Origin: Anaerolineae bacterium
Lineage (GTDB): Bacteria; Chloroflexota; Anaerolineae; Epilineales; Epilineaceae
Direction: 5' to 3'
Assembly (NCBI GenBank): GCA_044228875.1
Contig: JBGAUA010000005.1
Location: 1 to 59,023, forward strand
DNA: 59,023 nucleotides
In this document: one piece after another, positions 1-59,023 of the stretch
Layout of the letters: every line of letters begins with the position of its first letter
Numbering within the stretch: position 1 is the stretch's first letter
The notes under the pieces: generated by a model
What the model saw: the letters and a program-made list of their open reading frames with translations, nothing else
Told to the model about the DNA's origin: nothing
The model's database searches: none
Made by a program: the position numbers and the translations under genes

Positions 1-78
1 AGCGCAGGCGGTAGCCGATGCTGAAGTCGTCGTAGCTCATGACGAAGGCCCGCGGCGCCGGATCCGGCGCGATGCCCA

Positions 79-89
79 CCCCCCCCCCC
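79..89. repeat. Homopolymer tract of 11 C (11 G on the minus strand)
   Basis: Counted directly: C at 79-89. It lies 10 nt downstream of the stop (100-102) of the NHL/vWA gene and within or just upstream of a minus-strand ORF that runs off the window (GTG 79-77, ATG 40-38). Confidence 0.9.
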
Positions 90-99
90 GCGGCGGCCC

Positions 100-3000
100 T
101 CAGTCGCAGAGCGCTTTGCCCGCCACCTGGTCGTAGATCCGCTTGAGTGCCGAACCGTCGGGGGCGAAGTAGGCCTGCCCCGCTTTGCCCGCCATCTGCG
201 TCAGGAGCGCCTTGTCCAGGTCCGGGCCCAGGCCGATGGTGAAGACGTTGAAGCCCATGCCGCGGGCCGAGGCGGCGTCCTTGAGTGCATCGGCTTCGGT
301 GCCCGCCGTGGGGCGGCCGTCGGTGAGCAGGATGATGACCGGCTTGTGCCCTCTCTTGGCGCGGCCGCTCAGCAGCTCCGCCATGCTGGACTCGATGCCG
401 CGGTCGATGCGCGTGCCCGACTTTGTCGTCAAGCCGTTGAGGGCAAAGCTCAAGGCAGCGCGGGAACTGGAGAGCGGCACCACCACGCGGGCCGTCTCGT
501 TGAAGGAGACCACTGCGGCCTGGTCCTCCGGAAAGCTCATGTTGTTGAGGAAGGACTGGCCCGCGGCGACTGCCGCCTGGAGCTTGGTCTGGCTGCTGCC
601 CACCTGGGCCGATTCCAGCATGCTGCCCGAGGTGTCGATGGCCAGGACGATGTCGGCCCGCTGGGGCTTGCAGCTGTTGCGGTAGACGATCGGGAACAGG
701 AGGTTTCGGGCCCTCAGGACGGTGACCTCCGGGACAGGGAAGACCGCCTGCCCCGACTCGCCGGCAGCGTCCTGGTAGCTCAGGGAGGCTCGGACGTTCG
801 TGGGATGGCGCCCTTCTCGCTGCGGCCGCACCTTGTAGCTGATGGTGCGACCGCTGGCCGGCACCTCGCCCAGGGTCCAGGTGAGCGTGCGGCCCTGGAC
901 CGAATCCGGCGGTGGGAAGGCCGAGCCCGGCTCGTAACGCATGTCGGTCGGCAGCTCGTCCACCACGGTGCCGCCTGCGAGGAGCCGCGCGGCGCTCAGG
1001 CTGCGGGCGATGTTGCGGTAGACCACGGCCAGCTGGGCGTCGGTGGGCGCCGCGTAGAAGAGATCCGGTCTGGTGGACACCGTGTACTTTAGGATGTCGT
1101 CGTTGATGGTCGTGCCCAGGCCGATGGTGTAGACCGTGGCGCCGGTGGCCTTGAGGGCGGCCGCCGCGTCATCGAGCCCGTCGGTGGAGGTGGGCTTTCC
1201 GTCGGTCATCATCACGGCCACGCGCGGCACCCCCGGCCGGCTGGCGGCGCCTACCAGCTCCTGGCGCCCCTTGTCCAAGGCGTCGACGTAATTGGTCTGC
1301 CCGCCGGCGCTGAGCCGCCCGATCGCGCGCACGACGCCGCGCAGGTCGTTGGTGAGGGGCTGGAGTACCGTCGCCGAGGTGTCGAAGGAAACCACGGCCA
1401 CCTGGGCGCCCTTGGGGTTCAGCTCGCCCAGGAAGGCCAGGGCTGCGTTCTGTGCCGCGGCGATGGTCGAACCGGACATAGACCCGGACTCGTCGATGAT
1501 CAAGGCCACGTCCAGGCGCCCGTCGCCCAAGGGGCAGGCTCCGCTGACCCGCAGCTGCACCGTGGCCAGCTGGAAGCGCTCCACCGGATCCGGCGCCGCC
1601 GTCTTGCCGAGCAGCACCTTGCAGCCGGCACCCTCCACCGGCGGTGCGGCCATCGGCGTACCGCCCGGCTCGTAAAGAAGGATCTGGTCGCGCAGCGGGT
1701 CGGCGATGTAGACGCGGCCGAAGGGCGCCGCCGCGAGGTCGTTGGGCGCCGTCACCCCGTCCAGGTCGAAGACCGCGCGGAGGCTGCCGTCCGCGGCGAC
1801 ATACTTCCACACCCGGTTGTCCTTGGCCAGGACGTAGACCATGCCGGCCGACACGTCCAACCGCATCGGTCCGGCCGGCATGGGGATCAGCGCCAGGCGC
1901 GCGCCGTCAGCAGCGTTCCGCACGTCGATGCGCAGGTTGGTCTGATCGGCGAGGTAGACCCGTCCGGCTTCCATGGCCAGATCGCCGACGGACAGGAAGG
2001 CGCCGCCCGGATCCAGAGGCCAGCTGCCTTGCGGCAGCCCGGCCCGGCTGTGCAGCCAAACCTTCTGGTCCGCCAGGTCCAAGGCGGCCACGCGCGTCGT
2101 GTCACCGTCCACCGCCGTCAGCCAGCCCGAGTCGGGGATCTTCACCGACCAGTCGCCGGCAGGGTCGTGGCAGGCTACCTTGAGGCCGGTGATGCGGCAG
2201 GGCTGCGCCCCGCCGCCGCCCACGTCGACGGGGTAGTCCTCCTCCACATAGGCCCATTGCTGGCGCGCTTCGCCCGCGGCTGTCCACAGCTGGCTGCGGC
2301 TGCGCTGGTCCAGGATGAAGGCATCCTCGCCGCTGCCCACCGCGAGTCGCCGCGGCGCTTGCAGCAGGCCCAAGGAGGCATCCACGTTGCCGCCCCAACG
2401 CAGGGGCTCCGTCTTGAAATCGGAGCGGTCCGCCTGGTAGGACAGCCCCTTGTAGCCATTGCCCTGATTCACGCTGAAGACCATGCCTCCGCCGGGACCT
2501 ACGGCGAGTCCGGCGGCGCCGGACAAGCCGCTGGACTGGAGCGGCGCGCCGGCGAGCAGCTTGCCGGCCGTGTCCCAGCCCAGGTAGTGGCCGGACGAGC
2601 TGGTCACGACGGTGAAGACCCGCCCACTGCCATCCACGGCCACCGAGCGCAGCTCCGCTGATCCCTCGAGGTTGCGCGGCAAGCGCAGGAGCGCCGATGC
2701 CGTCACGCCTGAAGCTCCGCCGACGGTGAAGACATAGATGGAGCCATCACCGGCCATGTAGATGCGACCGTCCGGCCCCACGTCGAGATCGAAGGCGGTG
2801 GAGATGGAGAAGTTCTCGTCGCGCCAGCTACCCAGGCTGCCGCCGTTGGCATCGTAGACCTGGATGCGTGCCTCGCCGGAGACCACCCGCGTTACCAGCA
2901 CCTGGTTGCGACCACCGTCGTAGGCCAGACCTTCGCCGGTGACCGCCCAGGCCGCGCGGTTCTTGAGGTCACGGCCGTAGACGGCGCCGGCGCTGCTGCC

Positions 3001-3360
3001 CAGCACGTAGACCCGCTGCGCGCTGACCGCCACGTCCTTGAGCGGACCGATCCCCGGTTCGTTGACGCTGCCCAGGGTGCGGCCCTGGCTGTCCAGGTGG
3101 TAGATGATGTTGGCGGTGCGATCCACGACGTAGATGGTGTTGTCGGTGGCCACGTCGATGCCGGCCGGCCGCTGGAAGACCGGCTGTTCAGCCTGCGGCG
3201 GGCGACTGTTCCAGTAACCGATCTGGCGGTAGCCCTCCGGAAGCGCGGTCTGGGCAAGGGCGGGCGCGGCGCCGGGGCCCAGGAGCGCGGCGAGGGCCAG
3301 GCAGGCCCAAGCGCCGGCGCGCCTGATCGCGCGGGGCGGGACAGCGGTTGGATGGCTCAT
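100..3360 (-). CDS. Secreted multidomain protein: signal peptide, NHL/beta-propeller-like repeats and two vWA domains
   Basis: Part of ORF 100..3633. The ATG at 3360 is preceded by GAGGGGA and followed by a signal peptide (AWACLALAALLGPGAAPALAQ). Two MIDAS motifs are present (DVALIIDESGSMSG, DIVLAIDTSGSM). The N-terminal half has repeated propeller-like blades (IYVVDRTANIIYHLD, RVYLADQTN, RVYIADPLRD). Confidence 0.8.
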   Translation of the reverse strand: MSHPTAVPPRAIRRAGAWACLALAALLGPGAAPALAQTALPEGYRQIGYWNSRPPQAEQPVFQRPAGIDVATDNTIYVVDRTANIIYHLDSQGRTLGSVNEPGIGPLKDVAVSAQRVYVLGSSAGAVYGRDLKNRAAWAVTGEGLAYDGGRNQVLVTRVVSGEARIQVYDANGGSLGSWRDENFSISTAFDLDVGPDGRIYMAGDGSIYVFTVGGASGVTASALLRLPRNLEGSAELRSVAVDGSGRVFTVVTSSSGHYLGWDTAGKLLAGAPLQSSGLSGAAGLAVGPGGGMVFSVNQGNGYKGLSYQADRSDFKTEPLRWGGNVDASLGLLQAPRRLAVGSGEDAFILDQRSRSQLWTAAGEARQQWAYVEEDYPVDVGGGGAQPCRITGLKVACHDPAGDWSVKIPDSGWLTAVDGDTTRVAALDLADQKVWLHSRAGLPQGSWPLDPGGAFLSVGDLAMEAGRVYLADQTNLRIDVRNAADGARLALIPMPAGPMRLDVSAGMVYVLAKDNRVWKYVAADGSLRAVFDLDGVTAPNDLAAAPFGRVYIADPLRDQILLYEPGGTPMAAPPVEGAGCKVLLGKTAAPDPVERFQLATVQLRVSGACPLGDGRLDVALIIDESGSMSGSTIAAAQNAALAFLGELNPKGAQVAVVSFDTSATVLQPLTNDLRGVVRAIGRLSAGGQTNYVDALDKGRQELVGAASRPGVPRVAVMMTDGKPTSTDGLDDAAAALKATGATVYTIGLGTTINDDILKYTVSTRPDLFYAAPTDAQLAVVYRNIARSLSAARLLAGGTVVDELPTDMRYEPGSAFPPPDSVQGRTLTWTLGEVPASGRTISYKVRPQREGRHPTNVRASLSYQDAAGESGQAVFPVPEVTVLRARNLLFPIVYRNSCKPQRADIVLAIDTSGSMLESAQVGSSQTKLQAAVAAGQSFLNNMSFPEDQAAVVSFNETARVVVPLSSSRAALSFALNGLTTKSGTRIDRGIESSMAELLSGRAKRGHKPVIILLTDGRPTAGTEADALKDAASARGMGFNVFTIGLGPDLDKALLTQMAGKAGQAYFAPDGSALKRIYDQVAGKALCD

Positions 3361-3698
3361 CGGGTGGATTCCCCTCATTGGCGGCGGTCGTCGGCGCGAC
3401 GGCATGCGAAGCGATGAACCCGCCGACCGCGACGTGGGGGCGAGCGGCGGCGAGCGGCGGCTATGGCTGTGGTCCGTTGGGCCGTTGCAGAGGACCGTGC
3501 CGTCCGACCATCGGACAGTCGCCTCCCTTGCACGCGAACGCACCGTTACTATAACGTCGCGCCGCGGCGAAACGTAAGCGTCAGACGCAAAATGCCCTTG
3601 GCGCCCAGCCTCGGACGGTCGGCTGCGATCCACCCGTGCGGCGCCCTCCGGTACAATCCGCCTCCCACTCGCCGCTCGATCCCTCGTGGAGCCTCGTC

Positions 3699-5639
3699 AT
3701 GTCCATCGTGATCCGCCGACTGTCCCTCATGGCGCTTCTCTGCGTCCTCGGCGCCGGCGCGGGCCGGCGACCCGCGGCGCGCGCCCAGGGTGATCTGCCG
3801 GAGCCGGGCTACAGCCTGCTCTATGCCTTGGACATTCCCGTCAGCGCGGACTTCAACGCCGCCGGAGCGCCCTATGGCGTGGACCGCGGCGCGGCCTTGG
3901 CCGGGCCCTTCGACCGTGTGGCCTATCGCCTGCGCCTGGAAGCGGCCGACGGCCGCAGCGAGGCGCTGTGGGTGTCCATGGATGCCTTCAGCGACGACCT
4001 GCGCGGTGTCGGGCTGCCCACGACGGCGAGCGGCGCCGCCTTCCAGGGCGCCGTCAAGGCGATGACCGTCGTCAGCGACGTGCCCGGCCTGCCCGTCGGC
4101 TCGGACCTGCCCGGCGGCTGGCTCGAACTGTGGCCTTCCGATTACAGCACCGCCAACAGCGCCGGCGCCCCCGGCGCCGACGACAGCTTGTACGACTGGG
4201 GCGACGCCCCCACGGGCGGTGGCAACTATGGCAGCTTCCAGATCCACGACAGCGCCAGCGGCAAGACCCTCATGGCCTACAACCACTGGGGCCAGGCTGC
4301 CGGAGCCGCAGCCGACATCGGCATCGGATCCCGGCCGACCGGTCATCCGGACTGGACCTTCGCCGCCAATGCCGCCGCCTGGGTCAGCCGCCGGCTGGAG
4401 GTCTACGTTCGCAGCCAGGCCTCGCCGGCCGACCACGTGCTCAGCGAACCGCTGCCCCGCAGCGTCCGGCAGCGGGACGCCCTGGATCGGGCGGAGATCC
4501 CGGTGGCCGGTGCCTTCGCCGAAGGGGTGGGTGCGGTGGAGGCCCGGGCCGTTTCCCTGCGGCCGCCGCTGCGGTCCACCGAGTGGCGGCTGATCGACGC
4601 GGCGCCGCAGGCCGGCCGCTTCGGCGGTCGCCTGAGCGTGCCCGTCGGTTGGTGGCGGCTGGAGGTGCGAGCGGCGGTGGCCGTCGAGCCGGAGCGCCTG
4701 CTGACCGGCCGCGTGGCCCCCGTCGGTGTGGGCGAGGTCTTCATCACCGCCGGCCAGTCCAACAGCGCCAACCACGGCTCGCCCCCGCAGCGTCCCGCGG
4801 ACGACCGTGTCTCCGCGTGGCGGGGCGCTGCGCTCGGCGGCTGGCGGAAGGGCGCGGACCCGCAGCCCGTGGCTACCGGCAGCGGCGGTTCGCCGTGGCC
4901 GGCCATGGGCGACGCCTTGGCGGCGTCGCTGGATCTGCCCATCGGCATCGCCTCCGTGGGCTGGGGCGGCACCACGGTGGCGCAATGGCTGCCCGATCGA
5001 CAGCTCTATCCCCGGCTGAAGCAGGCCATGGCCGGTCTGGGCGGCGCCGGCGGCTTCCGCGCTGTACTCTGGCATCAAGGAGAGAGCGACGCCGTCGGCG
5101 GCACCAGCACCGCGGCCTACGCCGCGGACCTCACCCGCCTCATCGAACAGTCGCGCGCCGATGCCGGCGGGCCGGTGCCCTGGCTCGTGGCGGAGGTCTC
5201 CTTCGCCCCCAACCTGGCTCAGCCACCGCGCGACGCCGTGATCGCCGCCCAGCGGCAGGTGGTGGCCTCCGTGGCCGATGTGCACGCCGGACCGGGCACG
5301 GACGACCTGGCAGGCGCCGAATGGCGCTTCGACGGCATTCACTTCGGTGCCGCCGGGCTCGCCCTGCATGGCCGGCGCTGGGCGCAGGCCCTGGCCGCCT
5401 CCGGCATCCTGCCTGCCGCGGCTCCGCCCGCGACCTCGACCCTCATCCCCACGTCGGAGCCCAGCGGCACGCCGACGCCGACGGAGCCGCCGACGCCCGA
5501 ATCCACCGTCGCGCCGACCCGCGGGTCCACCACGACGCCTCCCGAGCCGGCACTGCTCCTTCCCTACCTCGCCCGGACGATCCCCGCTGCGCACCCGTTG
5601 CCCCGCGATCCCCTCTGCGGTATGCTCAACGGCCGTTGA
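3699..5639 (+). CDS. Secreted sialate O-acetylesterase-like (SASA/SGNH-type) carbohydrate esterase with a P/T-rich C-terminal linker
   Basis: The ATG at 3699 starts the signal peptide MSIVIRRLSLMALLCVLGAGAG. The motif FITAGQSNSANHG matches the GQSN active-site block of the SASA family, and WHQGESD lies downstream. The tail is P/T-rich. Confidence 0.7.
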   Translation: MSIVIRRLSLMALLCVLGAGAGRRPAARAQGDLPEPGYSLLYALDIPVSADFNAAGAPYGVDRGAALAGPFDRVAYRLRLEAADGRSEALWVSMDAFSDDLRGVGLPTTASGAAFQGAVKAMTVVSDVPGLPVGSDLPGGWLELWPSDYSTANSAGAPGADDSLYDWGDAPTGGGNYGSFQIHDSASGKTLMAYNHWGQAAGAAADIGIGSRPTGHPDWTFAANAAAWVSRRLEVYVRSQASPADHVLSEPLPRSVRQRDALDRAEIPVAGAFAEGVGAVEARAVSLRPPLRSTEWRLIDAAPQAGRFGGRLSVPVGWWRLEVRAAVAVEPERLLTGRVAPVGVGEVFITAGQSNSANHGSPPQRPADDRVSAWRGAALGGWRKGADPQPVATGSGGSPWPAMGDALAASLDLPIGIASVGWGGTTVAQWLPDRQLYPRLKQAMAGLGGAGGFRAVLWHQGESDAVGGTSTAAYAADLTRLIEQSRADAGGPVPWLVAEVSFAPNLAQPPRDAVIAAQRQVVASVADVHAGPGTDDLAGAEWRFDGIHFGAAGLALHGRRWAQALAASGILPAAAPPATSTLIPTSEPSGTPTPTEPPTPESTVAPTRGSTTTPPEPALLLPYLARTIPAAHPLPRDPLCGMLNGR

Positions 5640-5665
5640 CCGCTCAGCCCGCCAAGGACCCCCCA

Positions 5666-7299
<1,634 letters not shown>

Positions 7300-7303
<4 letters not shown>

Positions 7304-9141
7304 GCGCGCCCGTGGGGCCCGGCGCTGCGCTGACGGTCGACCAGCTTCCTTCGGTCGCCGCGCCGTCCAAAGTCCCGGCGGAGGTGGCCGCCGCGCCGGC
7401 TCCTGGGGTCGAGGAGGAACGCAAATACCGCCTCCCCGCCCAGGCTCGCGCCGCCTGGCCCGAGGCTCTCGTCCTGCCTGCCGGGATCGTCCTGGGCCCG
7501 GTTCAGGACGATCTGGCGGAAGACCACTACCTGGACACGCCCGCCCTTGGACTGCTGCGCCGGGGTCTGGCCTGTCGGCTGCGCATGACCCGCGGCGCCG
7601 TCAAGCTGACACTCAAGGGCATCGGCCCGGCGGCGGACGGCCCCCTCCACCGCCGCACGGAGCGGGAGGCCCGCCTGGACGAAGCGGCCACCCTGGATCC
7701 TGACACCTGGCCCGCCGACCTGCTCGAGTTCCTGGCCATGACCCTGGGCGACCAGGAGCCGCCGCGACGACTGCGCCCCGTCGCGGCGCTCAGCCATCAC
7801 CGCCGGAGCTGGGCGCTGCTGCCCGCGGTGGTCGAAGCGCGCGCCTCGGCCGCGACCGGGGACGAGGCGCAAGCGGTCGACCCGGACGGCGAGACGGTGG
7901 CGACGGAGGTGTCGGTCGCGGCGACCACCGCGGACGCGCTCGAGGCGGCCGCTGACGCGCCCGCCTCGCCGGCGGCGCTGGCCGAGCTGGCCCTGGACGA
8001 AGTCTGGGTCCGCGCGCCGCGCCGGCAGGGCATCCTCGCCGGCGTGGGCCAGCCCGCGGCCCAGCTGGGCGAGTTGGAGTTGGAGCGGCTGGCGGCCGAC
8101 AACCGGACCTGGCGGGCCTTGGGCAAGGCCCTTTCCCGGCGCAAAGACCTGAAGCCCCTCGCGGTCAGCAAGCTGGAGCGGGCCCTCGCTGCCATCGCCG
8201 CGCAGCGGCCCGACGGCCTGCCGGGGGCCAAGGGCCTGACGCCGGGGCAGCCCCTCGTCGCGGCCGCCTGCATGGCCCTGCGGCAACAGCTGCTGGCGAT
8301 GGCCCTGACGGAGGCCCGCGTCCGCCTGGAGCGCGGCGAGGACGCTGTGCACCAGATGCGCGTGGCTGCCCGGCGGCTGGGCGGCGTCATCCGCCTCTTC
8401 GCCCCGGCGCTGCCCAAGGCGGCGCGGCAGGGGCCGAGTTGGCGCGAACTCAAGCTGCTGCGCGCCGACCTGGGCGCCGTGCGGGACCTCGATGTGGCCC
8501 TGCAGCAGTTGGATGCCTGGTCCGCGTCCTCGGCTGAGGCCGACGACGCCGGTCCGGCGGCCCTGCGTGTGCTCTGGCAGACGGCGCGGGCGGAGGCGCT
8601 CGACCGCCTGCTGGCGCGCCTGGACAGCGGCGAGCATCGGCGGCTCGTGGCCCGGCTGGGGCGCTGGAGCGGCTTCGGCGGCGGACGCGAGGTCGCACGC
8701 AAAGGCGAACGGCGGACCTTGCGCGAAGCGGCGCCGGCCTTGGTGGCGGCGCGGCTGGAGGCGATGGCCTCCCTGGCGGCGGCCTTGGGCGATCGGGACC
8801 TGGCCGACGGAATCGCCGTGCCGGTGGCGGAACTGCATGCGCTGCGCATCGCCGGCAAGGGGCTGCGGGACGGCCTCCGGCCCATGAGGGGGCTGCTCTC
8901 GGCCGGTGGCCGCGAGGCGCTCAAGGCATTGGAGGCGGTGGTGGACCTTCTTGGCCGCCTTCAGGACACCGTCATCGCCGATGCGCTGGTGGATTCGGCG
9001 ATGCTGCCGGAGGAGATGGCTGCGTCCTACCGGGCGGGCCTCGCGGCCGTGGAAGCTGAGGTGCGCGCCGATATCGGGGCGGTGCTGGCGCCGGTGCTGG
9101 ACGGCGACTTCGCCGAGAGGCTGCACGAGGCCTGGTCATGA
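7300..9141 (+). CDS. CYTH domain plus CHAD domain protein (triphosphate-tunnel / polyphosphate-associated)
   Basis: The GTG at 7300 overlaps the pruA stop (GTGA). The N-terminal EERKYRL...HYLDTP...LRMTRGAVKLTLKG looks CYTH-like. The C-terminal helices VHQMRVAARRLGGVIRLF and LHALRIAGKGLRD look CHAD-like. Confidence 0.8.
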
Positions 9142-10754
9142 TCGGCGCTCGAGGCGCCGTCAGCCCGGCCGCCGCCGAGGCCGCTGAGCCGCGCGACGGC
9201 GTCATCCGGGCTTTCATCGACCTGGGCACCAACTCGGTGCGGCTGTCGGTGGTGCGCTTCGAGCCGGGCCAGGCGCAGACAGTGCTGGCCCAACGCAAAC
9301 AGATGGTGCGCCTGGGCGAGGGCCAAGGGGCCGATGGGCGGCTGCAGCCGGAGGCCATGCGGCGCGCGGCAGTGGTCTGCCGCGAGTTCGCGGAGATGGC
9401 GCGCGGCTCGCGGGCGGCGAGCATCACGGCCATCGCCACCTCGGCCACACGCGACGCGGTCAACCAGGCTGAGTTCCTGGATCTGTTGCGCCGGGAGGCG
9501 GACCTCGAGGTGGAGGTGGTCAGCGGTCGAGAGGAGGCGCGGCTGATCTACATGGGGGTGGCCAAGGGCGAGAACCTGGGGCATCGCCGGGCCTTGTTCA
9601 TCGACATCGGTGGGGGCAGCACGGAGCTGATCGTGGGCAACCAGCGCGAGGCGCTGTTCCTGGAATCGCTGAAGCTCGGCGCCATCCGTCTGACGGGCCT
9701 CTTCTTCCGGCCTGACGAGACCGGACCGGTGTCCGATGACCGCTACGCCCTGATCAAGCACCACGTGGCCGGCGCGGCGGTACGGGCCCTGGGCGAGATT
9801 CGCGCCCTGGGTCCGGAACTGGTGCTGGGTAGCTCGGGCACGATCGAGACCCTGGCGGACATCGCCGTGCGGCGGGATCTGGGTCGGCCCCTGGAGCGCA
9901 GCGACAGGGTCGATCTGGACGCCTTGCGCCGGGTCACCGCCCTGCTGCGTGGGTTGAGCGTGGACCAGCGGCGCCAGGTGCCAGGCCTCGGCGCGGCGCG
10001 GGCGGACATCATCGTCGCCGGCGCGGCCATCCTGGAGACGGTGTTGGAGCTGGCGGGTCAGACCGGCTTCCAGGTGTCGGACCGGGGCCTCCGGGACGGT
10101 CTGGTCGCCGACGCCGCCATGCAGGAGGAGGGCGAGACCTATGGCCAGCTCACGGTGCGCGAGCGCTCGGTACTGGAGCTGGGCCGCGCCTGCCGCTTCG
10201 ACGAGCGGCACCATCGACAGGTGGCCCGGCTGGCCCTGAGCCTCTTCGACGGCGCGCGGGAACTGGGGCTGCACGCCCTCGACGACCACGCCCGAGAGCT
10301 GCTGGAGCATGCGGCCATGCTGCATGACATCGGCGTCTTCCTGTCCTACAACCGCCACCAGAACCACAGCTGCTACCTCATCGCCAACGCCGACCTGCTG
10401 GGCTTCAACCAGCGCGAGACGGCGATCATCGCCGCCATGGCCCGCTTCCACCGCCGCGGCTCTCCCTCCCCGGAGCAGCCGGTGATCGCCGCCTTGGACG
10501 CGAGCGACCAGCTGCTGGTGACGCAGGCGGCCATCTTCCTGCGTCTGGCCGAGCGCCTGGACCGCAGCCATGCCGGCCGGGTGGCGGAAGCGCGACTCAG
10601 CGCCGGCTCGGGCCAGGCGCTGCAGTTGACGCTGGTACCCAGCGGCCCGGAAGGCTGCCAGCTGGAGCGTTGGGGGCTCGAGGGGCAGGAGCGTGCGTTC
10701 GAGCGGGTGTTCGGGCGGGGGCTGGTCGTGGTGATGGCGGAGGACGCGGACTAA
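9138..10754 (+). CDS. ppx: Ppx/GppA family exopolyphosphatase with a C-terminal HD-like domain
   Basis: The start overlaps the CHAD gene stop (ATGA). Motifs IDLGTNSVRLSVV and FIDIGGGSTEL are the ASKHA phosphate motifs of Ppx/GppA. LEHAAMLHDIG is HD-like. Confidence 0.9.
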   Translation: MIGARGAVSPAAAEAAEPRDGVIRAFIDLGTNSVRLSVVRFEPGQAQTVLAQRKQMVRLGEGQGADGRLQPEAMRRAAVVCREFAEMARGSRAASITAIATSATRDAVNQAEFLDLLRREADLEVEVVSGREEARLIYMGVAKGENLGHRRALFIDIGGGSTELIVGNQREALFLESLKLGAIRLTGLFFRPDETGPVSDDRYALIKHHVAGAAVRALGEIRALGPELVLGSSGTIETLADIAVRRDLGRPLERSDRVDLDALRRVTALLRGLSVDQRRQVPGLGAARADIIVAGAAILETVLELAGQTGFQVSDRGLRDGLVADAAMQEEGETYGQLTVRERSVLELGRACRFDERHHRQVARLALSLFDGARELGLHALDDHARELLEHAAMLHDIGVFLSYNRHQNHSCYLIANADLLGFNQRETAIIAAMARFHRRGSPSPEQPVIAALDASDQLLVTQAAIFLRLAERLDRSHAGRVAEARLSAGSGQALQLTLVPSGPEGCQLERWGLEGQERAFERVFGRGLVVVMAEDAD

Positions 10755-11533
10755 GCCTCCACGAACTTTACGTTCGCGAAGTCCCCAGTCTTGACGTAAT
10801 ACACCCGCACCTTGCCATCGCTCAGGCGCTCGGCGCGCTGGGCGATCAAGCCGTCGAAGGGGAATTCGGGCGAGGTGGGCAGGAAGCCGTCGGCGGCGAT
10901 GCGCTTGATCAGGGCGGCCTGACGATTGATGGGCAGGGTCTGGCGGGCGGCGGCTTCGGTCAGCAGGCGCGGGGCGTCCGGGCCTGCGGCCAGACCCAGG
11001 TCCGGCAGGGCGGCGATGCGGTGGACCTCAGCCAGCAGGTTGCGGCCGGGGCAGGCGGTGGCCTGCAGCGGCACCTCGCCATGGCCCAGTATCTTGAGCT
11101 TGCGCCCGATGCCGCTCTGCGCCCAGCGCTGGACCACCGCCGTCACGCGGCGCAGGGCCTGGGCGTCGGCCGCGTCAAGGGGCATGGTCTCGTAGTTGCC
11201 AGTGATCACCACGCAGAGCACGCGGTGGTTCATGTCCCGGCAGCAGGCGCGGGCCAGGCCGGCGTCGCCCAGGTAGGCCACGGCGCCCTGGCGGATGCCG
11301 ATGTGGTAGCCGATGCCCGCGAAACCGCGGCTGCTGATGTGCGTTCGGGCGATCGCCTGCCAGCTCTGCTCCCGCGGGCCGACGGTATGGTGCACGGCAA
11401 GGATGTCCAGGCCCAGAAGCGGCCGCGTGTTGAAGTCGCCGCCCGGGCCACCCGGGTTGTGAGGCAGGCTGGCGCGGAGATCCTGGTATCCGGCGCCGAA
11501 CTCGGCGGCCAGTAGGTGGTTGAGATCGGCCAT
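10751..11533 (-). CDS. N-acetylmuramoyl-L-alanine amidase (Amidase_2/PGRP fold) with an uncharacterised C-terminal domain
   Basis: Motifs AVHHTVGP, GIGYHIGI, VVITGNY and ILGHGEV...ATACPG match the zinc amidase_2 signature. Its stop overlaps the ppx stop convergently. Confidence 0.8.
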   Translation of the reverse strand: MADLNHLLAAEFGAGYQDLRASLPHNPGGPGGDFNTRPLLGLDILAVHHTVGPREQSWQAIARTHISSRGFAGIGYHIGIRQGAVAYLGDAGLARACCRDMNHRVLCVVITGNYETMPLDAADAQALRRVTAVVQRWAQSGIGRKLKILGHGEVPLQATACPGRNLLAEVHRIAALPDLGLAAGPDAPRLLTEAAARQTLPINRQAALIKRIAADGFLPTSPEFPFDGLIAQRAERLSDGKVRVYYVKTGDFANVKFVEA

Positions 11534-11861
11534 GGGGGTGAGCTCCGGGGGTGGGCGTTCGGTAAGGCCACAAGGCGGTGGGGCGCTTCGAGGCGGACGA
11601 TAGGATAGTCCAAGTTCGCGTGATCAGCGGTCAGGCCAGGGTGGGGACGATGGGCCGTGTGGGCAGCCTCGTTGGTTCCGACGCCGTCCCCCGGACGGGC
11701 TTGGCCGGGGGCGACCGCCAGAGGTCGGAACGCTCGCACCGGTTCTTGACCGGATTGGGATTCCCTGGTATTCCCTTGGCTGTGATCGTTCGGTTCGCGA
11801 GCGATCCTCAGTGCGGTGCCCGTGCGGGTGCCCCCACCGTTCACGCCTGAAGGAGAAGCTC

Positions 11862-12380
11862 GTGTCCAATCCCTGGGTCGTCTTCCTGGTCCTGTTCGTC
11901 ATCCTGGCTCTGCTGCGGCGCTTCCTGAATAGCGCGCCGTGGGCGCGGTCGCTCAGCGACGGCCTGGCAGGCGTCGGCGGCAGTTGGGCGGCCACGATCA
12001 TGGCCATTGCCCTGGGCACCATCATGACGGTGCACGGCATGCAGAAGTTCACGGGCGGCGCTGAGGGCGTGTCCGGCTTCTTCGGCTCGCTCGGCATCCC
12101 TGCCCCCGGCATCATGGCCTGGGTGGTCATCATCGTTGAGCTGGTGGGCGGCGTGTCCATCCTGGCCGGTCTATTGCCGCAGCTCTGGGCGGGGCTCAAT
12201 GCCTTTGTCCAGGTGACGGCCATCCTCACAGCCCATCGGTTGCAGGGCTTCAGCGGCAACGACACCGGTCCTGGTTGGGAGAAGAACTTCGCCATTCTCG
12301 CTCTCAGCCTGGCCATCGCCTTCATCGGTTCCGGGCGCCGGCTCTCGCTGGTGGACCTGGTGATGCCGGACAGGGACTGA
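11862..12380 (+). CDS. DoxX family membrane protein
   Basis: The GTG at 11862 lies 7 nt after AAGGAG. Four hydrophobic segments are present with HGMQKFTGG...FFGSLGIP...VELVGGVSILAG, typical of DoxX. Confidence 0.85.
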   Translation: MSNPWVVFLVLFVILALLRRFLNSAPWARSLSDGLAGVGGSWAATIMAIALGTIMTVHGMQKFTGGAEGVSGFFGSLGIPAPGIMAWVVIIVELVGGVSILAGLLPQLWAGLNAFVQVTAILTAHRLQGFSGNDTGPGWEKNFAILALSLAIAFIGSGRRLSLVDLVMPDRD

Positions 12381-12452
12381 CAGGCCCGGCAGAGGCAGCG
12401 TCGGCCTGCCGCCCGTCGGCACACCTTGGATCCCCATCACCTCGCGCGGGTT

Positions 12453-12480
12453 CCCCTTGCTCGCCCTTGAGGGCAAGGGG
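12453..12480. terminator. GC-rich hairpin between convergent genes
   Basis: ccccttgc-(12 nt)-gcaagggg, with an inner cccttg/caaggg pairing, lies between the DoxX stop and the E1-beta stop. Confidence 0.5.
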
Positions 12481-12496
12481 GATCACGCGTTCGTCG

Positions 12497-13483
12497 CTAC
12501 CAGGTCACCAGCTCCCGCGCCGCCGCCGCGATCTTCTTCTCGTCCGGCAGGTATTCCGCTTCCAGCACTGGATGCGCGGGGATGGGTGTGTCGAGGCCGC
12601 TGAGGCGCCTGACCGGCGCGTCCAGCTGGTGGAAGGCCTCCTCGGCGATGGACGCCGCGATCTCCGCCCCGAAGCCCGCCGTATGGTGGGCCTCGCTCAC
12701 CACCAGGGCGCGGCCGGTCCGGGCCACCGAGGCCAGCACCGCGGCCTTGTCCCAGGGCACGATCGTGCGCAGGTCCAGCACCTCCGCTTCGATGCCCTCC
12801 GCCGCCAGCAACTCGGCCGCCTCCAGGCATTTCAAGGCCATCGTGCCGTAGGCGATCAGGCTGAGGTCCCGACCCGCCCGCGTGACCGCCGCCTCTCCCA
12901 GGGGCACGAGGAAGTCGTCGCCCTCCGGCACCGGACCCTTGAGGCGGCGGTAGAGGTACTTCTGCTCCAGGAAGATCACCGGGTTGGGGTCGCGGATCGC
13001 GCTCTTGAGCAGGCCCTTGGCGTCGGCCGGCGTGGCCGGAATGACCACCTTCAAGCCCGGGATCTGGGCGAACCAGGCTTCGGGGCTCTGGCTGTGGAAG
13101 GGTCCCGCCATGGCCCAGGTGGCGCCGGCCGGGGCGCGGACCACCAAGGGCACGGGCTGGCCCCAGCGGTAGTGGATGGTCGAGGCCATGTTCACCAGCG
13201 GATCGAAGCCGCAGCTGATGAAGTCGGCGAACTGGATTTCCGCCACCGGCCGCATGCCCATCAGCGCCGCCCCCGTGGCCGCGCCGATGATGGCATTCTC
13301 GGCGATGGGCGTGTCGATGACCCGCTCGGGCCCGAAGCGCTCCAGGAAGCCTTCGGTCACCTTGTAGACCCCCCCGTAGACGCCGATGTCCTCGCCCAGC
13401 AGGAAGACCCGCGGATCCGTCGCCATCTCCTCCAGGAGGGCCTCGCGGATGGCCTCGTGGTAGCTGAGGATGCGCTCGCTCAC
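12497..13483 (-). CDS. 2-oxoacid (pyruvate/branched-chain/acetoin) dehydrogenase E1 component, beta subunit
   Basis: MSERILSYHEAIREALLEEM...FLLGEDIGVYGGVYKVTEGF...VIDTPIAENAIIG is a classic E1-beta N-terminus. Length is 328 aa. Confidence 0.95.
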   Translation of the reverse strand: MSERILSYHEAIREALLEEMATDPRVFLLGEDIGVYGGVYKVTEGFLERFGPERVIDTPIAENAIIGAATGAALMGMRPVAEIQFADFISCGFDPLVNMASTIHYRWGQPVPLVVRAPAGATWAMAGPFHSQSPEAWFAQIPGLKVVIPATPADAKGLLKSAIRDPNPVIFLEQKYLYRRLKGPVPEGDDFLVPLGEAAVTRAGRDLSLIAYGTMALKCLEAAELLAAEGIEAEVLDLRTIVPWDKAAVLASVARTGRALVVSEAHHTAGFGAEIAASIAEEAFHQLDAPVRRLSGLDTPIPAHPVLEAEYLPDEKKIAAAARELVTW

Positions 13484-14451
13484 GCGTACACCCCCTCGTG
13501 GACGTCTTCCGGCCGAGGGTCTTCCATGGCGTCCGCCTCCTGGATGGCGCGGTCGATCTCATCGCCCAGCTCCGCCGACAGCCTGTCCTCACGTGCCTCG
13601 TCCCACAGGCCTTCCGCCTCCAAGGCGGCGCGGTAGCGCTGGATGGGATCCCGGGCGGCCCATTCGGCGAGTTGTTCCCGCGGCACGTACTCAGCGGCGT
13701 CGATGATCGAATGCCCCTTCATGCGCATGGTCAGGCATTCCACCAAAGTGGGCCCGCCTCCGGAGCGGGCGCGGTCGGCGGCGGCGCGAACGGCGCCGTA
13801 CACCGCCTCCACGTCGTTGCCGTCCACCTGCGCGCCGGGGATGCCGTAGCCCTCGGCGCGGGCAACGATGCTGCGGCCGCCGTATTCGCGCGCCGGGGGC
13901 GTCGACAGGGCCCAGCCGTTGTTCTCGCAGACGAGGACCAGCGGCACCTTCATGACCGCCGCCATGTTGACCGCCTCGTGGAAGGCGCCGGTGGAGGTGG
14001 ACCCCTCGCCAAAGGTGGTCAGCGCCACGCGAGGCTCGGCGCGCAGCTTGAAGGCCAGGGCGACGCCGAGGGCAACAGGCAGCGAATCCGGCAGCACCGA
14101 GATCATGCCCACGATGCCGCGGCCCATGTCCCCGATGTGCAGCCCGGAATCCTTGCCCCGGTTGTTGGACTGCCGCTTGCCAAGGTACTGGGCGAAGACC
14201 TCCACCGGCGTCACGCCGCGCACCAGGTGGGCGCCCATGTCGCGGTACATGGGGGCGATGACGTCCTCCGGCCGCAAGGCATAGGTCATGCCCACGGGTA
14301 TGGCCTCCTGGCCGTGCCCGGTGTACAGCCGCCCGATGAGCCGGCCTTGGCTGGAGAGCGCCCAGGCGGCGTCCTCCACGGCGCGGCTCTGGCGCATGAA
14401 GCGGTACAGCCGCAGGCGATCCTGGGCGTCGAGCGGAGGGATGGTGGACAT
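13480..14451 (-). CDS. 2-oxoacid dehydrogenase E1 component, alpha subunit (TPP-dependent)
   Basis: Contains the TPP-binding block TTFGEGSTSTGAFHEAVNMAAVMKVPLVLVCENNGWA. There is a 4-nt start/stop overlap with the beta subunit. Confidence 0.95.
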   Translation of the reverse strand: MSTIPPLDAQDRLRLYRFMRQSRAVEDAAWALSSQGRLIGRLYTGHGQEAIPVGMTYALRPEDVIAPMYRDMGAHLVRGVTPVEVFAQYLGKRQSNNRGKDSGLHIGDMGRGIVGMISVLPDSLPVALGVALAFKLRAEPRVALTTFGEGSTSTGAFHEAVNMAAVMKVPLVLVCENNGWALSTPPAREYGGRSIVARAEGYGIPGAQVDGNDVEAVYGAVRAAADRARSGGGPTLVECLTMRMKGHSIIDAAEYVPREQLAEWAARDPIQRYRAALEAEGLWDEAREDRLSAELGDEIDRAIQEADAMEDPRPEDVHEGVYA

Positions 14452-14683
14452 GGGGAGCCTCGGGACGCGGCGATCCGGCGGGCAGCGGAAGGGTAGGGCG
14501 CGGGCTGACGGCGCCGGCGTCAGGATTGTAGGTGGGGGCCGCAGGGCCGTACAATTCCCGCGGCTGGGACGCGGCGAGCGGGTAAGATCCCGGCAGCTCG
14601 ACGCGACTCACCAAGGGAGCGGCGCGGTGTCGCTTCGAGCAGGGTTCTCCTGATCGCTCAGCTGAACGAGGAGCTGTAAAACC

Positions 14684-15028
14684 ATGGGCCATGCGAGCCT
14701 GACCGTGACCGACCAGAACTTCGAGGCCGAGGTTCTCAAGAGCGACAAGCCGGTGCTGGTGGATTTCTGGGCGGAATGGTGCGGTCCCTGCCGCGCCGTC
14801 GGCCCCATCGTCGAGGAGTTGGCCGGCGAGCAGAAGGCCGTGCTGAAGGTGGGCAAGCTGGACGTCGACGCCAATGGCCAGACGGCCATGACCTACAACG
14901 TGATGAGCATCCCCACCATGATCCTGTTCCATGGTGGCGTCGAAGTGAAGCGCCTTGTGGGCGCCATGCCCAAGGACCGCATCATGGCGCAGATCCAGCC
15001 CTTCCTGGGGCAGCCCGCGGTGGCCTGA
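14684..15028 (+). CDS. trxA: Thioredoxin
   Basis: 114 aa with the WCGPC active site (VLVDFWAEWCGPCR) and the SIPT cis-Pro loop. Confidence 0.95.
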   Translation: MGHASLTVTDQNFEAEVLKSDKPVLVDFWAEWCGPCRAVGPIVEELAGEQKAVLKVGKLDVDANGQTAMTYNVMSIPTMILFHGGVEVKRLVGAMPKDRIMAQIQPFLGQPAVA

Positions 15029-15089
15029 GCCCGCGGTGGACCCGCCGCCGTCCGGCGCGGATCCACCTGGGTTGGATGGTCAGACGATG

Positions 15090-15125
15090 GCGGCCGCTTC
15101 ATGTCGAAGCGGCCGCTTCTTCGTT
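15090..15125 (+). terminator. Intrinsic terminator of trxA
   Basis: Perfect 11-bp stem gcggccgcttc / gaagcggccgc with a 5-nt loop, followed by ttcttcgtt. Confidence 0.8.
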
Positions 15126-15213
15126 CCCGAACGCCCCTTTGCGCCAAGCGCTGATCCCGACCCTTCTTGCCGGCGACGGGAACCCCAAGGCCTTCTGAGG
15201 GTACCCAGGCTTC

Positions 15214-15858
15214 ATGGCCGCGGAAACGACGTTCAGCCCAGCCGGCCGCCTGCGTCCGGAGAGGCCGATGCGAATCGACGATGTCCTGCCCGGCGATGAA
15301 GGCGACGCGCTCCTGGTCAAGCGGATGGCCGGGGGCGATCTGGCGGCGCACCGCGCGCTCTACGAACGCCACGCGGCAGACCTTCTGCGCTACCTGGCGG
15401 GCCGCTTGGACGGCAGCGCCGTCCTGGCCGAGGAACTGCTGCAGGAGGTGATGGTGGTGGTCTGGCGGCAGGCCGCCGCCTTTCGCGGCGGCAGCCGGGT
15501 GCGCACCTGGCTCTTCGGCATCGCCCACCACCGCGCGGCAAACCTCTGGCGCCGGCAGCGCTTGGAGGTGCGCCACCAAGGTCCGGATCTGGACGACGAC
15601 GAGCATCCCTTCGAGCTGCCGGTGGACGGCCGCTTCGGCGACACCGATCGGCGCATCGACCTGGACCGCGCCTTGAGCGGCTTGAGCTGGGAGCAGCGGG
15701 CCGTTCTGGACCTCACCTTCTACCACGGCCTGACGGAACACGAGGTGGCCCTGGTGCTGGGCATCGCCGCGGGCACGGTCAAGAGCCGCCTGCATCGGGC
15801 CAAGCTCGCGCTGCGCGCGCAGTTCGAACCGGAGAGCAAGGAAACCAGCCATGCATGA
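15214..15858 (+). CDS. ECF-type RNA polymerase sigma-70 family factor
   Basis: Region 2 is LYERHAADLLRYL...VWRQAAAF...WLFGIAHH. Region 4 HTH is LSWEQRAVLDLTFYHGLTEHEVALVLGIAAGTVKSRLHRA. The start could instead be the ATG at 15268. Confidence 0.85.
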   Translation: MAAETTFSPAGRLRPERPMRIDDVLPGDEGDALLVKRMAGGDLAAHRALYERHAADLLRYLAGRLDGSAVLAEELLQEVMVVVWRQAAAFRGGSRVRTWLFGIAHHRAANLWRRQRLEVRHQGPDLDDDEHPFELPVDGRFGDTDRRIDLDRALSGLSWEQRAVLDLTFYHGLTEHEVALVLGIAAGTVKSRLHRAKLALRAQFEPESKETSHA

Positions 15859-17356
15859 CGCCATCCTCGCGGACCTGCCGGCCTACGCCGCCGGCACCCT
15901 GGACCCCGCGGACCGCCGGCGCGTGGACGCGCACCTGGCGGATTGCGCGCCCTGCCGCCTCGAGCTGGCCCAATGGCAGACCCTGGCCGCCGCCGCCCGG
16001 CGGCAGGTGGCCGAGCGCAGAGCGACGGTACCGGCCTGGGTGTCGCCGCTGGACGGCGTCCCCGCGCCCTCCGCCGGCGCGGGTCCCGGCCGGCGCCTCT
16101 ACCCGTTCCTGGCGCTGCTCCTGGCCCTCGGTCTGGCCGGCCGCCTGGTCATGAGCGACCCCGCGCCCTCTGGCGACGTCGACGGGGGCGATCCGCGGGC
16201 GACCGGATCGTTGGTGACCGGTCGGGGCGGCGACCGGTTGGGCGGCCCGGGCAGCGATGGCGATCCCAGCGGCACCACGAAGCCCCTGCCGCAGTCGACG
16301 ACGGACCCGAAGACCCCTTCAGGCGCGTCCCGTCCGTCCGGCGCCCCGACCGAGGCGCCAGGATCGGCGTCCGATCGGCTGGCGGTCCTGCGGGCGCGGA
16401 GCAGGGCCGGGACGGTGGCCGCCCTGTCGCAGGCGAACTCCGGTTCCGTCTCATCGACGCCGCCCGCGGACCGGGCCGCCCCGTTGGGGGGCGCGGGAAC
16501 GGCGGGGCGCCCGCCGACCATCGGCACGACGGATCCCTCGGCCGATCCGGGAGCCGGCCCTCAGGCTCCCGTGGACCCGGTGAGCACCGCCGCGCCCGCG
16601 ACGGAAGTTCCTGGCGGACACAGGGTCGACCCGACGGAAGACCCGACGGTCGAGCCGCGCGACCCGCCGGCCAGGCCGGCGCCGGGCTACAGCCCGACGC
16701 CTCTTTCGCTTCCCACGGAGACGGTCACACCGGTTCCGCTGACCGCGACGCCCCCGTCGGAGGGCGTCCTGACCGGCCGGGTGCACGGCCCCGACGGCCT
16801 GCCGCGCGCGGAGATCGACGTCTACGCCGATTCGCTGGATCCGGCTCAAGGGGGACGCAAGGCGTCCACGGGCAGTGACGGCGCCTACCAGTTGGCGCTG
16901 CCGCCGGGACGATGGCTGCTGCATGCGGAGTCTGCCGCCTACCAGCTGATGTGGTTCGGCGGCAGTCCCAACCCACTGCTGGCGGAGCCCCTGGAGATCG
17001 CGGCGGGTCGGAGCCAGCGGGCGGACTTCTACCTGGAGCCCAGCCCGCCGGGCCTGATCCGTGGCCAGGTGCTGGATGCGGCGGGCCGGCCGGTGGACCG
17101 CGCCTTGGTGGTGGCGGCCTATCCGCCGGACGGCGACGATGCCGGGCCGCGGCTGGTCTGGGCGGTCTTCAGCGGCACGGACGGCGCCTTCAGCCTGTCC
17201 TTGCCGCCAGGCGTCTGGCATCTGGCGGCCGCCGCGGACTGGCGCGAACGGGATCTGCATTGGTGGGGCGGCGCCGGCGCATGGGAGCAGTCCGACGCGC
17301 TGGCGGTATCCGCTTCGGCGCCGTTGGGCGGGGTGCGACTGCTGGTCGATCCGTAG
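15851..17356 (+). CDS. Anti-sigma factor (zf-HC2) with one TM helix, a Pro-rich spacer and two CarboxypepD_reg-like extracytoplasmic domains
   Basis: The start overlaps the sigma gene stop (ATGCATGA). The HLADCAPC zinc motif is present, followed by the TM segment LYPFLALLLALGLAG. Two repeats occur: GVLTGRVHGPDG...TGSDGAYQLALPPGRW and GLIRGQVLDAAG...SGTDGAFSLSLPPGVW. Confidence 0.8.
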   Translation: MHDAILADLPAYAAGTLDPADRRRVDAHLADCAPCRLELAQWQTLAAAARRQVAERRATVPAWVSPLDGVPAPSAGAGPGRRLYPFLALLLALGLAGRLVMSDPAPSGDVDGGDPRATGSLVTGRGGDRLGGPGSDGDPSGTTKPLPQSTTDPKTPSGASRPSGAPTEAPGSASDRLAVLRARSRAGTVAALSQANSGSVSSTPPADRAAPLGGAGTAGRPPTIGTTDPSADPGAGPQAPVDPVSTAAPATEVPGGHRVDPTEDPTVEPRDPPARPAPGYSPTPLSLPTETVTPVPLTATPPSEGVLTGRVHGPDGLPRAEIDVYADSLDPAQGGRKASTGSDGAYQLALPPGRWLLHAESAAYQLMWFGGSPNPLLAEPLEIAAGRSQRADFYLEPSPPGLIRGQVLDAAGRPVDRALVVAAYPPDGDDAGPRLVWAVFSGTDGAFSLSLPPGVWHLAAAADWRERDLHWWGGAGAWEQSDALAVSASAPLGGVRLLVDP

Positions 17357-17505
17357 CCTGGCAAGCAGGCGGCGCGACCGGCGTCGGCGGCGAGCCGGAA
17401 CCTCGATCCCTGTCCGCGGTACCCATCCGCATCGAACCGCCGCCGACCGGCCAGGATGCCCGGCCCGCGGCGCCACCCGGATGATCGCATCAGGAGAAGA
17501 CCACC

Positions 17506-20265
17506 ATGAACACGCGCTTCGACCGACGGATTGACCCGCGCCCACATCGTTCCGACCTCCCGCCGAGCCGCGGCTGCCGCTGCCGCGCGCATCCCCGCGC
17601 CTGGCTCGCCGCCATCCTGTTGGCGTCCGGAGCCCTGGCGCTGTTGAGCGGACTACGCACCCCGGCAGCGGCGCAGCCTCAGGAATCGGCCTGCGTCGCG
17701 CAACTGACCCGCAGGGTGAATCCCGAGACCGTCACCCTGGGGGAGGAGGTCACGGTGACGACGGTCTTCAAGGCCGACTGTTCAAAGTCCACCGACCCCC
17801 TGCACCTGGTGTTCGCCCTGGACGTCTCCGGATCCATGGCCGGGAAGCCGCTGACCGATACGGTGAGCGTGCTGCGAACGTGGACGCGGAACCTGCTGGC
17901 GGATCAGTTGGTGGTCACCCGCGTCGGCCTGCTGGCCTTCAACGACGCGGTGGTCAGGCGCTGCGGGCTGACGCGGAGCGTCGGGGTCATCGATACCTGC
18001 CTGGACGGCCTGCCCGTCAAGGGCGGCAGCGATGTGGCGAAGGGGATCACGGAGGCCTTCACCGTCCTGGTCGATGGACGCGGCCTCGCGGGGTCGGATG
18101 CCACCGCCACCGAGGTCATGATCGTGCTCTCCGACGGGGCCAACAACCTGGGTTGCGATCCGGTGAAGGCGGCGGCGCGCCAGGCAAAGGCTCAGGGCGT
18201 GCTGATGGTGACGGTCTGCATCGGCGCCTCCTGTGACGCGCAATGCATGCGGGAATCGGCCAGTTCGGCGCGCTACCACTTCGTCATCGACCAATCGGAT
18301 GCGATCGCGGCCATGCTGCAGAGCCTCCGCACATCCATGCGCGGTCTTCGTCGCCTGACCCTGCACGAGGAGCTGACCCCCAACCTGGAGTTCGTCGCCG
18401 GAAGCGCGGCGCCGGCTGCGGTCTGGGATCCCGCGGCGTCCCGTCTGACCTGGGACTGGTCCATACCCTCAGGAGCCATGACCGTCGCCTACCGGCTGCG
18501 TCCCCTGCAGGTGGGCACGATGCCTTCGGGACATGCCTCCACGGCCTCCTTTACGGACCAGAGGCTTCGGACCGGCACGGTGTCCGCCCCCATCGGGACC
18601 ATCACGGTCCTGCCCGGCAGTTCGGATCCACGGCCGGCAATCCGCAGCGCCCTGATCCTGCAACGCGACAGCCTGGCCTTGGGGCAGCAGAGCGCGGTGA
18701 CCGCCACCCTGGACATGACCCTGCCCGAACCGCCCGGTCACACGCATCTGGTGCTGGTAGCGGACCGGTCGGGGTCGATGGCCGGTGAGCCCATCACCCG
18801 CTTGCTGGAGGGCGCGCGCCTGATGCTGGATCGCCTGGAGACCCTTGCCACCGATGATTTCGCTGCCGCCATCGTCCGCTTCAACAACATGTCTGATCTG
18901 CTCTGCGACTTGACGGGCGACTTCGGCAAGCTGCGTGGCTGCGTGGACCGGATCGCCCCGGCCGAGGGCGGGACGAACATCGCCTCGGGGCTTGAGGAGG
19001 GACACAGGGCCATGAAGAAGGACGGGTCCTGGATCGGCGGCAAAGACCTGGTGGTCTTCTCGGATGGCGCGAACAATGCCGGCTGCGACCCCGTCGTGGC
19101 CGCCGCCCGGGACATCAAGGCTGATGGCATCGTGGTGCACGCGGTATGTCTCGGCAGCGGCTGCGACGCGCAGTGCATGCAGATGGCCGCCTCCAGCCCC
19201 CGCCACTTCTTCGACGTGCCCCTGAACGCCGATCTGCCGCAGGTGCTGGACAGCATCGCCCAGGACCTGCTCTCGCGGCGCGGGGTGGAGGCGGTCAACC
19301 TGGACCTGACGGTACCGCCCCATCTGCGCCTTGTTCCGGGAAGCTTCTCGGTGGCGCCCGACTCGGTGGACGCCGCCGGCGCCCATTGGAGCCTGCCGCG
19401 CCTGCCCTACGGTGGCCTGCAGCTGACCTTCGCGGTAGAGGCCGTGGCCGGCGGCAGCGGCACACTGGAGCTCTCCTCCAACCTCCCGATGCTGCGGATG
19501 TCGACCTTGAAGGGGCAGACGAGCTCCAAGCCGGTGGACGTGCCGGTCACGCCGACCGCCCAGCCGACGGCCAGCCCCACGTCTACGGACCCGGCGCCCA
19601 GCGCCAGTCCTACACCGACAGGCACGCCCGCCGGCCCTTCGCCCATCTTCCTGCCGCTCATGCTCCGCGAAGCCGCCCAGAACCAGGCGGCCGACCTGGT
19701 GCTGGTCATCGACAGCTCCCTGAGCATGGGCGAACGCCTGGGCGCGGAGGGCAGCAAGCTGGAAGCCGCCCAGGCGGCGGTGGATGCCCTGCTGCAGGGC
19801 TTGGACCTGACGCGGCACCGTGTGGCCCTGGTGGCCACCGATGCCGCGGCGCGGCAGCTGCAGCCGCTGGGCCGCGACGCGGATGCCCTCCGTCGCTCCC
19901 TGGCGCAGCTGCAGCTGGGCGGCGGCACCGCCCTGGACCAGGGCCTGACCCTGGCGACGGAACAGCTGCTGGGGGAGCAGCGCCGCGGCATGACCCGCGG
20001 CGTCATCCTGCTGCTCAGCGACGGCCGGGCGCACGAGGCCGCGCCGGCGGACGCGGTCGCCGCGGCCGATCGCGCCCGCCGCCTGAAGCTGGAGGTGTAC
20101 ACCGTGGGCCTGGGCCAGGAGGTGGACGCCAATACCCTCGCGGCCATCGCCGACAGCCCCGTGCGCTACCAGGCGGCGGCGGACCGCGATGCGGCATTGC
20201 GGGCCTTCCGGCGGCTGGCGGGGTGGATGGACTGTCCGGCGGAGGGGGTGTGGGGCGAGCGGTGA
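17506..20265 (+). CDS. Secreted protein with three vWA domains
   Basis: AGGAGA lies 7 nt before the ATG, and a signal peptide is present (AAILLASGALALLSGLRTPAAAQ). Three MIDAS motifs occur: LVFALDVSGSMAG, LVLVADRSGSMAG and LVLVIDSSLSMGE. A P/T linker precedes the third domain. Confidence 0.85.
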   Translation: MNTRFDRRIDPRPHRSDLPPSRGCRCRAHPRAWLAAILLASGALALLSGLRTPAAAQPQESACVAQLTRRVNPETVTLGEEVTVTTVFKADCSKSTDPLHLVFALDVSGSMAGKPLTDTVSVLRTWTRNLLADQLVVTRVGLLAFNDAVVRRCGLTRSVGVIDTCLDGLPVKGGSDVAKGITEAFTVLVDGRGLAGSDATATEVMIVLSDGANNLGCDPVKAAARQAKAQGVLMVTVCIGASCDAQCMRESASSARYHFVIDQSDAIAAMLQSLRTSMRGLRRLTLHEELTPNLEFVAGSAAPAAVWDPAASRLTWDWSIPSGAMTVAYRLRPLQVGTMPSGHASTASFTDQRLRTGTVSAPIGTITVLPGSSDPRPAIRSALILQRDSLALGQQSAVTATLDMTLPEPPGHTHLVLVADRSGSMAGEPITRLLEGARLMLDRLETLATDDFAAAIVRFNNMSDLLCDLTGDFGKLRGCVDRIAPAEGGTNIASGLEEGHRAMKKDGSWIGGKDLVVFSDGANNAGCDPVVAAARDIKADGIVVHAVCLGSGCDAQCMQMAASSPRHFFDVPLNADLPQVLDSIAQDLLSRRGVEAVNLDLTVPPHLRLVPGSFSVAPDSVDAAGAHWSLPRLPYGGLQLTFAVEAVAGGSGTLELSSNLPMLRMSTLKGQTSSKPVDVPVTPTAQPTASPTSTDPAPSASPTPTGTPAGPSPIFLPLMLREAAQNQAADLVLVIDSSLSMGERLGAEGSKLEAAQAAVDALLQGLDLTRHRVALVATDAAARQLQPLGRDADALRRSLAQLQLGGGTALDQGLTLATEQLLGEQRRGMTRGVILLLSDGRAHEAAPADAVAAADRARRLKLEVYTVGLGQEVDANTLAAIADSPVRYQAAADRDAALRAFRRLAGWMDCPAEGVWGER

Positions 20266-20277
20266 GGGCCAGGCGGG

Positions 20278-20310
20278 GCATCCGCTGCAGCCCCGTGGCT
20301 CAGCGGATGC
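20278..20310. terminator. Hairpin between the convergent vWA and carbamate kinase genes
   Basis: Perfect 10-bp stem gcatccgctg / cagcggatgc with a 13-nt loop, starting 13 nt after the vWA stop. Confidence 0.55.
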
Positions 20311-20430
20311 TCTGCCCCTGACCCGAGAGGGTCGTGACGGTCTGGCAGCGACCAGAGCGCGCCGCCCTGACCGCCGGGGGGCAAGCAGCCCCGGGTGTGC
20401 GGCGGACGCACCAGCCGACCTACGAAAGGC

Positions 20431-21414
20431 CTAGCCCCCCACCTCCGTCCCCGCCTCCCCCGCCCAGGCCGCCGCCATCGCCTCCAGGTGGCAAATCACC
20501 GCCCGCCCACCGGCGCGAGCAACGGCTAGCGCCGCGGCCACCTTGGGACGCATGGAGCCGGCGCCCAACGCGTCTCCGGCCAGAAGCGCTTCGGCCTCGA
20601 CCACCGTCAGCCGCCGGGGCCACGTTTCTTCCGGCCGACCGTGGTGCAGAGCCACCCCGCGGACGTCGGTAGCGATGAGCAGTCCGGCGGCATCCAGCTG
20701 GCGCGCCAGCAGGGCCGCCGTCTGGTCCTTGTCCACCACCGCCGCCACGCCCTCGAGGCGGCTGCCCTTGCGCTGCACGGGGATGCCCCCGCCGCCGCCG
20801 GCGACGACCACGGTCCCGGTGGCCAACAAGTACCGGATCGCCGGCAGCTCCAGGACGGCCAGGGGCTGGGGCGAGGCCACCAGCCGCCGCCAGCCGCGGG
20901 GCTCGGGGCCTAAGGCGGCCAGGGTCCAGCCCTGCTCGCGCCTGAGCGTCTCGGCCTGCTCCGCCGTCAGCCAAGGGCCGATGGGCTTCTCCGGAGCGCC
21001 GAAGGCCGGGTCTTCCGCGTCCACCAGCACCTGGGTGATCACGGCCGCGACCGGACGCTCAAGGCCCTGCGCCGCCAGAGCGTCGCCGAGGGCGCGGGCC
21101 AGGCTGTAGCCGAGGGCGCCCTGGGTGTTGGCCACCGCCATGTCGACGGTCAAGCCGGGCAGGGCTCCCTCGGTCAGGGCGGCGCGCTGCAGTTCGAGAC
21201 CCACCTGCGGGCCGTTGCCGTGCACCAGGAGCAGCGGCCGATCGGCGGCTGCCAGCCGCGCCAGATGCTCGGCCGCCGCGCGGACCGCCCGCCACTGGTC
21301 CTCCAGGCGGCCGCGCGAGCGCCGCGGCAGGAGGGCGTTGCCCCCCAGGGCGACGACGAGCGGACGCGCGGCCGTCGATTCTGAGCCTGGCGCTACGGAC
21401 ACCCCGCCTTCCAT
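20431..21414 (-). CDS. arcC: Carbamate kinase
   Basis: 327 aa with VVALGGNALL, LVHGNGPQVG, VVAGGGGGIPV and VVDKDQTAALLA. The rest of track ORF 20431..22425 upstream is non-coding read-through. The start could instead be the GTG at 21402. Confidence 0.9.
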   Translation of the reverse strand: MEGGVSVAPGSESTAARPLVVALGGNALLPRRSRGRLEDQWRAVRAAAEHLARLAAADRPLLLVHGNGPQVGLELQRAALTEGALPGLTVDMAVANTQGALGYSLARALGDALAAQGLERPVAAVITQVLVDAEDPAFGAPEKPIGPWLTAEQAETLRREQGWTLAALGPEPRGWRRLVASPQPLAVLELPAIRYLLATGTVVVAGGGGGIPVQRKGSRLEGVAAVVDKDQTAALLARQLDAAGLLIATDVRGVALHHGRPEETWPRRLTVVEAEALLAGDALGAGSMRPKVAAALAVARAGGRAVICHLEAMAAAWAGEAGTEVGG

Positions 21415-21995
21415 AGCGGCGTGTTGCAGATGCTGTAGGGCTGGCGCGGGTCGCGCAGGGAGAGCCAGGTGCGGTAGGGGTTCCACAGGGGGTGGAAGGG
21501 GATGTTGGGGTTGGACTTCTCGTTGAAGCCGCGGACGCGCCAGGGCTCGGCGACGGCCGCGTCCTGCACCGACTGCGGGATGGCCTTCAACAGCTGCGGG
21601 CATACCTTGTAGGTCTGCGCGGCAGCCGCGCCGCCCGGGGTGGGCGAAGGCAGGGGCCGCAAGGTGGCCGTGGGGCCGGCCGTCGCCCCGGGGTTGGGGA
21701 GGCCCGGCTCGCCCGGGAGCAGGCCGTTGAAGGGATCCCCACAGGGGAAGCGGATGACGAGCCGCGGGCAGGGATGGGGGCAATGGCGCGGGAAGGGGTC
21801 GGCCGGGTAGGGCCAGCCGGGGTCGATGATGATGGGTCCGCCATGGTGATCGGGCTGACCCGCCTCCACCTCCGCGGCCGTGGCGCCTTGGCGGGCGGCC
21901 AGGAGCGCGCTGATGGCCACGACCAGGGCCGCGGCCAGCAGCCGCCCCCAGCCGGCGCGGCGAAGCGCGACGTTGACGAATGGTCTTGATGTCAT
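21393..21995 (-). CDS. Secreted hypothetical protein with a Cys-bearing C-terminal domain
   Basis: The ATG at 21995 is preceded by GGAGGGGAG. An N-terminal TM/signal segment is present (GRLLAAALVVAISALLAA). The C-terminal part is YKVCPQLLKAIPQSV...NPNIPFHPLWNPYRTWLSL...ICNTPLWKAGCP. I cannot name a family for it. Confidence 0.55.
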   Translation of the reverse strand: MTSRPFVNVALRRAGWGRLLAAALVVAISALLAARQGATAAEVEAGQPDHHGGPIIIDPGWPYPADPFPRHCPHPCPRLVIRFPCGDPFNGLLPGEPGLPNPGATAGPTATLRPLPSPTPGGAAAAQTYKVCPQLLKAIPQSVQDAAVAEPWRVRGFNEKSNPNIPFHPLWNPYRTWLSLRDPRQPYSICNTPLWKAGCP

Positions 21996-22105
21996 GCTGC
22001 TCCCCTCCTGTTGAATCCTGGGCCGGGGCAGGGCGCGAACCGTTGAGCGCAGATGATAGCGGGGGGAGGGGGGCGCGTAAAGCAGTGTGCTGCCTTCCCG
22101 TACCA

Positions 22106-22134
22106 TTGACGGGCTTGTGCGCGCTGGTTATACT
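22106..22134 (+). promoter_or_regulatory. Near-consensus sigma-70-type promoter
   Basis: TTGACG (22106-22111), an exact 17-nt spacer, then TATACT (22129-22134). This is conspicuous in GC-rich DNA and points toward the Cys-rich lipoprotein gene. Confidence 0.55.
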
Positions 22135-22372
22135 GGGTCCGCTATGTCGTGATTGTGTTCCCAACCGTTGCGCCCGATGAGGGTAGGTCCACAAAGCTCG
22201 GCCTTTCGAGAGACCGGTCAGGCGAGCTTCGGCGGTAAAGCGGTGGGTCGTAGAGACCCACTGGATGCGTTGTCGAGTCATGAATTCGCCACCTGGTGGC
22301 GGAAAGGACAGCCCAGGATGGATCTCTCGTCTCACCTTGATGGCGGCAGTGGTACAGCCGCGGACCTGATCG

Positions 22373-22384
22373 CCCCCCCCCCCC
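22373..22384. repeat. Homopolymer tract of 12 C
   Basis: Counted directly: C at 22373-22384. It lies between the ATG at 22318 and the lipobox-encoding segment at 22445-22471. Confidence 0.95.
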
Positions 22385-22444
22385 ACGCACCGCGGGCACA
22401 GCCCGCGACGGTGGTCCTCGGCCAATCACCGACCATGGCCGCTC

Positions 22445-25207
22445 TTGGGCGTCTTGCTGTTGGCCGGCTGTGTCAGCGTAGCATCGGGATACTCGGCGGG
22501 GCGGGTGTCTGAGTCGGCGGGACCGGCTTCCCAATGGGCCGAGGGCAGAGGAGCGAACTTGGGTGACCAAAGCCCGAACGATACGGCTACCCCTACCACT
22601 ACCCCTACCAACACACCGACACCAACGCCGGCCTGTGCTCCTCAGGAAGCGACCGCCGAAACGGAGGAGGCGTGCCCAGACCAGTTCTGGGGCTGGCGTT
22701 GGAACGGCGAGACCTGCGTGGGGGTCTACGGCTGCACTTGCGTGGGTGGGGACTGCACGGAGGTCGCCATGCAGCGCACCTGGGCGGTCTGCATGGGCCG
22801 GCATAAGGCCTGCTGCCCCGGCATCACGATCCCCATCGGTACCCCCACCTCATCGCAGCCGACCTCGCAAGCCACCTCGCCATCGCTGCTGAGCGATGCG
22901 GCGGGGCGGGGCGACCAGAGCCCGAACGATACGGCGACTCCAACGCCCACGCCGACGCCCACGAGCCCCTGCGACTGCTGGCCGCAGGACATCGAGGGGG
23001 TCACACCGGAAGCGTCCACGCCGGGAACGCCCACGCCCACCTGCGAGATACCGGAGCGGCTCCTGGGCTACAAGCATGTGGGCTACGGCGTCTGCGAGGC
23101 AGTGATCGGCTGCGAGGCGATTGGCAGCGATGTGGCGGACATGTTCACGACGATGGACGACTGCCTGACGGCCTTCGAGGACTGCGTCTGCGTGGACTGC
23201 GATCCCCTGCCGACGCCCATCCCGATCCCCTCACCGACCTTCGTGCCGGCCTGCGACCACTGCTCGCCCGGCACGGAGTACCTGGACTGGCGCGAGTGGT
23301 ACCCGATGGACCGGGGCCAGAAGCCGGGCGAGCGGGCCATCAACTGGTGGACGGAGCCGGGGGCGGCCTGCCTGAGGGGCCAGTCCACCTACAACTACGA
23401 CGGCATCCCGAAGGGCTTCCCTGCCCAGTACGCGGGGCAATGCCTGGACTACTTCTTCAACTGGGGCTGCCAGCGCGACGATCCGGACTGCAACGACTAC
23501 GAGCGGCGCATGGAGATCATCACCGAGCGCCGCAACCCAGACGGCAGCGTGAATTACCTGGACCTCTGGGGCGCCGGTGATATCGACAAGTGGCAGGTCT
23601 ACTTCGACCCCAACCAACTGGGTGATGGCAGCAGTTGCGCCTGCAACGAAGAGACGATCAGTACCCTGTCCGCCGAGGAACGCAAGGCCAAGCGGGTGCC
23701 GTCCAGCTTTGTCGCGCCCTGCCGGACGGGGGACTGGGTCTACGGCAATGTCGCCTGCGCGGCCACGTTTACGCGGGGCGAGACCGATGGGACCCGTGGC
23801 TGGGATGAGGCACACCTGGGGATTCCGAGTTCCAAGGAGGATCCGGTATCCCTCTGGGTAACCCGCACGATGGTGCAAGAATTTCTGCAGGATGCCGACC
23901 AGGAATGCAACATCGCGCTGTTGGTGAACGAGTACCTATCGACGTCTTGCGCGCAGGTTGAGTCGGAGTGCGCGCAGGAAACAGGCCAAGGAACTCCAAG
24001 TCCACACGAAGGTGACCCTCGCTGCGAGTTCATCAACGGCCAGGGCAGGGCGCGCCACTTCACCTTCGTCGACGGCTCACTGTCGATCGGCGCCGTCCCT
24101 CCCCTACCTACCGCCGGATCAGGCACACCGGCCCCCACCGCAATCCCCTGCGAGGGCTGCGACCTGAAGTGGTGCATGGTAATGCGCGAGGAGTACTATG
24201 TGCGACAGGTTCCGCGCAACAGCCCGCTGACCGGCGGCGACTACGAGCATTCGGGCGGATTTGTCGGCTTCGAGTGGGCGGGCCTGCATGGATGCGCTGG
24301 GGATGACTGCCCCTACTGGTACATCGATCGATTGGAAGGGGTGGTAGACACACCTACTCCGGGCTTCACGCCTACCGCTGGCCCGACCAGCACGCCGGTG
24401 ACGATCGAGGACGAGCAGTGGCGGACACGGTGCCGTCGACCAGGCAACTGCGGATCCCCTCCCTATACCCCTGTACCATCCTTCTGCAGTAAGCCCACCA
24501 ACACGCCGATTCCCGCTAGCGGGACCTCCGACGACCGGGGATGTGGTGGAGCACACGGAACGCCTGGTTCAACCTCGACACCGACACCGGGACGGACACC
24601 GGCGCCAACACTGACCGCGTTTCCAACCAACGGCAGCCGCGAGGGTGTGCGCTTCCCCACCGACAGCGCTCCCACTTGCGTGCCCACCAGCACCCCCACG
24701 CCGACGCCCACGAACACCCTCACCCCAACCAGCACGGCCACGCCTACTTTCACGCTGACACCGACCGCGACCTACACACCGACGCCAACCCCGACCCCGC
24801 TGCCAACGTGCGACACCCAAACGGCGCAGCGCGATTGCTCGTCGCCGGCCGCAAACTGCCTGAATGGAGGGACCGGCTGTGTCTGGGATATCACCCCGAT
24901 CGACTTCGTTGGGTTGGAGTGCGACAACGATGAACCACCATCCTATGACGTCGAGATCGAAGCTACGGAGTGCAACGTCACGCAGTACCTCAGCCAGGTG
25001 AAGGTCACCGTTTACACCACAACAGGGACATATGGCCCAGTGCTCATGCAAACCGCTGGTGGGACGCCAGTGAAATGGACGAAGACTCTGTGTGTAGCGG
25101 GCAAGCCGGATCGGGTCGTCTTCAGATGGTGGTCGAACACAAGCGCAGGTGTGAACGGGCTTGAATTCGCGAGCGTCAGCATCTGTTGCAGGGAGGCGTG
25201 TCCGTAA
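22445..25207 (+). CDS. Cys-rich, P/T-linker-rich putative lipoprotein of unknown family
   Basis: The ORF opens with TTG followed directly by GVLLLAGC, a lipobox (L-A-G-C). The sequence GDQSPNDTATPT occurs twice, each copy followed by a small Cys-rich module. Many Cys residues and several P/T linkers follow. The start is doubtful (see the poly-C finding). Confidence 0.7.
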   Translation: MGVLLLAGCVSVASGYSAGRVSESAGPASQWAEGRGANLGDQSPNDTATPTTTPTNTPTPTPACAPQEATAETEEACPDQFWGWRWNGETCVGVYGCTCVGGDCTEVAMQRTWAVCMGRHKACCPGITIPIGTPTSSQPTSQATSPSLLSDAAGRGDQSPNDTATPTPTPTPTSPCDCWPQDIEGVTPEASTPGTPTPTCEIPERLLGYKHVGYGVCEAVIGCEAIGSDVADMFTTMDDCLTAFEDCVCVDCDPLPTPIPIPSPTFVPACDHCSPGTEYLDWREWYPMDRGQKPGERAINWWTEPGAACLRGQSTYNYDGIPKGFPAQYAGQCLDYFFNWGCQRDDPDCNDYERRMEIITERRNPDGSVNYLDLWGAGDIDKWQVYFDPNQLGDGSSCACNEETISTLSAEERKAKRVPSSFVAPCRTGDWVYGNVACAATFTRGETDGTRGWDEAHLGIPSSKEDPVSLWVTRTMVQEFLQDADQECNIALLVNEYLSTSCAQVESECAQETGQGTPSPHEGDPRCEFINGQGRARHFTFVDGSLSIGAVPPLPTAGSGTPAPTAIPCEGCDLKWCMVMREEYYVRQVPRNSPLTGGDYEHSGGFVGFEWAGLHGCAGDDCPYWYIDRLEGVVDTPTPGFTPTAGPTSTPVTIEDEQWRTRCRRPGNCGSPPYTPVPSFCSKPTNTPIPASGTSDDRGCGGAHGTPGSTSTPTPGRTPAPTLTAFPTNGSREGVRFPTDSAPTCVPTSTPTPTPTNTLTPTSTATPTFTLTPTATYTPTPTPTPLPTCDTQTAQRDCSSPAANCLNGGTGCVWDITPIDFVGLECDNDEPPSYDVEIEATECNVTQYLSQVKVTVYTTTGTYGPVLMQTAGGTPVKWTKTLCVAGKPDRVVFRWWSNTSAGVNGLEFASVSICCREACP

Positions 25208-25208
25208 C

Positions 25209-27821
25209 ATGGAAGACAAACCTTCGGCACTCCTTTCTGGTAAGACATTGTGTGTCGCGATTGGACTGTTTGCATCTGCCGTGCTCACGTTCCTACGCCT
25301 CCAAAGTGGACCGATCTGGTCTGCACAGGGGGAACCAGGTGTTTGGATATCCGCAGGAAGACAGGTTCGATTGCAGTTTCCTGGCTGGGCGACTCAGCTG
25401 ACTGATGGCACTGTGCTTGCGGCGGGCGGAGGTTCTAACAGGGTGGAGATCTACGACCCAGTCACCTGGACCTGGTCCGTCAGAGCAGACATGCAGCGAG
25501 TGCGTACTCGCCACTCTGTTACTACCCTGATCGATGGCAGCGTCTTGGTGGTAGGTGGCAATGAACCAGAAGATAAGCCGTTTGAAGGTGATCCTGAGGC
25601 AAGAGGCGCTGAGCGATTCGATGCCCAGAGCAATCGGTGGTCTCCGGCCGGGCGCGGGCTTGAGTTCCCGCGACGAGCCAACCACATTGCTGTTCTGTTG
25701 GCAAACGGAGAAGTCCTCGTGGCCGGAGGATGCGAGTTCTTGCACGGCGACATCTGCAACACGCCACTCACCAGTGCTCAGCTGTACAACCCGCTCACAA
25801 ACACCTGGACAGTCACCACTCCCCTCACCCATGCTCGGTACATGGCCTCAGCGGTGCGCCTGGATGACGGGCGTGTGCTTGTGCTGGGGGGAGTAACCGA
25901 GCCTGGCATGTTCTGGGATGAGATGTCGGGCGTGAAGACCGCAGAGATGTACGATCCGAGTACGGGCACGTGGTCCATGGCCAGCGAAATGAACCGACCT
26001 AGATTCCTTGGAGCCGCCACGCTACTACCCGATGGACGTGTTCTTGCCGCCGGCAATACGACGCCTTTGACGCACAATCCACCCCTCGAGCCGCGACGCG
26101 AAGGAACATCGGAGATCTTCGATCCCCAGGCAGGTACCTGGGGCCATGTTACCGCGATGCTGGGAGCGTCTGATGTGGCCATGGACGCTGTGGTGTTGAG
26201 GAGTGGGAAGGTGTTGGTTGCTGGCGGATTCTGGCTAAGCCAACCGGGCTCAGACAAGTTCCCTGCTCAAGTGTACGATCCAATGACGCATGAGTGGTCG
26301 ACCGTAGCCAGGTGCAGCAGCATTCTGATCTGGGAGAAGCTGATCCTGCTCGCCGATGGCTCAGTCCTCAAGCTCGGCTCAAGCCCCCCTCTCCGCTTCT
26401 TCGAAACCCCACCCACCCCCTCCGCCACCCCCACTGAGACCGCCACCCCTTCGGCCACGCCCACCGCGACCGACACGCCGACCGCAACCACCACCCCCAC
26501 AGACACCGCTACCCCAACAGCCACCGACACCCCCAGCCCCTCTATCACCCCCACCCGCATCGCCGCGCGGACCGCTACCGCCAGCCGCACGCCCACCATT
26601 AGCCCTGCGCCAACCGCTACTCGGCAGCGCGTAGGTGCTTGGCAGCGCGTAGCGTCGCCAAGCACGAAGCGATACGCTGGATCAGCAGTCTTGATGGCCG
26701 ACGGCAGGGTGCTGGTTGCCGGTGGAGCCGATGGCGTGAACAGGTGCTGCATGCCGACGGAGATCTATGACCCCTCCGCCGATACGTGGGTTCAACTGCC
26801 ACCTATTGACCCAACGTACAATGTTGCTTACCCGCTGTTGTTGGCTGAAGACGCAGGTACGTGGCTGATGGTTGGCGGGACTTACGTTACCCACAGTATG
26901 GCCAGCTTCCAGTACGGCAACGGGTCGTACTTTGTGGCTCGTCTAGATACCAACAACAGAACATCAGAGCGGGTTGCTGCCATCGGCAGCGATCCCACAG
27001 GGACTATCGATCCCAAGGGTACCTGGGCAATCGGTGAATTGGATGATCAACACTTCTTGATGGTCAACTTCCAGGATCGTGTCAGTACCCTTCCTTCCAG
27101 CCGCACGCAGACCTACGACCGCAAGACGTGGACACCATCGTCAGGCCCCTCACTTGAGCAGGCCGGCCGACAACGCCTGATGGTCAAGCTGCGTGACGGA
27201 CGCTTGCTGGTACTAGGGGGACGGTACTGGGTCGACTTTTGGGACTCGAGTCCCCGAGCCTGGGTAGAAGGCAGTGTCAAACTGATCCTGGAGTCCATTG
27301 CCCTTGAGCCTGGACAAGACCACTTCAAGCAGATTGGATCTACTCGCACACACTTCAGGCAACCATACAGCCAGCTCTTGGCCTTACCCAGTGGCGGGGC
27401 TGTGGCCATCGCTGGGCAGGGGCCTGGAGTGGACGCATTCTATGGCGGGAGTGAGTACGTCGAGACCTTCGACCCCCAGACCGACACCTGGACCCCTCGC
27501 GGCTCCATGACCGCCTCCCGTGCCTTCGCCGCCGCCCAGTTGCTGCGCGATGAACGCGTTCTCATCGCCGGCGGGGGGCAATGGGACGCCTCCCGCCCCA
27601 CCCAATCCGCCGACCTCCTGGACCTCGCCACCGGCCGCTGGTACGACGCCGGCCCCATGAGCGTGCCGCGCATCGGCCCCGCCTCCGTGCGCCTGGCCGA
27701 CGGGCGCATCCTCGTCATCGGCGGGGATGAGGAAGGGACCGCCGAGATCTTCTCCCTCAACCCCGACGCCCTCCCTTCCACCCGCTACATCCCCTTGGTC
27801 CAGAGCCGACCACGCCGGTGA
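25209..27821 (+). CDS. Kelch-repeat (galactose-oxidase-like) double beta-propeller protein with an N-terminal TM/signal anchor
   Basis: The ATG lies 1 nt after the upstream TAA. The TM segment is LCVAIGLFASAVLTFL. Kelch-type blades repeat (DGSVLVVGG, NGEVLVAGG, DGRVLVLGG, DGRVLAAG ... DGRILVIGG). A P/T linker separates the two propellers. Confidence 0.85.
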   Translation: MEDKPSALLSGKTLCVAIGLFASAVLTFLRLQSGPIWSAQGEPGVWISAGRQVRLQFPGWATQLTDGTVLAAGGGSNRVEIYDPVTWTWSVRADMQRVRTRHSVTTLIDGSVLVVGGNEPEDKPFEGDPEARGAERFDAQSNRWSPAGRGLEFPRRANHIAVLLANGEVLVAGGCEFLHGDICNTPLTSAQLYNPLTNTWTVTTPLTHARYMASAVRLDDGRVLVLGGVTEPGMFWDEMSGVKTAEMYDPSTGTWSMASEMNRPRFLGAATLLPDGRVLAAGNTTPLTHNPPLEPRREGTSEIFDPQAGTWGHVTAMLGASDVAMDAVVLRSGKVLVAGGFWLSQPGSDKFPAQVYDPMTHEWSTVARCSSILIWEKLILLADGSVLKLGSSPPLRFFETPPTPSATPTETATPSATPTATDTPTATTTPTDTATPTATDTPSPSITPTRIAARTATASRTPTISPAPTATRQRVGAWQRVASPSTKRYAGSAVLMADGRVLVAGGADGVNRCCMPTEIYDPSADTWVQLPPIDPTYNVAYPLLLAEDAGTWLMVGGTYVTHSMASFQYGNGSYFVARLDTNNRTSERVAAIGSDPTGTIDPKGTWAIGELDDQHFLMVNFQDRVSTLPSSRTQTYDRKTWTPSSGPSLEQAGRQRLMVKLRDGRLLVLGGRYWVDFWDSSPRAWVEGSVKLILESIALEPGQDHFKQIGSTRTHFRQPYSQLLALPSGGAVAIAGQGPGVDAFYGGSEYVETFDPQTDTWTPRGSMTASRAFAAAQLLRDERVLIAGGGQWDASRPTQSADLLDLATGRWYDAGPMSVPRIGPASVRLADGRILVIGGDEEGTAEIFSLNPDALPSTRYIPLVQSRPRR

Positions 27822-27832
27822 GAACGCAAGAA

Positions 27833-27852
27833 GGGGGCGGTTCACCGCCCCC
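27833..27852. terminator. Hairpin between the convergent Kelch and LPXTG genes
   Basis: gggggcgg-ttca-ccgccccc forms a perfect 8-bp stem starting 12 nt after the Kelch stop. Confidence 0.6.
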
Positions 27853-27926
27853 CTCTGCGGGTCGATCTTATTGATTTCCGTCACCCGCGGCCCGCGTCGG
27901 CGGCCGCCGCTCGGCGCCCTAGCGCA

Positions 27927-28619
27927 TCAGGCGCGCGAGCCGCTCAGCTTCAGGCCCACGCCGACGAACAAGAGCGCCAGCAGCCCCATGACCAGCAGGT
28001 CGGACGTCCCGCTGCCGGTCGTCGGCAGGGTGCTGGGCTTGGCGGCGGCCTTGGCCACCGCCGTCGGGCTGGTGGCGGTCGTCGATCCCGCGGCGGCCGT
28101 GGTCGGCGCCGCGGCCTTGCTGTCCGTGGTCGCCGTCGCGCCGCTGGCGGCGGCCTTGCTGTCGGCGGCGGCCGGAGCGCTCTCCTGCTCCTCGACCTGG
28201 CGCAACGTGACCACATAGAGCGGCGCGCTGGGGGCGGCGGCCTTGGCGTCCGCCTCGGCCGTCACGTAGACCTTGGCCACGCCGTAGTCGACCTTGGTCT
28301 CGGCCAGGGCCATCTTGCCGTCCAAGGTGCCCAGGTTGTGGCGCATGCCGTCCATGTCCACCGCCCAGACCACGAAGGCGCTGGCGCCCTCGAACTTGCT
28401 CAGGTCCAGCGACTCGGCCGCCTTGGACAGGTCCACCTTGACCGCGTAGCTGCCGGCCGTCTCGCCGCGGGTGATGTCGATGAGGCCCGTGCCGGCCAGG
28501 TCCTTGCTGCCGGGTGCCGGCCGCATGGTCATGCCCAGGATGTTCTGGGCGTAGGTGGGCGCCGCCAGCGAGGCGGCCAGGCCGAGGGCCGCCAACGCGG
28601 CCAGGGTGCGTCGCATCAT
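27927..28619 (-). CDS. LPXTG-motif cell-wall-anchored surface protein
   Basis: AGGAGG lies upstream of the ATG. The signal peptide is MMRRTLAALAALGLAASLAAPTYAQ. The C-terminus has LPTTG (28014-28028), the hydrophobic stretch LLVMGLLALLFVGVGL and a basic tail KLSGSRA. Confidence 0.8.
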   Translation of the reverse strand: MMRRTLAALAALGLAASLAAPTYAQNILGMTMRPAPGSKDLAGTGLIDITRGETAGSYAVKVDLSKAAESLDLSKFEGASAFVVWAVDMDGMRHNLGTLDGKMALAETKVDYGVAKVYVTAEADAKAAAPSAPLYVVTLRQVEEQESAPAAADSKAAASGATATTDSKAAAPTTAAAGSTTATSPTAVAKAAAKPSTLPTTGSGTSDLLVMGLLALLFVGVGLKLSGSRA

Positions 28620-28801
28620 GTCTGCTGCCTCCTATGGATCGAATCGGTATGAGGGCTACCGCTAGCCCGGCCAAACCACACGCGGCCCGAACCGCCAGCC
28701 GGCGCCGCGGACCAACACGCGAAACTTAACGCAGAGTTTACCACACGGGAATGGGGTTTGTATAGTCGCCCCAGGGCATTCGCATCGGCTGGGTTTCGAC
28801 G

Positions 28802-29923
28802 TCAGCCCGCCAGCGACACGCCCATCAGCCAGCCGACGCCATAGGTGATGGCCGCGGCGAGCAGGCCGAAGAGCATCTGTCGGAAACCGCTGAACAGGGT
28901 GCCCCGGCCGGTGAAGAGGGAGATGCCCGCCCCGATGCCGAAGAGCCCCACCGCGCTGAGCGCCAGGCTGACCATCACGGCCGTGTTGCCGCCGGTGAAG
29001 AAGAAGGGCGCTACGGGGATGACCGCTCCCAGGGCGAAGAGCAGGAAGGAGGCGATGGCCGCTTCCCAGGCCGAGCCGCCCAGTTCGGCCGGATCGATGG
29101 CCAGCTCCTCGCGCACCAGGGCGTCCAGTGCGCGGTCGGGGTTGGCCAGGATGCTGGCCGCCATCTCGCGCGCCTGGTCCGCCGGGACGCCCTTCGCCTG
29201 GTAGATCAGCGCCAGCTCCTTGGCCTCTTCTTCCGGAGCCGCCTTCAACTCCGCCGCTTCGATGCCGATCTGCCGGGCATAGAGTTCGCGGGAGCTCTGC
29301 ACGCTCAGCCATTCTCCCAGGGCCATCGAGATGGCGCCGGCCAGCAGGCCGGCAAGGCCGGTGAGCAGGAGGGCCTGGTCATCGACCGCCGCGCCGGCCA
29401 CGCCCATCACCAGGCTGAAGTTGGACACCAGTCCGTCGTTGGCGCCGAGGACCGCGGCGCGCAGGGCGTTGCCGGCCGCGCCGCGATGCCTCCCTTCCAG
29501 GCGCGCCAGATCGGAGCCGGTCATGCCGCCCACGCGCGACGAGGCGATGGCGGCCAGGATGCGGGCATGCCCCGCCTCGTCCCCCGCCAGAGGCTGACCG
29601 CCTATCTGCGCCTCACGCTGGTAGGCCAGGCTGTCGGCCTTCTCACCCTGCAGCATCGTCGGCAGCACCGCCCCCGGACCGAGGCGCCGGGCCACCGTCG
29701 CCAGGGTGCGCGCCCGCCAGCTGGGGCGGTGCGGCGGCGGCTGCTGCTGCAGCTGCGCCGCCAGATGGCTTGCATGGCCTCGTTCCGTCTGCGCCAGGTT
29801 GCGGTAGACCTCGGCCACCTGGGGCGAGGCCTCGGCATCGGCCATGGCCGAATAGATGAAGGCGTTGTCCAGTTCCGCCTGCCAGGCGACCGTGGCGGCG
29901 GCGGGGTCCAGGGGCTTGTCCAT
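28802..29923 (-). CDS. VIT1/CCC1 family iron/manganese transporter with an N-terminal ferritin/rubrerythrin-like domain
   Basis: AAGGAG lies upstream of the ATG at 29923. The N-terminus has AELDNAFIYSAMA...TERGHASH. The membrane domain has GANDGLVSNFSLVMGVAGA and C-terminal TM helices. Confidence 0.85.
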   Translation of the reverse strand: MDKPLDPAAATVAWQAELDNAFIYSAMADAEASPQVAEVYRNLAQTERGHASHLAAQLQQQPPPHRPSWRARTLATVARRLGPGAVLPTMLQGEKADSLAYQREAQIGGQPLAGDEAGHARILAAIASSRVGGMTGSDLARLEGRHRGAAGNALRAAVLGANDGLVSNFSLVMGVAGAAVDDQALLLTGLAGLLAGAISMALGEWLSVQSSRELYARQIGIEAAELKAAPEEEAKELALIYQAKGVPADQAREMAASILANPDRALDALVREELAIDPAELGGSAWEAAIASFLLFALGAVIPVAPFFFTGGNTAVMVSLALSAVGLFGIGAGISLFTGRGTLFSGFRQMLFGLLAAAITYGVGWLMGVSLAG

Positions 29924-30077
29924 CCGTTCTCCTTCTGACGTCTGACGGTGGCGGTGCGACCGCGCTGCGCGGCACTCGCGCAAGACCGCGTTGCGCGAAC
30001 CTCACGACGGAACGGCGAGCGTCAAGCATAAGCCCTTTCGCCCTTCCGGTGCTCCGTCCTTCGGCCGATATGCGGCC

Positions 30078-31154
30078 TCAGACCGCCAGATTGCGCGCGT
30101 CGTCGCCACCGTTCGGGGCAGCTTCACCGACCCGCTGACCCGCTTCCAGCATCCAGCCCCAGCGCAGCACGCAGAGCAGCCCCAGGGCCACCCCGAACCA
30201 CAAGGTGGCCAGGCGGGTCAGCAGGGCCGCGGCCTTGGCCGGGGCCAGCCCCAGGCCCAGCACGCGCATGGCCAAGGTCACCAAGGCGCCTTCCGTGCCG
30301 CCGAGCCCGCCGGGGGTGGCCACCACCGCGCCGATGACGGTGCTGATGCTGAAGATGAAGACCGCCGCGAGGGCCGTCCGGCCGTCGGCGCTCCCGCCGA
30401 CGCCCTGCAGCACCACGAAGTAGGCCAGTCCCTCGCAGGCCCAGCTGACCAGGCCGATGCCGACGGCGATGGCCAGGGGCCGGCCGCTGAGCAGGATCTG
30501 GGCGCTTTCGTAGAAGGCGTGCAGGTGGCGAGCGAAGCGGCCGACCAGGGGCAGGCCCTCCGCCAGGCCGATCAGGCGCAGGGCCAGGGCGCGGCGCCCG
30601 GCGACGAAGAGGCCGGCGAGCACCGCGGCCAGCACCAGCACGGCGGTGCGGCGCATCGCCGGCTCGGGGAAGAAGAAGAGGCCCGCGGCCGCCAGCAGCA
30701 GCATCGCCAGGCCGTCGGTGAGGCGCTCGGCCATGACCGCCGGGGCGGTGACCATCACCGGCGTTCCCGCCACCCGCTTGACCAGGACGCTCTTGAGCAG
30801 CTCGCCGGCCTTGCCGGGGGTCAGGACCATCGTCATGCCCATGCCGAAGATCCGCGCCGCGTCGCCCTTGTCGATGGGCACCTTGAGCCAGCGCAGGTAC
30901 AAGATCCACTTCAGCAGCCGCCCGCCGTAGTTGACCAACGTCAAAGCCAACACCAAGGGCATCCAGCGCCAGGGGAAGGCCGACAGCACCGCGCGCAGCT
31001 GGCTCACGTCGCCCCAGGCGGCCAAGGCCACGTATAGGGCCAGACCCCCGACAGCGGACCACAGGAAGCCGCGGCGCAGCCGGCGCCAGCGCAGGTCTTC
31101 CGGCAGCGGTGCGCCGTCGCGGGCGGCGCCGGGCGGTTCGGCAGGGGCGTGCAT
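30078..31154 (-). CDS. Flippase-like / lysylphosphatidylglycerol-synthase TM-region family membrane protein (UPF0104)
   Basis: Polytopic membrane protein with LVNYGGRLLKWILYLRWL...GMTMVLTPGKAGELLKSVLV. The start is ambiguous (31154 or 31232). Confidence 0.75.
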   Translation of the reverse strand: MHAPAEPPGAARDGAPLPEDLRWRRLRRGFLWSAVGGLALYVALAAWGDVSQLRAVLSAFPWRWMPLVLALTLVNYGGRLLKWILYLRWLKVPIDKGDAARIFGMGMTMVLTPGKAGELLKSVLVKRVAGTPVMVTAPAVMAERLTDGLAMLLLAAAGLFFFPEPAMRRTAVLVLAAVLAGLFVAGRRALALRLIGLAEGLPLVGRFARHLHAFYESAQILLSGRPLAIAVGIGLVSWACEGLAYFVVLQGVGGSADGRTALAAVFIFSISTVIGAVVATPGGLGGTEGALVTLAMRVLGLGLAPAKAAALLTRLATLWFGVALGLLCVLRWGWMLEAGQRVGEAAPNGGDDARNLAV

Positions 31155-31385
31155 GGGGCGATTGTACCCGAGGTCGACGATTCGGCCACCGAGTGGGTAG
31201 GGCGGTAGCAAAGTCATTCCTGTGGGAGGCATCTGGCATGAACGAGTTTAGCGAGCTGGTTTGCGCGGCCCCTCTCCTTCTTTGGCCCGACGCCGCCTTC
31301 CGCCGGCGGCACTACACTGGTCACCGATTCGAGAGTGAGCTGCCCGAAGGCGGGCGGCCGACACGACGAAAGGAAGGCAGAGCCC

Positions 31386-31604
31386 ATGTTCTCCCGCAAC
31401 GAAGGCAACGTGGATCGCGGCATCCGTCTGGTCGTAGGCATCGCCCTGCTGTGGGGCGCCTGGAACGTGGTGACCCTGCAGGCCGGCGCCCTGCATTGGG
31501 TGGCCATCGTGGTGGGCGTGCTGATGCTGTTCACCGGCCTCAGTGGCAGTTGCCTGCTGTACAAGGCCGTGGGCATCGACACCCGGCCCGCCGACCAGCG
31601 CTGA
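31386..31604 (+). CDS. DUF2892 (YgaP-like) small membrane protein
   Basis: AAGGAAGG lies upstream of the ATG at 31386. The sequence is MFSRNEGNVDRGIRLVVGIALL...LFTGLSGSCLLYKAVGIDT. Confidence 0.75.
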   Translation: MFSRNEGNVDRGIRLVVGIALLWGAWNVVTLQAGALHWVAIVVGVLMLFTGLSGSCLLYKAVGIDTRPADQR

Positions 31605-31828
31605 ACCCTTGGGACTGCAGCTCCAAGAAGCGTGAGGGTTGCGGTGGTATGACCCCGCGGCCAGTGAAGGATTCGAGACCCGGTACGCCCACCGGCTTGT
31701 CTCGAGTCCTTCGTGGCGCGACAGGTCGTTCGGGAAGGCCCCGTTCACGGTTGCCGGCGGGCCGCCGTTAATGGTAGGGTTCCCTCGCGACCCGACCCGC
31801 TCCCAATCCTAGAGGAGTCCCCAGCGGC

Positions 31829-34276
31829 ATGCTTCCACGAACCCTCCATCCCCAAGCCCGTGGCGCGCGTCCCTGGCGCGCGCTGGCCCTGGCCTTCGCG
31901 GCCCTGGCCCTCGGCGTCGGTCAGGCCAAGGCCGACGTCATCGACTTCGATCCGCGCTCGGACCAGGTGCCGGAGATCCTGAGCCCCGAGGATCTCGGAC
32001 GCTACAACGCCATCATCGGCGCGGCGGTCGGCGGCGCCGGCATCACGACCATCGCCCCCGACGGCAAGCTGGCCCTGGTCAGCATCGCCGGCAGCCTGCA
32101 GATCATGGACACCGTCACCCTGGACAAGCGCCCCCTGGACACTGGCGGCGCCGGTCTGGGCGGCATCAAGTGGCTGGACAACACGCGCTTCGAGGCCATC
32201 AGCTCGGCCCGGCAGCCGGACAACAGCTTCCTCTACACCCTGGTGACCGTCGATGTGGCGGCGGGGACGGTGGAGAAGGCGCCCGCCGGCGCGTCGCCGG
32301 CGGGCATGCTCGCCGCGTCCACCAACCTGATCCGCACGCCCGACGGCAAGCGGCACATGCCCATGCTCATCGGCCCGGTCGGCATGAGCTACCAGGAGGC
32401 CGTGCTGACCGTGGAGCGGCCCACCTACGACAGCCGCTCCAAGGAGGAGCGCGCCGCGTTGGGCCTGGACGACAGCCCCCTCGAGCAGGCGCAGGTGCCC
32501 ATCCGCCTGGTGGCCATGGACCTGGCCGGGGGCGCCATCACCGAGATCGGCAGCATCGCCGTGGGCGAGAACCCCAACACGGCGCTCAGCACCCTGCGCC
32601 AGCGACCGGGGAGCGGCACCGTGGCCTGGCTGACCAACGTCAGCATTCCCTGGGCGGGCAAGAACATCAACGGCCGCGCCAACCGCGGCGGTGGCATGCC
32701 CATCAGCTACTGGAACGTCCAGGAGACCCTGGGGCGCCTGAAGCCGGAGGAGAACTTCCACCTCACCAAGACCTTCCTGCACCTCAAGGACCTGAACACG
32801 GGCGCGACCAAGGACCTCCCCAACATCGACCACGATCCCGGCAAGTTCGCCGGCATCCTGTGGCCCGCGGACGGCAGCTTCCTGGGGGTGGTCGTCCAGA
32901 CGCCTTCCATCCTCAAGGGCCGCGCCAACCCCATCTACGAGTACGCCGCGGGTATCGCGATCAAGCGCTTCACGCCGGACGGCCTGCCGCAGGGCAGCTG
33001 GGCGCGCCCCGAGATGAGCGCCCTCAGCACCGGCTTCACCTTGCTGGAAGGCAGCAAGGCCATCGCGGTCTACGGCGCCAACACCACCCGCCACCTGGCC
33101 ATCGTCGATCTGTCGGATGACCAGACGGCGCCGGAGCCGGTCTACACCGGCGACCGCATGCTCGGCGGCTGGGCCTATGGCGGCGGCACCCTGCTGGCCA
33201 ACCTCTCCGACGCCACCGATCCGGGCGAGCTCTTCGTGGGCACCCGCGAGGGCGGGGCGGTGTCCGCCTTCCGGGCCGTCACCGACCTCAACGCCGCGGC
33301 CCGTGCGGCCAGCAACGTTAAGTTCGCCACCTTCAGCTACACCACCTCCGGCGGCTACGACCTCAAGGGCACCTACATCTATCCCGGCGACTGGTCCTTC
33401 CCGCCATCCAGCCCCAAGCCGGCAGTGGTCTGGCAGGAAGGCGGGCCCGGCGGGCAGATGGTCAACAGCTGGGGCACCTCGGTGGAGAGCCCGCGCACCT
33501 TGCTGCCCAACTTCGGCATCCCGGTGATCGTCGTCAACGGCGCGGGGCGCAACAGCAACGGCGCCGCCTTCTACTCGGCCATGGCCGACGGGACCAACTA
33601 CGGCCAGCAGGACATCCGCGACGTGAAGGAAGCGGTGGACCACCTGATCGGTCTGGGCTGGGTGAAGGCCGATGCGGTGGGCGTGACCGGCTGCTCCTAC
33701 GGCGGCTACTTCACCCTGCAGAGCCTGGCCACCTACCCCAACACCTACCGCGCGGGCAATGCCCAGTGCAGCCTCAACGACATGATGTACGAGTTCAATT
33801 TCGGCTGGTCGCCCTTCCTGGCCTACCTCATCGGCGACACGCCCACGGGCAACCCGGCGGAGTACATCAAGGACTCGCCCACCTACAACGCCTACAAGAT
33901 CGAGAGCCCGCTGCTCATCTTCCACGGCACCATGGACTTCCTGTTCTTCGAGCATCTCACCAACGTCCATGACCAGGTGAAGGCCAACGGGGTGGACGCG
34001 CGCTTCTTCCGACCCATCGGCTACGGGCATGGCATCGGCGGCGTCACCGACCCGCTCACCAACCGCCCGGTTCCCAACGCCGGCCCCATGGGCCAGCGCT
34101 TCGCCTTCCAGCTGCAGCTGGACTGGTTCCGCAAGCACCTGGGCCTGACGCCCTCGCTGGCCTTCGACGCCGCCGCGGCAGGGCGCTACGCCCGACTGCG
34201 GCAGGTGTCGCCGCTGGAGGGCCTGGCGCCGCGCCTGACCATCCCCGGTCTGCCCGCCCATCTGGAGGTGCGCTGA
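31829..34276 (+). CDS. Secreted S9 family (prolyl oligopeptidase / acylaminoacyl peptidase-like) serine peptidase
   Basis: Signal peptide is present, followed by an N-terminal propeller-like region. Catalytic blocks are GVTGCSYGGYFTLQS (Ser), FHGTMDF (Asp) and GYGHGI (His). Confidence 0.85.
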   Translation: MLPRTLHPQARGARPWRALALAFAALALGVGQAKADVIDFDPRSDQVPEILSPEDLGRYNAIIGAAVGGAGITTIAPDGKLALVSIAGSLQIMDTVTLDKRPLDTGGAGLGGIKWLDNTRFEAISSARQPDNSFLYTLVTVDVAAGTVEKAPAGASPAGMLAASTNLIRTPDGKRHMPMLIGPVGMSYQEAVLTVERPTYDSRSKEERAALGLDDSPLEQAQVPIRLVAMDLAGGAITEIGSIAVGENPNTALSTLRQRPGSGTVAWLTNVSIPWAGKNINGRANRGGGMPISYWNVQETLGRLKPEENFHLTKTFLHLKDLNTGATKDLPNIDHDPGKFAGILWPADGSFLGVVVQTPSILKGRANPIYEYAAGIAIKRFTPDGLPQGSWARPEMSALSTGFTLLEGSKAIAVYGANTTRHLAIVDLSDDQTAPEPVYTGDRMLGGWAYGGGTLLANLSDATDPGELFVGTREGGAVSAFRAVTDLNAAARAASNVKFATFSYTTSGGYDLKGTYIYPGDWSFPPSSPKPAVVWQEGGPGGQMVNSWGTSVESPRTLLPNFGIPVIVVNGAGRNSNGAAFYSAMADGTNYGQQDIRDVKEAVDHLIGLGWVKADAVGVTGCSYGGYFTLQSLATYPNTYRAGNAQCSLNDMMYEFNFGWSPFLAYLIGDTPTGNPAEYIKDSPTYNAYKIESPLLIFHGTMDFLFFEHLTNVHDQVKANGVDARFFRPIGYGHGIGGVTDPLTNRPVPNAGPMGQRFAFQLQLDWFRKHLGLTPSLAFDAAAAGRYARLRQVSPLEGLAPRLTIPGLPAHLEVR

Positions 34277-36606
34277 TGAAGGCCCATAGGCATCTGGGGA
34301 CGACCGCGCTCCTGCTGGCCGGGCTGCTCCTGGGGGCCCTGCCCCTGCGCCGGGCCCACGCCGAGATCATCGACTTCGACCCGGAGACGGACGAGGTGCC
34401 CGAGGTCGTTTCGGCCGAAGACCGGGCGCGCCTCGACGGCTTCCTGAACGTGGACTTCCCGGGGCTGGCCGGCCGGATGAGCCCGGACGGCGGCCACGCC
34501 CTGGCCTATGGCCCCGAGGGCCTCATGCTGAAGCGTCTGACCACCGGCGAGGCGACGGCCCTTCCGTCGGACCAGCCGGGTCTGCGCAACGAAGGCGGCT
34601 TCAGCAGCGAGGTGCTGGCCTCCGGCTGGCAGGCGCCACATGGCCTCGTCCTGCTGGCCTCGGAGACCGAAGGCGAGGGTGACACGGCCGTGACCAAGGT
34701 CTACCGGCTCGTCGTCGACGCCGAGACCCTGGCCGTCACGGGTGCCGCCATCGCCGACTTCGCCGAGCGTACGGACGGCGTGGTCTCCTTCAGCCCGGAC
34801 CTGAGCCGCGTCCTGGTGCAGCGCCGCAAGGGCGGCGGCACCCTGTCGAACCCCGTCGTGGTCACCCTGGGCAACCCGGATCTGTCGCCGCGACGTCCCG
34901 GCGTTCCGGACGACCTGCCCGGTCGGGTGGGCGAAGGGCCTTTGGGGACCATCGCGCTGCAGCAGGTGGCCACCGAGCTGCTGGTCGTCGACCTGACCGG
35001 CCTGGCCAACCCGCGTGCCCTGACCCTGGCCCTGCCCGAGGACACGGGTCTGGCCGGCATCAGCTGGAGTCAGGACTCGGCCAAGGTGGCCGTGGGCACG
35101 CGCACGATGGTGGATTGGGACGGCGACCGGCAGCGGGACAACTCCCCGCCCGGCACCGGGCTCCCCAACCAGGCCTCGATCAACGTGCAGGAGGCGCTCG
35201 GCCAGCTCAAGCCGGCGGACAACCCCTTGTTGACCGGCAGCCTGATCCACGTGGCGCGGGCCGATACCGGCGCCACGGTCGGGCAGCTCAAAGGGATGGA
35301 TTACCAGCAGGGCCTGCTGGCCGGCCTGGACTTCGCCCCGAACGGCGAACAAGCGCTCCTGACCATCGCGACCCGGTCCGACCTGGAAGGCCGTCCCAAT
35401 CCCACCTACGCCTACCCGGGCGGCCTGGAGTTGTGGCTGCTGGACGGCGCCTTGGCGCCGGTCAGGAAGATCGCCGCCCCGGGCTGGGACAGCCTGGGCG
35501 CCGCGGTGGCCTTTGCGGACGACAGCACCCTGGTGGCCGTGGTCCCGGCGGAGACGGCCTCGCATGTGCAGGCCTTTGACCTGGGCACGGGCGAGGTGCG
35601 CCCCGTCTGGCAGCCGAACGGCGCCATCTACCAGGTGCAGGCCTCGGCCGGGCGGCTGGCCATGGTCTACACCCGTGCCTCCCACGCCTATGAGCTGTAC
35701 ACGCAGCGGCTCGACGAGCCCATGCCCACGCAGCTGTCCATGGTCAACGCCGCCAAGGCCCAGAACGGGCTGCGCTTCGAGACGGTGCGCTGGACCAGCT
35801 CCAAGGGCCAGGCGATGGAGGGCACCTACATCCACCACGCGGCCCAGCCCTTCCCGCCGACGAAGCCGGGTCCGGTGGTGGTCTGGCAGCAGGGCGGTCC
35901 GGGCGGGCAGATGACCAACGACTGGGGCGGGTCGGTGGAAGGCCCCTACTCGATGCTGCCGGGCTTCGGCATTCCCGTGTTCATGGTCAACGCCGTGGGG
36001 CGCACGGTCAAGAGCCCGCAGTTCTTCACCGACATGGCGGAAGGGCGCAACTTCGGGCAGCTGGACATCGAACAGGTGAAGGAAGGCGTGGAGGCGCTGA
36101 TCGGCCAGAAGGTGGTGGACCCGGCGCGCGTGGGCATCACGGGCTGCTCCTACGGCGGCTACTTCACTTTGCAGAGCATCCGCACCTACCCGAGCTTCTA
36201 CGCCGCGGCCAACCCGCAATGCTCGCTCACGGACCTGCTCGAAGAGTTCACCATGGGTTACACGCCCTTCATCAGCTACCTGATGGGCCGCTCCCCCCTG
36301 GCCGACCCGGAGGAGTACCTCAAGGACTCGCCGATGTACGGCAGCAAGGACGTGACGACCCCCACCCTCATCTTCCACGGCGCCGAGGACTTCCTGCCGG
36401 TGCCCCTCATCAACAACATCCACGACCAGCTGGCCCAGAACGGCACGCCGGTCACCTTCCTGCGGGTCAAGGGCGAGGGCCATGGCTTCCGCCAGCCGGC
36501 CAGCCAGGCCTACGCGGGGCAGCTGCAGCTGGACTGGTTCCGCCGCCACCTGAAGGTGGAGCCCTTCACGCCGCATACGGTGTTCCTGCCCAACCTGTCG
36601 CGCTGA
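34276..36606 (+). CDS. Secreted S9 family serine peptidase, tandem paralog
   Basis: The start overlaps the upstream stop (TGATG). Catalytic blocks are GITGCSYGGYFTLQS, FHGAEDF and GEGHGF. Architecture matches the upstream gene. Confidence 0.85.
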   Translation: MKAHRHLGTTALLLAGLLLGALPLRRAHAEIIDFDPETDEVPEVVSAEDRARLDGFLNVDFPGLAGRMSPDGGHALAYGPEGLMLKRLTTGEATALPSDQPGLRNEGGFSSEVLASGWQAPHGLVLLASETEGEGDTAVTKVYRLVVDAETLAVTGAAIADFAERTDGVVSFSPDLSRVLVQRRKGGGTLSNPVVVTLGNPDLSPRRPGVPDDLPGRVGEGPLGTIALQQVATELLVVDLTGLANPRALTLALPEDTGLAGISWSQDSAKVAVGTRTMVDWDGDRQRDNSPPGTGLPNQASINVQEALGQLKPADNPLLTGSLIHVARADTGATVGQLKGMDYQQGLLAGLDFAPNGEQALLTIATRSDLEGRPNPTYAYPGGLELWLLDGALAPVRKIAAPGWDSLGAAVAFADDSTLVAVVPAETASHVQAFDLGTGEVRPVWQPNGAIYQVQASAGRLAMVYTRASHAYELYTQRLDEPMPTQLSMVNAAKAQNGLRFETVRWTSSKGQAMEGTYIHHAAQPFPPTKPGPVVVWQQGGPGGQMTNDWGGSVEGPYSMLPGFGIPVFMVNAVGRTVKSPQFFTDMAEGRNFGQLDIEQVKEGVEALIGQKVVDPARVGITGCSYGGYFTLQSIRTYPSFYAAANPQCSLTDLLEEFTMGYTPFISYLMGRSPLADPEEYLKDSPMYGSKDVTTPTLIFHGAEDFLPVPLINNIHDQLAQNGTPVTFLRVKGEGHGFRQPASQAYAGQLQLDWFRRHLKVEPFTPHTVFLPNLSR

Positions 36607-36611
36607 TGGCC

Positions 36612-36666
36612 GCCCCGCCCAACCTCTCCTCCCCCAGCCGTCTTGGGGAAGGAGAGGGGGGCGGGC
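36612..36666 (+). terminator. Long imperfect GC-rich hairpin after the S9 peptidase pair
   Basis: ctctcctcccc...ggggaaggagag pair with one mismatch and are flanked by gccccgccc/gggcgggc. There is no T-tract, so function is uncertain. Confidence 0.4.
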
Positions 36667-36707
36667 CCGGGCCGGAGTCCGGACGTTCCGAGGAGGACGC
36701 GCTCCAC

Positions 36708-36998
36708 ATGTTCACCCACACCGTCCTCTTCAAGCTGCACGACCGCTCGCCGGAGGCGGTCGAGCGCGCCGCCGCGGTGCTGCGCGGCATGCGCGGCCGC
36801 ATTCCCGGCCTGCTGGAGGTGGAGGTGGGCATCGACGCCCTGAGCTCGGGCCGGGCCTGGGACATCGCCCTGATCACCCGCTTCGCGGACCGGGAAGGCT
36901 ATGAGGCCTACCGGACCCACCCCTACCACGTGGATCCGGTCCTGGCGCACATGCACGCGCATGCGGCCGAGGCGGCCGTGGTGGACTGGGTTTCATGA
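36708..36998 (+). CDS. Dabb (stress-responsive alpha/beta barrel) domain protein
   Basis: AGGAGGA lies 10 nt upstream of the ATG. The sequence is MFTHTVLFKL...GRIPGLLEVEVG...WDIALITRFADREGYEAYRTHPYH. Confidence 0.85.
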   Translation: MFTHTVLFKLHDRSPEAVERAAAVLRGMRGRIPGLLEVEVGIDALSSGRAWDIALITRFADREGYEAYRTHPYHVDPVLAHMHAHAAEAAVVDWVS

Positions 36999-38242
36999 CC
37001 CCGGTCGCCGATCCCATCGTCGGCCTGCTGGTGGCAGCCCTGGGTGGCGCGGCGATCGGTCTGGAGCGGCAGCGCTCGGGGCATGCGGATGGCCCGCTGC
37101 CGCATTTCGCCGGCCTGCGCACCGTCACCCTGCTGGGCGCGGCTGCGGGTCTTGCCGGCTGGCTGTGGCGCATGGACTACGGCCCCTTCGGCCTGATCCT
37201 CTTGGGGGCGGCGGCCGCCCTGGTGGTGGTGGCCTACGGCGCCGCGGCGCGGAAGGACCTGGACGCCACCACGGAGGTGGCCGCCGTGGTGGTGCTGGGG
37301 GCGGGCGTGCTGGCCGGCTTGGGCTACGTGGCGCTCGCCAGCGGCGTCTTTGCCCTGATGGGCCTGCTGCTATTGGAGAAGGCCGAGCTGCACGCCCTGG
37401 CCGCGCGCCTGGACGACGCGGGCCTGCGGGCGGCGGTCTACTTCGGGGTGATGTCGCTGGTGGTCCTGCCCCTGCTGCCGGAAGGCCCGCTGACGGCCTT
37501 GGCCATCCGTCCGCGCCAGCTCTGGCTGCTGGTGCTCTTCTTCTCGGGCATCAGCTTCGCGGGCTTCGTGGCCCGGCGTCTGGTGGGCCTGCGCAAGGGC
37601 TACGCGGTGGCCGGGCTGATCGGCGGCCTGGTCTCCTCCACCAACGTCACCCTCACCTTCGCCCGCCTCAGCCGCAGTGAGCCGGCTTCGTCCACGGCCC
37701 TCGGACTGGGCGCGGTGGCGGCCAACGCGGTGCTGTTTCCGCGGGTGCTGCTCACGACCTGGTTGCTCAACCCTGCCCTGGGGGCCGAGCTATGGCCGCT
37801 GCTGCTGGCGCCCTTCGCCCTGGTGCTGCTGGTGGCCCTGCTGGGCGGCCGCTGGTCCGACGGTCACGAGGCGGCCGCGCCGCCCTTGACCAACCCGCTG
37901 CAGATCGGCGCGGCGCTGCAGATGGCCGCGCTCTTCCAGGGCGTGATCTGGCTGGTGGATTGGATGGGGCGCGTCGCCGGCCGCACGGGCCTGTTGACCA
38001 CGGCAGCGGTCCTGGGGGTCACGGACGTGGACGCGTTGACGGTGTCCATGGCTCGGGTGCAGGCGACGGGGGCGACTTCGGCGATCCAGGCCATCGGCGT
38101 GGGCGTCCTGGCCAACACGCTGTTCAAGCTGGCCCTGGCCCTGGGGCTGGGCCAGGGCGCCTACCGTTGGATCGTCGGAGGGGTGCTGGTGGTGGTGGGG
38201 ATGATGCTGGTGGCGGGGGTTCTGGGCGTGGGTGTGCTGTGA
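36995..38242 (+). CDS. MgtC/SapB family membrane protein with a DUF4010-like extension
   Basis: The start overlaps the upstream stop (ATGA). The N-terminal GGAAIGLERQ...FAGLRTV is the MgtC signature. The 415-aa protein is polytopic. Confidence 0.8.
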   Translation: MTPVADPIVGLLVAALGGAAIGLERQRSGHADGPLPHFAGLRTVTLLGAAAGLAGWLWRMDYGPFGLILLGAAAALVVVAYGAAARKDLDATTEVAAVVVLGAGVLAGLGYVALASGVFALMGLLLLEKAELHALAARLDDAGLRAAVYFGVMSLVVLPLLPEGPLTALAIRPRQLWLLVLFFSGISFAGFVARRLVGLRKGYAVAGLIGGLVSSTNVTLTFARLSRSEPASSTALGLGAVAANAVLFPRVLLTTWLLNPALGAELWPLLLAPFALVLLVALLGGRWSDGHEAAAPPLTNPLQIGAALQMAALFQGVIWLVDWMGRVAGRTGLLTTAAVLGVTDVDALTVSMARVQATGATSAIQAIGVGVLANTLFKLALALGLGQGAYRWIVGGVLVVVGMMLVAGVLGVGVL

Positions 38243-38354
38243 GGTAATGGTGACGACTCCGAAGCAGGGCTTTGGGGCTGCGATGCTAGAATGGCCCCAG
38301 GCCCGCCGGATCCATCCGGCTTGCGGGTCGGGTACGCGATTGGAGTGGCATGAC

Positions 38355-38585
38355 ATGCACGTCGACTATCGAGCGATCATTACCATCGAACCTGGAAAGC
38401 GCGGCGGTCGTCCTTGCATTCGCGGAATGCGGATCACGGTCTACGATGTCCTGTCGTACCTGGCGGCGGGAATGACCCCGGCGAAGATTCTCGAGGACTT
38501 CCCCTACCTCACGGCTGAAGACATCCAGGCCTGTCTGAGCTATGCCGCCGACAGAGAAGGGCAGACGTGGGTGGCGGTTGCCTGA
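38355..38585 (+). CDS. DUF433 domain protein (antitoxin-like)
   Basis: IITIEPGKRGGRPCIRGMRITVYDVLSYLAAGMTPAKILEDFPYLTAEDIQACLSYA matches the DUF433 pattern. Confidence 0.85.
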   Translation: MHVDYRAIITIEPGKRGGRPCIRGMRITVYDVLSYLAAGMTPAKILEDFPYLTAEDIQACLSYAADREGQTWVAVA

Positions 38586-38928
38586 TGCTGCTGTTTGACC
38601 AGAACCTGTCGCCGAGCCTGATCTCGCGACTTGTTGATCTGTTTCCGGGTTCGACGCATACGCATCTAGAAGGACTTGCTCGCGCGGACGACGTGGCGAT
38701 CTGGGCCTTCGCTCGGGACCGGGGACTGATTATCGTCACCAAGGACGCCGACTATCCGGAACTGGTCGCGTTGGGGGGGCCCCACCCAAGGTGATTTGGC
38801 TGCGGCTTGGAAATTGCACGACGGACGAAGTAGCGGCCACGCTGCGCGATCAGCTTGATCAGGTCATTGTATTCCTGGCGAATCAGTCCGTTGGGTTGCT
38901 GATCTTGCCGCTTTCACGTGAGACATGA
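38585..38928 (+). pseudogene. DUF5615 (PIN-like, Mut7-C type) toxin-like gene interrupted by a 1-nt frameshift
   Basis: MLLFDQNLSPSLISRLVDLFPGSTHTHLEGLARADDVAIWAFARDRGLIIVTKDADY runs into a TGA at 38792. The expected continuation VIWLRLGNCTTDEVAATLRDQL... is in the -1 frame from 38791 to the stop at 38926-38928. The shift falls at the run GGGGGGGCCCC (38773-38783). Confidence 0.7.
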
Positions 38929-38942
38929 GCCAAGTTGCGCTA

Positions 38943-39794
38943 TCAGATTGTCTCCAGCCGCGCCACGTAGCTCATCGCCGCTTCCAGCGGCGCCCGCTCG
39001 CGCCAGACCTTCGCTGTCTCGTCCCAGGACCCGCCTTCCTCGATCCCTTCCAGGACCAGACCCGTGCCCTCCAGCAGCAGGCGCAGGTCCGCCGGGCTGT
39101 AGGCGCGCAGCGACTGGGTGACGGCCTCCGCCTCCCGACCCACGAGCCACCAATGGTCCAGCATGCGGCAGGCGTCGGCGTCGAAGGCGTAGCGGCGAGC
39201 GCTGCCGTCGTGGAAATGCTGTTCGCGGCCGGCGGCCGCCGCCCAGTACCAAGGCGTGTAGACCTCGATGAGCGCGCAGCCGCCAGGGGCCAGCCAGCTC
39301 TGGATCCTTCGCAGCAGCAAACGCTGATCGTCGTCGGACCCGATCCCGAAGCCATCCCAGTAGCAGACGACATCGAAAGGGCCGTCGGGGTCAACGGTGT
39401 AGAAGTCGCCCTCCAGGACGGTCAGGCTGCCGGGAACGTCGGCCGGATGCGGGTCGGCGGCCTGGCCCGCGGCGACGGTCGCGGCGAGTGTCCGGGCATG
39501 CGCGGCCAGTTCGGGCAGCAGCTCTACGGCAGTCACCCGCAGTCCTCGGGCCGCGGCGGCCGCGGCGAACTGACCGCCGCCGGCGCCGAGCTCGAGGACG
39601 CGGAGGGGCCTGAAATCAGGTGGCGGCTCGGCGGAGGGCGAGTCCGTGCCCAACTGCGGCCGGAACAACCGCAGCAGCTGGTCGACGCGCTCGTGGTCGG
39701 CGGGCTCCACCGGGCGCGTGTAGACGCCAGACCATGCGGCCTGGCGGACATAGAAGGGGGCGACCCAGGGCGGGGTGGGGGTAGGGTCAGCCAA
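38943..39794 (-). CDS. Class I SAM-dependent methyltransferase
   Basis: Motif I is VLELGAGGGQFAAAAAARG, followed by VTAVE and DVVCYWDGFG. Length is 283 aa. Confidence 0.8.
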   Translation of the reverse strand: MADPTPTPPWVAPFYVRQAAWSGVYTRPVEPADHERVDQLLRLFRPQLGTDSPSAEPPPDFRPLRVLELGAGGGQFAAAAAARGLRVTAVELLPELAAHARTLAATVAAGQAADPHPADVPGSLTVLEGDFYTVDPDGPFDVVCYWDGFGIGSDDDQRLLLRRIQSWLAPGGCALIEVYTPWYWAAAAGREQHFHDGSARRYAFDADACRMLDHWWLVGREAEAVTQSLRAYSPADLRLLLEGTGLVLEGIEEGGSWDETAKVWRERAPLEAAMSYVARLETI

Positions 39795-39898
39795 GAGGCT
39801 CCACCGCTCCGCCCGATCGCGACAGTTCGCGCAATCGCATTACCGGGATCTTACCACAGGCCTACCGGCTTGCCGGAGTCCGATCGTCTGGAGTAGGA

Positions 39899-39990
39899 GG
39901 TCAATTGCCTAAAGCGAATATAACAAATTCGCCGTAGCGAATTAGCAATATTCGCCTTGGCGAATTGACGAAACTCCCTTAAGCGAATAG
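39899..39990. repeat. AT-rich array of GCGAAT sites phased at 23 bp (operator/iteron-like)
   Basis: GCGAAT occurs at 39914, 39937, 39960 and 39983. The first two form GCGAAT-N7-ATTCGC palindromes, with ATTCGC at 39927 and 39950. They are flanked by GTCAATTGCC and GGCGAATTGAC in inverted orientation. Confidence 0.85.
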
Positions 39991-40052
39991 TGTTGGTAGA
40001 CCGCGTGTTCCGCGCATCGTGCCGCCGAGAAGCACCGCAGAGAAAGGATACC

Positions 40053-40568
40053 ATGGCCACCCTCATCCAAGCCGTCGGCCGCTACGGCCCCAGCGTGACA
40101 CAGGGGCCGCATGCGGAGATCGACGAACTCTGCGCCTGGATGGCGCGCAGCTCGGGGCTCAACGCCAACAACGCCAAGCAGGCCTTCGCCGAGCTGGGCG
40201 ATGCCCTGGTCTTCTACCTCCGCCGCGGCGGGCCGGTGGTGATCCCCGGCCTGGGCCGGCTGCGCCTCAGCATGGACCGCTACGGCGACTTGCGCCTCAA
40301 ATTCGTGGCCGAGAAGGACCTGCTGCTCAAGGTGCTGGACAAGAAGTCCTTCAATGGCCTCGTGGCCAACCCCGAGGCCGGGCATTGGACCGACGCGCAG
40401 TACAAGGCCGCCTGGGACGCCGACTTCCCGGACGATCCACTGGAGCTGCCGCCGCCCCGCCCGCGGCGGGTGCGGCATCTCGGCCCTGGGCGCCCGGTGC
40501 ATTCGCCGGACGAACGGCGAAAGCGGCGGGCGGCGAAAGGTGCGGGGCCGGGAGACCAACCGGGGTAG
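40053..40568 (+). CDS. HU/IHF-fold-like DNA-binding protein with a basic C-terminal tail
   Basis: The pattern AKQAFAELGDALVFYLRRGGPVVIPGLGRLRLSM resembles the HU-like core (helix, then G-x-V-x-I-P-G-L-G-x-F). The tail is Arg/Pro-rich. The call is tentative. Confidence 0.55.
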   Translation: MATLIQAVGRYGPSVTQGPHAEIDELCAWMARSSGLNANNAKQAFAELGDALVFYLRRGGPVVIPGLGRLRLSMDRYGDLRLKFVAEKDLLLKVLDKKSFNGLVANPEAGHWTDAQYKAAWDADFPDDPLELPPPRPRRVRHLGPGRPVHSPDERRKRRAAKGAGPGDQPG

Positions 40569-40850
40569 GGTCTCTGCCGTCATCCCTGGGACCATCGCAT
40601 AAAACCCGCCTCTACGATCACGTATCCCCGGTGGTCAATTGATGCGATCTCTCCCGGACGTCAGCCTCACGCCCCGCCGGCGCCCGCGCTATCATTCGTT
40701 GCTGGATGTCAGCGCGCGCAGGGTTGAAAGGTGGAGGCCATGGGTCCGATAGCGCGGGTCACGGTGCTGCTCTGGATCACCACCCACGGGCTTGTGAGGC
40801 AGAGCGACGGGTGATACCATGAGCTTGGATCGACGCATTGCGAACGGGAC

Positions 40851-41114
40851 GTGAATCCTATGGCGGCCAAGACGACAGCCTACCGTTTCACGGAGTACTT
40901 TGAGCAGCAAGTGCTGGCCAAGCGCCCTTATCTGAAGAAGGAATGGTGCGTTCACGTGATCGAGAACGCTGTGCGTTCGGAACCGCAAGAGCAGAATCGC
41001 TGGCGCTTCTGGGCTCCCATTGCCGAACTCGAGGGACGCCATCTGCGGGTCATCACGTTGGCGGACAGAATCACCATACACAATGCGTTTCCCGACCGGA
41101 GGTTCCTGGGATGA
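40851..41114 (+). CDS. DUF4258-like small protein (toxin-like partner of DUF2283)
   Basis: YRFTEYFEQQVLAKRPYLKKEWCVHVIENAVRSEPQEQNRWRFWAPIAELEGRHLRVITLADRITIHNAFPDRRF. Its stop overlaps the next start (ATGA). The family name is recalled from memory, not searched. Confidence 0.55.
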   Translation: MNPMAAKTTAYRFTEYFEQQVLAKRPYLKKEWCVHVIENAVRSEPQEQNRWRFWAPIAELEGRHLRVITLADRITIHNAFPDRRFLG

Positions 41115-41329
41115 GACTCAAGTACTACCCCGACACGGACTCACTGTACATCGACCTGGTCGAGAGCCCCAGCGTTGAGAGCCGCGAGATTTCAGAAGGT
41201 GTCGTCTTGGATTACGACGCGGCTGGCCGCCTCGTTGGCATCGACATCGACAACGCGAGCAACAAGGTAGAACTGGAAGCGCTGATCCTCAGCGGTCTTC
41301 CAAGTCCGGAGCGGCAGGTCGCGGCTTGA
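41111..41329 (+). CDS. DUF2283 domain protein (antitoxin-like)
   Basis: MRLKYYPDTDSLYIDLVESPSVESREISEGVVLDYDAAGRLVGIDIDNAS is the canonical DUF2283 pattern. Confidence 0.8.
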   Translation: MRLKYYPDTDSLYIDLVESPSVESREISEGVVLDYDAAGRLVGIDIDNASNKVELEALILSGLPSPERQVAA

Positions 41330-41359
41330 ACGGTCACCGAGCAGGCCTGCAGTCGCGTC

Positions 41360-42076
41360 ATGCCTACCGATGACGATCGACCGCGCCAAGAACGCGGTTC
41401 CGCGATCCATCGCCTGGTCTTGCTCCGCCTGATCCCGACCGCTGCCTTGTTCGCGCTTTGTGGTTCCATCGTTCTTGTTCCCTCAGCCCTGGCCGACAGC
41501 ATCCGCCTGCCCGGCACCCTGCGCGACTTCCGCGATACGCATCCGGACTTCGAATCCTATGGTGGGGTCGATCCGGGCATCGTGCTGCCGGGCCTGGGCG
41601 CGGACGGCAAGCCGGTCTTCGACACCCGCGGCCGACATCCGACCGTCACCAGCCGCGCCACGTTCGACCAGTGGTACCGCGATGTGCCCAGCATCAACCG
41701 CACGCAGGCCATCAGCCTGACCTTGGACAACAGCATCACCGGGGACCCCCGCGTCTACCGCTTCGACGAGCAGGCCTTCGTCCAGGGTGGACCGGCGGCC
41801 GGCAGGCGCCGGGCCCTGGTGCTGCTCAGCGACGGGCTGGTCAACGGGGCCACACCGGTGGACGTGCGCCTGCGGGCCGAACGGCTGCACGCGGCCGGGG
41901 TCAGCCTGTGGACGGTGGGCCTCGGCGCGCAGATCGACCGCGGCCTGCTGCGCGCGGTGGCCGGCGACGAGACCCGCTACCTGGAGGCGCCGGAGGCGGA
42001 GGCCTTGGCCGGGCTGTACGCCGGGCTGGCGGAGCGACTGACCTGCGATCGCGGCGCCATGTGGGGCGGACGCTGA
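41360..42076 (+). CDS. Chimeric or deleted ORF: signal/TM segment plus the N-terminal part of a fibro-slime/PA14-like domain, fused to the C-terminal half of a vWA domain
   Basis: LRDFRDTHPDFESYGG...LGADGKPVF...ATFDQWYRDVPSINRT...RVYRFDEQAF matches the fibro-slime domain pattern but stops short. From about 41800 the sequence is ALVLLSDGLVNGA...VSLWTVGLGAQID...TRYLEAPEAEAL. That is the second half of a vWA domain with no MIDAS motif. Confidence 0.6.
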   Translation: MPTDDDRPRQERGSAIHRLVLLRLIPTAALFALCGSIVLVPSALADSIRLPGTLRDFRDTHPDFESYGGVDPGIVLPGLGADGKPVFDTRGRHPTVTSRATFDQWYRDVPSINRTQAISLTLDNSITGDPRVYRFDEQAFVQGGPAAGRRRALVLLSDGLVNGATPVDVRLRAERLHAAGVSLWTVGLGAQIDRGLLRAVAGDETRYLEAPEAEALAGLYAGLAERLTCDRGAMWGGR

Positions 42077-42338
42077 TCCAGGTACCGGCTGCAACCGGCG
42101 TCGTCGACCTTGCGTAAGATGGCGTCAAGCCGCTGTGAGCTTCCTGGTCGCCATTAACCTGCACCGACCGTAGCCCCTTCCGTCCCGTTGTCGGCGACCT
42201 GGGCCTGGTCGCCTTCGGGTCCCCCATCCGGTGGGCCGGCGAGGTCGGCCACGCGGCTTCGGAGCCACCAGGTCGGTACGGGTGCCGTATCCAGCTGTCA
42301 TGTCTGGTCGCTGTCGCTGAGCGCAGAAAGGACTGTCG

Positions 42339-44084
42339 ATGTCTATCCCCTCCCTGCCGTCAGACCTTGTGCCGAAACCTGCGGACGTGAATGCCGTCGA
42401 CATCGCGCTGCGCCTGGGGTGGACGGGTTTCAGACGGCATCCCTGGCTCCTTGCCATTCCACTTCTTGTCATGGAATTGGGCGCTTACATGCTGGCCGCG
42501 GCCTTGGTGGGGTCGGAAATGGTCCTCTCCGACAGCATGGACCACTGGCTGGAGGGCGACTTCACGGGCGCAGGTCTCGCCAAGATCGTCCTCCTACCGA
42601 ATGCCGCCTTCCTGATTGCGGGGATAGCAACCAAAGTGGCCTTTCTACCGGTGGCACTGCGCGCGGTCAGGAATGAGCCCGTGGGCCTGGGCAGCTACTT
42701 CGCATGGATCGGTCGCCTGCCGGGCATCGTCCTTGCCCTGGTGCTGTGTGGGATCGGCGTGGCGATCCCGACAGCATCGGCTGGTCTGGTGATCTACGGC
42801 CTGCATCGCGCCGGCGCGCTGGTGGAGCCGCAGCTGTCCCCGGGGCTGCTGGGCCAGGGCGTGGCCATGACCCTGATTTACCTCGGAATGGTCGCCGTGG
42901 GGATGGCCGGCTTCCTCGGCTCGGTCTACGTGCTGACGGGACTGTCGCAGGTACCGCTGCTGATCGTGGACCGCCGTCAATCGGCGCTCACCGCCTTGCT
43001 GGACAGCTGGGACCTGATGGATGGTCGGCGCCTGGCCTACATCAGCCTTGTGTTCGCCTATATCGCCTTGCAGGGACTTGGCGTCCTGGCGCTGGTTATC
43101 GGCCTGGTCGTCACCTCGCCGGCCGGACTGGCGGCCCTTGCTGCGTTCTACCATGGCCTCCCCCGGTCCTCGTTCGGCGGGCCTGTGGGCCGGGCTACCG
43201 CCTGGCGTGGTCGGGGCTACTCTCTGGCGGCGTTGACTCTGGACATGCTTGTGGTCGGGCTGCTGGCATTGGTCGTCATGCTCGCGACGCTGCTGGGAGC
43301 CGGACGCTCGATCGCCTACAGTTTGAAGCAGGACTGGTTGCCCTTCGGCGCGGGATGGATCGGTATCCTGGCGTCTCCCCTGCTGCTGGTTCCCGCGCTG
43401 TACCTGTGGCGTGGTGCCATGCGGCGTCGCACGGTCGGAACGTGGATCATCGGCCCCGGTTGGGGACGCATGCGTTGGCTGGCGGTGATCCCGTTCGGCT
43501 ACGTCCTGTTGACCTTCGTCCTCCCTTTGGGTCTGGTGACGCATCGCATGGGTCGCAGCCTGCTGGCGGGAGGTGGTGGAAGCGAACTTGCGCGACGCGT
43601 CGTCTTTGCCCTTCCGACCGAGTACGCGTCGTCGCCGTCGGTCGGCGAGCATTCCGAGAAGCTTCGGCTGCCGGCGACCGTGGCGGACGCGACCCGGAGT
43701 GGTTCCTCATCGGTGGAGGCGGGCTACCGGATCACCGACAGTCAAGGCGTGGCCTACCCCTTTCGACTGCGCCGCTATCAGCAGGTACAGACGGCCCGGG
43801 AGGCGATGGAGCGCCTGGCGGCGTCAGGGGCAAGACCCGAGCCGCGGCTGGGGCCGGATGCCGTGGCCATCGAGGATCCGACCGCCGAGGTGGTGCGCAT
43901 GGCGCAGCGCTGGGAAAGTACCCTCATCATCGGGGAGTCAGCGCCGCAATCGGCGGACGGCCTGCGCCGCTTGATGGTATTGCAGGGCGATGCCCTGCCC
44001 GAGGCGGACAGAGCCCTGAGCTGGATCTGGAGGCTGACTTCGGATCCGGACGAGCGTCTGTTGGACGAGGAGGCGTCGCCGTGA
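42339..44084 (+). CDS. Polytopic membrane protein of unknown function with a soluble C-terminal domain
   Basis: AAAGGA lies upstream of the ATG. At least 9 hydrophobic segments are present. The middle part is RDD-like (GYSLAALTLDMLVVGLLAL). The soluble tail of about 170 aa has no motif I recognise. Confidence 0.65.
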   Translation: MSIPSLPSDLVPKPADVNAVDIALRLGWTGFRRHPWLLAIPLLVMELGAYMLAAALVGSEMVLSDSMDHWLEGDFTGAGLAKIVLLPNAAFLIAGIATKVAFLPVALRAVRNEPVGLGSYFAWIGRLPGIVLALVLCGIGVAIPTASAGLVIYGLHRAGALVEPQLSPGLLGQGVAMTLIYLGMVAVGMAGFLGSVYVLTGLSQVPLLIVDRRQSALTALLDSWDLMDGRRLAYISLVFAYIALQGLGVLALVIGLVVTSPAGLAALAAFYHGLPRSSFGGPVGRATAWRGRGYSLAALTLDMLVVGLLALVVMLATLLGAGRSIAYSLKQDWLPFGAGWIGILASPLLLVPALYLWRGAMRRRTVGTWIIGPGWGRMRWLAVIPFGYVLLTFVLPLGLVTHRMGRSLLAGGGGSELARRVVFALPTEYASSPSVGEHSEKLRLPATVADATRSGSSSVEAGYRITDSQGVAYPFRLRRYQQVQTAREAMERLAASGARPEPRLGPDAVAIEDPTAEVVRMAQRWESTLIIGESAPQSADGLRRLMVLQGDALPEADRALSWIWRLTSDPDERLLDEEASP

Positions 44085-44197
44085 ACGAGCCCACCAGCCG
44101 AGAGCGGGTGGCTTGTCCTGGAGATCGACCTGCCCCGGCCGGTCGGCACGGTGTTCATGCCGTGGCTGGGGCGGCAGGCGGGGCGTTGAAGGCAGAC

Positions 44198-46255
44198 TCA
44201 GCGCGATTGAATCAGCAGTCCGGCTGGCGTCCAGATGGACGGCGACGGGAAGGCCGCGGACTGCCAGCCCTCGGCAGAGCCCTGTTGACCCCCGCGCAAG
44301 CTCACGGAGACCAGCGGCAGAACCAAGCGATGGCCGTCGTCCGCATTTGGGGTCGTCGTCCGCGTGACCGACGGGGTCGCCACGGCTGTGGGGAAGCCTG
44401 AGGCCGTGGCCGTGGCGTTCGGGGCGGTGGCGGTCGCCGCGGCTGACGTGGGATCAGCGCTCGCCGTCGGAGCCACCGTCGCCGTCGCCGCGCCCTCCGG
44501 CCCCGCGTCCTCCACCCGCCGGCAGCCCTCGCCCGCGCAGGCCTGGAGCGCCCGCACCCAGGCGCTGAGGGCCGCCAGCTGCTCGGCCGGCGCCCGGCGA
44601 GACTGGCTCTCGAGCTGGTAGGGGTCGGCCGTGTTGTCGTACAGCTCGGTCGCGCCGGAGCGATGCTCGATGTAGGTGTGGCGCGCGTCGCGCAGGGCGA
44701 TGTACAGCGGGGCCGGCGCGCTGCTTTGGTTCGGGCGGGAGCCGAGGCCGAGGTCGAGCCCGAGTCCGGTCCCGATCCCGGGGCCTGTCTCGGTCCTGCT
44801 CGGCCGCGCCGACTCCTCCTCCATCAGGAGGCGATCCGTTCCTTCGATCGGTTCCAGCAGGCCGGCATCTGACGGTGCGACCAGCGGTTCGGGCTGCCTA
44901 GCCGTGATCGATCCCCGTGGGTCGGGCCGTCTTGCCGTGCTGGATCCCAGCGGATCCGGATCCCCTCCGGCCGGCGAGCCCAGCGGGTACTGCTCCACCA
45001 GCAGCGCCTGCCGCCAGGTGGCCGGGGGCGCTCCATGGCCCAGCAGCCAGCCGAAGGAGCGGCCGTCGACGAAGTCCGGCACCTGGGCGCCGGCGATCTG
45101 CGCCAGCGTCGGCGCCAGGTCGATGTTGGCCACCAGGTGCGTGTCGTCCTTGCCGCCCGCGGCGATGCCCGGCCCGCGGGCGAAGAAGGGCACGCGGATG
45201 TCCTCCTCGTAGGCCATGGCCTTGCCCTCCGGCAGGCGGTGCTGGCCCAGGTGGTAGCCGTTGTCGCTGGTGAAGATGAACAGGGTGTCGGCCAGCTCGC
45301 CCGAGGCCTCCAGGTCGGCGACCAGGGCGGCCACCATCTCGTCCACCGCCTGCATGGCCTGCAGGCGCTTGCGGTAGAGCGCGTCCGCTTCGGCGATCTG
45401 CGCGTCGGTCAAGGCCGCGCGCAGGCGCAGGGGCGGCGGCTTGTCGCTCATGTCCGCCTCGTTGAAGGAGGGCGAGCGCGGCACCTGGGCGTCGGGGAAG
45501 AGCGCCGCATGGCGGGGGGCCGGGTCCGATGGGCTGTGCGGCGCGTAGGGCGTGACCATCAGGAAGAAGGGGGCTGCGCTACCGGTCATGTCCGACAGGA
45601 AGGCGCGGGCATGCCCCGCCAGCACGTCGGTGATATGGTCCGCCGCCGCCTCGCCATGGGCCTCCTGCCGGCCGTCCACGTTGAGGGTGTAGTTGTAGGA
45701 GGCGTAGGCGTTGCCGCGCATCGGGCTGGCCCAATGGTCCCAGCCCGGCGGGATGTGCAGCAGGTCGTCCCTGAGCGGGAAGCCGTTCACGTACTTGCCG
45801 GCGAAGCCCGTGCGGTAGCCGGCGGCCTGCAGCCAGGTGGCCACCGTCGAAGCCTCCAGGCCCAGGCTGTCCAGCTTCTCGTAGCCGCCGTCCGGTGCGG
45901 TGTTGGTCAACACCCCGTGGTTGTGGGGGTACTGGCCGCGCAGGTAGGTGGTGCGCGAGGGGCAGCAGAGGCTGTCGGTGATGAGGTAGCGCTCCAGGCT
46001 GATGCCCGCGTCCCGCACAAGCCGGTTGATGTGGGGCGTGTGTTCCATGGTGCCCAGCAGCTGGTCCAGGTCGTCGGCCATCACCAGCACGATGTTGGGG
46101 CGGGCCTGGGCCGCGGCGGTGGGCGATGGCCGGTGGGCGGCGCCGGGCCGTCCGCCGAGGGCCGTCGCCAGGGACAGAACGCCGATGACCATGGCCCTGC
46201 GACTGCGGGGGCGGACAAGATGGGCGTCGCGGCGAAAGGGCAGGAGCGGGTTCAT
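44198..46255 (-). CDS. Secreted sulfatase (formylglycine-dependent, arylsulfatase / N-acetylglucosamine-6-sulfatase-like)
   Basis: The start at MNPLLPF (46255) is followed by a signal region. NIVLVMADDLDQ and the SLCCPSRTTYLRGQYPHNHG block (C-x-P-x-R) are present. The C-terminal linker is A/T/P-rich. Confidence 0.9.
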   Translation of the reverse strand: MNPLLPFRRDAHLVRPRSRRAMVIGVLSLATALGGRPGAAHRPSPTAAAQARPNIVLVMADDLDQLLGTMEHTPHINRLVRDAGISLERYLITDSLCCPSRTTYLRGQYPHNHGVLTNTAPDGGYEKLDSLGLEASTVATWLQAAGYRTGFAGKYVNGFPLRDDLLHIPPGWDHWASPMRGNAYASYNYTLNVDGRQEAHGEAAADHITDVLAGHARAFLSDMTGSAAPFFLMVTPYAPHSPSDPAPRHAALFPDAQVPRSPSFNEADMSDKPPPLRLRAALTDAQIAEADALYRKRLQAMQAVDEMVAALVADLEASGELADTLFIFTSDNGYHLGQHRLPEGKAMAYEEDIRVPFFARGPGIAAGGKDDTHLVANIDLAPTLAQIAGAQVPDFVDGRSFGWLLGHGAPPATWRQALLVEQYPLGSPAGGDPDPLGSSTARRPDPRGSITARQPEPLVAPSDAGLLEPIEGTDRLLMEEESARPSRTETGPGIGTGLGLDLGLGSRPNQSSAPAPLYIALRDARHTYIEHRSGATELYDNTADPYQLESQSRRAPAEQLAALSAWVRALQACAGEGCRRVEDAGPEGAATATVAPTASADPTSAAATATAPNATATASGFPTAVATPSVTRTTTPNADDGHRLVLPLVSVSLRGGQQGSAEGWQSAAFPSPSIWTPAGLLIQSR

Positions 46256-46334
46256 GGCTGGCTCGCGGGGGGCTGCGCCGATGCGCCGGTGATTCGCCCA
46301 GCAGAACGGCGGGGACGAGGGGCAGGATAGGACG

Positions 46335-46547
46335 GTGATCGCTGGGGATACCCTGGCGGCGCTCGCGGCGCGGATCGGCATGTCGCAGTCCGATCTGAGC
46401 AAGGCCGAGCGGCGATCGGACTGGAGGGTATCGACGCTGGAGGCCATCGTTGAAGGGCTGGGTCTACGGTTGCGGCTGGAGGTAATCGATGCCTCGGGGC
46501 GCACGGTCGGGACGATCAGGTCCGACGGCCGCAACGTCGACGTATGA
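46335..46547 (+). CDS. Short XRE-family HTH protein (tentative)
   Basis: GTG start, divergent from the sulfatase gene. LAALAARIGMSQSDLSKAERRSDWRVSTLEAIVEGLGLRL resembles an HTH_3 core. Confidence 0.45.
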   Translation: MIAGDTLAALAARIGMSQSDLSKAERRSDWRVSTLEAIVEGLGLRLRLEVIDASGRTVGTIRSDGRNVDV

Positions 46548-46603
46548 CATGCAGACATCCGGTTGAGTAGACCCGATGATCACGCTTCACCCTGTCACCC
46601 CAG

Positions 46604-47008
46604 CTAGCCCTGCGGGACGGCCGCAGGATCCACCGGCCGCGGTTGCCAGAGTTCGATCTTGGTGCCTTCCGGATCCATGATGTGGGCGAAGCGGCCATTG
46701 AACTCGTCCGGAAACAGCTTCAGCGGCGTGACCCCATGCTCTGCGCAGCGTGCCAGCACGCCGTCGAGGTCGTCGACCGCGAGGTTGATCATGAATTCCT
46801 TGGTCGACGGCAGCATGTAGTCCGTGTCAGCCTGGAACGGGCTGAACACCGTGCCGGCGCCGGGATGGGCAGCCATCGCCTCCGGCGTCAAGAAGGCGCC
46901 GCCCCAGTCCATCATGTTGAGGCCGAGGACGTCGCGATACCAGCCGACCAGCGCAGCCTGATCCTGCGCCTTGAAGAATATGCCGCCTACGCCCAATACC
47001 CGCGCCAT
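46604..47008 (-). CDS. VOC (glyoxalase/bleomycin-resistance) family protein
   Basis: MARVLGVGGIFFKAQDQAALVGWYRDVLGL...FAHIMDPEGTKIELWQP is a typical VOC fold pattern. Confidence 0.85.
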   Translation of the reverse strand: MARVLGVGGIFFKAQDQAALVGWYRDVLGLNMMDWGGAFLTPEAMAAHPGAGTVFSPFQADTDYMLPSTKEFMINLAVDDLDGVLARCAEHGVTPLKLFPDEFNGRFAHIMDPEGTKIELWQPRPVDPAAVPQG

Positions 47009-47175
47009 CGTCCGCGCTCCTTGTGAAAACCACCGGCCCCGAGCCTGCTGCCATGAAGGTGCGCCGCGCTCCAGCCGACGTTTCATGCTCCGGCTGGAAC
47101 GCTTGCCGCACCTGCGCGCCGCCTGACGGTCCAGGAATCGACGACGCCCATCCCCTTACTCGGCGGTCCTAGGTT

Positions 47176-50100
47176 TTAAGGCCCCTCCATCAGCTGGGCC
47201 ATCCCGAGCAGCAGCGGCAGGTACACCGGCCCTTCCCGCCCCGGCTCCAGCACCTGCATCTGCCCCTTGGCGTCCGCGAAGTCGTCGCCCGGGTAGGCCA
47301 GCAGCCAGCTGTAGTCCGTCTCGCCGGGGCCGCGACCGAGGGCGATGGATCCGCGCGCCGACCCGCTCTCGTCCGGCAGCCGCAGCGACCAGGCCGCCGG
47401 AATGCGGGCCATGTCCGCAGGGTTGAAGACGTAGCGCGGGCCGTCCGCCTGATCGGCGCCGTCGGGGGCCACGTCGCTCTGGGCCACCGTCTTGGGATGC
47501 GGCGGCGAGAGCCAGTCCTCGTTCAAGGGCGTCGCCACCACATGGAAGGCGAAGCTGTCTTCCGCGCTGATTCCCAGGCCCGCCGCCGGCGCCGTCAGCA
47601 CGGTCAAGCGGGTGTGCTGGTCGCTGCGGTGGGCGGCCAGGTCCGACTTCAGGGTGCCGGAGATGATCTCGCCGCGACCCTCGTTGAGCGTGGGATCCCA
47701 GCCGGCATACTGCGTGAGCACCTGCGCCGGGTTGCCCCCGACCGCCTCGCGCATCACGTGGTCCGTCTTGCCGTCGCGGTCCGCGTCGATGTACACCGCC
47801 AGGTTGGTGACATGGGCGATGGCCGCGGCCTCGTGGCGGGCGATGGCCACCGACAGCAGGGCTTCGCCGCCCTCCGCGCCCGGCTCGATGCGCAGGCCCA
47901 CGCGCCGCAGGTCCAGCTCGCGCAGCACCTCCGGTTCGTCGGCATCCTCGCTCGCCGAGGGCTGCTGAGCCGTCCCGGCCACCAGGCCGACGCGCGGCAG
48001 GACAAAGAGCTCCGCCGTGCCCGGCAGGCCGTCGTTGCGCAGGCGAAGGGCGTTGACCTTGTCGTGGAGCGCCGCCGCCAAGGGCTGGGCCGTGAAGGCC
48101 GAGGCCTTGCGCGGCAGCAGGTAGAAGGGCAGGGAGGCCTGCGGCAGGTCGGCCAGGGGCCGGCCCTGGTCGTCGATCGGGCTGATCAGCACATGCCCCT
48201 GGATCTCGTGAGCGGCGATGGGTCCGGGATCGCTGACCGGCGGGTTGGGGTACAGCGTCCAGTCCGGCAGGGCCGCGGGGTCCACATCGAAGACCACATC
48301 GAAGCTGACCGTCTCGCCGGGGGCGATGGTCATGGGGCCTTCGGGCAAGGTCACCTTGAGCGCCGGCCCGAAGCCTGTGTCGCCTGGGCGGTCCAGCGAC
48401 AGCGCCAGCTTGAGCGGCGCGTCCTTGGCGAGGGACTTGACCGTCACCGTTCGCCGCAAGGTTGCCGGCGCGCTGAGGGCCATCGCCCCCAGGTTGATGC
48501 TGGCGATGTCGCCGGCGCGGGCCACGAACTGCGCCGTGCCCGCCCGCCAGATGTCCACCAGGCCGGCGCCCTGGCGCACCGCGGTGATCGGGGCGCGGGT
48601 GACCGGGTCCTGGTAGATGACCGGCCGGGAATAGTTCATGAGCATCGCCCCCAGGTCGGCGGCGCCCAGGCCCAGGTTCTGCTTGCGGTTGCGGTGCTGC
48701 ATGAGGGCCGCCGTGCCCGCCACCATCGGGCCGGCCATGGAAGTGCCGCTGAAGGACACCCCGCCCGAGCCCGAGCCCATGCGCGCCGAGTTGATGCTGG
48801 AGCCGGGCGCGGCGATGTCGGGCTTGAGCGCGCCGTTCTTGGACGGCCCGCGGGAACTGAAGCCCGAGACCGCGTCGGCCAGGCTCTCGTCCAGCTTCAC
48901 CGTGCTGGGGTCCATCCGCACCGCCACCTCGGTTCCGGCCATCAAGAGATCCCGCAGGGCCAGGCCGGGGGCGTTGTCGATCATCACCGCGGCGATGTCG
49001 ATGCCGGCGCTGTCACCGCCCATCGGGGTGCGGGCGTTCTGGTTGGTGTAGACCAGTACCGCGATGGCCCCGGCCTTCTGGGCGTTGAGGATCTTCTCGG
49101 GGAACACGCAGTCGCCGCGGGCCACCAGGGCCACCTTCTCAGCGACGTCCTGTTCGATGGCGTCGCCATTGCAGGCCCGGCCCATGAAGGCCAGGGCGGC
49201 GTCGATGGGCGCGCGACCGGCCAGAGCGGCGACGGTGCTGTCCACCGCCGGGTAGTCGGCCTTCTGATCCGCCCAGCGCGCCTCCACCATCATGGCGAAG
49301 GCCGGCGGCACGGTGCTGGCCACCGACAGGATGCGCGGCGAGGCCGATGGCGCGCCGACGACGAAGGGCTGGTCGCCGGCGTTGCCGGCGGAGGCGACGA
49401 CGATCACGCCGTTGTCGGTGCCGCTCGACACGGCCTCGTCGAAGAGGCGGCTGCCCTGGCCCCAGTTCTCGCCGAGGCTGATGTTGATGGCGTCCACCTG
49501 CGGCGGCAGGACGCCGCGGTCCTCGATCTTCACGTTGACGCGGTAGGTCCATTCGATGGCGTCCACCAGCACGTCGGCGGCCTCGTCGCCGCCGTTGGTG
49601 CCGTAGAGCTTCAGGCCCACGATCTGGGCCCCTGGCGCGATGCCGTCGGGGATGGCGGGGATGGTGGCACCGGCGATGATGCCGGCCACATGGGTGCCGT
49701 GGCCGCCGGCGTCGAGCGGATCGGGGTCGGGCTCGGGGATGTTGGTGCACTGGCCGGTGCTCATCATGGCGTCGGTGCAGATATGCGGTGGGTTGTAGCG
49801 CGGGCCGACGAAGTCGTAGCCGCCGACGACCTTGCTGTTGGGCAGGAGCAGCTTGTCCTGCCACTTGTCGTCGACGCGCTCGCCGTTGCCGCCGCCGGAG
49901 GCGAACTGGAAGGCCGCCGGATCGCCGGGGCCGCCGAGATGGGCATGGGTGTAGTCCACGCCGGTGTCGATGACGGCCACCACCGAACCTTCGCCGTTGA
50001 CGCCGAGTTCCTGCGCCAGGCGCCGCGCGCCGACATGGGGCGCCGAGGTGCCCAGCTCCGGCCGCACGATGGGCGCGGCCTCGACCTCCAGGACGCCGGG

Positions 50101-50493
50101 CAGGCGGGCGATCAGCGCGCTCTGCGCCGCGGTGGCGTGGACGAGGAGGCCGTTGACGGAGGCGGCGTAGCGGCTGATGGTCCGCCCGCCCAGGCGCCGG
50201 ATGGCGCGCAGCGCGGGCTCCTGCCCGCGTCGCACGTCGTCTTCCATGGCCTTGAGTTCGGCGGTCGGAGGCAGCGTCACGCCCGCGAGGTCGCGTCGAC
50301 CCAGCCGCGCGGTCAGCCGCTGGTGGAGGCTGGGGCCCTGCAGGCGCACCAGCCAGCTGCCGACGGGGGTCGCCTCGTCGGCGGGCGGCGGCACCAGGGC
50401 TCCCGCGGGGCTGAGACCGCCCAGCAGCAGCAGCGCGCCGAGCAGCAGGGGCAGGGCGGGACGGAGGGCAAGGGTGATGGGACGCTGCGACAT
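47176..50493 (-). CDS. Secreted S8 subtilisin-family serine protease with a PA domain and a large C-terminal extension
   Basis: GAGGAGG lies upstream of the ATG at 50493, and a signal peptide is present. The catalytic triad blocks are VVAVIDTGVDYTH, GHGTHVAGIIAG and SGTSMAGPMVAGTAAL. The PA insert is KVALVARGDCVFPEKILNAQKAGAIAVLVY. Confidence 0.9.
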   Translation of the reverse strand: MSQRPITLALRPALPLLLGALLLLGGLSPAGALVPPPADEATPVGSWLVRLQGPSLHQRLTARLGRRDLAGVTLPPTAELKAMEDDVRRGQEPALRAIRRLGGRTISRYAASVNGLLVHATAAQSALIARLPGVLEVEAAPIVRPELGTSAPHVGARRLAQELGVNGEGSVVAVIDTGVDYTHAHLGGPGDPAAFQFASGGGNGERVDDKWQDKLLLPNSKVVGGYDFVGPRYNPPHICTDAMMSTGQCTNIPEPDPDPLDAGGHGTHVAGIIAGATIPAIPDGIAPGAQIVGLKLYGTNGGDEAADVLVDAIEWTYRVNVKIEDRGVLPPQVDAINISLGENWGQGSRLFDEAVSSGTDNGVIVVASAGNAGDQPFVVGAPSASPRILSVASTVPPAFAMMVEARWADQKADYPAVDSTVAALAGRAPIDAALAFMGRACNGDAIEQDVAEKVALVARGDCVFPEKILNAQKAGAIAVLVYTNQNARTPMGGDSAGIDIAAVMIDNAPGLALRDLLMAGTEVAVRMDPSTVKLDESLADAVSGFSSRGPSKNGALKPDIAAPGSSINSARMGSGSGGVSFSGTSMAGPMVAGTAALMQHRNRKQNLGLGAADLGAMLMNYSRPVIYQDPVTRAPITAVRQGAGLVDIWRAGTAQFVARAGDIASINLGAMALSAPATLRRTVTVKSLAKDAPLKLALSLDRPGDTGFGPALKVTLPEGPMTIAPGETVSFDVVFDVDPAALPDWTLYPNPPVSDPGPIAAHEIQGHVLISPIDDQGRPLADLPQASLPFYLLPRKASAFTAQPLAAALHDKVNALRLRNDGLPGTAELFVLPRVGLVAGTAQQPSASEDADEPEVLRELDLRRVGLRIEPGAEGGEALLSVAIARHEAAAIAHVTNLAVYIDADRDGKTDHVMREAVGGNPAQVLTQYAGWDPTLNEGRGEIISGTLKSDLAAHRSDQHTRLTVLTAPAAGLGISAEDSFAFHVVATPLNEDWLSPPHPKTVAQSDVAPDGADQADGPRYVFNPADMARIPAAWSLRLPDESGSARGSIALGRGPGETDYSWLLAYPGDDFADAKGQMQVLEPGREGPVYLPLLLGMAQLMEGP

Positions 50494-50820
50494 GGCTGCC
50501 TCCTCGACGGGGCGTAGGGCGGACGTGGATCGGCTGCGGCGGATCGCCAACTCCCTAGGACGCTAGGGGCCTCGAGAGCGTGACGCGCGGGCGTTCGGCC
50601 GGTCGCGCGATGCGCTGCGGAGTGTAGCCGGATTCGGTGGCGGGGCCAGTTGCAGCGAAGGTCTGCCCCATGCCCCGGGAGGCCGCTGGCGGCGAGCACA
50701 GCGGTGGTGGCGAGCACTGCGGTGGCGGTGCAGCGGCAGCGGTTGGGGGCTTTGACCGGCCCAGCCAAGGGTCTCGGCGGCGTGGGTAGAGCGGACAAGA
50801 GAAACGGCATCCTGGGGCTA

Positions 50821-50849
50821 TTGACTCGGCAGCCACAGTCCCGTATACT
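50821..50849 (+). promoter_or_regulatory. Near-consensus sigma-70-type promoter upstream of the TfoX-like gene
   Basis: TTGACT (50821-50826), an exact 17-nt spacer, then TATACT (50844-50849). AAAGGA lies 8 nt before the ATG at 50899. Confidence 0.55.
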
Positions 50850-50898
50850 CACGAACACTTGTTCTATTCGCGTTGGAAGAGCCCAAAGGACACCCACC

Positions 50899-51195
50899 AT
50901 GATCGCTTCAGCCCTTGGAACCTCCCACATTCTCGCCCAGGCCGCCGACGACAGCCTCGCCCGCATGACCAACATCGGCCCCTTCACCTTGCGCCGCCTG
51001 CAGAGCATCGGCGTCCACAGCCCGGAGATCCTGCGCAGCCTCGGCGCCGTGGCCACCTGGCGCCGCCTCAAGGCCGCCTGGCCCGAGGACACCAACGAGA
51101 CCACGCTCTACGCCATCTACGGGGCGCTTATCGGCGTGCGTTGGGAGAACCTGCCGCCGGAGGTGCAGCGCGAACTGGCCGCCGAAGCGGCCTGA
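50899..51195 (+). CDS. TfoX/Sxy C-terminal domain protein
   Basis: LARMTNIGPFTLRRLQSIGVHSPEILRSLGAVATWRRLK...LYAIYGALIGVRWENLPPEV matches the TfoX_C helix-hairpin-helix pattern. Confidence 0.7.
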   Translation: MIASALGTSHILAQAADDSLARMTNIGPFTLRRLQSIGVHSPEILRSLGAVATWRRLKAAWPEDTNETTLYAIYGALIGVRWENLPPEVQRELAAEAA

Positions 51196-51238
51196 GGCGC
51201 GGAGGAAGGCAGCGCGTACAGGGCGGCGGACAGCGAGC

Positions 51239-51535
51239 CTAAGGCTTCTGCCGCTTCTGTCCGCGGGCCAGGCTGAGGCCTCCGAAGCCGCTGATCACCG
51301 CCATGTAGAAGCCCAGGTCGTACATCAGGCCGCTGTTGGCCGTCTCGTAGATGCGAATGCCCGGCTTGAACCAGCCGTAGATCAGCGAGATGGGCGCCAG
51401 CCAGCCGTGCCAGACGCCCCAGAAGAAACCGGCCGGATCGGCCGCGCTGTTCACCCCGTCGCCGGGGAGGCAGCCGGCGAGCAGCAGGGGCAGGAGCAGG
51501 AGTCCGGCCGGCGCGATGCGTCGTGTACGTGACAT
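51239..51535 (-). CDS. Small lipoprotein / membrane protein
   Basis: MSRTRRIAPAGLLLLPLLLAGC has a basic n-region, an h-region and a lipobox. A hydrophobic C-terminal segment follows. Confidence 0.6.
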   Translation of the reverse strand: MSRTRRIAPAGLLLLPLLLAGCLPGDGVNSAADPAGFFWGVWHGWLAPISLIYGWFKPGIRIYETANSGLMYDLGFYMAVISGFGGLSLARGQKRQKP

Positions 51536-51620
51536 GTCGGGGCTCCGTGTTTGGGTAGGGGGTCGGTGGACCTGCGCGACCGGCATCGACCCTGCGATGC
51601 GCTCCGGTCTCGCCTTGTCC

Positions 51621-53315
51621 TCAGTCCAGTCGCTTCAGGTAGGGCAGGAAGACGCGGACCAGGCCCGGCGTCGCGCTCGGTGCGGGCTGGACAGGCGTGG
51701 CAGTATCCGCCGGGCGGCTGGTGGCCGTGGCCGAAGCCGCGGTCTCGGGCGTGTCGCTCGGCGCCGCCGAAGGGGCGACCGTCGGCGTCGTCGTCGGCGG
51801 CCGGATGGCCGTCGCGGTGTCCGCCGGGCGGGTGGTCGCCGTCGCGGTGGCCGCCGTGGTCGGCACCGCGGGCATCACCTTGGACACCGCGGCGAAGGCG
51901 TCCACCAGCTTCAGGGTGTCGCCCGATTCCGGATGCGTCACGTCGCGGCCCGTGTCCTGCAGCAGGCGCTGGATGTCCGCCGACCGCAGGTCGTCCTTCA
52001 CTTGCGACAGGAGGGCCACGATGCCGGCCACGATCGGCGTGGCGTAGGAGGTGCCGGCGCCGGAGCCCAGGCCGCCGCCCATGGCCGCGTGGGTGATGAT
52101 CAGGCCGGGTGCCAGCACGTCCAGCGAGCGGCCGCGGTCCGTGAAGCAGGCGATGGTGAAGATGTCCGGCTTGTCCTGCCGCGGGCACCACATGCCGCCG
52201 TTGGCCAGGCGCGCCGGCCCGTCGTAGCTCTTGTCGTAGGTGGCCCCCACGCTCATGGCGTTGGAGATGCAGGCCGGGAAGGCCACCCGGTCGGCGTTGC
52301 CGCCGTTGCCGGTGGCCACCACCACGGTGACGCCCTTGCTCACCAGGCGGGCGAAGGCCGCCTTCACCGTGGCGTGGTTGTTGTCGCAGTTGGTGCCGAT
52401 CTCGGCGCCGCCGCCCAGGCTCATGTTGACCGCCTTGACGTTGTGCTCCTTCTGCTTGGTCAGCACCCAGTCCAGGCCGGCCACGATGTCCGGATCGTAG
52501 GCGCCGCCGTTGTCGCGGAAGACGCGGACCGCCAGCAGGCTGGCGCGCGGGGCGATGCCCAGGGCCGTCACCTGCTTGTTGGCCTCGTTGAGGCCCTTGG
52601 TGACGCCGCGGCCCAGGATCATGCTGCTGACCGCCGTCCCATGACCGTACTCGTCCTCGGCATTGTCGCTCTTGGGCAGGCCCCGCGGCGCGCAGCTGCG
52701 CGAGCCCTCGCTGTAGCATTGCTGGGCCACGATGGCCCCTTCGAAGTCCGGGTGGTCGTTGTCGATGCCCGTGTCCAGAACCGCTACGCCCACGCCGGTG
52801 CCGTCCAGGCCCCAGGTCTCGAAGACCTTGTCGGCGCCCACCGTCACCCGGCCTTCCGGCATGAGCGCCGGCCGCAGTGCCGGGCCCAGGGGATAGACCT
52901 TGACCACCTGCTCCACCGAGGCCACACGCGGGTCGGCGGCCAGGCGCCGGAGGCCTTCCGCGTCGGCCCAGGCATGCAGGATGGGGAAGCTGGCATAGCG
53001 GGCCACCACGCGGAGTTCTTCTGGACGGTAGTCCGCTGTCACCGCATCCTGCACCCGCGCCGCGGCGGCCTGCAGCCGCGGCACCGGCGCGTCGTCGGCC
53101 ATGCCGTCGACCAGGCCGATCAGCAGCTCCACCTCGCCTTCGGCCGCGCTGGCGGCCGTGTCCGTGGCGGGGACGAAGAGGCCCGAGGCGGCGCGGGCGA
53201 AGCTGCCCGCCGGCGGCGGCGCGGTGTCGGGACGGGCCGCGGCCGGCAGGGCGGGGGCTACGGCCAGCGCCAGCGCCAGGAACGGCAAGGCGCGGCGGAG
53301 GGGTTGGCTGTGCAT
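51621..53315 (-). CDS. Secreted S8 subtilisin-family serine protease with a P/T-rich C-terminal linker
   Basis: The signal peptide is LPFLALALAVAPALPAAA. The triad blocks are VGVAVLDTGIDNDH, GHGTAVSSMILG and AGTSYATPIVAGIVALL. Confidence 0.9.
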   Translation of the reverse strand: MHSQPLRRALPFLALALAVAPALPAAARPDTAPPPAGSFARAASGLFVPATDTAASAAEGEVELLIGLVDGMADDAPVPRLQAAAARVQDAVTADYRPEELRVVARYASFPILHAWADAEGLRRLAADPRVASVEQVVKVYPLGPALRPALMPEGRVTVGADKVFETWGLDGTGVGVAVLDTGIDNDHPDFEGAIVAQQCYSEGSRSCAPRGLPKSDNAEDEYGHGTAVSSMILGRGVTKGLNEANKQVTALGIAPRASLLAVRVFRDNGGAYDPDIVAGLDWVLTKQKEHNVKAVNMSLGGGAEIGTNCDNNHATVKAAFARLVSKGVTVVVATGNGGNADRVAFPACISNAMSVGATYDKSYDGPARLANGGMWCPRQDKPDIFTIACFTDRGRSLDVLAPGLIITHAAMGGGLGSGAGTSYATPIVAGIVALLSQVKDDLRSADIQRLLQDTGRDVTHPESGDTLKLVDAFAAVSKVMPAVPTTAATATATTRPADTATAIRPPTTTPTVAPSAAPSDTPETAASATATSRPADTATPVQPAPSATPGLVRVFLPYLKRLD

Positions 53316-53500
53316 GGGCTACCTCGGGTACGGGAGCGGCGGCGGGCCGAAGAGGCGCGCGGCGTCCGCTCGGGATGGCGGGAGTCCGCGTCCGGGGGCC
53401 GATCGGCCGGATCCCGGACGCATTCCATTATAGGTGCGCCGCGCCACGCCGCGGGCGCCGCATCGGCGGGGTCGTCGGGTGCGGCCGTCGGCCACCGCGC

Positions 53501-54424
53501 TCAGCGCCGCCCCCGCCGCAGCCGGGGGTCCAGGATGTCGCGCAGGCCGTCGCCCAGCAGGTTGAAGCCCAGAACGGTCAGCATGATGGCCAGGCCCGGC
53601 GCCACCACCAGCCACCATTCGCCGAACAGCTTCTGGCGGTTGTCGGACAGCATCAGGCCCCATTCGGCCAGCGGCGGCTGGGCGCCCAGGCCCAGGAAGC
53701 CCAACCCCGCCGTGTCCAGGATGGCCGTGCCGATGCCCAGGCTGCCCGAGACGATCAAGGGCGAGAGGGCGTTGGGGAGGATGTGGCGCCAGAGGAGCCG
53801 GCCCCGCGAGGCGCCCAAGGCCCGGCTGGCCTCGACATAGTCCTTGTGCACCTCCGCCAGCACCGAGGCGCGCACGATACGCGCGTAGTTGGGGATGGAG
53901 ATGATGCCCACGGCCAGCATCGCGTTGACCAGCCCCTTGCCGATGATCACCACCACGGCCAGGGCCAGCAGCAGGGAAGGGAAGGCCAGCATGATGTCCA
54001 TGAAGCGCATGATCAGCCCGTCCACCCTCCCGCCCCAGAAGCCGGCGACGGCGCCCAGCAGGGTGCCGATGGCGATGGCCAGGCTCACGCTGAGGACGCC
54101 GATGAGCAGGGACACCCGCGCGCCGTAGAGCATGCGGCTGAGCTGGTCGCGACCCAGCTGGTCGGTGCCCAGAGGATGCGTCCACGACGGCGGCTGGAGC
54201 TTCAGCCGCGGCGAGACCGCCCAGACGCCGAAGGGCGGCTGGGGACGCTCCGAGGCAAGCCAGGGCGCCAGGATGGCGCAGGCGGCCAGAAAGCCGATGA
54301 GGATCAGCCCCGCCAGCGCCAGCCTGTGGCCCAGGAGGCGGCGCAGGAACATCGTCGAGTCGCGACGCGGCGCGCCGACCGCGGCGACGGGATGCTCGAC
54401 CAGCTGCGTATCCATGGCGGGCAT
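53501..54424 (-). CDS. ABC transporter permease, DppC/OppC type
   Basis: HPLGTDQLGRD is present, along with the EAA-type loop YVEASRALGASRGRLLWRHILPNA and six TM segments. Confidence 0.9.
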   Translation of the reverse strand: MPAMDTQLVEHPVAAVGAPRRDSTMFLRRLLGHRLALAGLILIGFLAACAILAPWLASERPQPPFGVWAVSPRLKLQPPSWTHPLGTDQLGRDQLSRMLYGARVSLLIGVLSVSLAIAIGTLLGAVAGFWGGRVDGLIMRFMDIMLAFPSLLLALAVVVIIGKGLVNAMLAVGIISIPNYARIVRASVLAEVHKDYVEASRALGASRGRLLWRHILPNALSPLIVSGSLGIGTAILDTAGLGFLGLGAQPPLAEWGLMLSDNRQKLFGEWWLVVAPGLAIMLTVLGFNLLGDGLRDILDPRLRRGRR

Positions 54425-54439
54425 TGTATACCGAAGCGC

Positions 54440-55693
54440 TCAATCCAACTGTTCGAAGACGGCGTGGATCTGCGCCAGGGCCCAGTCCACCTCGTCCGGC
54501 CGGATGCAGAGCGGCGGGGCGATGCGGATGGTGTGGATATGCGTTTCCTTGCAGAGGAGGCCACGGGCCTTGAGCGCCTCGGCGTAGGCGCGTGCGCCGC
54601 CCACCTGTGGCCAGAGCTCGATGCCGATCCACAGCCCGCGCCGGCGGATGGCGGCGATGGACGGCTGCTTGAGGTCTGCCAGGCCCGCGGCGAAGCGTTC
54701 GCCCATCCGGGCGGCGTTCTCCACCAGCCCTTCGTCCGTGAGCACGCGGATGGCGGCGCGGGCTACGGCCGCGCCCAGGGGGTTGCCACCGAAGGTGGAG
54801 CCGTGGTCTCCGGGATGGAAGACATCCATCAAGGCGTCGTCGGACACGAAGGCGGACACGGGGTACAGGCCGCCGCCGAGCGCCTTGCCCAACACCATGC
54901 CGTCGGGCCGCGCATCCTCGTGCTGCCAGGCGAACATCCGGCCGCTGCGCCCCAGTCCGCTCTGGATCTCGTCGAAGATCAGCATCAGCTGTCGTTCGTC
55001 GCAGATCTCGCGGATGCGCTTGAGGCTGCCCGCAGGCGGGATGATCACCCCGGCCTCGCCCTGGATGGGCTCCATGAAGACCGCGACGGTGTTGGGGGTG
55101 ATGGCCGCCTCGATCGCCGCCGGGTCGCCGTAGGGCAGGATGCGGAAGCCGGGGGTGAAGGGGCCGAAGCCGTCGCGGTACTGCGGCTCGTCGGAGAAGC
55201 TGATGATGCTGATGGTGCGGCCGGAGAAGTTGCCGCTGAAGCAGAGGATCTCGGCCTGGCCGTCCGGCACGCCCTTGACCGTGTAGCCCCACTTGCGCAC
55301 GGCCTTCAGCGCCGTCTCCACGGCTTCGGCGCCGGTGTTCATGGGCAGCACGCGGCCAAAGCCGGTGAGCTCGGACAGCTCCTTGCAGAAGGGGCCCAGC
55401 TGGTCGTTGTGGAAGGCGCGGCTGGTCAAGGCCAGGCGTCCGGCCTGCTCGACCAGGGCCTCGACGATGCGCGGATGGTTGTGGCCCTGGTTGACGGCGC
55501 TGTAGGCGGCCAGGCAGTCCAGGTAGCGGTTGCCGTCGATGTCCCAGACCCAGCATCCCTGGGCGCGGGTGAGGACGACGTCCAGCGGGTGGTAGTTGTG
55601 CGCTCCGTAGCGGTCTTCCATCGCCACGAGCTCGCGCGCGGCGGCGTGGGCGGGCCGCGGTGAGGCGGCGCCTGGGTCGGGGCTGGGCAGCAT
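54440..55693 (-). CDS. rocD: Ornithine--oxo-acid aminotransferase (class III PLP aminotransferase)
   Basis: Blocks [56 protein letters not shown] and STFGGNPL are present. Confidence 0.9.
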
Positions 55694-55908
55694 CTGCGGG
55701 CCTCTTGGTGCGGGTGGACGGGGCTGGGGCGAATGCTAGGATCCCGGCGGGGGGGCGTCAACAATCGCCGCGGCCGCGGCCCGCCGCAGCCGCTTGCGTC
55801 GCGACCCGTCGAGCGCGCGCTCGGCCAGCGTCCCCCCTTGGTCGACACGCAAGAAGAGGGCCGCCCGCAGGCGGCCCTCTTCGCGTGGTTCGTGCGGCGA
55901 TCGGGATG

Positions 55909-57318
55909 TCAGCGTTCCAGCGACGGAAGGTAGATGCTGCGCTGCGGGGCCTGGGTGGGCACCGCCGTCGCCGGCTCCTGGGTGGGCACTTCCGTGCTGG
56001 GCGGCTCCGGCGTGTCCGTCGGGGACGGAACCGACGGCGTGTCGGTGGGCGGCGGCGCGACCGGCGTGTCGGTGGGCCGCGGTCCGGTGGCAGTCTCCGT
56101 GGGTGCCGGCACGTCCGGCGTGGCCGTCGGCACGGCGGGCGGGAAGTTGTCGCAGAACTCGGGCTTGCCCTTCTCGTAGATGCAGACCTGGGGGTTGGGC
56201 AGGAAGTACTCCAGGTCGGCGCCGCTGACGAAATTGAAGTAGAGCACCGCCTCGTCGCCCAGCTCGATCTTCTGGCCCGCCAGGCCCGGGTCGTCATCCT
56301 TCACGCGCATGCTGTACTCGATGGACTGCCCGCCCGGCCGATGGGTGGAGGCCTTGAAGTTCCAGCAGATGCCGCTGAAGGGATCGTCCTCGTCCGGGTC
56401 GCGCGGCGAGGCGGAGCCGGGGATGAACTCGAAGAGCTGGCGGTTGAAGTAGTCGCAGTAGGATGCATCGTTCATCTTGTCGCCGTAGAGCAGGGCTTCC
56501 GCGGCGGCGTTCCAGACCTCCTGCAGGTCCTTGCCGTCGGCCTGACGGGAGGTCCACATGCCCTGGGTGATGCACTTGTAGCTGTTCAGGCGGCTCTGCG
56601 CCAGGGCCATCTGCACCGCGGCGAACTCGACACCGCCGCGATGCGCGACCTCGCAGGCCTGGCCGGTGGGCACAGGGATGCGCTCCTCGGTGGCCGTGGT
56701 CTCGGGCGCGCCGGAGTCGAACATCACGATGAGGTTGTCCTGCGTCTTGTCATCCACCGGCAGCTGCTGCGTGGCGTCGCGAATGGCCTCGCCGAGGCCG
56801 TTGACCGATCCGGAAGGCTTCAGCCGCAGGTTGTTGTCGATGCGCCTCAGGATCTCATCGCGCGCCGCGGCGCCGCATTGCAGGGGCATCAGCGGCATGG
56901 ACGTGGTCGAGAACACGATCAGTCCGATGCAGGAGCCGTTGCTGTAGTTGACGCGGTTGGCGAAGTCCTTGAGGCCGCGCTTGAGGTTGTTGAGGATGCT
57001 GACCCCGTCGCGCGGGTTGACATCCTGGGACAGGGTGTCGGCGACGGCCAGGATGATGTTGACCTTGCGCGAACGCTGGGCGCACTTGTAGTCGTAGTTC
57101 ACGCGCACGGTGATCTGGTCGCCCTGCTTGACCACCCTGGGCTCCAGGGTGCGGTCGAAGACGATGCCGCAGGGGCGCTCCTCCGGCGGCTCCTCGCCGC
57201 CCTGCAGCGGCGCGACCGGCCCGCTGGCCGCCGCGCCGTTGAGACCGGCGAAGCCCAGCAGGGCCAGGATGGCGGCCATCAAGACGGGGGCCATCCACTT
57301 CTGATGCGATCGGCTCAT
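55909..57318 (-). CDS. Secreted protein with a MIDAS-less vWA-like domain and a P/T-rich C-terminal linker
   Basis: GAGAGGA lies upstream of the ATG, and a signal peptide is present (VLMAAILALLGFAGLNG). VNIILAVADTLSQD occupies the place of D-x-S-x-S. LIVFSTT and LIVMFDSG strands follow. The assignment to the vWA fold is by pattern only. Confidence 0.65.
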   Translation of the reverse strand: MSRSHQKWMAPVLMAAILALLGFAGLNGAAASGPVAPLQGGEEPPEERPCGIVFDRTLEPRVVKQGDQITVRVNYDYKCAQRSRKVNIILAVADTLSQDVNPRDGVSILNNLKRGLKDFANRVNYSNGSCIGLIVFSTTSMPLMPLQCGAAARDEILRRIDNNLRLKPSGSVNGLGEAIRDATQQLPVDDKTQDNLIVMFDSGAPETTATEERIPVPTGQACEVAHRGGVEFAAVQMALAQSRLNSYKCITQGMWTSRQADGKDLQEVWNAAAEALLYGDKMNDASYCDYFNRQLFEFIPGSASPRDPDEDDPFSGICWNFKASTHRPGGQSIEYSMRVKDDDPGLAGQKIELGDEAVLYFNFVSGADLEYFLPNPQVCIYEKGKPEFCDNFPPAVPTATPDVPAPTETATGPRPTDTPVAPPPTDTPSVPSPTDTPEPPSTEVPTQEPATAVPTQAPQRSIYLPSLER

Positions 57319-57546
57319 GGATTCTGTCCTCTCTACCTGTTGGGTTCTGGCTTGGATGCCATTCTACCGTAGGCCAAAGGGTGGCGCAACGGTCCTTTGG
57401 ATGGAAGCGGCGCGGTCGCCCGGACCCGATGCGCCCCGTCGGTGCGGACCCTCATGGGATCGTCCCGCGCCGACCGACGTCTGCCGGCGCCACCGCTTCA
57501 TCACATGGGTAGCGCCTGGCGCCGATCGGGTTGCATCGGTAGGGCG

Positions 57547-58815
57547 TCAACCGCCGTCGCAGCCCGCCATGATCGCGACGGAACGGAAGATCCGCTCCAG
57601 ATCGGCGCCGTCGGGTGACGGGAAGAAGCGGTCGGGGCTGCCGGCGAGCTGCTGGAGGAGGGCGGCGTCGGCTCCCTCGCCCAGGCCGATGGCGAAGACG
57701 GTCAGGCCGGCGGCCCGCGCCCGCGCCGCGGCCGCCAGGGCGGACGCGGGATCGGCGAGGCCGTCGGTGAGCAGGACGACGACGGGCACGCGGCCGGGGC
57801 CGCCGCCGGCGAGGATGTACTGGGCGGCCGCGAGGCCCTGGTCCAGCCGGCTGCCGACCCGCACGTGGCCGTAGATGTCGGCCAGGGCCATGAGCAGCCC
57901 GAGGCGGTTGTCGGAGAGGCCCATGAGCACTTCGCTGCGGCCGCTGAAGGCCACGACGGCGGCGCGGTCGCCGGGGAAGGTGAGGCTGTCGACGAAGGCG
58001 GTTCCGGCGTCCAGGGCCAGCTGCAGCTTGATCTCACCGCCGGCGGCGGGCTCGTGCATGCTTGAGGAGGCGTCGAGCAGGAGCACGACATCGGCGCGGT
58101 GGTCGGTGGGCTTGCAGTGGCGGCGGCCGAGGAAGGGGAGGTACACCGGCCGTAGGGGCTCCGTGGGGCGCGGGCTGGGGCTGGCCGACGGCGTCACGGT
58201 GGCGGTGGGAGTGGCCGATGGGGTGGCGGTGGCCGTGGGCGGGGGAACGCAGTCGATGGCGGCCACCGGCAGCGCGTACACGTAGGGCGAGCCGCGATCG
58301 AAGGTGAGCTCGGCGGTGGCGCCGTCGGAGGAGGGGAAGCGGCCGAGCTGCTTGCAGATGGCCTGGTAGCTGATCTCGAGTCCGCCTTCGGGCCACACGG
58401 CATAGAGCCAGGTGAGGTCGCGGCCGCGCAGGCGGGGCGCGGGGATGCCGGAGCCCCAGCTGTACTCGAAGCCGGTGGCCAGGGTGTCGGTGACGAGGCC
58501 GCCCATGAGCTTGACCTGCGACAGGTCCTTCACGATCTGCTGGAAGAGCCCGGGGTAGCGCCCGGCGATGGTCTCGGTGTAGAAGAAGGCGGGCGAGGTG
58601 GCCATGCGGGTGAGCATGTCATAATCGGCGGCACTGGCGGCGGCGACGGTGACGATGAGGACGCCGTCGTCCTTGGCCTTGGCGGCCTCGGCGAGGGGGA
58701 CGTCGGGACCGTCCTCGTCGGGTCCGCCGGAGACGAGCAGGAGGATCTCCTGCACGCCGGGCGCGCCGGTGCCGCCGGCCCTGCGCGCCGCGCTCGAGGC
58801 GCCCTGCATCCACAC
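57547..58815 (-). CDS. 5'-truncated vWA protein: C-terminal half of one vWA domain, a beta-sandwich-like spacer, a P/T linker and a complete terminal vWA domain
   Basis: The ORF opens with GTG two codons after an in-frame TAG. There is no signal peptide. The first residues (EILLLVSGGPDEDG...VLIVTVAAAS...SPAFFYTE) align by eye to the second half of the vWA domains of gene 17506. The terminal domain has VVLLLDASSSM. Confidence 0.65.
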   Translation of the reverse strand: MWMQGASSAARRAGGTGAPGVQEILLLVSGGPDEDGPDVPLAEAAKAKDDGVLIVTVAAASAADYDMLTRMATSPAFFYTETIAGRYPGLFQQIVKDLSQVKLMGGLVTDTLATGFEYSWGSGIPAPRLRGRDLTWLYAVWPEGGLEISYQAICKQLGRFPSSDGATAELTFDRGSPYVYALPVAAIDCVPPPTATATPSATPTATVTPSASPSPRPTEPLRPVYLPFLGRRHCKPTDHRADVVLLLDASSSMHEPAAGGEIKLQLALDAGTAFVDSLTFPGDRAAVVAFSGRSEVLMGLSDNRLGLLMALADIYGHVRVGSRLDQGLAAAQYILAGGGPGRVPVVVLLTDGLADPASALAAAARARAAGLTVFAIGLGEGADAALLQQLAGSPDRFFPSPDGADLERIFRSVAIMAGCDGG

Positions 58816-59023
58816 GCCGCGCTACGGCACCCGCAGCTCGACGCTCGCCGCGCTCGATCTGCGCAAGGCGCCGAGCGTCGCCGCTGGCCTCGACGAACTC
58901 GCGCGCGCGTCGCTGCAGGCATGCGACAGGGAGTGGCGCGCCGTGGCGCGCGCCCTGTTCTACGCCGAGTGTTATCAGCCGCGGCAGGATCGCGTCGGCG
59001 ACGCCGCCGTCTGCAGCATCGAC

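What the first reader, a model, noticed from the sequence alone, without database searches (positions are those of the whole stretch)
679..58146. Recurrent C-terminal/junction motif aliphatic-[Y/F/L]-[L/I/F]-P-x-[L/V/M]-x-[R/G] in ten secreted proteins: candidate undescribed sorting or processing signal
The same short motif occurs ten times in this window.

Seven copies lie at or near the extreme C-terminus, all in proteins with N-terminal signal peptides:
- SASA esterase: LLLPYLAR, 5553-5576
- Kelch: RYIPLVQSR, 27783-27809
- S9 peptidase 2: VFLPNLSR, 36580-36603
- Sulfatase: LVLPLVSVSLR, 44294-44326
- S8/PA protease: VYLPLLLG, 47203-47226
- S8 protease: VFLPYLKR, 51630-51653
- MIDAS-less vWA: IYLPSLER, 55912-55935

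Three copies are internal, each lying a few residues (6-11) upstream of the first strand of a terminal vWA domain:
- LLFPIVYR, 679-702
- IFLPLMLR, 19645-19668
- VYLPFLGR, 58123-58146

Codons differ between copies, so conservation is at the protein level and this is not a DNA repeat. The motif usually follows a P/T-rich linker. It is never followed by a TM helix plus basic tail. That makes it unlike LPXTG, PEP-CTERM, GlyGly-CTERM, PGF-CTERM or MYXO-CTERM, and it is far too short to be a T9SS CTD. I cannot assign it to any named sorting signal. It could be a recognition tag for anchoring, cleavage or export.
Basis: seen in the sequence. Interest (0 to 1): 0.8.

Follow-up and report, generated by a model that had tools for sequence, protein, structure and literature searches.

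The report
New terminal tag on Chloroflexota exoproteins
A roughly ten-residue peptide (about I-Y-L-P-L-L-L-R-x-x) is shared by many unrelated exported enzymes and adhesins of filamentous Chloroflexota from wastewater sludge; it is predicted to be unfolded at the far end of their flexible stalks, matches no sorting signal I could find, and probably helps hold these proteins on the cell surface.

Summary
All ten sites translate as stated, in the coding frames of exported proteins. Two sites (Kelch, sulfatase) are weak matches.

The window comes from Candidatus Epilinea or a close relative (Chloroflexota, Ardenticatenia).

The motif is a unit of about 10 residues: aliphatic-[Y/F/H]-L-P-aliphatic×3-[R/K]-x-x.
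- It is conserved in S9-peptidase and SASA-esterase orthologues while the tails around it diverge.
- A scoring matrix trained only on vWA-linked copies finds it 22-fold enriched in the last 30 residues of other proteins (p = 7e-14).
- It caps a widespread C-terminal, Cys-bracketed, MIDAS-intact vWA module (103 of the top 150 cluster representatives).
- It also occurs in mirror image at the N-terminus: signal peptide, motif, PT linker, domain.
- AlphaFold2 leaves it unstructured in both contexts tested.
- No Pfam or NCBIfam model and no paper I could search covers it.

Best reading: a lineage-specific docking or retention peptide at the free end of a stalk, recognised by an unidentified partner. 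It is not a sortase- or exosortase-type cleaved signal. The mechanism is inferred, not shown. A processing site is the main rival.

The parts
679..702 (-). Tag copy LLFPIVYR at the junction between a beta-sandwich domain and the C-terminal vWA module of the 1177-aa NHL/vWA protein (100-3633)
   Evidence: Translation. Matrix score 13.2 bits. AlphaFold2 gives pLDDT 55-69 and no secondary structure here, while the vWA domain scores above 95. A 92%-identical orthologue is present in Ca. Epilinea brevis (L003).
103..678 (-). Cys-bracketed, MIDAS-intact C-terminal vWA module that follows the tag (NSC...DTSGSM...ALCD*)
   Evidence: Pfam VWA/VWA_2. Alignment A1 shows conserved DxSxS, T and D MIDAS positions and a Cys at each end. 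In the AF2 model the first Cys makes a bridge with the C-terminal Cys region. The nearest solved structures are collagen VI, mussel PTMP1, ANTXR2, BatB and LapA vWA domains, and all of those matches start after the tag.
5553..5576 (+). Stand-alone tag LLLPYLAR after a PT linker, 20 aa before the stop of the SASA esterase (3636-5639)
   Evidence: Score 12.0 bits. The Ca. Epilinea brevis orthologue (79% identity) keeps IHLPSVVA but has a completely different tail.
19645..19668 (+). Tag copy IFLPLMLR between a PT linker and the third, C-terminal vWA module of the 919-aa protein (17506-20265)
   Evidence: Score 21.6 bits, the best in the window.
19669..20262 (+). C-terminal vWA module of the 919-aa protein (DSSLSM ... 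MDCPAEGVWGER*)
   Evidence: Pfam VWA 730-889. Aligned in A1.
27783..27809 (+). Weak copy RYIPLVQSR, 3 aa before the stop of the Kelch-repeat protein (25161-27821)
   Evidence: Only the core Y-I-P-L-V matches; matrix score is -6. A Y-I-P variant (LYIPLAAR) occurs at the C-terminus of a GDPD/FG-GAP protein in L002. No orthologue was available to test conservation.
36580..36603 (+). Stand-alone tag VFLPNLSR, the last 8 residues of S9 peptidase 2 (34276-36606)
   Evidence: Thirteen orthologues with intact C-termini, at 47-87% identity, all keep [IVF][YF]LP.[LVA] with variable tails. The Pro is invariant and the Leu nearly so in alignment A4. AF2 gives residues 768-776 pLDDT below 50 and no structure.
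44294..44326 (-). Weak copy LVLPLVSVSLR after an Ala/Thr/Pro-rich linker, 31 aa before the stop of the sulfatase (44198-46258)
   Evidence: Score 3.8 bits, within the top 1% of P-centred 8-mers but lacking the aromatic at -2. No orthologue available.
47203..47226 (-). Stand-alone tag VYLPLLLG, 8 aa before the stop of the S8/PA protease (47176-50496)
   Evidence: Score 17.7 bits. A similar S8+PA+PKD protein in L051 ends IYLPKAFNKE*.
51630..51653 (-). Stand-alone tag VFLPYLKR after a PT/A-rich linker, 2 aa before the stop of the S8 protease (51621-53315)
   Evidence: Score 11.2 bits. The protein ends exactly 6 residues after the Pro, the most common end point.
55912..55935 (-). Stand-alone tag IYLPSLER after a 70-aa PT linker, the last 8 residues of a 469-aa exported protein with a degenerate vWA-like domain (55909-57318)
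   Evidence: Score 13.1 bits.
58123..58146 (-). Tag copy VYLPFLGR between a PT linker and the C-terminal vWA module of the 5'-truncated ORF 57547-58821
   Evidence: Score 15.8 bits.
57550..58122 (-). Cys-bracketed C-terminal vWA module (RHC...DASSSM...MAGCDGG*)
   Evidence: Pfam VWA 242-410. Aligned in A1.

Best explanation
The motif is a lineage-specific peptide tag of about 10 residues. Its consensus is P-x-P-[R/K]-P-[I/A/L/V]-[Y/F/H]-L-P-[L/I/V]-[L/A]-[L/Y/V]-[R/K]-x-x. It is carried by Sec/Tat-exported proteins of the Anaerolineae-group Chloroflexota (NCBI classes Ardenticatenia, Caldilineae, Anaerolineae). The window is from Ca. Epilinea or a close relative.

The tag is not part of any folded domain. 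It lies in a segment AlphaFold2 leaves unstructured, at the end of a flexible and usually Pro/Thr-rich stalk that is farthest from the globular part. It occurs in three arrangements:
1. domain, linker, tag, then the protein ends 0-20 residues later, most often exactly 6 residues after the Pro;
2. domain, linker, tag, then a Cys-bracketed MIDAS-type vWA module that ends the protein;
3. signal peptide, 10-50 residues, tag, linker, domain.

SHOWN:
- the tag is real, conserved under selection, and enriched at termini;
- it is restricted to proteins with export signals (one exception is listed under evidence against);
- it is shared by many unrelated families;
- it is absent from homologues outside the lineage;
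- it is predicted to be unstructured;
- no Pfam or NCBIfam model matches it.

INFERRED: it is recognised by one dedicated partner and works as a non-covalent docking or retention peptide. The PT stalk acts as a tether, keeping exoenzymes and adhesins on the filament surface. The tag works in either chain orientation, has strict sequence requirements (invariant Leu-Pro, aromatic or His at -2), and needs nothing downstream. I therefore favour binding by a protein receptor over a cleaved, transpeptidated sorting signal. The partner is unknown. The abundant MIDAS-intact vWA modules that always sit next to a tag are one candidate.
For: Reality and selection
- 8 regex hits, all in coding frames, against 0.28 expected.
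- In 607 called genes from the Chloroflexota loci plus the window, 111 hits reach 10 bits or more, against 13.6 in shuffled proteins.
- Six-frame ORFs of the Chloroflexota loci have 8.75 hits of 12 bits or more per 100,000 aa, against 0.6 in loci from other phyla; the called genes have 31.9.
- S9 orthologues at 47-87% identity keep the core, while the preceding linker and following tail differ in length and sequence. The same is true of the SASA esterase orthologue.

Terminal bias
- With a matrix trained only on vWA-linked copies, the other hits split 16 in the last 30 residues against 15 elsewhere. That is 22-fold enrichment, binomial p = 7e-14.
- 9 of 21 stand-alone tags end exactly 6 residues after the Pro. 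This is where the Cys (+7) of the vWA-linked copies begins. The unit therefore has a defined length.

Exported, diverse carriers
- An N-terminal hydrophobic segment is present in 75-100% of tagged proteins against 26-35% of untagged ones.
- Carriers include SASA esterase, S8, S8+PA(+PKD), S9, sulfatase, Kelch, MtrC-like multihaem cytochrome + Big_9, DUF4397, phytase-like, beta-helix, beta-lactamase-fold, GDPD+FG-GAP, and NHL/vWA giants.

Not part of a fold
- In the vWA module the tag has pLDDT 55-69 and no secondary structure, next to a vWA domain above 95.
- In S9 peptidase 2 the tag has pLDDT below 50 after the last helix.
- In some proteins a second PT linker separates the tag from the vWA Cys, and some carry tandem tags.

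Orientation independence
- Two families carry signal peptide, tag, PT linker, domain. The tag is conserved among orthologues from genomes and metagenomes (L016, L018, L019, L068, L083-L087).
- A 58%-identical orthologue from what looks like a low-GC organism has the signal peptide joined directly to the domain, with neither tag nor linker.

Lineage and abundance
- 67 of the 80 best genome loci are from MAGs labelled Anaerolineae, Anaerolineales, Ardenticatenales, Caldilineae, Ca. Epilinea or Ca. Leptofilum, or from one unclassified 'bacterium UCB3'. Many genomes contribute several loci, at least 11 for Ca. Epilinea brevis. The 13 loci from other phyla lack the tag.
- 103 of the top 150 representatives of 50%-identity clusters carry the tag before a C-terminal vWA module.

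Context
- Ca. Epilinea filaments attach to other filaments by an unknown mechanism (PMC10746286).
- No cohesin or dockerin was found in Anaerolineae genomes (PMC4877987).
Against: - No partner was identified. The only recurrent neighbours of tagged genes are ECF sigma factors, ABC ATPases and two-component systems.
- There is no localisation or proteomic evidence for any of these proteins.
- The N-terminal class rests on only two protein families.
- The loci were fetched through the vWA module, so vWA-linked counts are biased upward. No whole proteome could be scanned.
- Gene calls and signal-peptide calls are home-made heuristics (GC3 rule, hydrophobicity window).
- A run of seven hydrophobic residues could also act by generic membrane or hydrophobic-surface partitioning, or be a protease site. 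Neither is excluded.
- At least one hit (the NurA-like protein in L043) is probably a cytoplasmic false positive. TM helices and signal-peptide cores also give occasional hits.
Confidence: 0.45

Rival explanations
1. Processing site. A dedicated extracytoplasmic protease recognises the tag and cuts there. It would remove whatever lies distal to the stalk: a signal-anchor remnant at the N-terminus, or a short tail or a whole vWA module at the C-terminus. This would release or activate the linker-plus-enzyme part.
For: - The tag lies in an exposed region predicted to be unstructured, as protease sites do.
- The sequence distal to it is unconstrained in length and composition, from 0 to about 200 residues.
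- The arrangement is consistent in both orientations.
- The window is rich in S8 and S9 peptidases, including Pro-directed S9 enzymes.
Against: - Many tags are followed by only 0-2 residues beyond the 8-residue core. Trimming those would achieve nothing unless coupled to transfer.
- The preferred end point, exactly 6 residues after the Pro, suggests the whole 10-mer is the functional unit rather than a scissile bond plus a disposable tail.
- No protease gene co-localises consistently with tagged genes.
Confidence: 0.25
2. Covalent sorting signal. A sortase-like or butelase/PatG-like transpeptidase cleaves within or after Y-L-P and joins the protein to the wall or to another protein. The short tail or the vWA module would be the leaving group.
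For: - It is shared by many unrelated exported families, which is the hallmark of sorting signals.
- It contains an L-P dipeptide, as LPXTG does.
- Short leaving groups are known for some transpeptidases (my own knowledge of butelase and PatG, not tested here).
Against: - No hydrophobic helix plus basic tail follows any copy.
- There is no T-G after L-P-x.
- Genuine LPXTG substrates coexist with the tag and look entirely different (window 27927-28619).
- In the N-terminal arrangement the enzyme would be the leaving group, giving the opposite outcome to the C-terminal arrangement.
- No NCBIfam sorting-signal model matches.
Confidence: 0.08
3. Docking site for an enzyme that modifies the adjacent Pro/Thr-rich linker, such as an O-glycosyltransferase, or for a foldase such as a PPIase acting on the Leu-Pro bond. 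On this reading it is not a localisation signal.
For: - The tag usually sits directly at one end of a PT-rich linker, in either orientation.
- Leu-Pro preceded by an aromatic residue is a classic PPIase-type substrate (my own knowledge, not tested here).
Against: - Several strong copies have no PT linker at all: S9 peptidase 2, the S8/PA protease, window protein 1 and its roughly 1100-aa orthologues.
- The tag is always at the end of the linker distal to the domain, never between the linker and the domain it serves.
Confidence: 0.1
4. Structural N-terminal cap of the C-terminal vWA module. On this reading the stand-alone C-terminal copies are functionless relics of modules lost by truncation.
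For: - The commonest context is immediately before the module's first Cys (80 of 111 hits, biased sample).
- Stand-alone tags often end exactly where the module would begin.
Against: - AF2 does not pack the tag onto the vWA domain.
- Solved vWA homologues and vWA proteins from other phyla lack it.
- Stand-alone tags are conserved across S9 orthologues down to 47% identity, with an invariant Pro, while the tails drift.
- N-terminal copies exist with no vWA domain at all.
- A second linker can separate the tag from the module.
Confidence: 0.04
5. Chance or compositional artefact of a high-GC genome rich in Leu, Pro and Arg.
For: - The motif is short and built from residues common in 70%-GC genomes.
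- The regex was defined after seeing the sites.
Against: - There are no hits in the five non-coding frames of the window.
- Shuffles give 0.28 against 8 observed in the window, and 13.6 against 111 in the wider set.
- The motif shows strong positional bias, orthologue conservation and lineage restriction.
Confidence: 0.01

Closest known systems
LPXTG / sortase cell-wall sorting signal (Gram-positive bacteria; also present in this window at 27927-28619)
   Same: Both are small tags shared by many unrelated exported proteins. Both usually sit at the C-terminal end after a Pro/Thr-rich wall-spanning stalk, and both contain an L-P dipeptide.
   Different: The new tag has no T-G after L-P-x, no hydrophobic helix and no basic tail, and often nothing at all downstream. 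It can also be N-terminal or be followed by a 200-aa folded domain. It is far commoner than LPXTG in these loci: 21 stand-alone tags plus 80 vWA-linked copies against 1 LPXTG-like tail in 607 genes.
Exosortase / archaeosortase / rhombosortase / myxosortase signals (PEP-CTERM, PGF-CTERM, GlyGly-CTERM, MYXO-CTERM)
   Same: The logic is many-to-one: one short signature is shared across dozens of paralogous and unrelated secreted proteins in a restricted lineage.
   Different: All of those are tripartite (signature, TM helix, Arg-rich cluster) and strictly C-terminal. None of their NCBIfam models matches here. The new tag is about 10 residues with no TM segment.
Dockerin-cohesin and other non-covalent surface-display modules (SLH, WxL, GW, LysM)
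   Same: The proposed function is the same: tethering enzymes to the cell surface through a terminal element on a flexible linker. That element can be at either end of the protein.
   Different: Those are folded domains of 40-190 residues. This is a peptide of about 10 residues predicted to be unstructured, with no identified receptor. No cohesin or dockerin was found in Anaerolineae genomes (PMC4877987).
Disulfide-bracketed adhesive vWA domains (von Willebrand factor A1/A3, collagen VI, mussel PTMP1, ANTXR2/CMG2, LapA vWA)
   Same: The module after three of the window's tags is a canonical MIDAS vWA domain. A Cys at each end is predicted to tie its N- and C-termini together. These are the best sequence and fold matches.
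   Different: None of these homologues carries the aliphatic-Ar-L-P-aliphatic×3-R peptide in front of the first Cys. All matches start after the tag.
BatA/BatB-type membrane-anchored vWA proteins
   Same: They are among the top fold matches, with weak NCBIfam hits (BatA, PRK13685). In BatA-like proteins from other phyla a hydrophobic segment ending ...LARPQ lies about 15 residues before vWA strand 1, roughly where the tag sits.
   Different: In BatA that segment is a full transmembrane helix at the N-terminus of a small protein. Here it is an 8-residue peptide at the C-terminal end of large exported proteins, after a linker. NCBIfam scores are far below the cut-offs.

Membership tests
LPXTG sortase signal | Pentapeptide L-P-x-T-G (or LAxTG / NPxTG variants) | tested here: not met
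   Position +2 is L/A and +3 is L/Y/V in 73 aligned copies. There is no T-G.
LPXTG sortase signal | Hydrophobic membrane-spanning segment followed by a positively charged tail at the extreme C-terminus | tested here: not met
   Tails are 0-20 residues with no hydrophobic stretch, or a folded vWA domain follows. The one true LPTTG protein in the window has the segment and tail.
PEP-CTERM / PGF-CTERM / GlyGly-CTERM / MYXO-CTERM and related NCBIfam sorting domains | Match to the curated HMM; tripartite signature + TM + Arg cluster | tested here: not met
   There were no NCBIfam hits to whole proteins at E <= 0.1, and none to isolated tails at E <= 10 apart from a single spurious low-scoring hit (CasD, 11.6 bits against a cut-off of 68.95). 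No TM segment follows the tag.
T9SS C-terminal domain | Folded beta-sandwich CTD of about 70-100 residues matching the type A/B models; a Bacteroidota-type secretion system | tested here: not met
   The tag is about 10 residues. No Pfam or NCBIfam CTD model hits. The organism belongs to Chloroflexota.
Dockerin | Duplicated Ca-binding EF-hand-like repeat of about 60-70 residues (Pfam Dockerin_1) | tested here: not met
   No Pfam hit on the tails or the whole proteins.
vWA domain (Pfam PF00092 / PF13519), for the module that follows three of the tags | Match above the gathering threshold; Rossmann-like alpha/beta fold; MIDAS residues DxSxS...T...D | tested here: met
   VWA scores 91-164 bits against a cut-off of 23.8. 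AF2 pLDDT exceeds 95 with the vWA topology, and Foldseek probability is 1.00 to vWA structures. The MIDAS positions are invariant or nearly invariant in alignment A1.
vWA domain, asking whether the tag itself belongs to the fold | The residues belong to the domain core in models and in homologous structures | tested here: not met
   The tag has pLDDT 55-69 and no secondary structure. PDB profile matches start at profile position 11 or later, i.e. after the 8-residue tag. A second linker can intervene between tag and module.
   Eight of the ten window sites meet the definition. The sulfatase (3.8 bits) and Kelch (-6 bits) sites meet only the positional criterion.
New tag (working definition) | Co-occurrence with one dedicated receptor or enzyme across genomes | not testable with these tools
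   No whole genomes or phylogenetic profiling were available. Neighbourhood clustering found no candidate.

The most novel reading that the evidence does not exclude
The tag and the MIDAS-intact, Cys-bracketed vWA modules could together form a peptide-docking display system, a functional analogue of cohesin-dockerin built from different parts. In this model the roughly 10-residue tag is the ligand. Its conserved acidic residue at +5, or the free C-terminal carboxylate 4-6 residues after the Pro, completes the MIDAS metal site of a vWA module on another protein. Tagged hydrolases, cytochromes and adhesins would then be assembled in trans onto the giant vWA-bearing scaffolds on the filament surface, and the scaffolds could chain head-to-tail. 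This would be a categorically new way for a monoderm phylum to build an exoenzyme and adhesin coat. It would also explain how Ca. Epilinea filaments stick to other filaments.
Probability: 0.12. Interest if true: 0.9.

Novelty: new variant of a known kind. Interest (0 to 1): 0.74.

Why it matters
Filamentous Chloroflexota are among the most abundant bacteria in activated sludge, anaerobic digesters and many sediments. Hydrolytic activity has been linked in situ to their cells, and Ca. Epilinea attaches to other filaments. No mechanism for surface display is known beyond a few sortase substrates and pili (PMC10746286, PMC11495043, PMC4877987).

A short tag is carried by most of the large exported proteins in this window: 10 of about 16 by my own reading of the ORF translations. 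It also appears in over a hundred diverse protein clusters elsewhere. Its uses would be:
1. It gives a handle for predicting the surface proteome of this phylum, where PSORT-type tools have no rule for it.
2. It gives a concrete bait, a 10-mer peptide, for finding the receptor or enzyme that recognises it.
3. If the mechanism differs from the tripartite cleaved signals, it adds a new type to the short list of prokaryotic protein-sorting and anchoring signals.
4. It may provide a compact display tag for biotechnology in these organisms.

Tried and rejected
- **Homologue search with a PT-rich query.** Low-complexity words swamped the candidate list and only one hit came back. One capped search was wasted.
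- **Exact-sequence lookup of the S8 protease.** The protein is not on record.
- **Genome scan with the 18-sequence alignment A1.** I repeated it with 8 closer sequences.
- **Pfam and NCBIfam on isolated tails at E <= 10.** Nothing relevant.
- **Literature searches.** I searched Chloroflexi/Chloroflexota plus sorting-signal terms, and literal peptide strings such as YLPLI and FLPLV. The peptide strings returned mainly antimicrobial peptides such as frog temporins. No description of this motif was found. This covers open-access text only, so absence is not proof.
- **Gene-neighbourhood clustering of 607 genes to find a partner.** It turned up only ECF sigma factors, ABC ATPases, two-component systems and the tagged families themselves.
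- **Local tblastn of six tagged window proteins, including Kelch and the sulfatase, against all fetched loci.** Only the SASA esterase had an orthologue, so the two weak sites could not be tested for conservation.
- **S9 peptidase 1 (31829-34276).** I considered it as an eleventh carrier (LTIPGLPA). Its score is -13.9 and its orthologues are not consistent. Rejected.
- **Orphan VFMPWLGRQAGR* at 44151-44186.** It scores 4.1 bits and lies in a 34-codon ORF after an in-frame stop. Probably chance.

Full report

Pfam confirms the domain labels: SASA, Kelch, Peptidase_S9, Sulfatase, Peptidase_S8 with and without PA, and VWA domains ending the three proteins with 'internal' copies.

All eight hits are in real coding frames: five within 28 residues of a stop and three about 200 residues before a stop. 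Shuffling the 42 window proteins gives 0.28 hits on average.

The Kelch and sulfatase sites do not satisfy the regex. They score poorly on an independent matrix (-6 and 3.8 bits, against 8.3-21.6 bits for the other eight). I treat them as weak members.

Codons differ between copies and the flanking DNA is unrelated. Conservation is therefore at the protein level. No copy is followed by a hydrophobic helix plus basic tail. A genuine LPTTG + TM + basic-tail protein sits at 27927-28619.

**2. Where does the window come from?**

The C-terminal module of the first protein is 92% identical to a locus of the MAG 'Candidatus Epilinea brevis'. This organism belongs to Chloroflexota, class Ardenticatenia in NCBI taxonomy. 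It is a short filament from activated sludge that attaches to other Chloroflexota filaments by an unknown mechanism (PMC10746286).

**3. Is the motif conserved?**

A homologue search with S9 peptidase 2 returned 15 close relatives at 47-100% identity, one of them identical to the query, from Ardenticatenales and Anaerolineae MAGs and metagenomes. Each of the 13 non-identical relatives with an intact C-terminus keeps [I/V/F]-[Y/F]-L-P-x-[L/V/A] a few residues from the end. The preceding segment and the following tail differ in sequence and length. In the alignment the Pro is invariant and the Leu nearly so, within an otherwise variable region.

The SASA esterase orthologue in Ca. Epilinea brevis (79% identity) has IHLPSVVA where the window has LLLPYLAR, and its tail is completely different.

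**4. The vWA-linked form.**

A homologue search with the last 200 residues of protein 1 showed that the peptide, followed after 3-4 residues by a Cys and then a MIDAS-type vWA domain ending in a second Cys, is a recurrent C-terminal module.

A scan of one genome per GTDB species returned 80 loci.
- 67 are from MAGs labelled Anaerolineae, Anaerolineales, Ardenticatenales, Caldilineae, Ca. Epilinea or Ca. Leptofilum, or from one unclassified 'bacterium UCB3'.
- Many genomes contribute several loci: at least 11 for Ca. Epilinea brevis.
- The remaining 13 loci come from other phyla and are BatA-like vWA proteins without the peptide.

A profile search of 1.84 billion cluster representatives found 2,500 proteins at E <= 1e-30. 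Of the top 150, 103 carry the peptide (at least 8 bits) directly before a C-terminal vWA domain.

From 73 such copies the consensus is P-x-P-[R/K]-P-[I/A/L]-[Y/F/H]-L-P-[L/I/V]-[L/A]-[L/Y]-[R/K]-[E/T/N]-x-C.

**5. Is the stand-alone form more than chance?**

I called genes in the window and the Chloroflexota loci with a GC3 rule, giving 607 genes and 304 thousand residues. I scored them with an 8-column matrix trained only on vWA-linked copies.
- Hits of 10 bits or more number 111, against 13.6 in shuffled proteins.
- Leaving out the vWA-linked hits, 16 lie in the last 30 residues and 15 elsewhere. That is a 22-fold enrichment, p = 7e-14.
- Six-frame ORFs of loci from other phyla have 0.6 hits of 12 bits or more per 100,000 residues. 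Six-frame ORFs of the Chloroflexota loci have 8.75, and the called genes have 31.9.
- Of 21 stand-alone C-terminal tags, nine end exactly six residues after the Pro. This is the position just before the Cys of the vWA-linked form. The functional unit is therefore about ten residues long.

Tagged proteins have an N-terminal hydrophobic segment in 75-100% of cases, against 26-35% for untagged ones. This is a crude heuristic, and several of the misses are over-extended ORFs.

Carriers include S8+PA+PKD proteases, MtrC-like multihaem cytochromes, DUF4397, phytase-like, beta-helix, beta-lactamase-fold and GDPD/FG-GAP proteins. One carrier, a NurA-like protein, is probably a cytoplasmic false positive.

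**6.

In two families the peptide lies near the N-terminus, in the order signal peptide, 10-50 residues, tag, PT linker, domain. One is an unannotated family of about 600 residues that gave no Pfam match. The other is a small family of 225-267 residues.

A metagenome scan with the first family found further orthologues with the same arrangement, for example ...GIAYLPGLLN followed by a PT linker. It also found a 58%-identical orthologue from what looks like a low-GC organism, in which the signal peptide joins the domain directly with neither tag nor linker.

Tag plus linker is therefore a lineage-specific add-on that can be placed at either end. The tag is always at the end of the linker away from the domain.

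**7. Is it part of a fold?**

- AlphaFold2 on the protein-1 module (18-sequence alignment) gives the vWA domain pLDDT above 95. The tag gets pLDDT 55-69 with no secondary structure. The first Cys bridges to the C-terminal Cys region.
- AlphaFold2 on S9 peptidase 2 (15-sequence alignment) ends the fold with a helix at residue 759 and leaves residues 768-776, the tag, below pLDDT 50.
- PDB profile matches (collagen VI, PTMP1, ANTXR2, BatB, vWF A3) begin after the tag, and the Foldseek best matches (BatB, PTMP1, LapA, ANTXR2, vWF A3) are all vWA domains.
- In some proteins a second PT linker separates the tag from the vWA Cys, and some carry tandem tags.

The tag therefore behaves as a linear motif rather than a domain element.

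**8. How does it most likely work?**

Shown:
- a conserved linear motif of about 10 residues, predicted to be unstructured;
- restricted to exported proteins of one bacterial lineage;
- shared across many families;
- located at the free end of a stalk in either orientation, or immediately before a terminal adhesive vWA module.

Inferred: the strict requirement for [Y/F/H]-L-P points to recognition by a specific protein rather than generic hydrophobic partitioning. Three features favour a non-covalent docking or retention peptide over a cleaved, transpeptidated sorting signal: orientation independence, the lack of any requirement downstream, and the fixed unit length.

This would fit the cell-associated exoenzyme activity and the adhesion reported for these filaments, and the absence of cohesin and dockerin in Anaerolineae genomes. 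I put this at about 0.45.

The main rival is a protease-processing site, at about 0.25. Neither is demonstrated. No partner gene emerged from the neighbourhood analysis.

**9. Comparison with known systems.**

The tag shares the 'many families, one small tag' logic of LPXTG, PEP-CTERM, GlyGly-CTERM, MYXO-CTERM and similar signals. It fails their defining features: no signature match, no TM helix, no basic cluster, and it is not strictly C-terminal.

Functionally it resembles dockerin-type display elements. However, it is a peptide rather than a folded domain, and no receptor is known.

The module after the tag is an ordinary member of the vWA superfamily. Like von Willebrand factor A domains, it has a Cys at each end that is predicted to bracket the domain.

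**10. Novelty and limits.**

I found no curated model (Pfam-A, NCBIfam release 20) and no paper in the searchable open-access library that describes this tag. That is not proof that it is unpublished.

Limits of this analysis:
- The loci were fetched through the vWA module, which biases the counts.
- No complete proteome or phylogenetic profile could be computed.
- Gene calls and signal-peptide calls are heuristic.
- The N-terminal class rests on two families.

I classify the finding as a new variant of the known kind 'short terminal tag shared by exported proteins'. There is a real chance that the mechanism is categorically new.

Noticed in passing
window 27927-28619 (-): A 230-aa protein with a signal peptide and a canonical sortase signal (LPTTG, hydrophobic segment, KLSGSRA). 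It was the only LPXTG-like tail among 607 called genes in the window plus the Chloroflexota loci, against 21 stand-alone tags.
   Followed up: partly
window 22445-27821 (+): A lower-GC island (0.62 against about 0.70). It holds a 920-aa Cys- and PT-rich ORF with a lipoprotein-like N-terminus and no Pfam match, followed by the Kelch-repeat protein. My GC3-based gene caller missed both. Possibly horizontally acquired.
   Followed up: no
window 15214-17356 (+); also L001, L003, L010, L013, L025: An ECF sigma factor plus a zf-HC2 anti-sigma factor with CarboxypepD_reg domains lie immediately upstream of the three-vWA protein (17506-20265). Homologous sigma-factor genes recur in the fetched loci around tag-vWA genes: 10 members in 8 loci or windows.
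   Followed up: partly
window 41360-42076 (+): A 238-aa protein with an N-terminal hydrophobic anchor. It has only the C-terminal half of a tag-type vWA module (ending LTCDRGAMWGGR*), with no MIDAS half and no tag. It looks like a deletion derivative.
   Followed up: no
window 57547-59023 (-): The ORF carrying the tenth tag starts inside a vWA domain (...ILLLVSGGPDEDG...), with a stop at 58822-58824 upstream. It is either 5'-truncated or there is a frameshift near 58.8 kb. The window ends before this can be resolved.
   Followed up: partly
window 31829-36606 (+); L001 7629-12367; L002 7614-12481: Two tandem S9 peptidase paralogues are conserved in synteny across three genomes. Only the downstream one carries a strong tag. 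The upstream one ends in a variable tail with at most a degenerate I/F-P (score -13.9).
   Followed up: partly
window 44151-44186 (+): A weak orphan copy, VFMPWLGRQAGR* (4.1 bits), in a 34-codon stretch after the in-frame stop of the multi-TM ORF 42339-44084. Probably chance.
   Followed up: partly
stand-alone tags in the window and loci (e.g. window 51630-51653; L012 11389-13512; L024 10753-13284; L053 6446-9745): Nine of 21 stand-alone tags end exactly six residues after the Pro. In the vWA-linked copies the Cys sits at +7 in 60 of 73 cases. The two forms are in register, which suggests a fixed unit of about 10 residues and an evolutionary link between them.
   Followed up: yes
L071-L081 (vWA loci from other phyla): BatA-like vWA proteins have a transmembrane helix ending ...LARPQ about 15 residues before vWA strand 1, roughly where the tag sits in the Chloroflexota modules. 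Whether the tag descends from such a helix is unknown.
   Followed up: no
L001 5196-7355 (+); L018 18174-20603 (-): A different exported family contains internal repeats of the form [H/Y]-[V/A]-P-[L/I]-V-Y-x-D-x-G-G. They superficially resemble the tag and can trigger loose regexes. They are repeat-domain strands, not terminal tags.
   Followed up: no
window 7300-10754 (+): A CYTH+CHAD protein followed by a Ppx/GppA exopolyphosphatase (a polyphosphate-metabolism pair). On the opposite strand there is an equally long spurious ORF (7273-9126) that fooled the GC3 caller.
   Followed up: no
L038 354-2342, L041 1123-3114, L052 3-2333, L016 19211-20605; L048 4929-7208, L030 4894-7161: Some proteins carry two tag-like peptides in tandem before the vWA module, for example VHMPVVLRE...LYLPLLVREQC. 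Others have a second short PT linker between the tag and the Cys of the module.
   Followed up: partly
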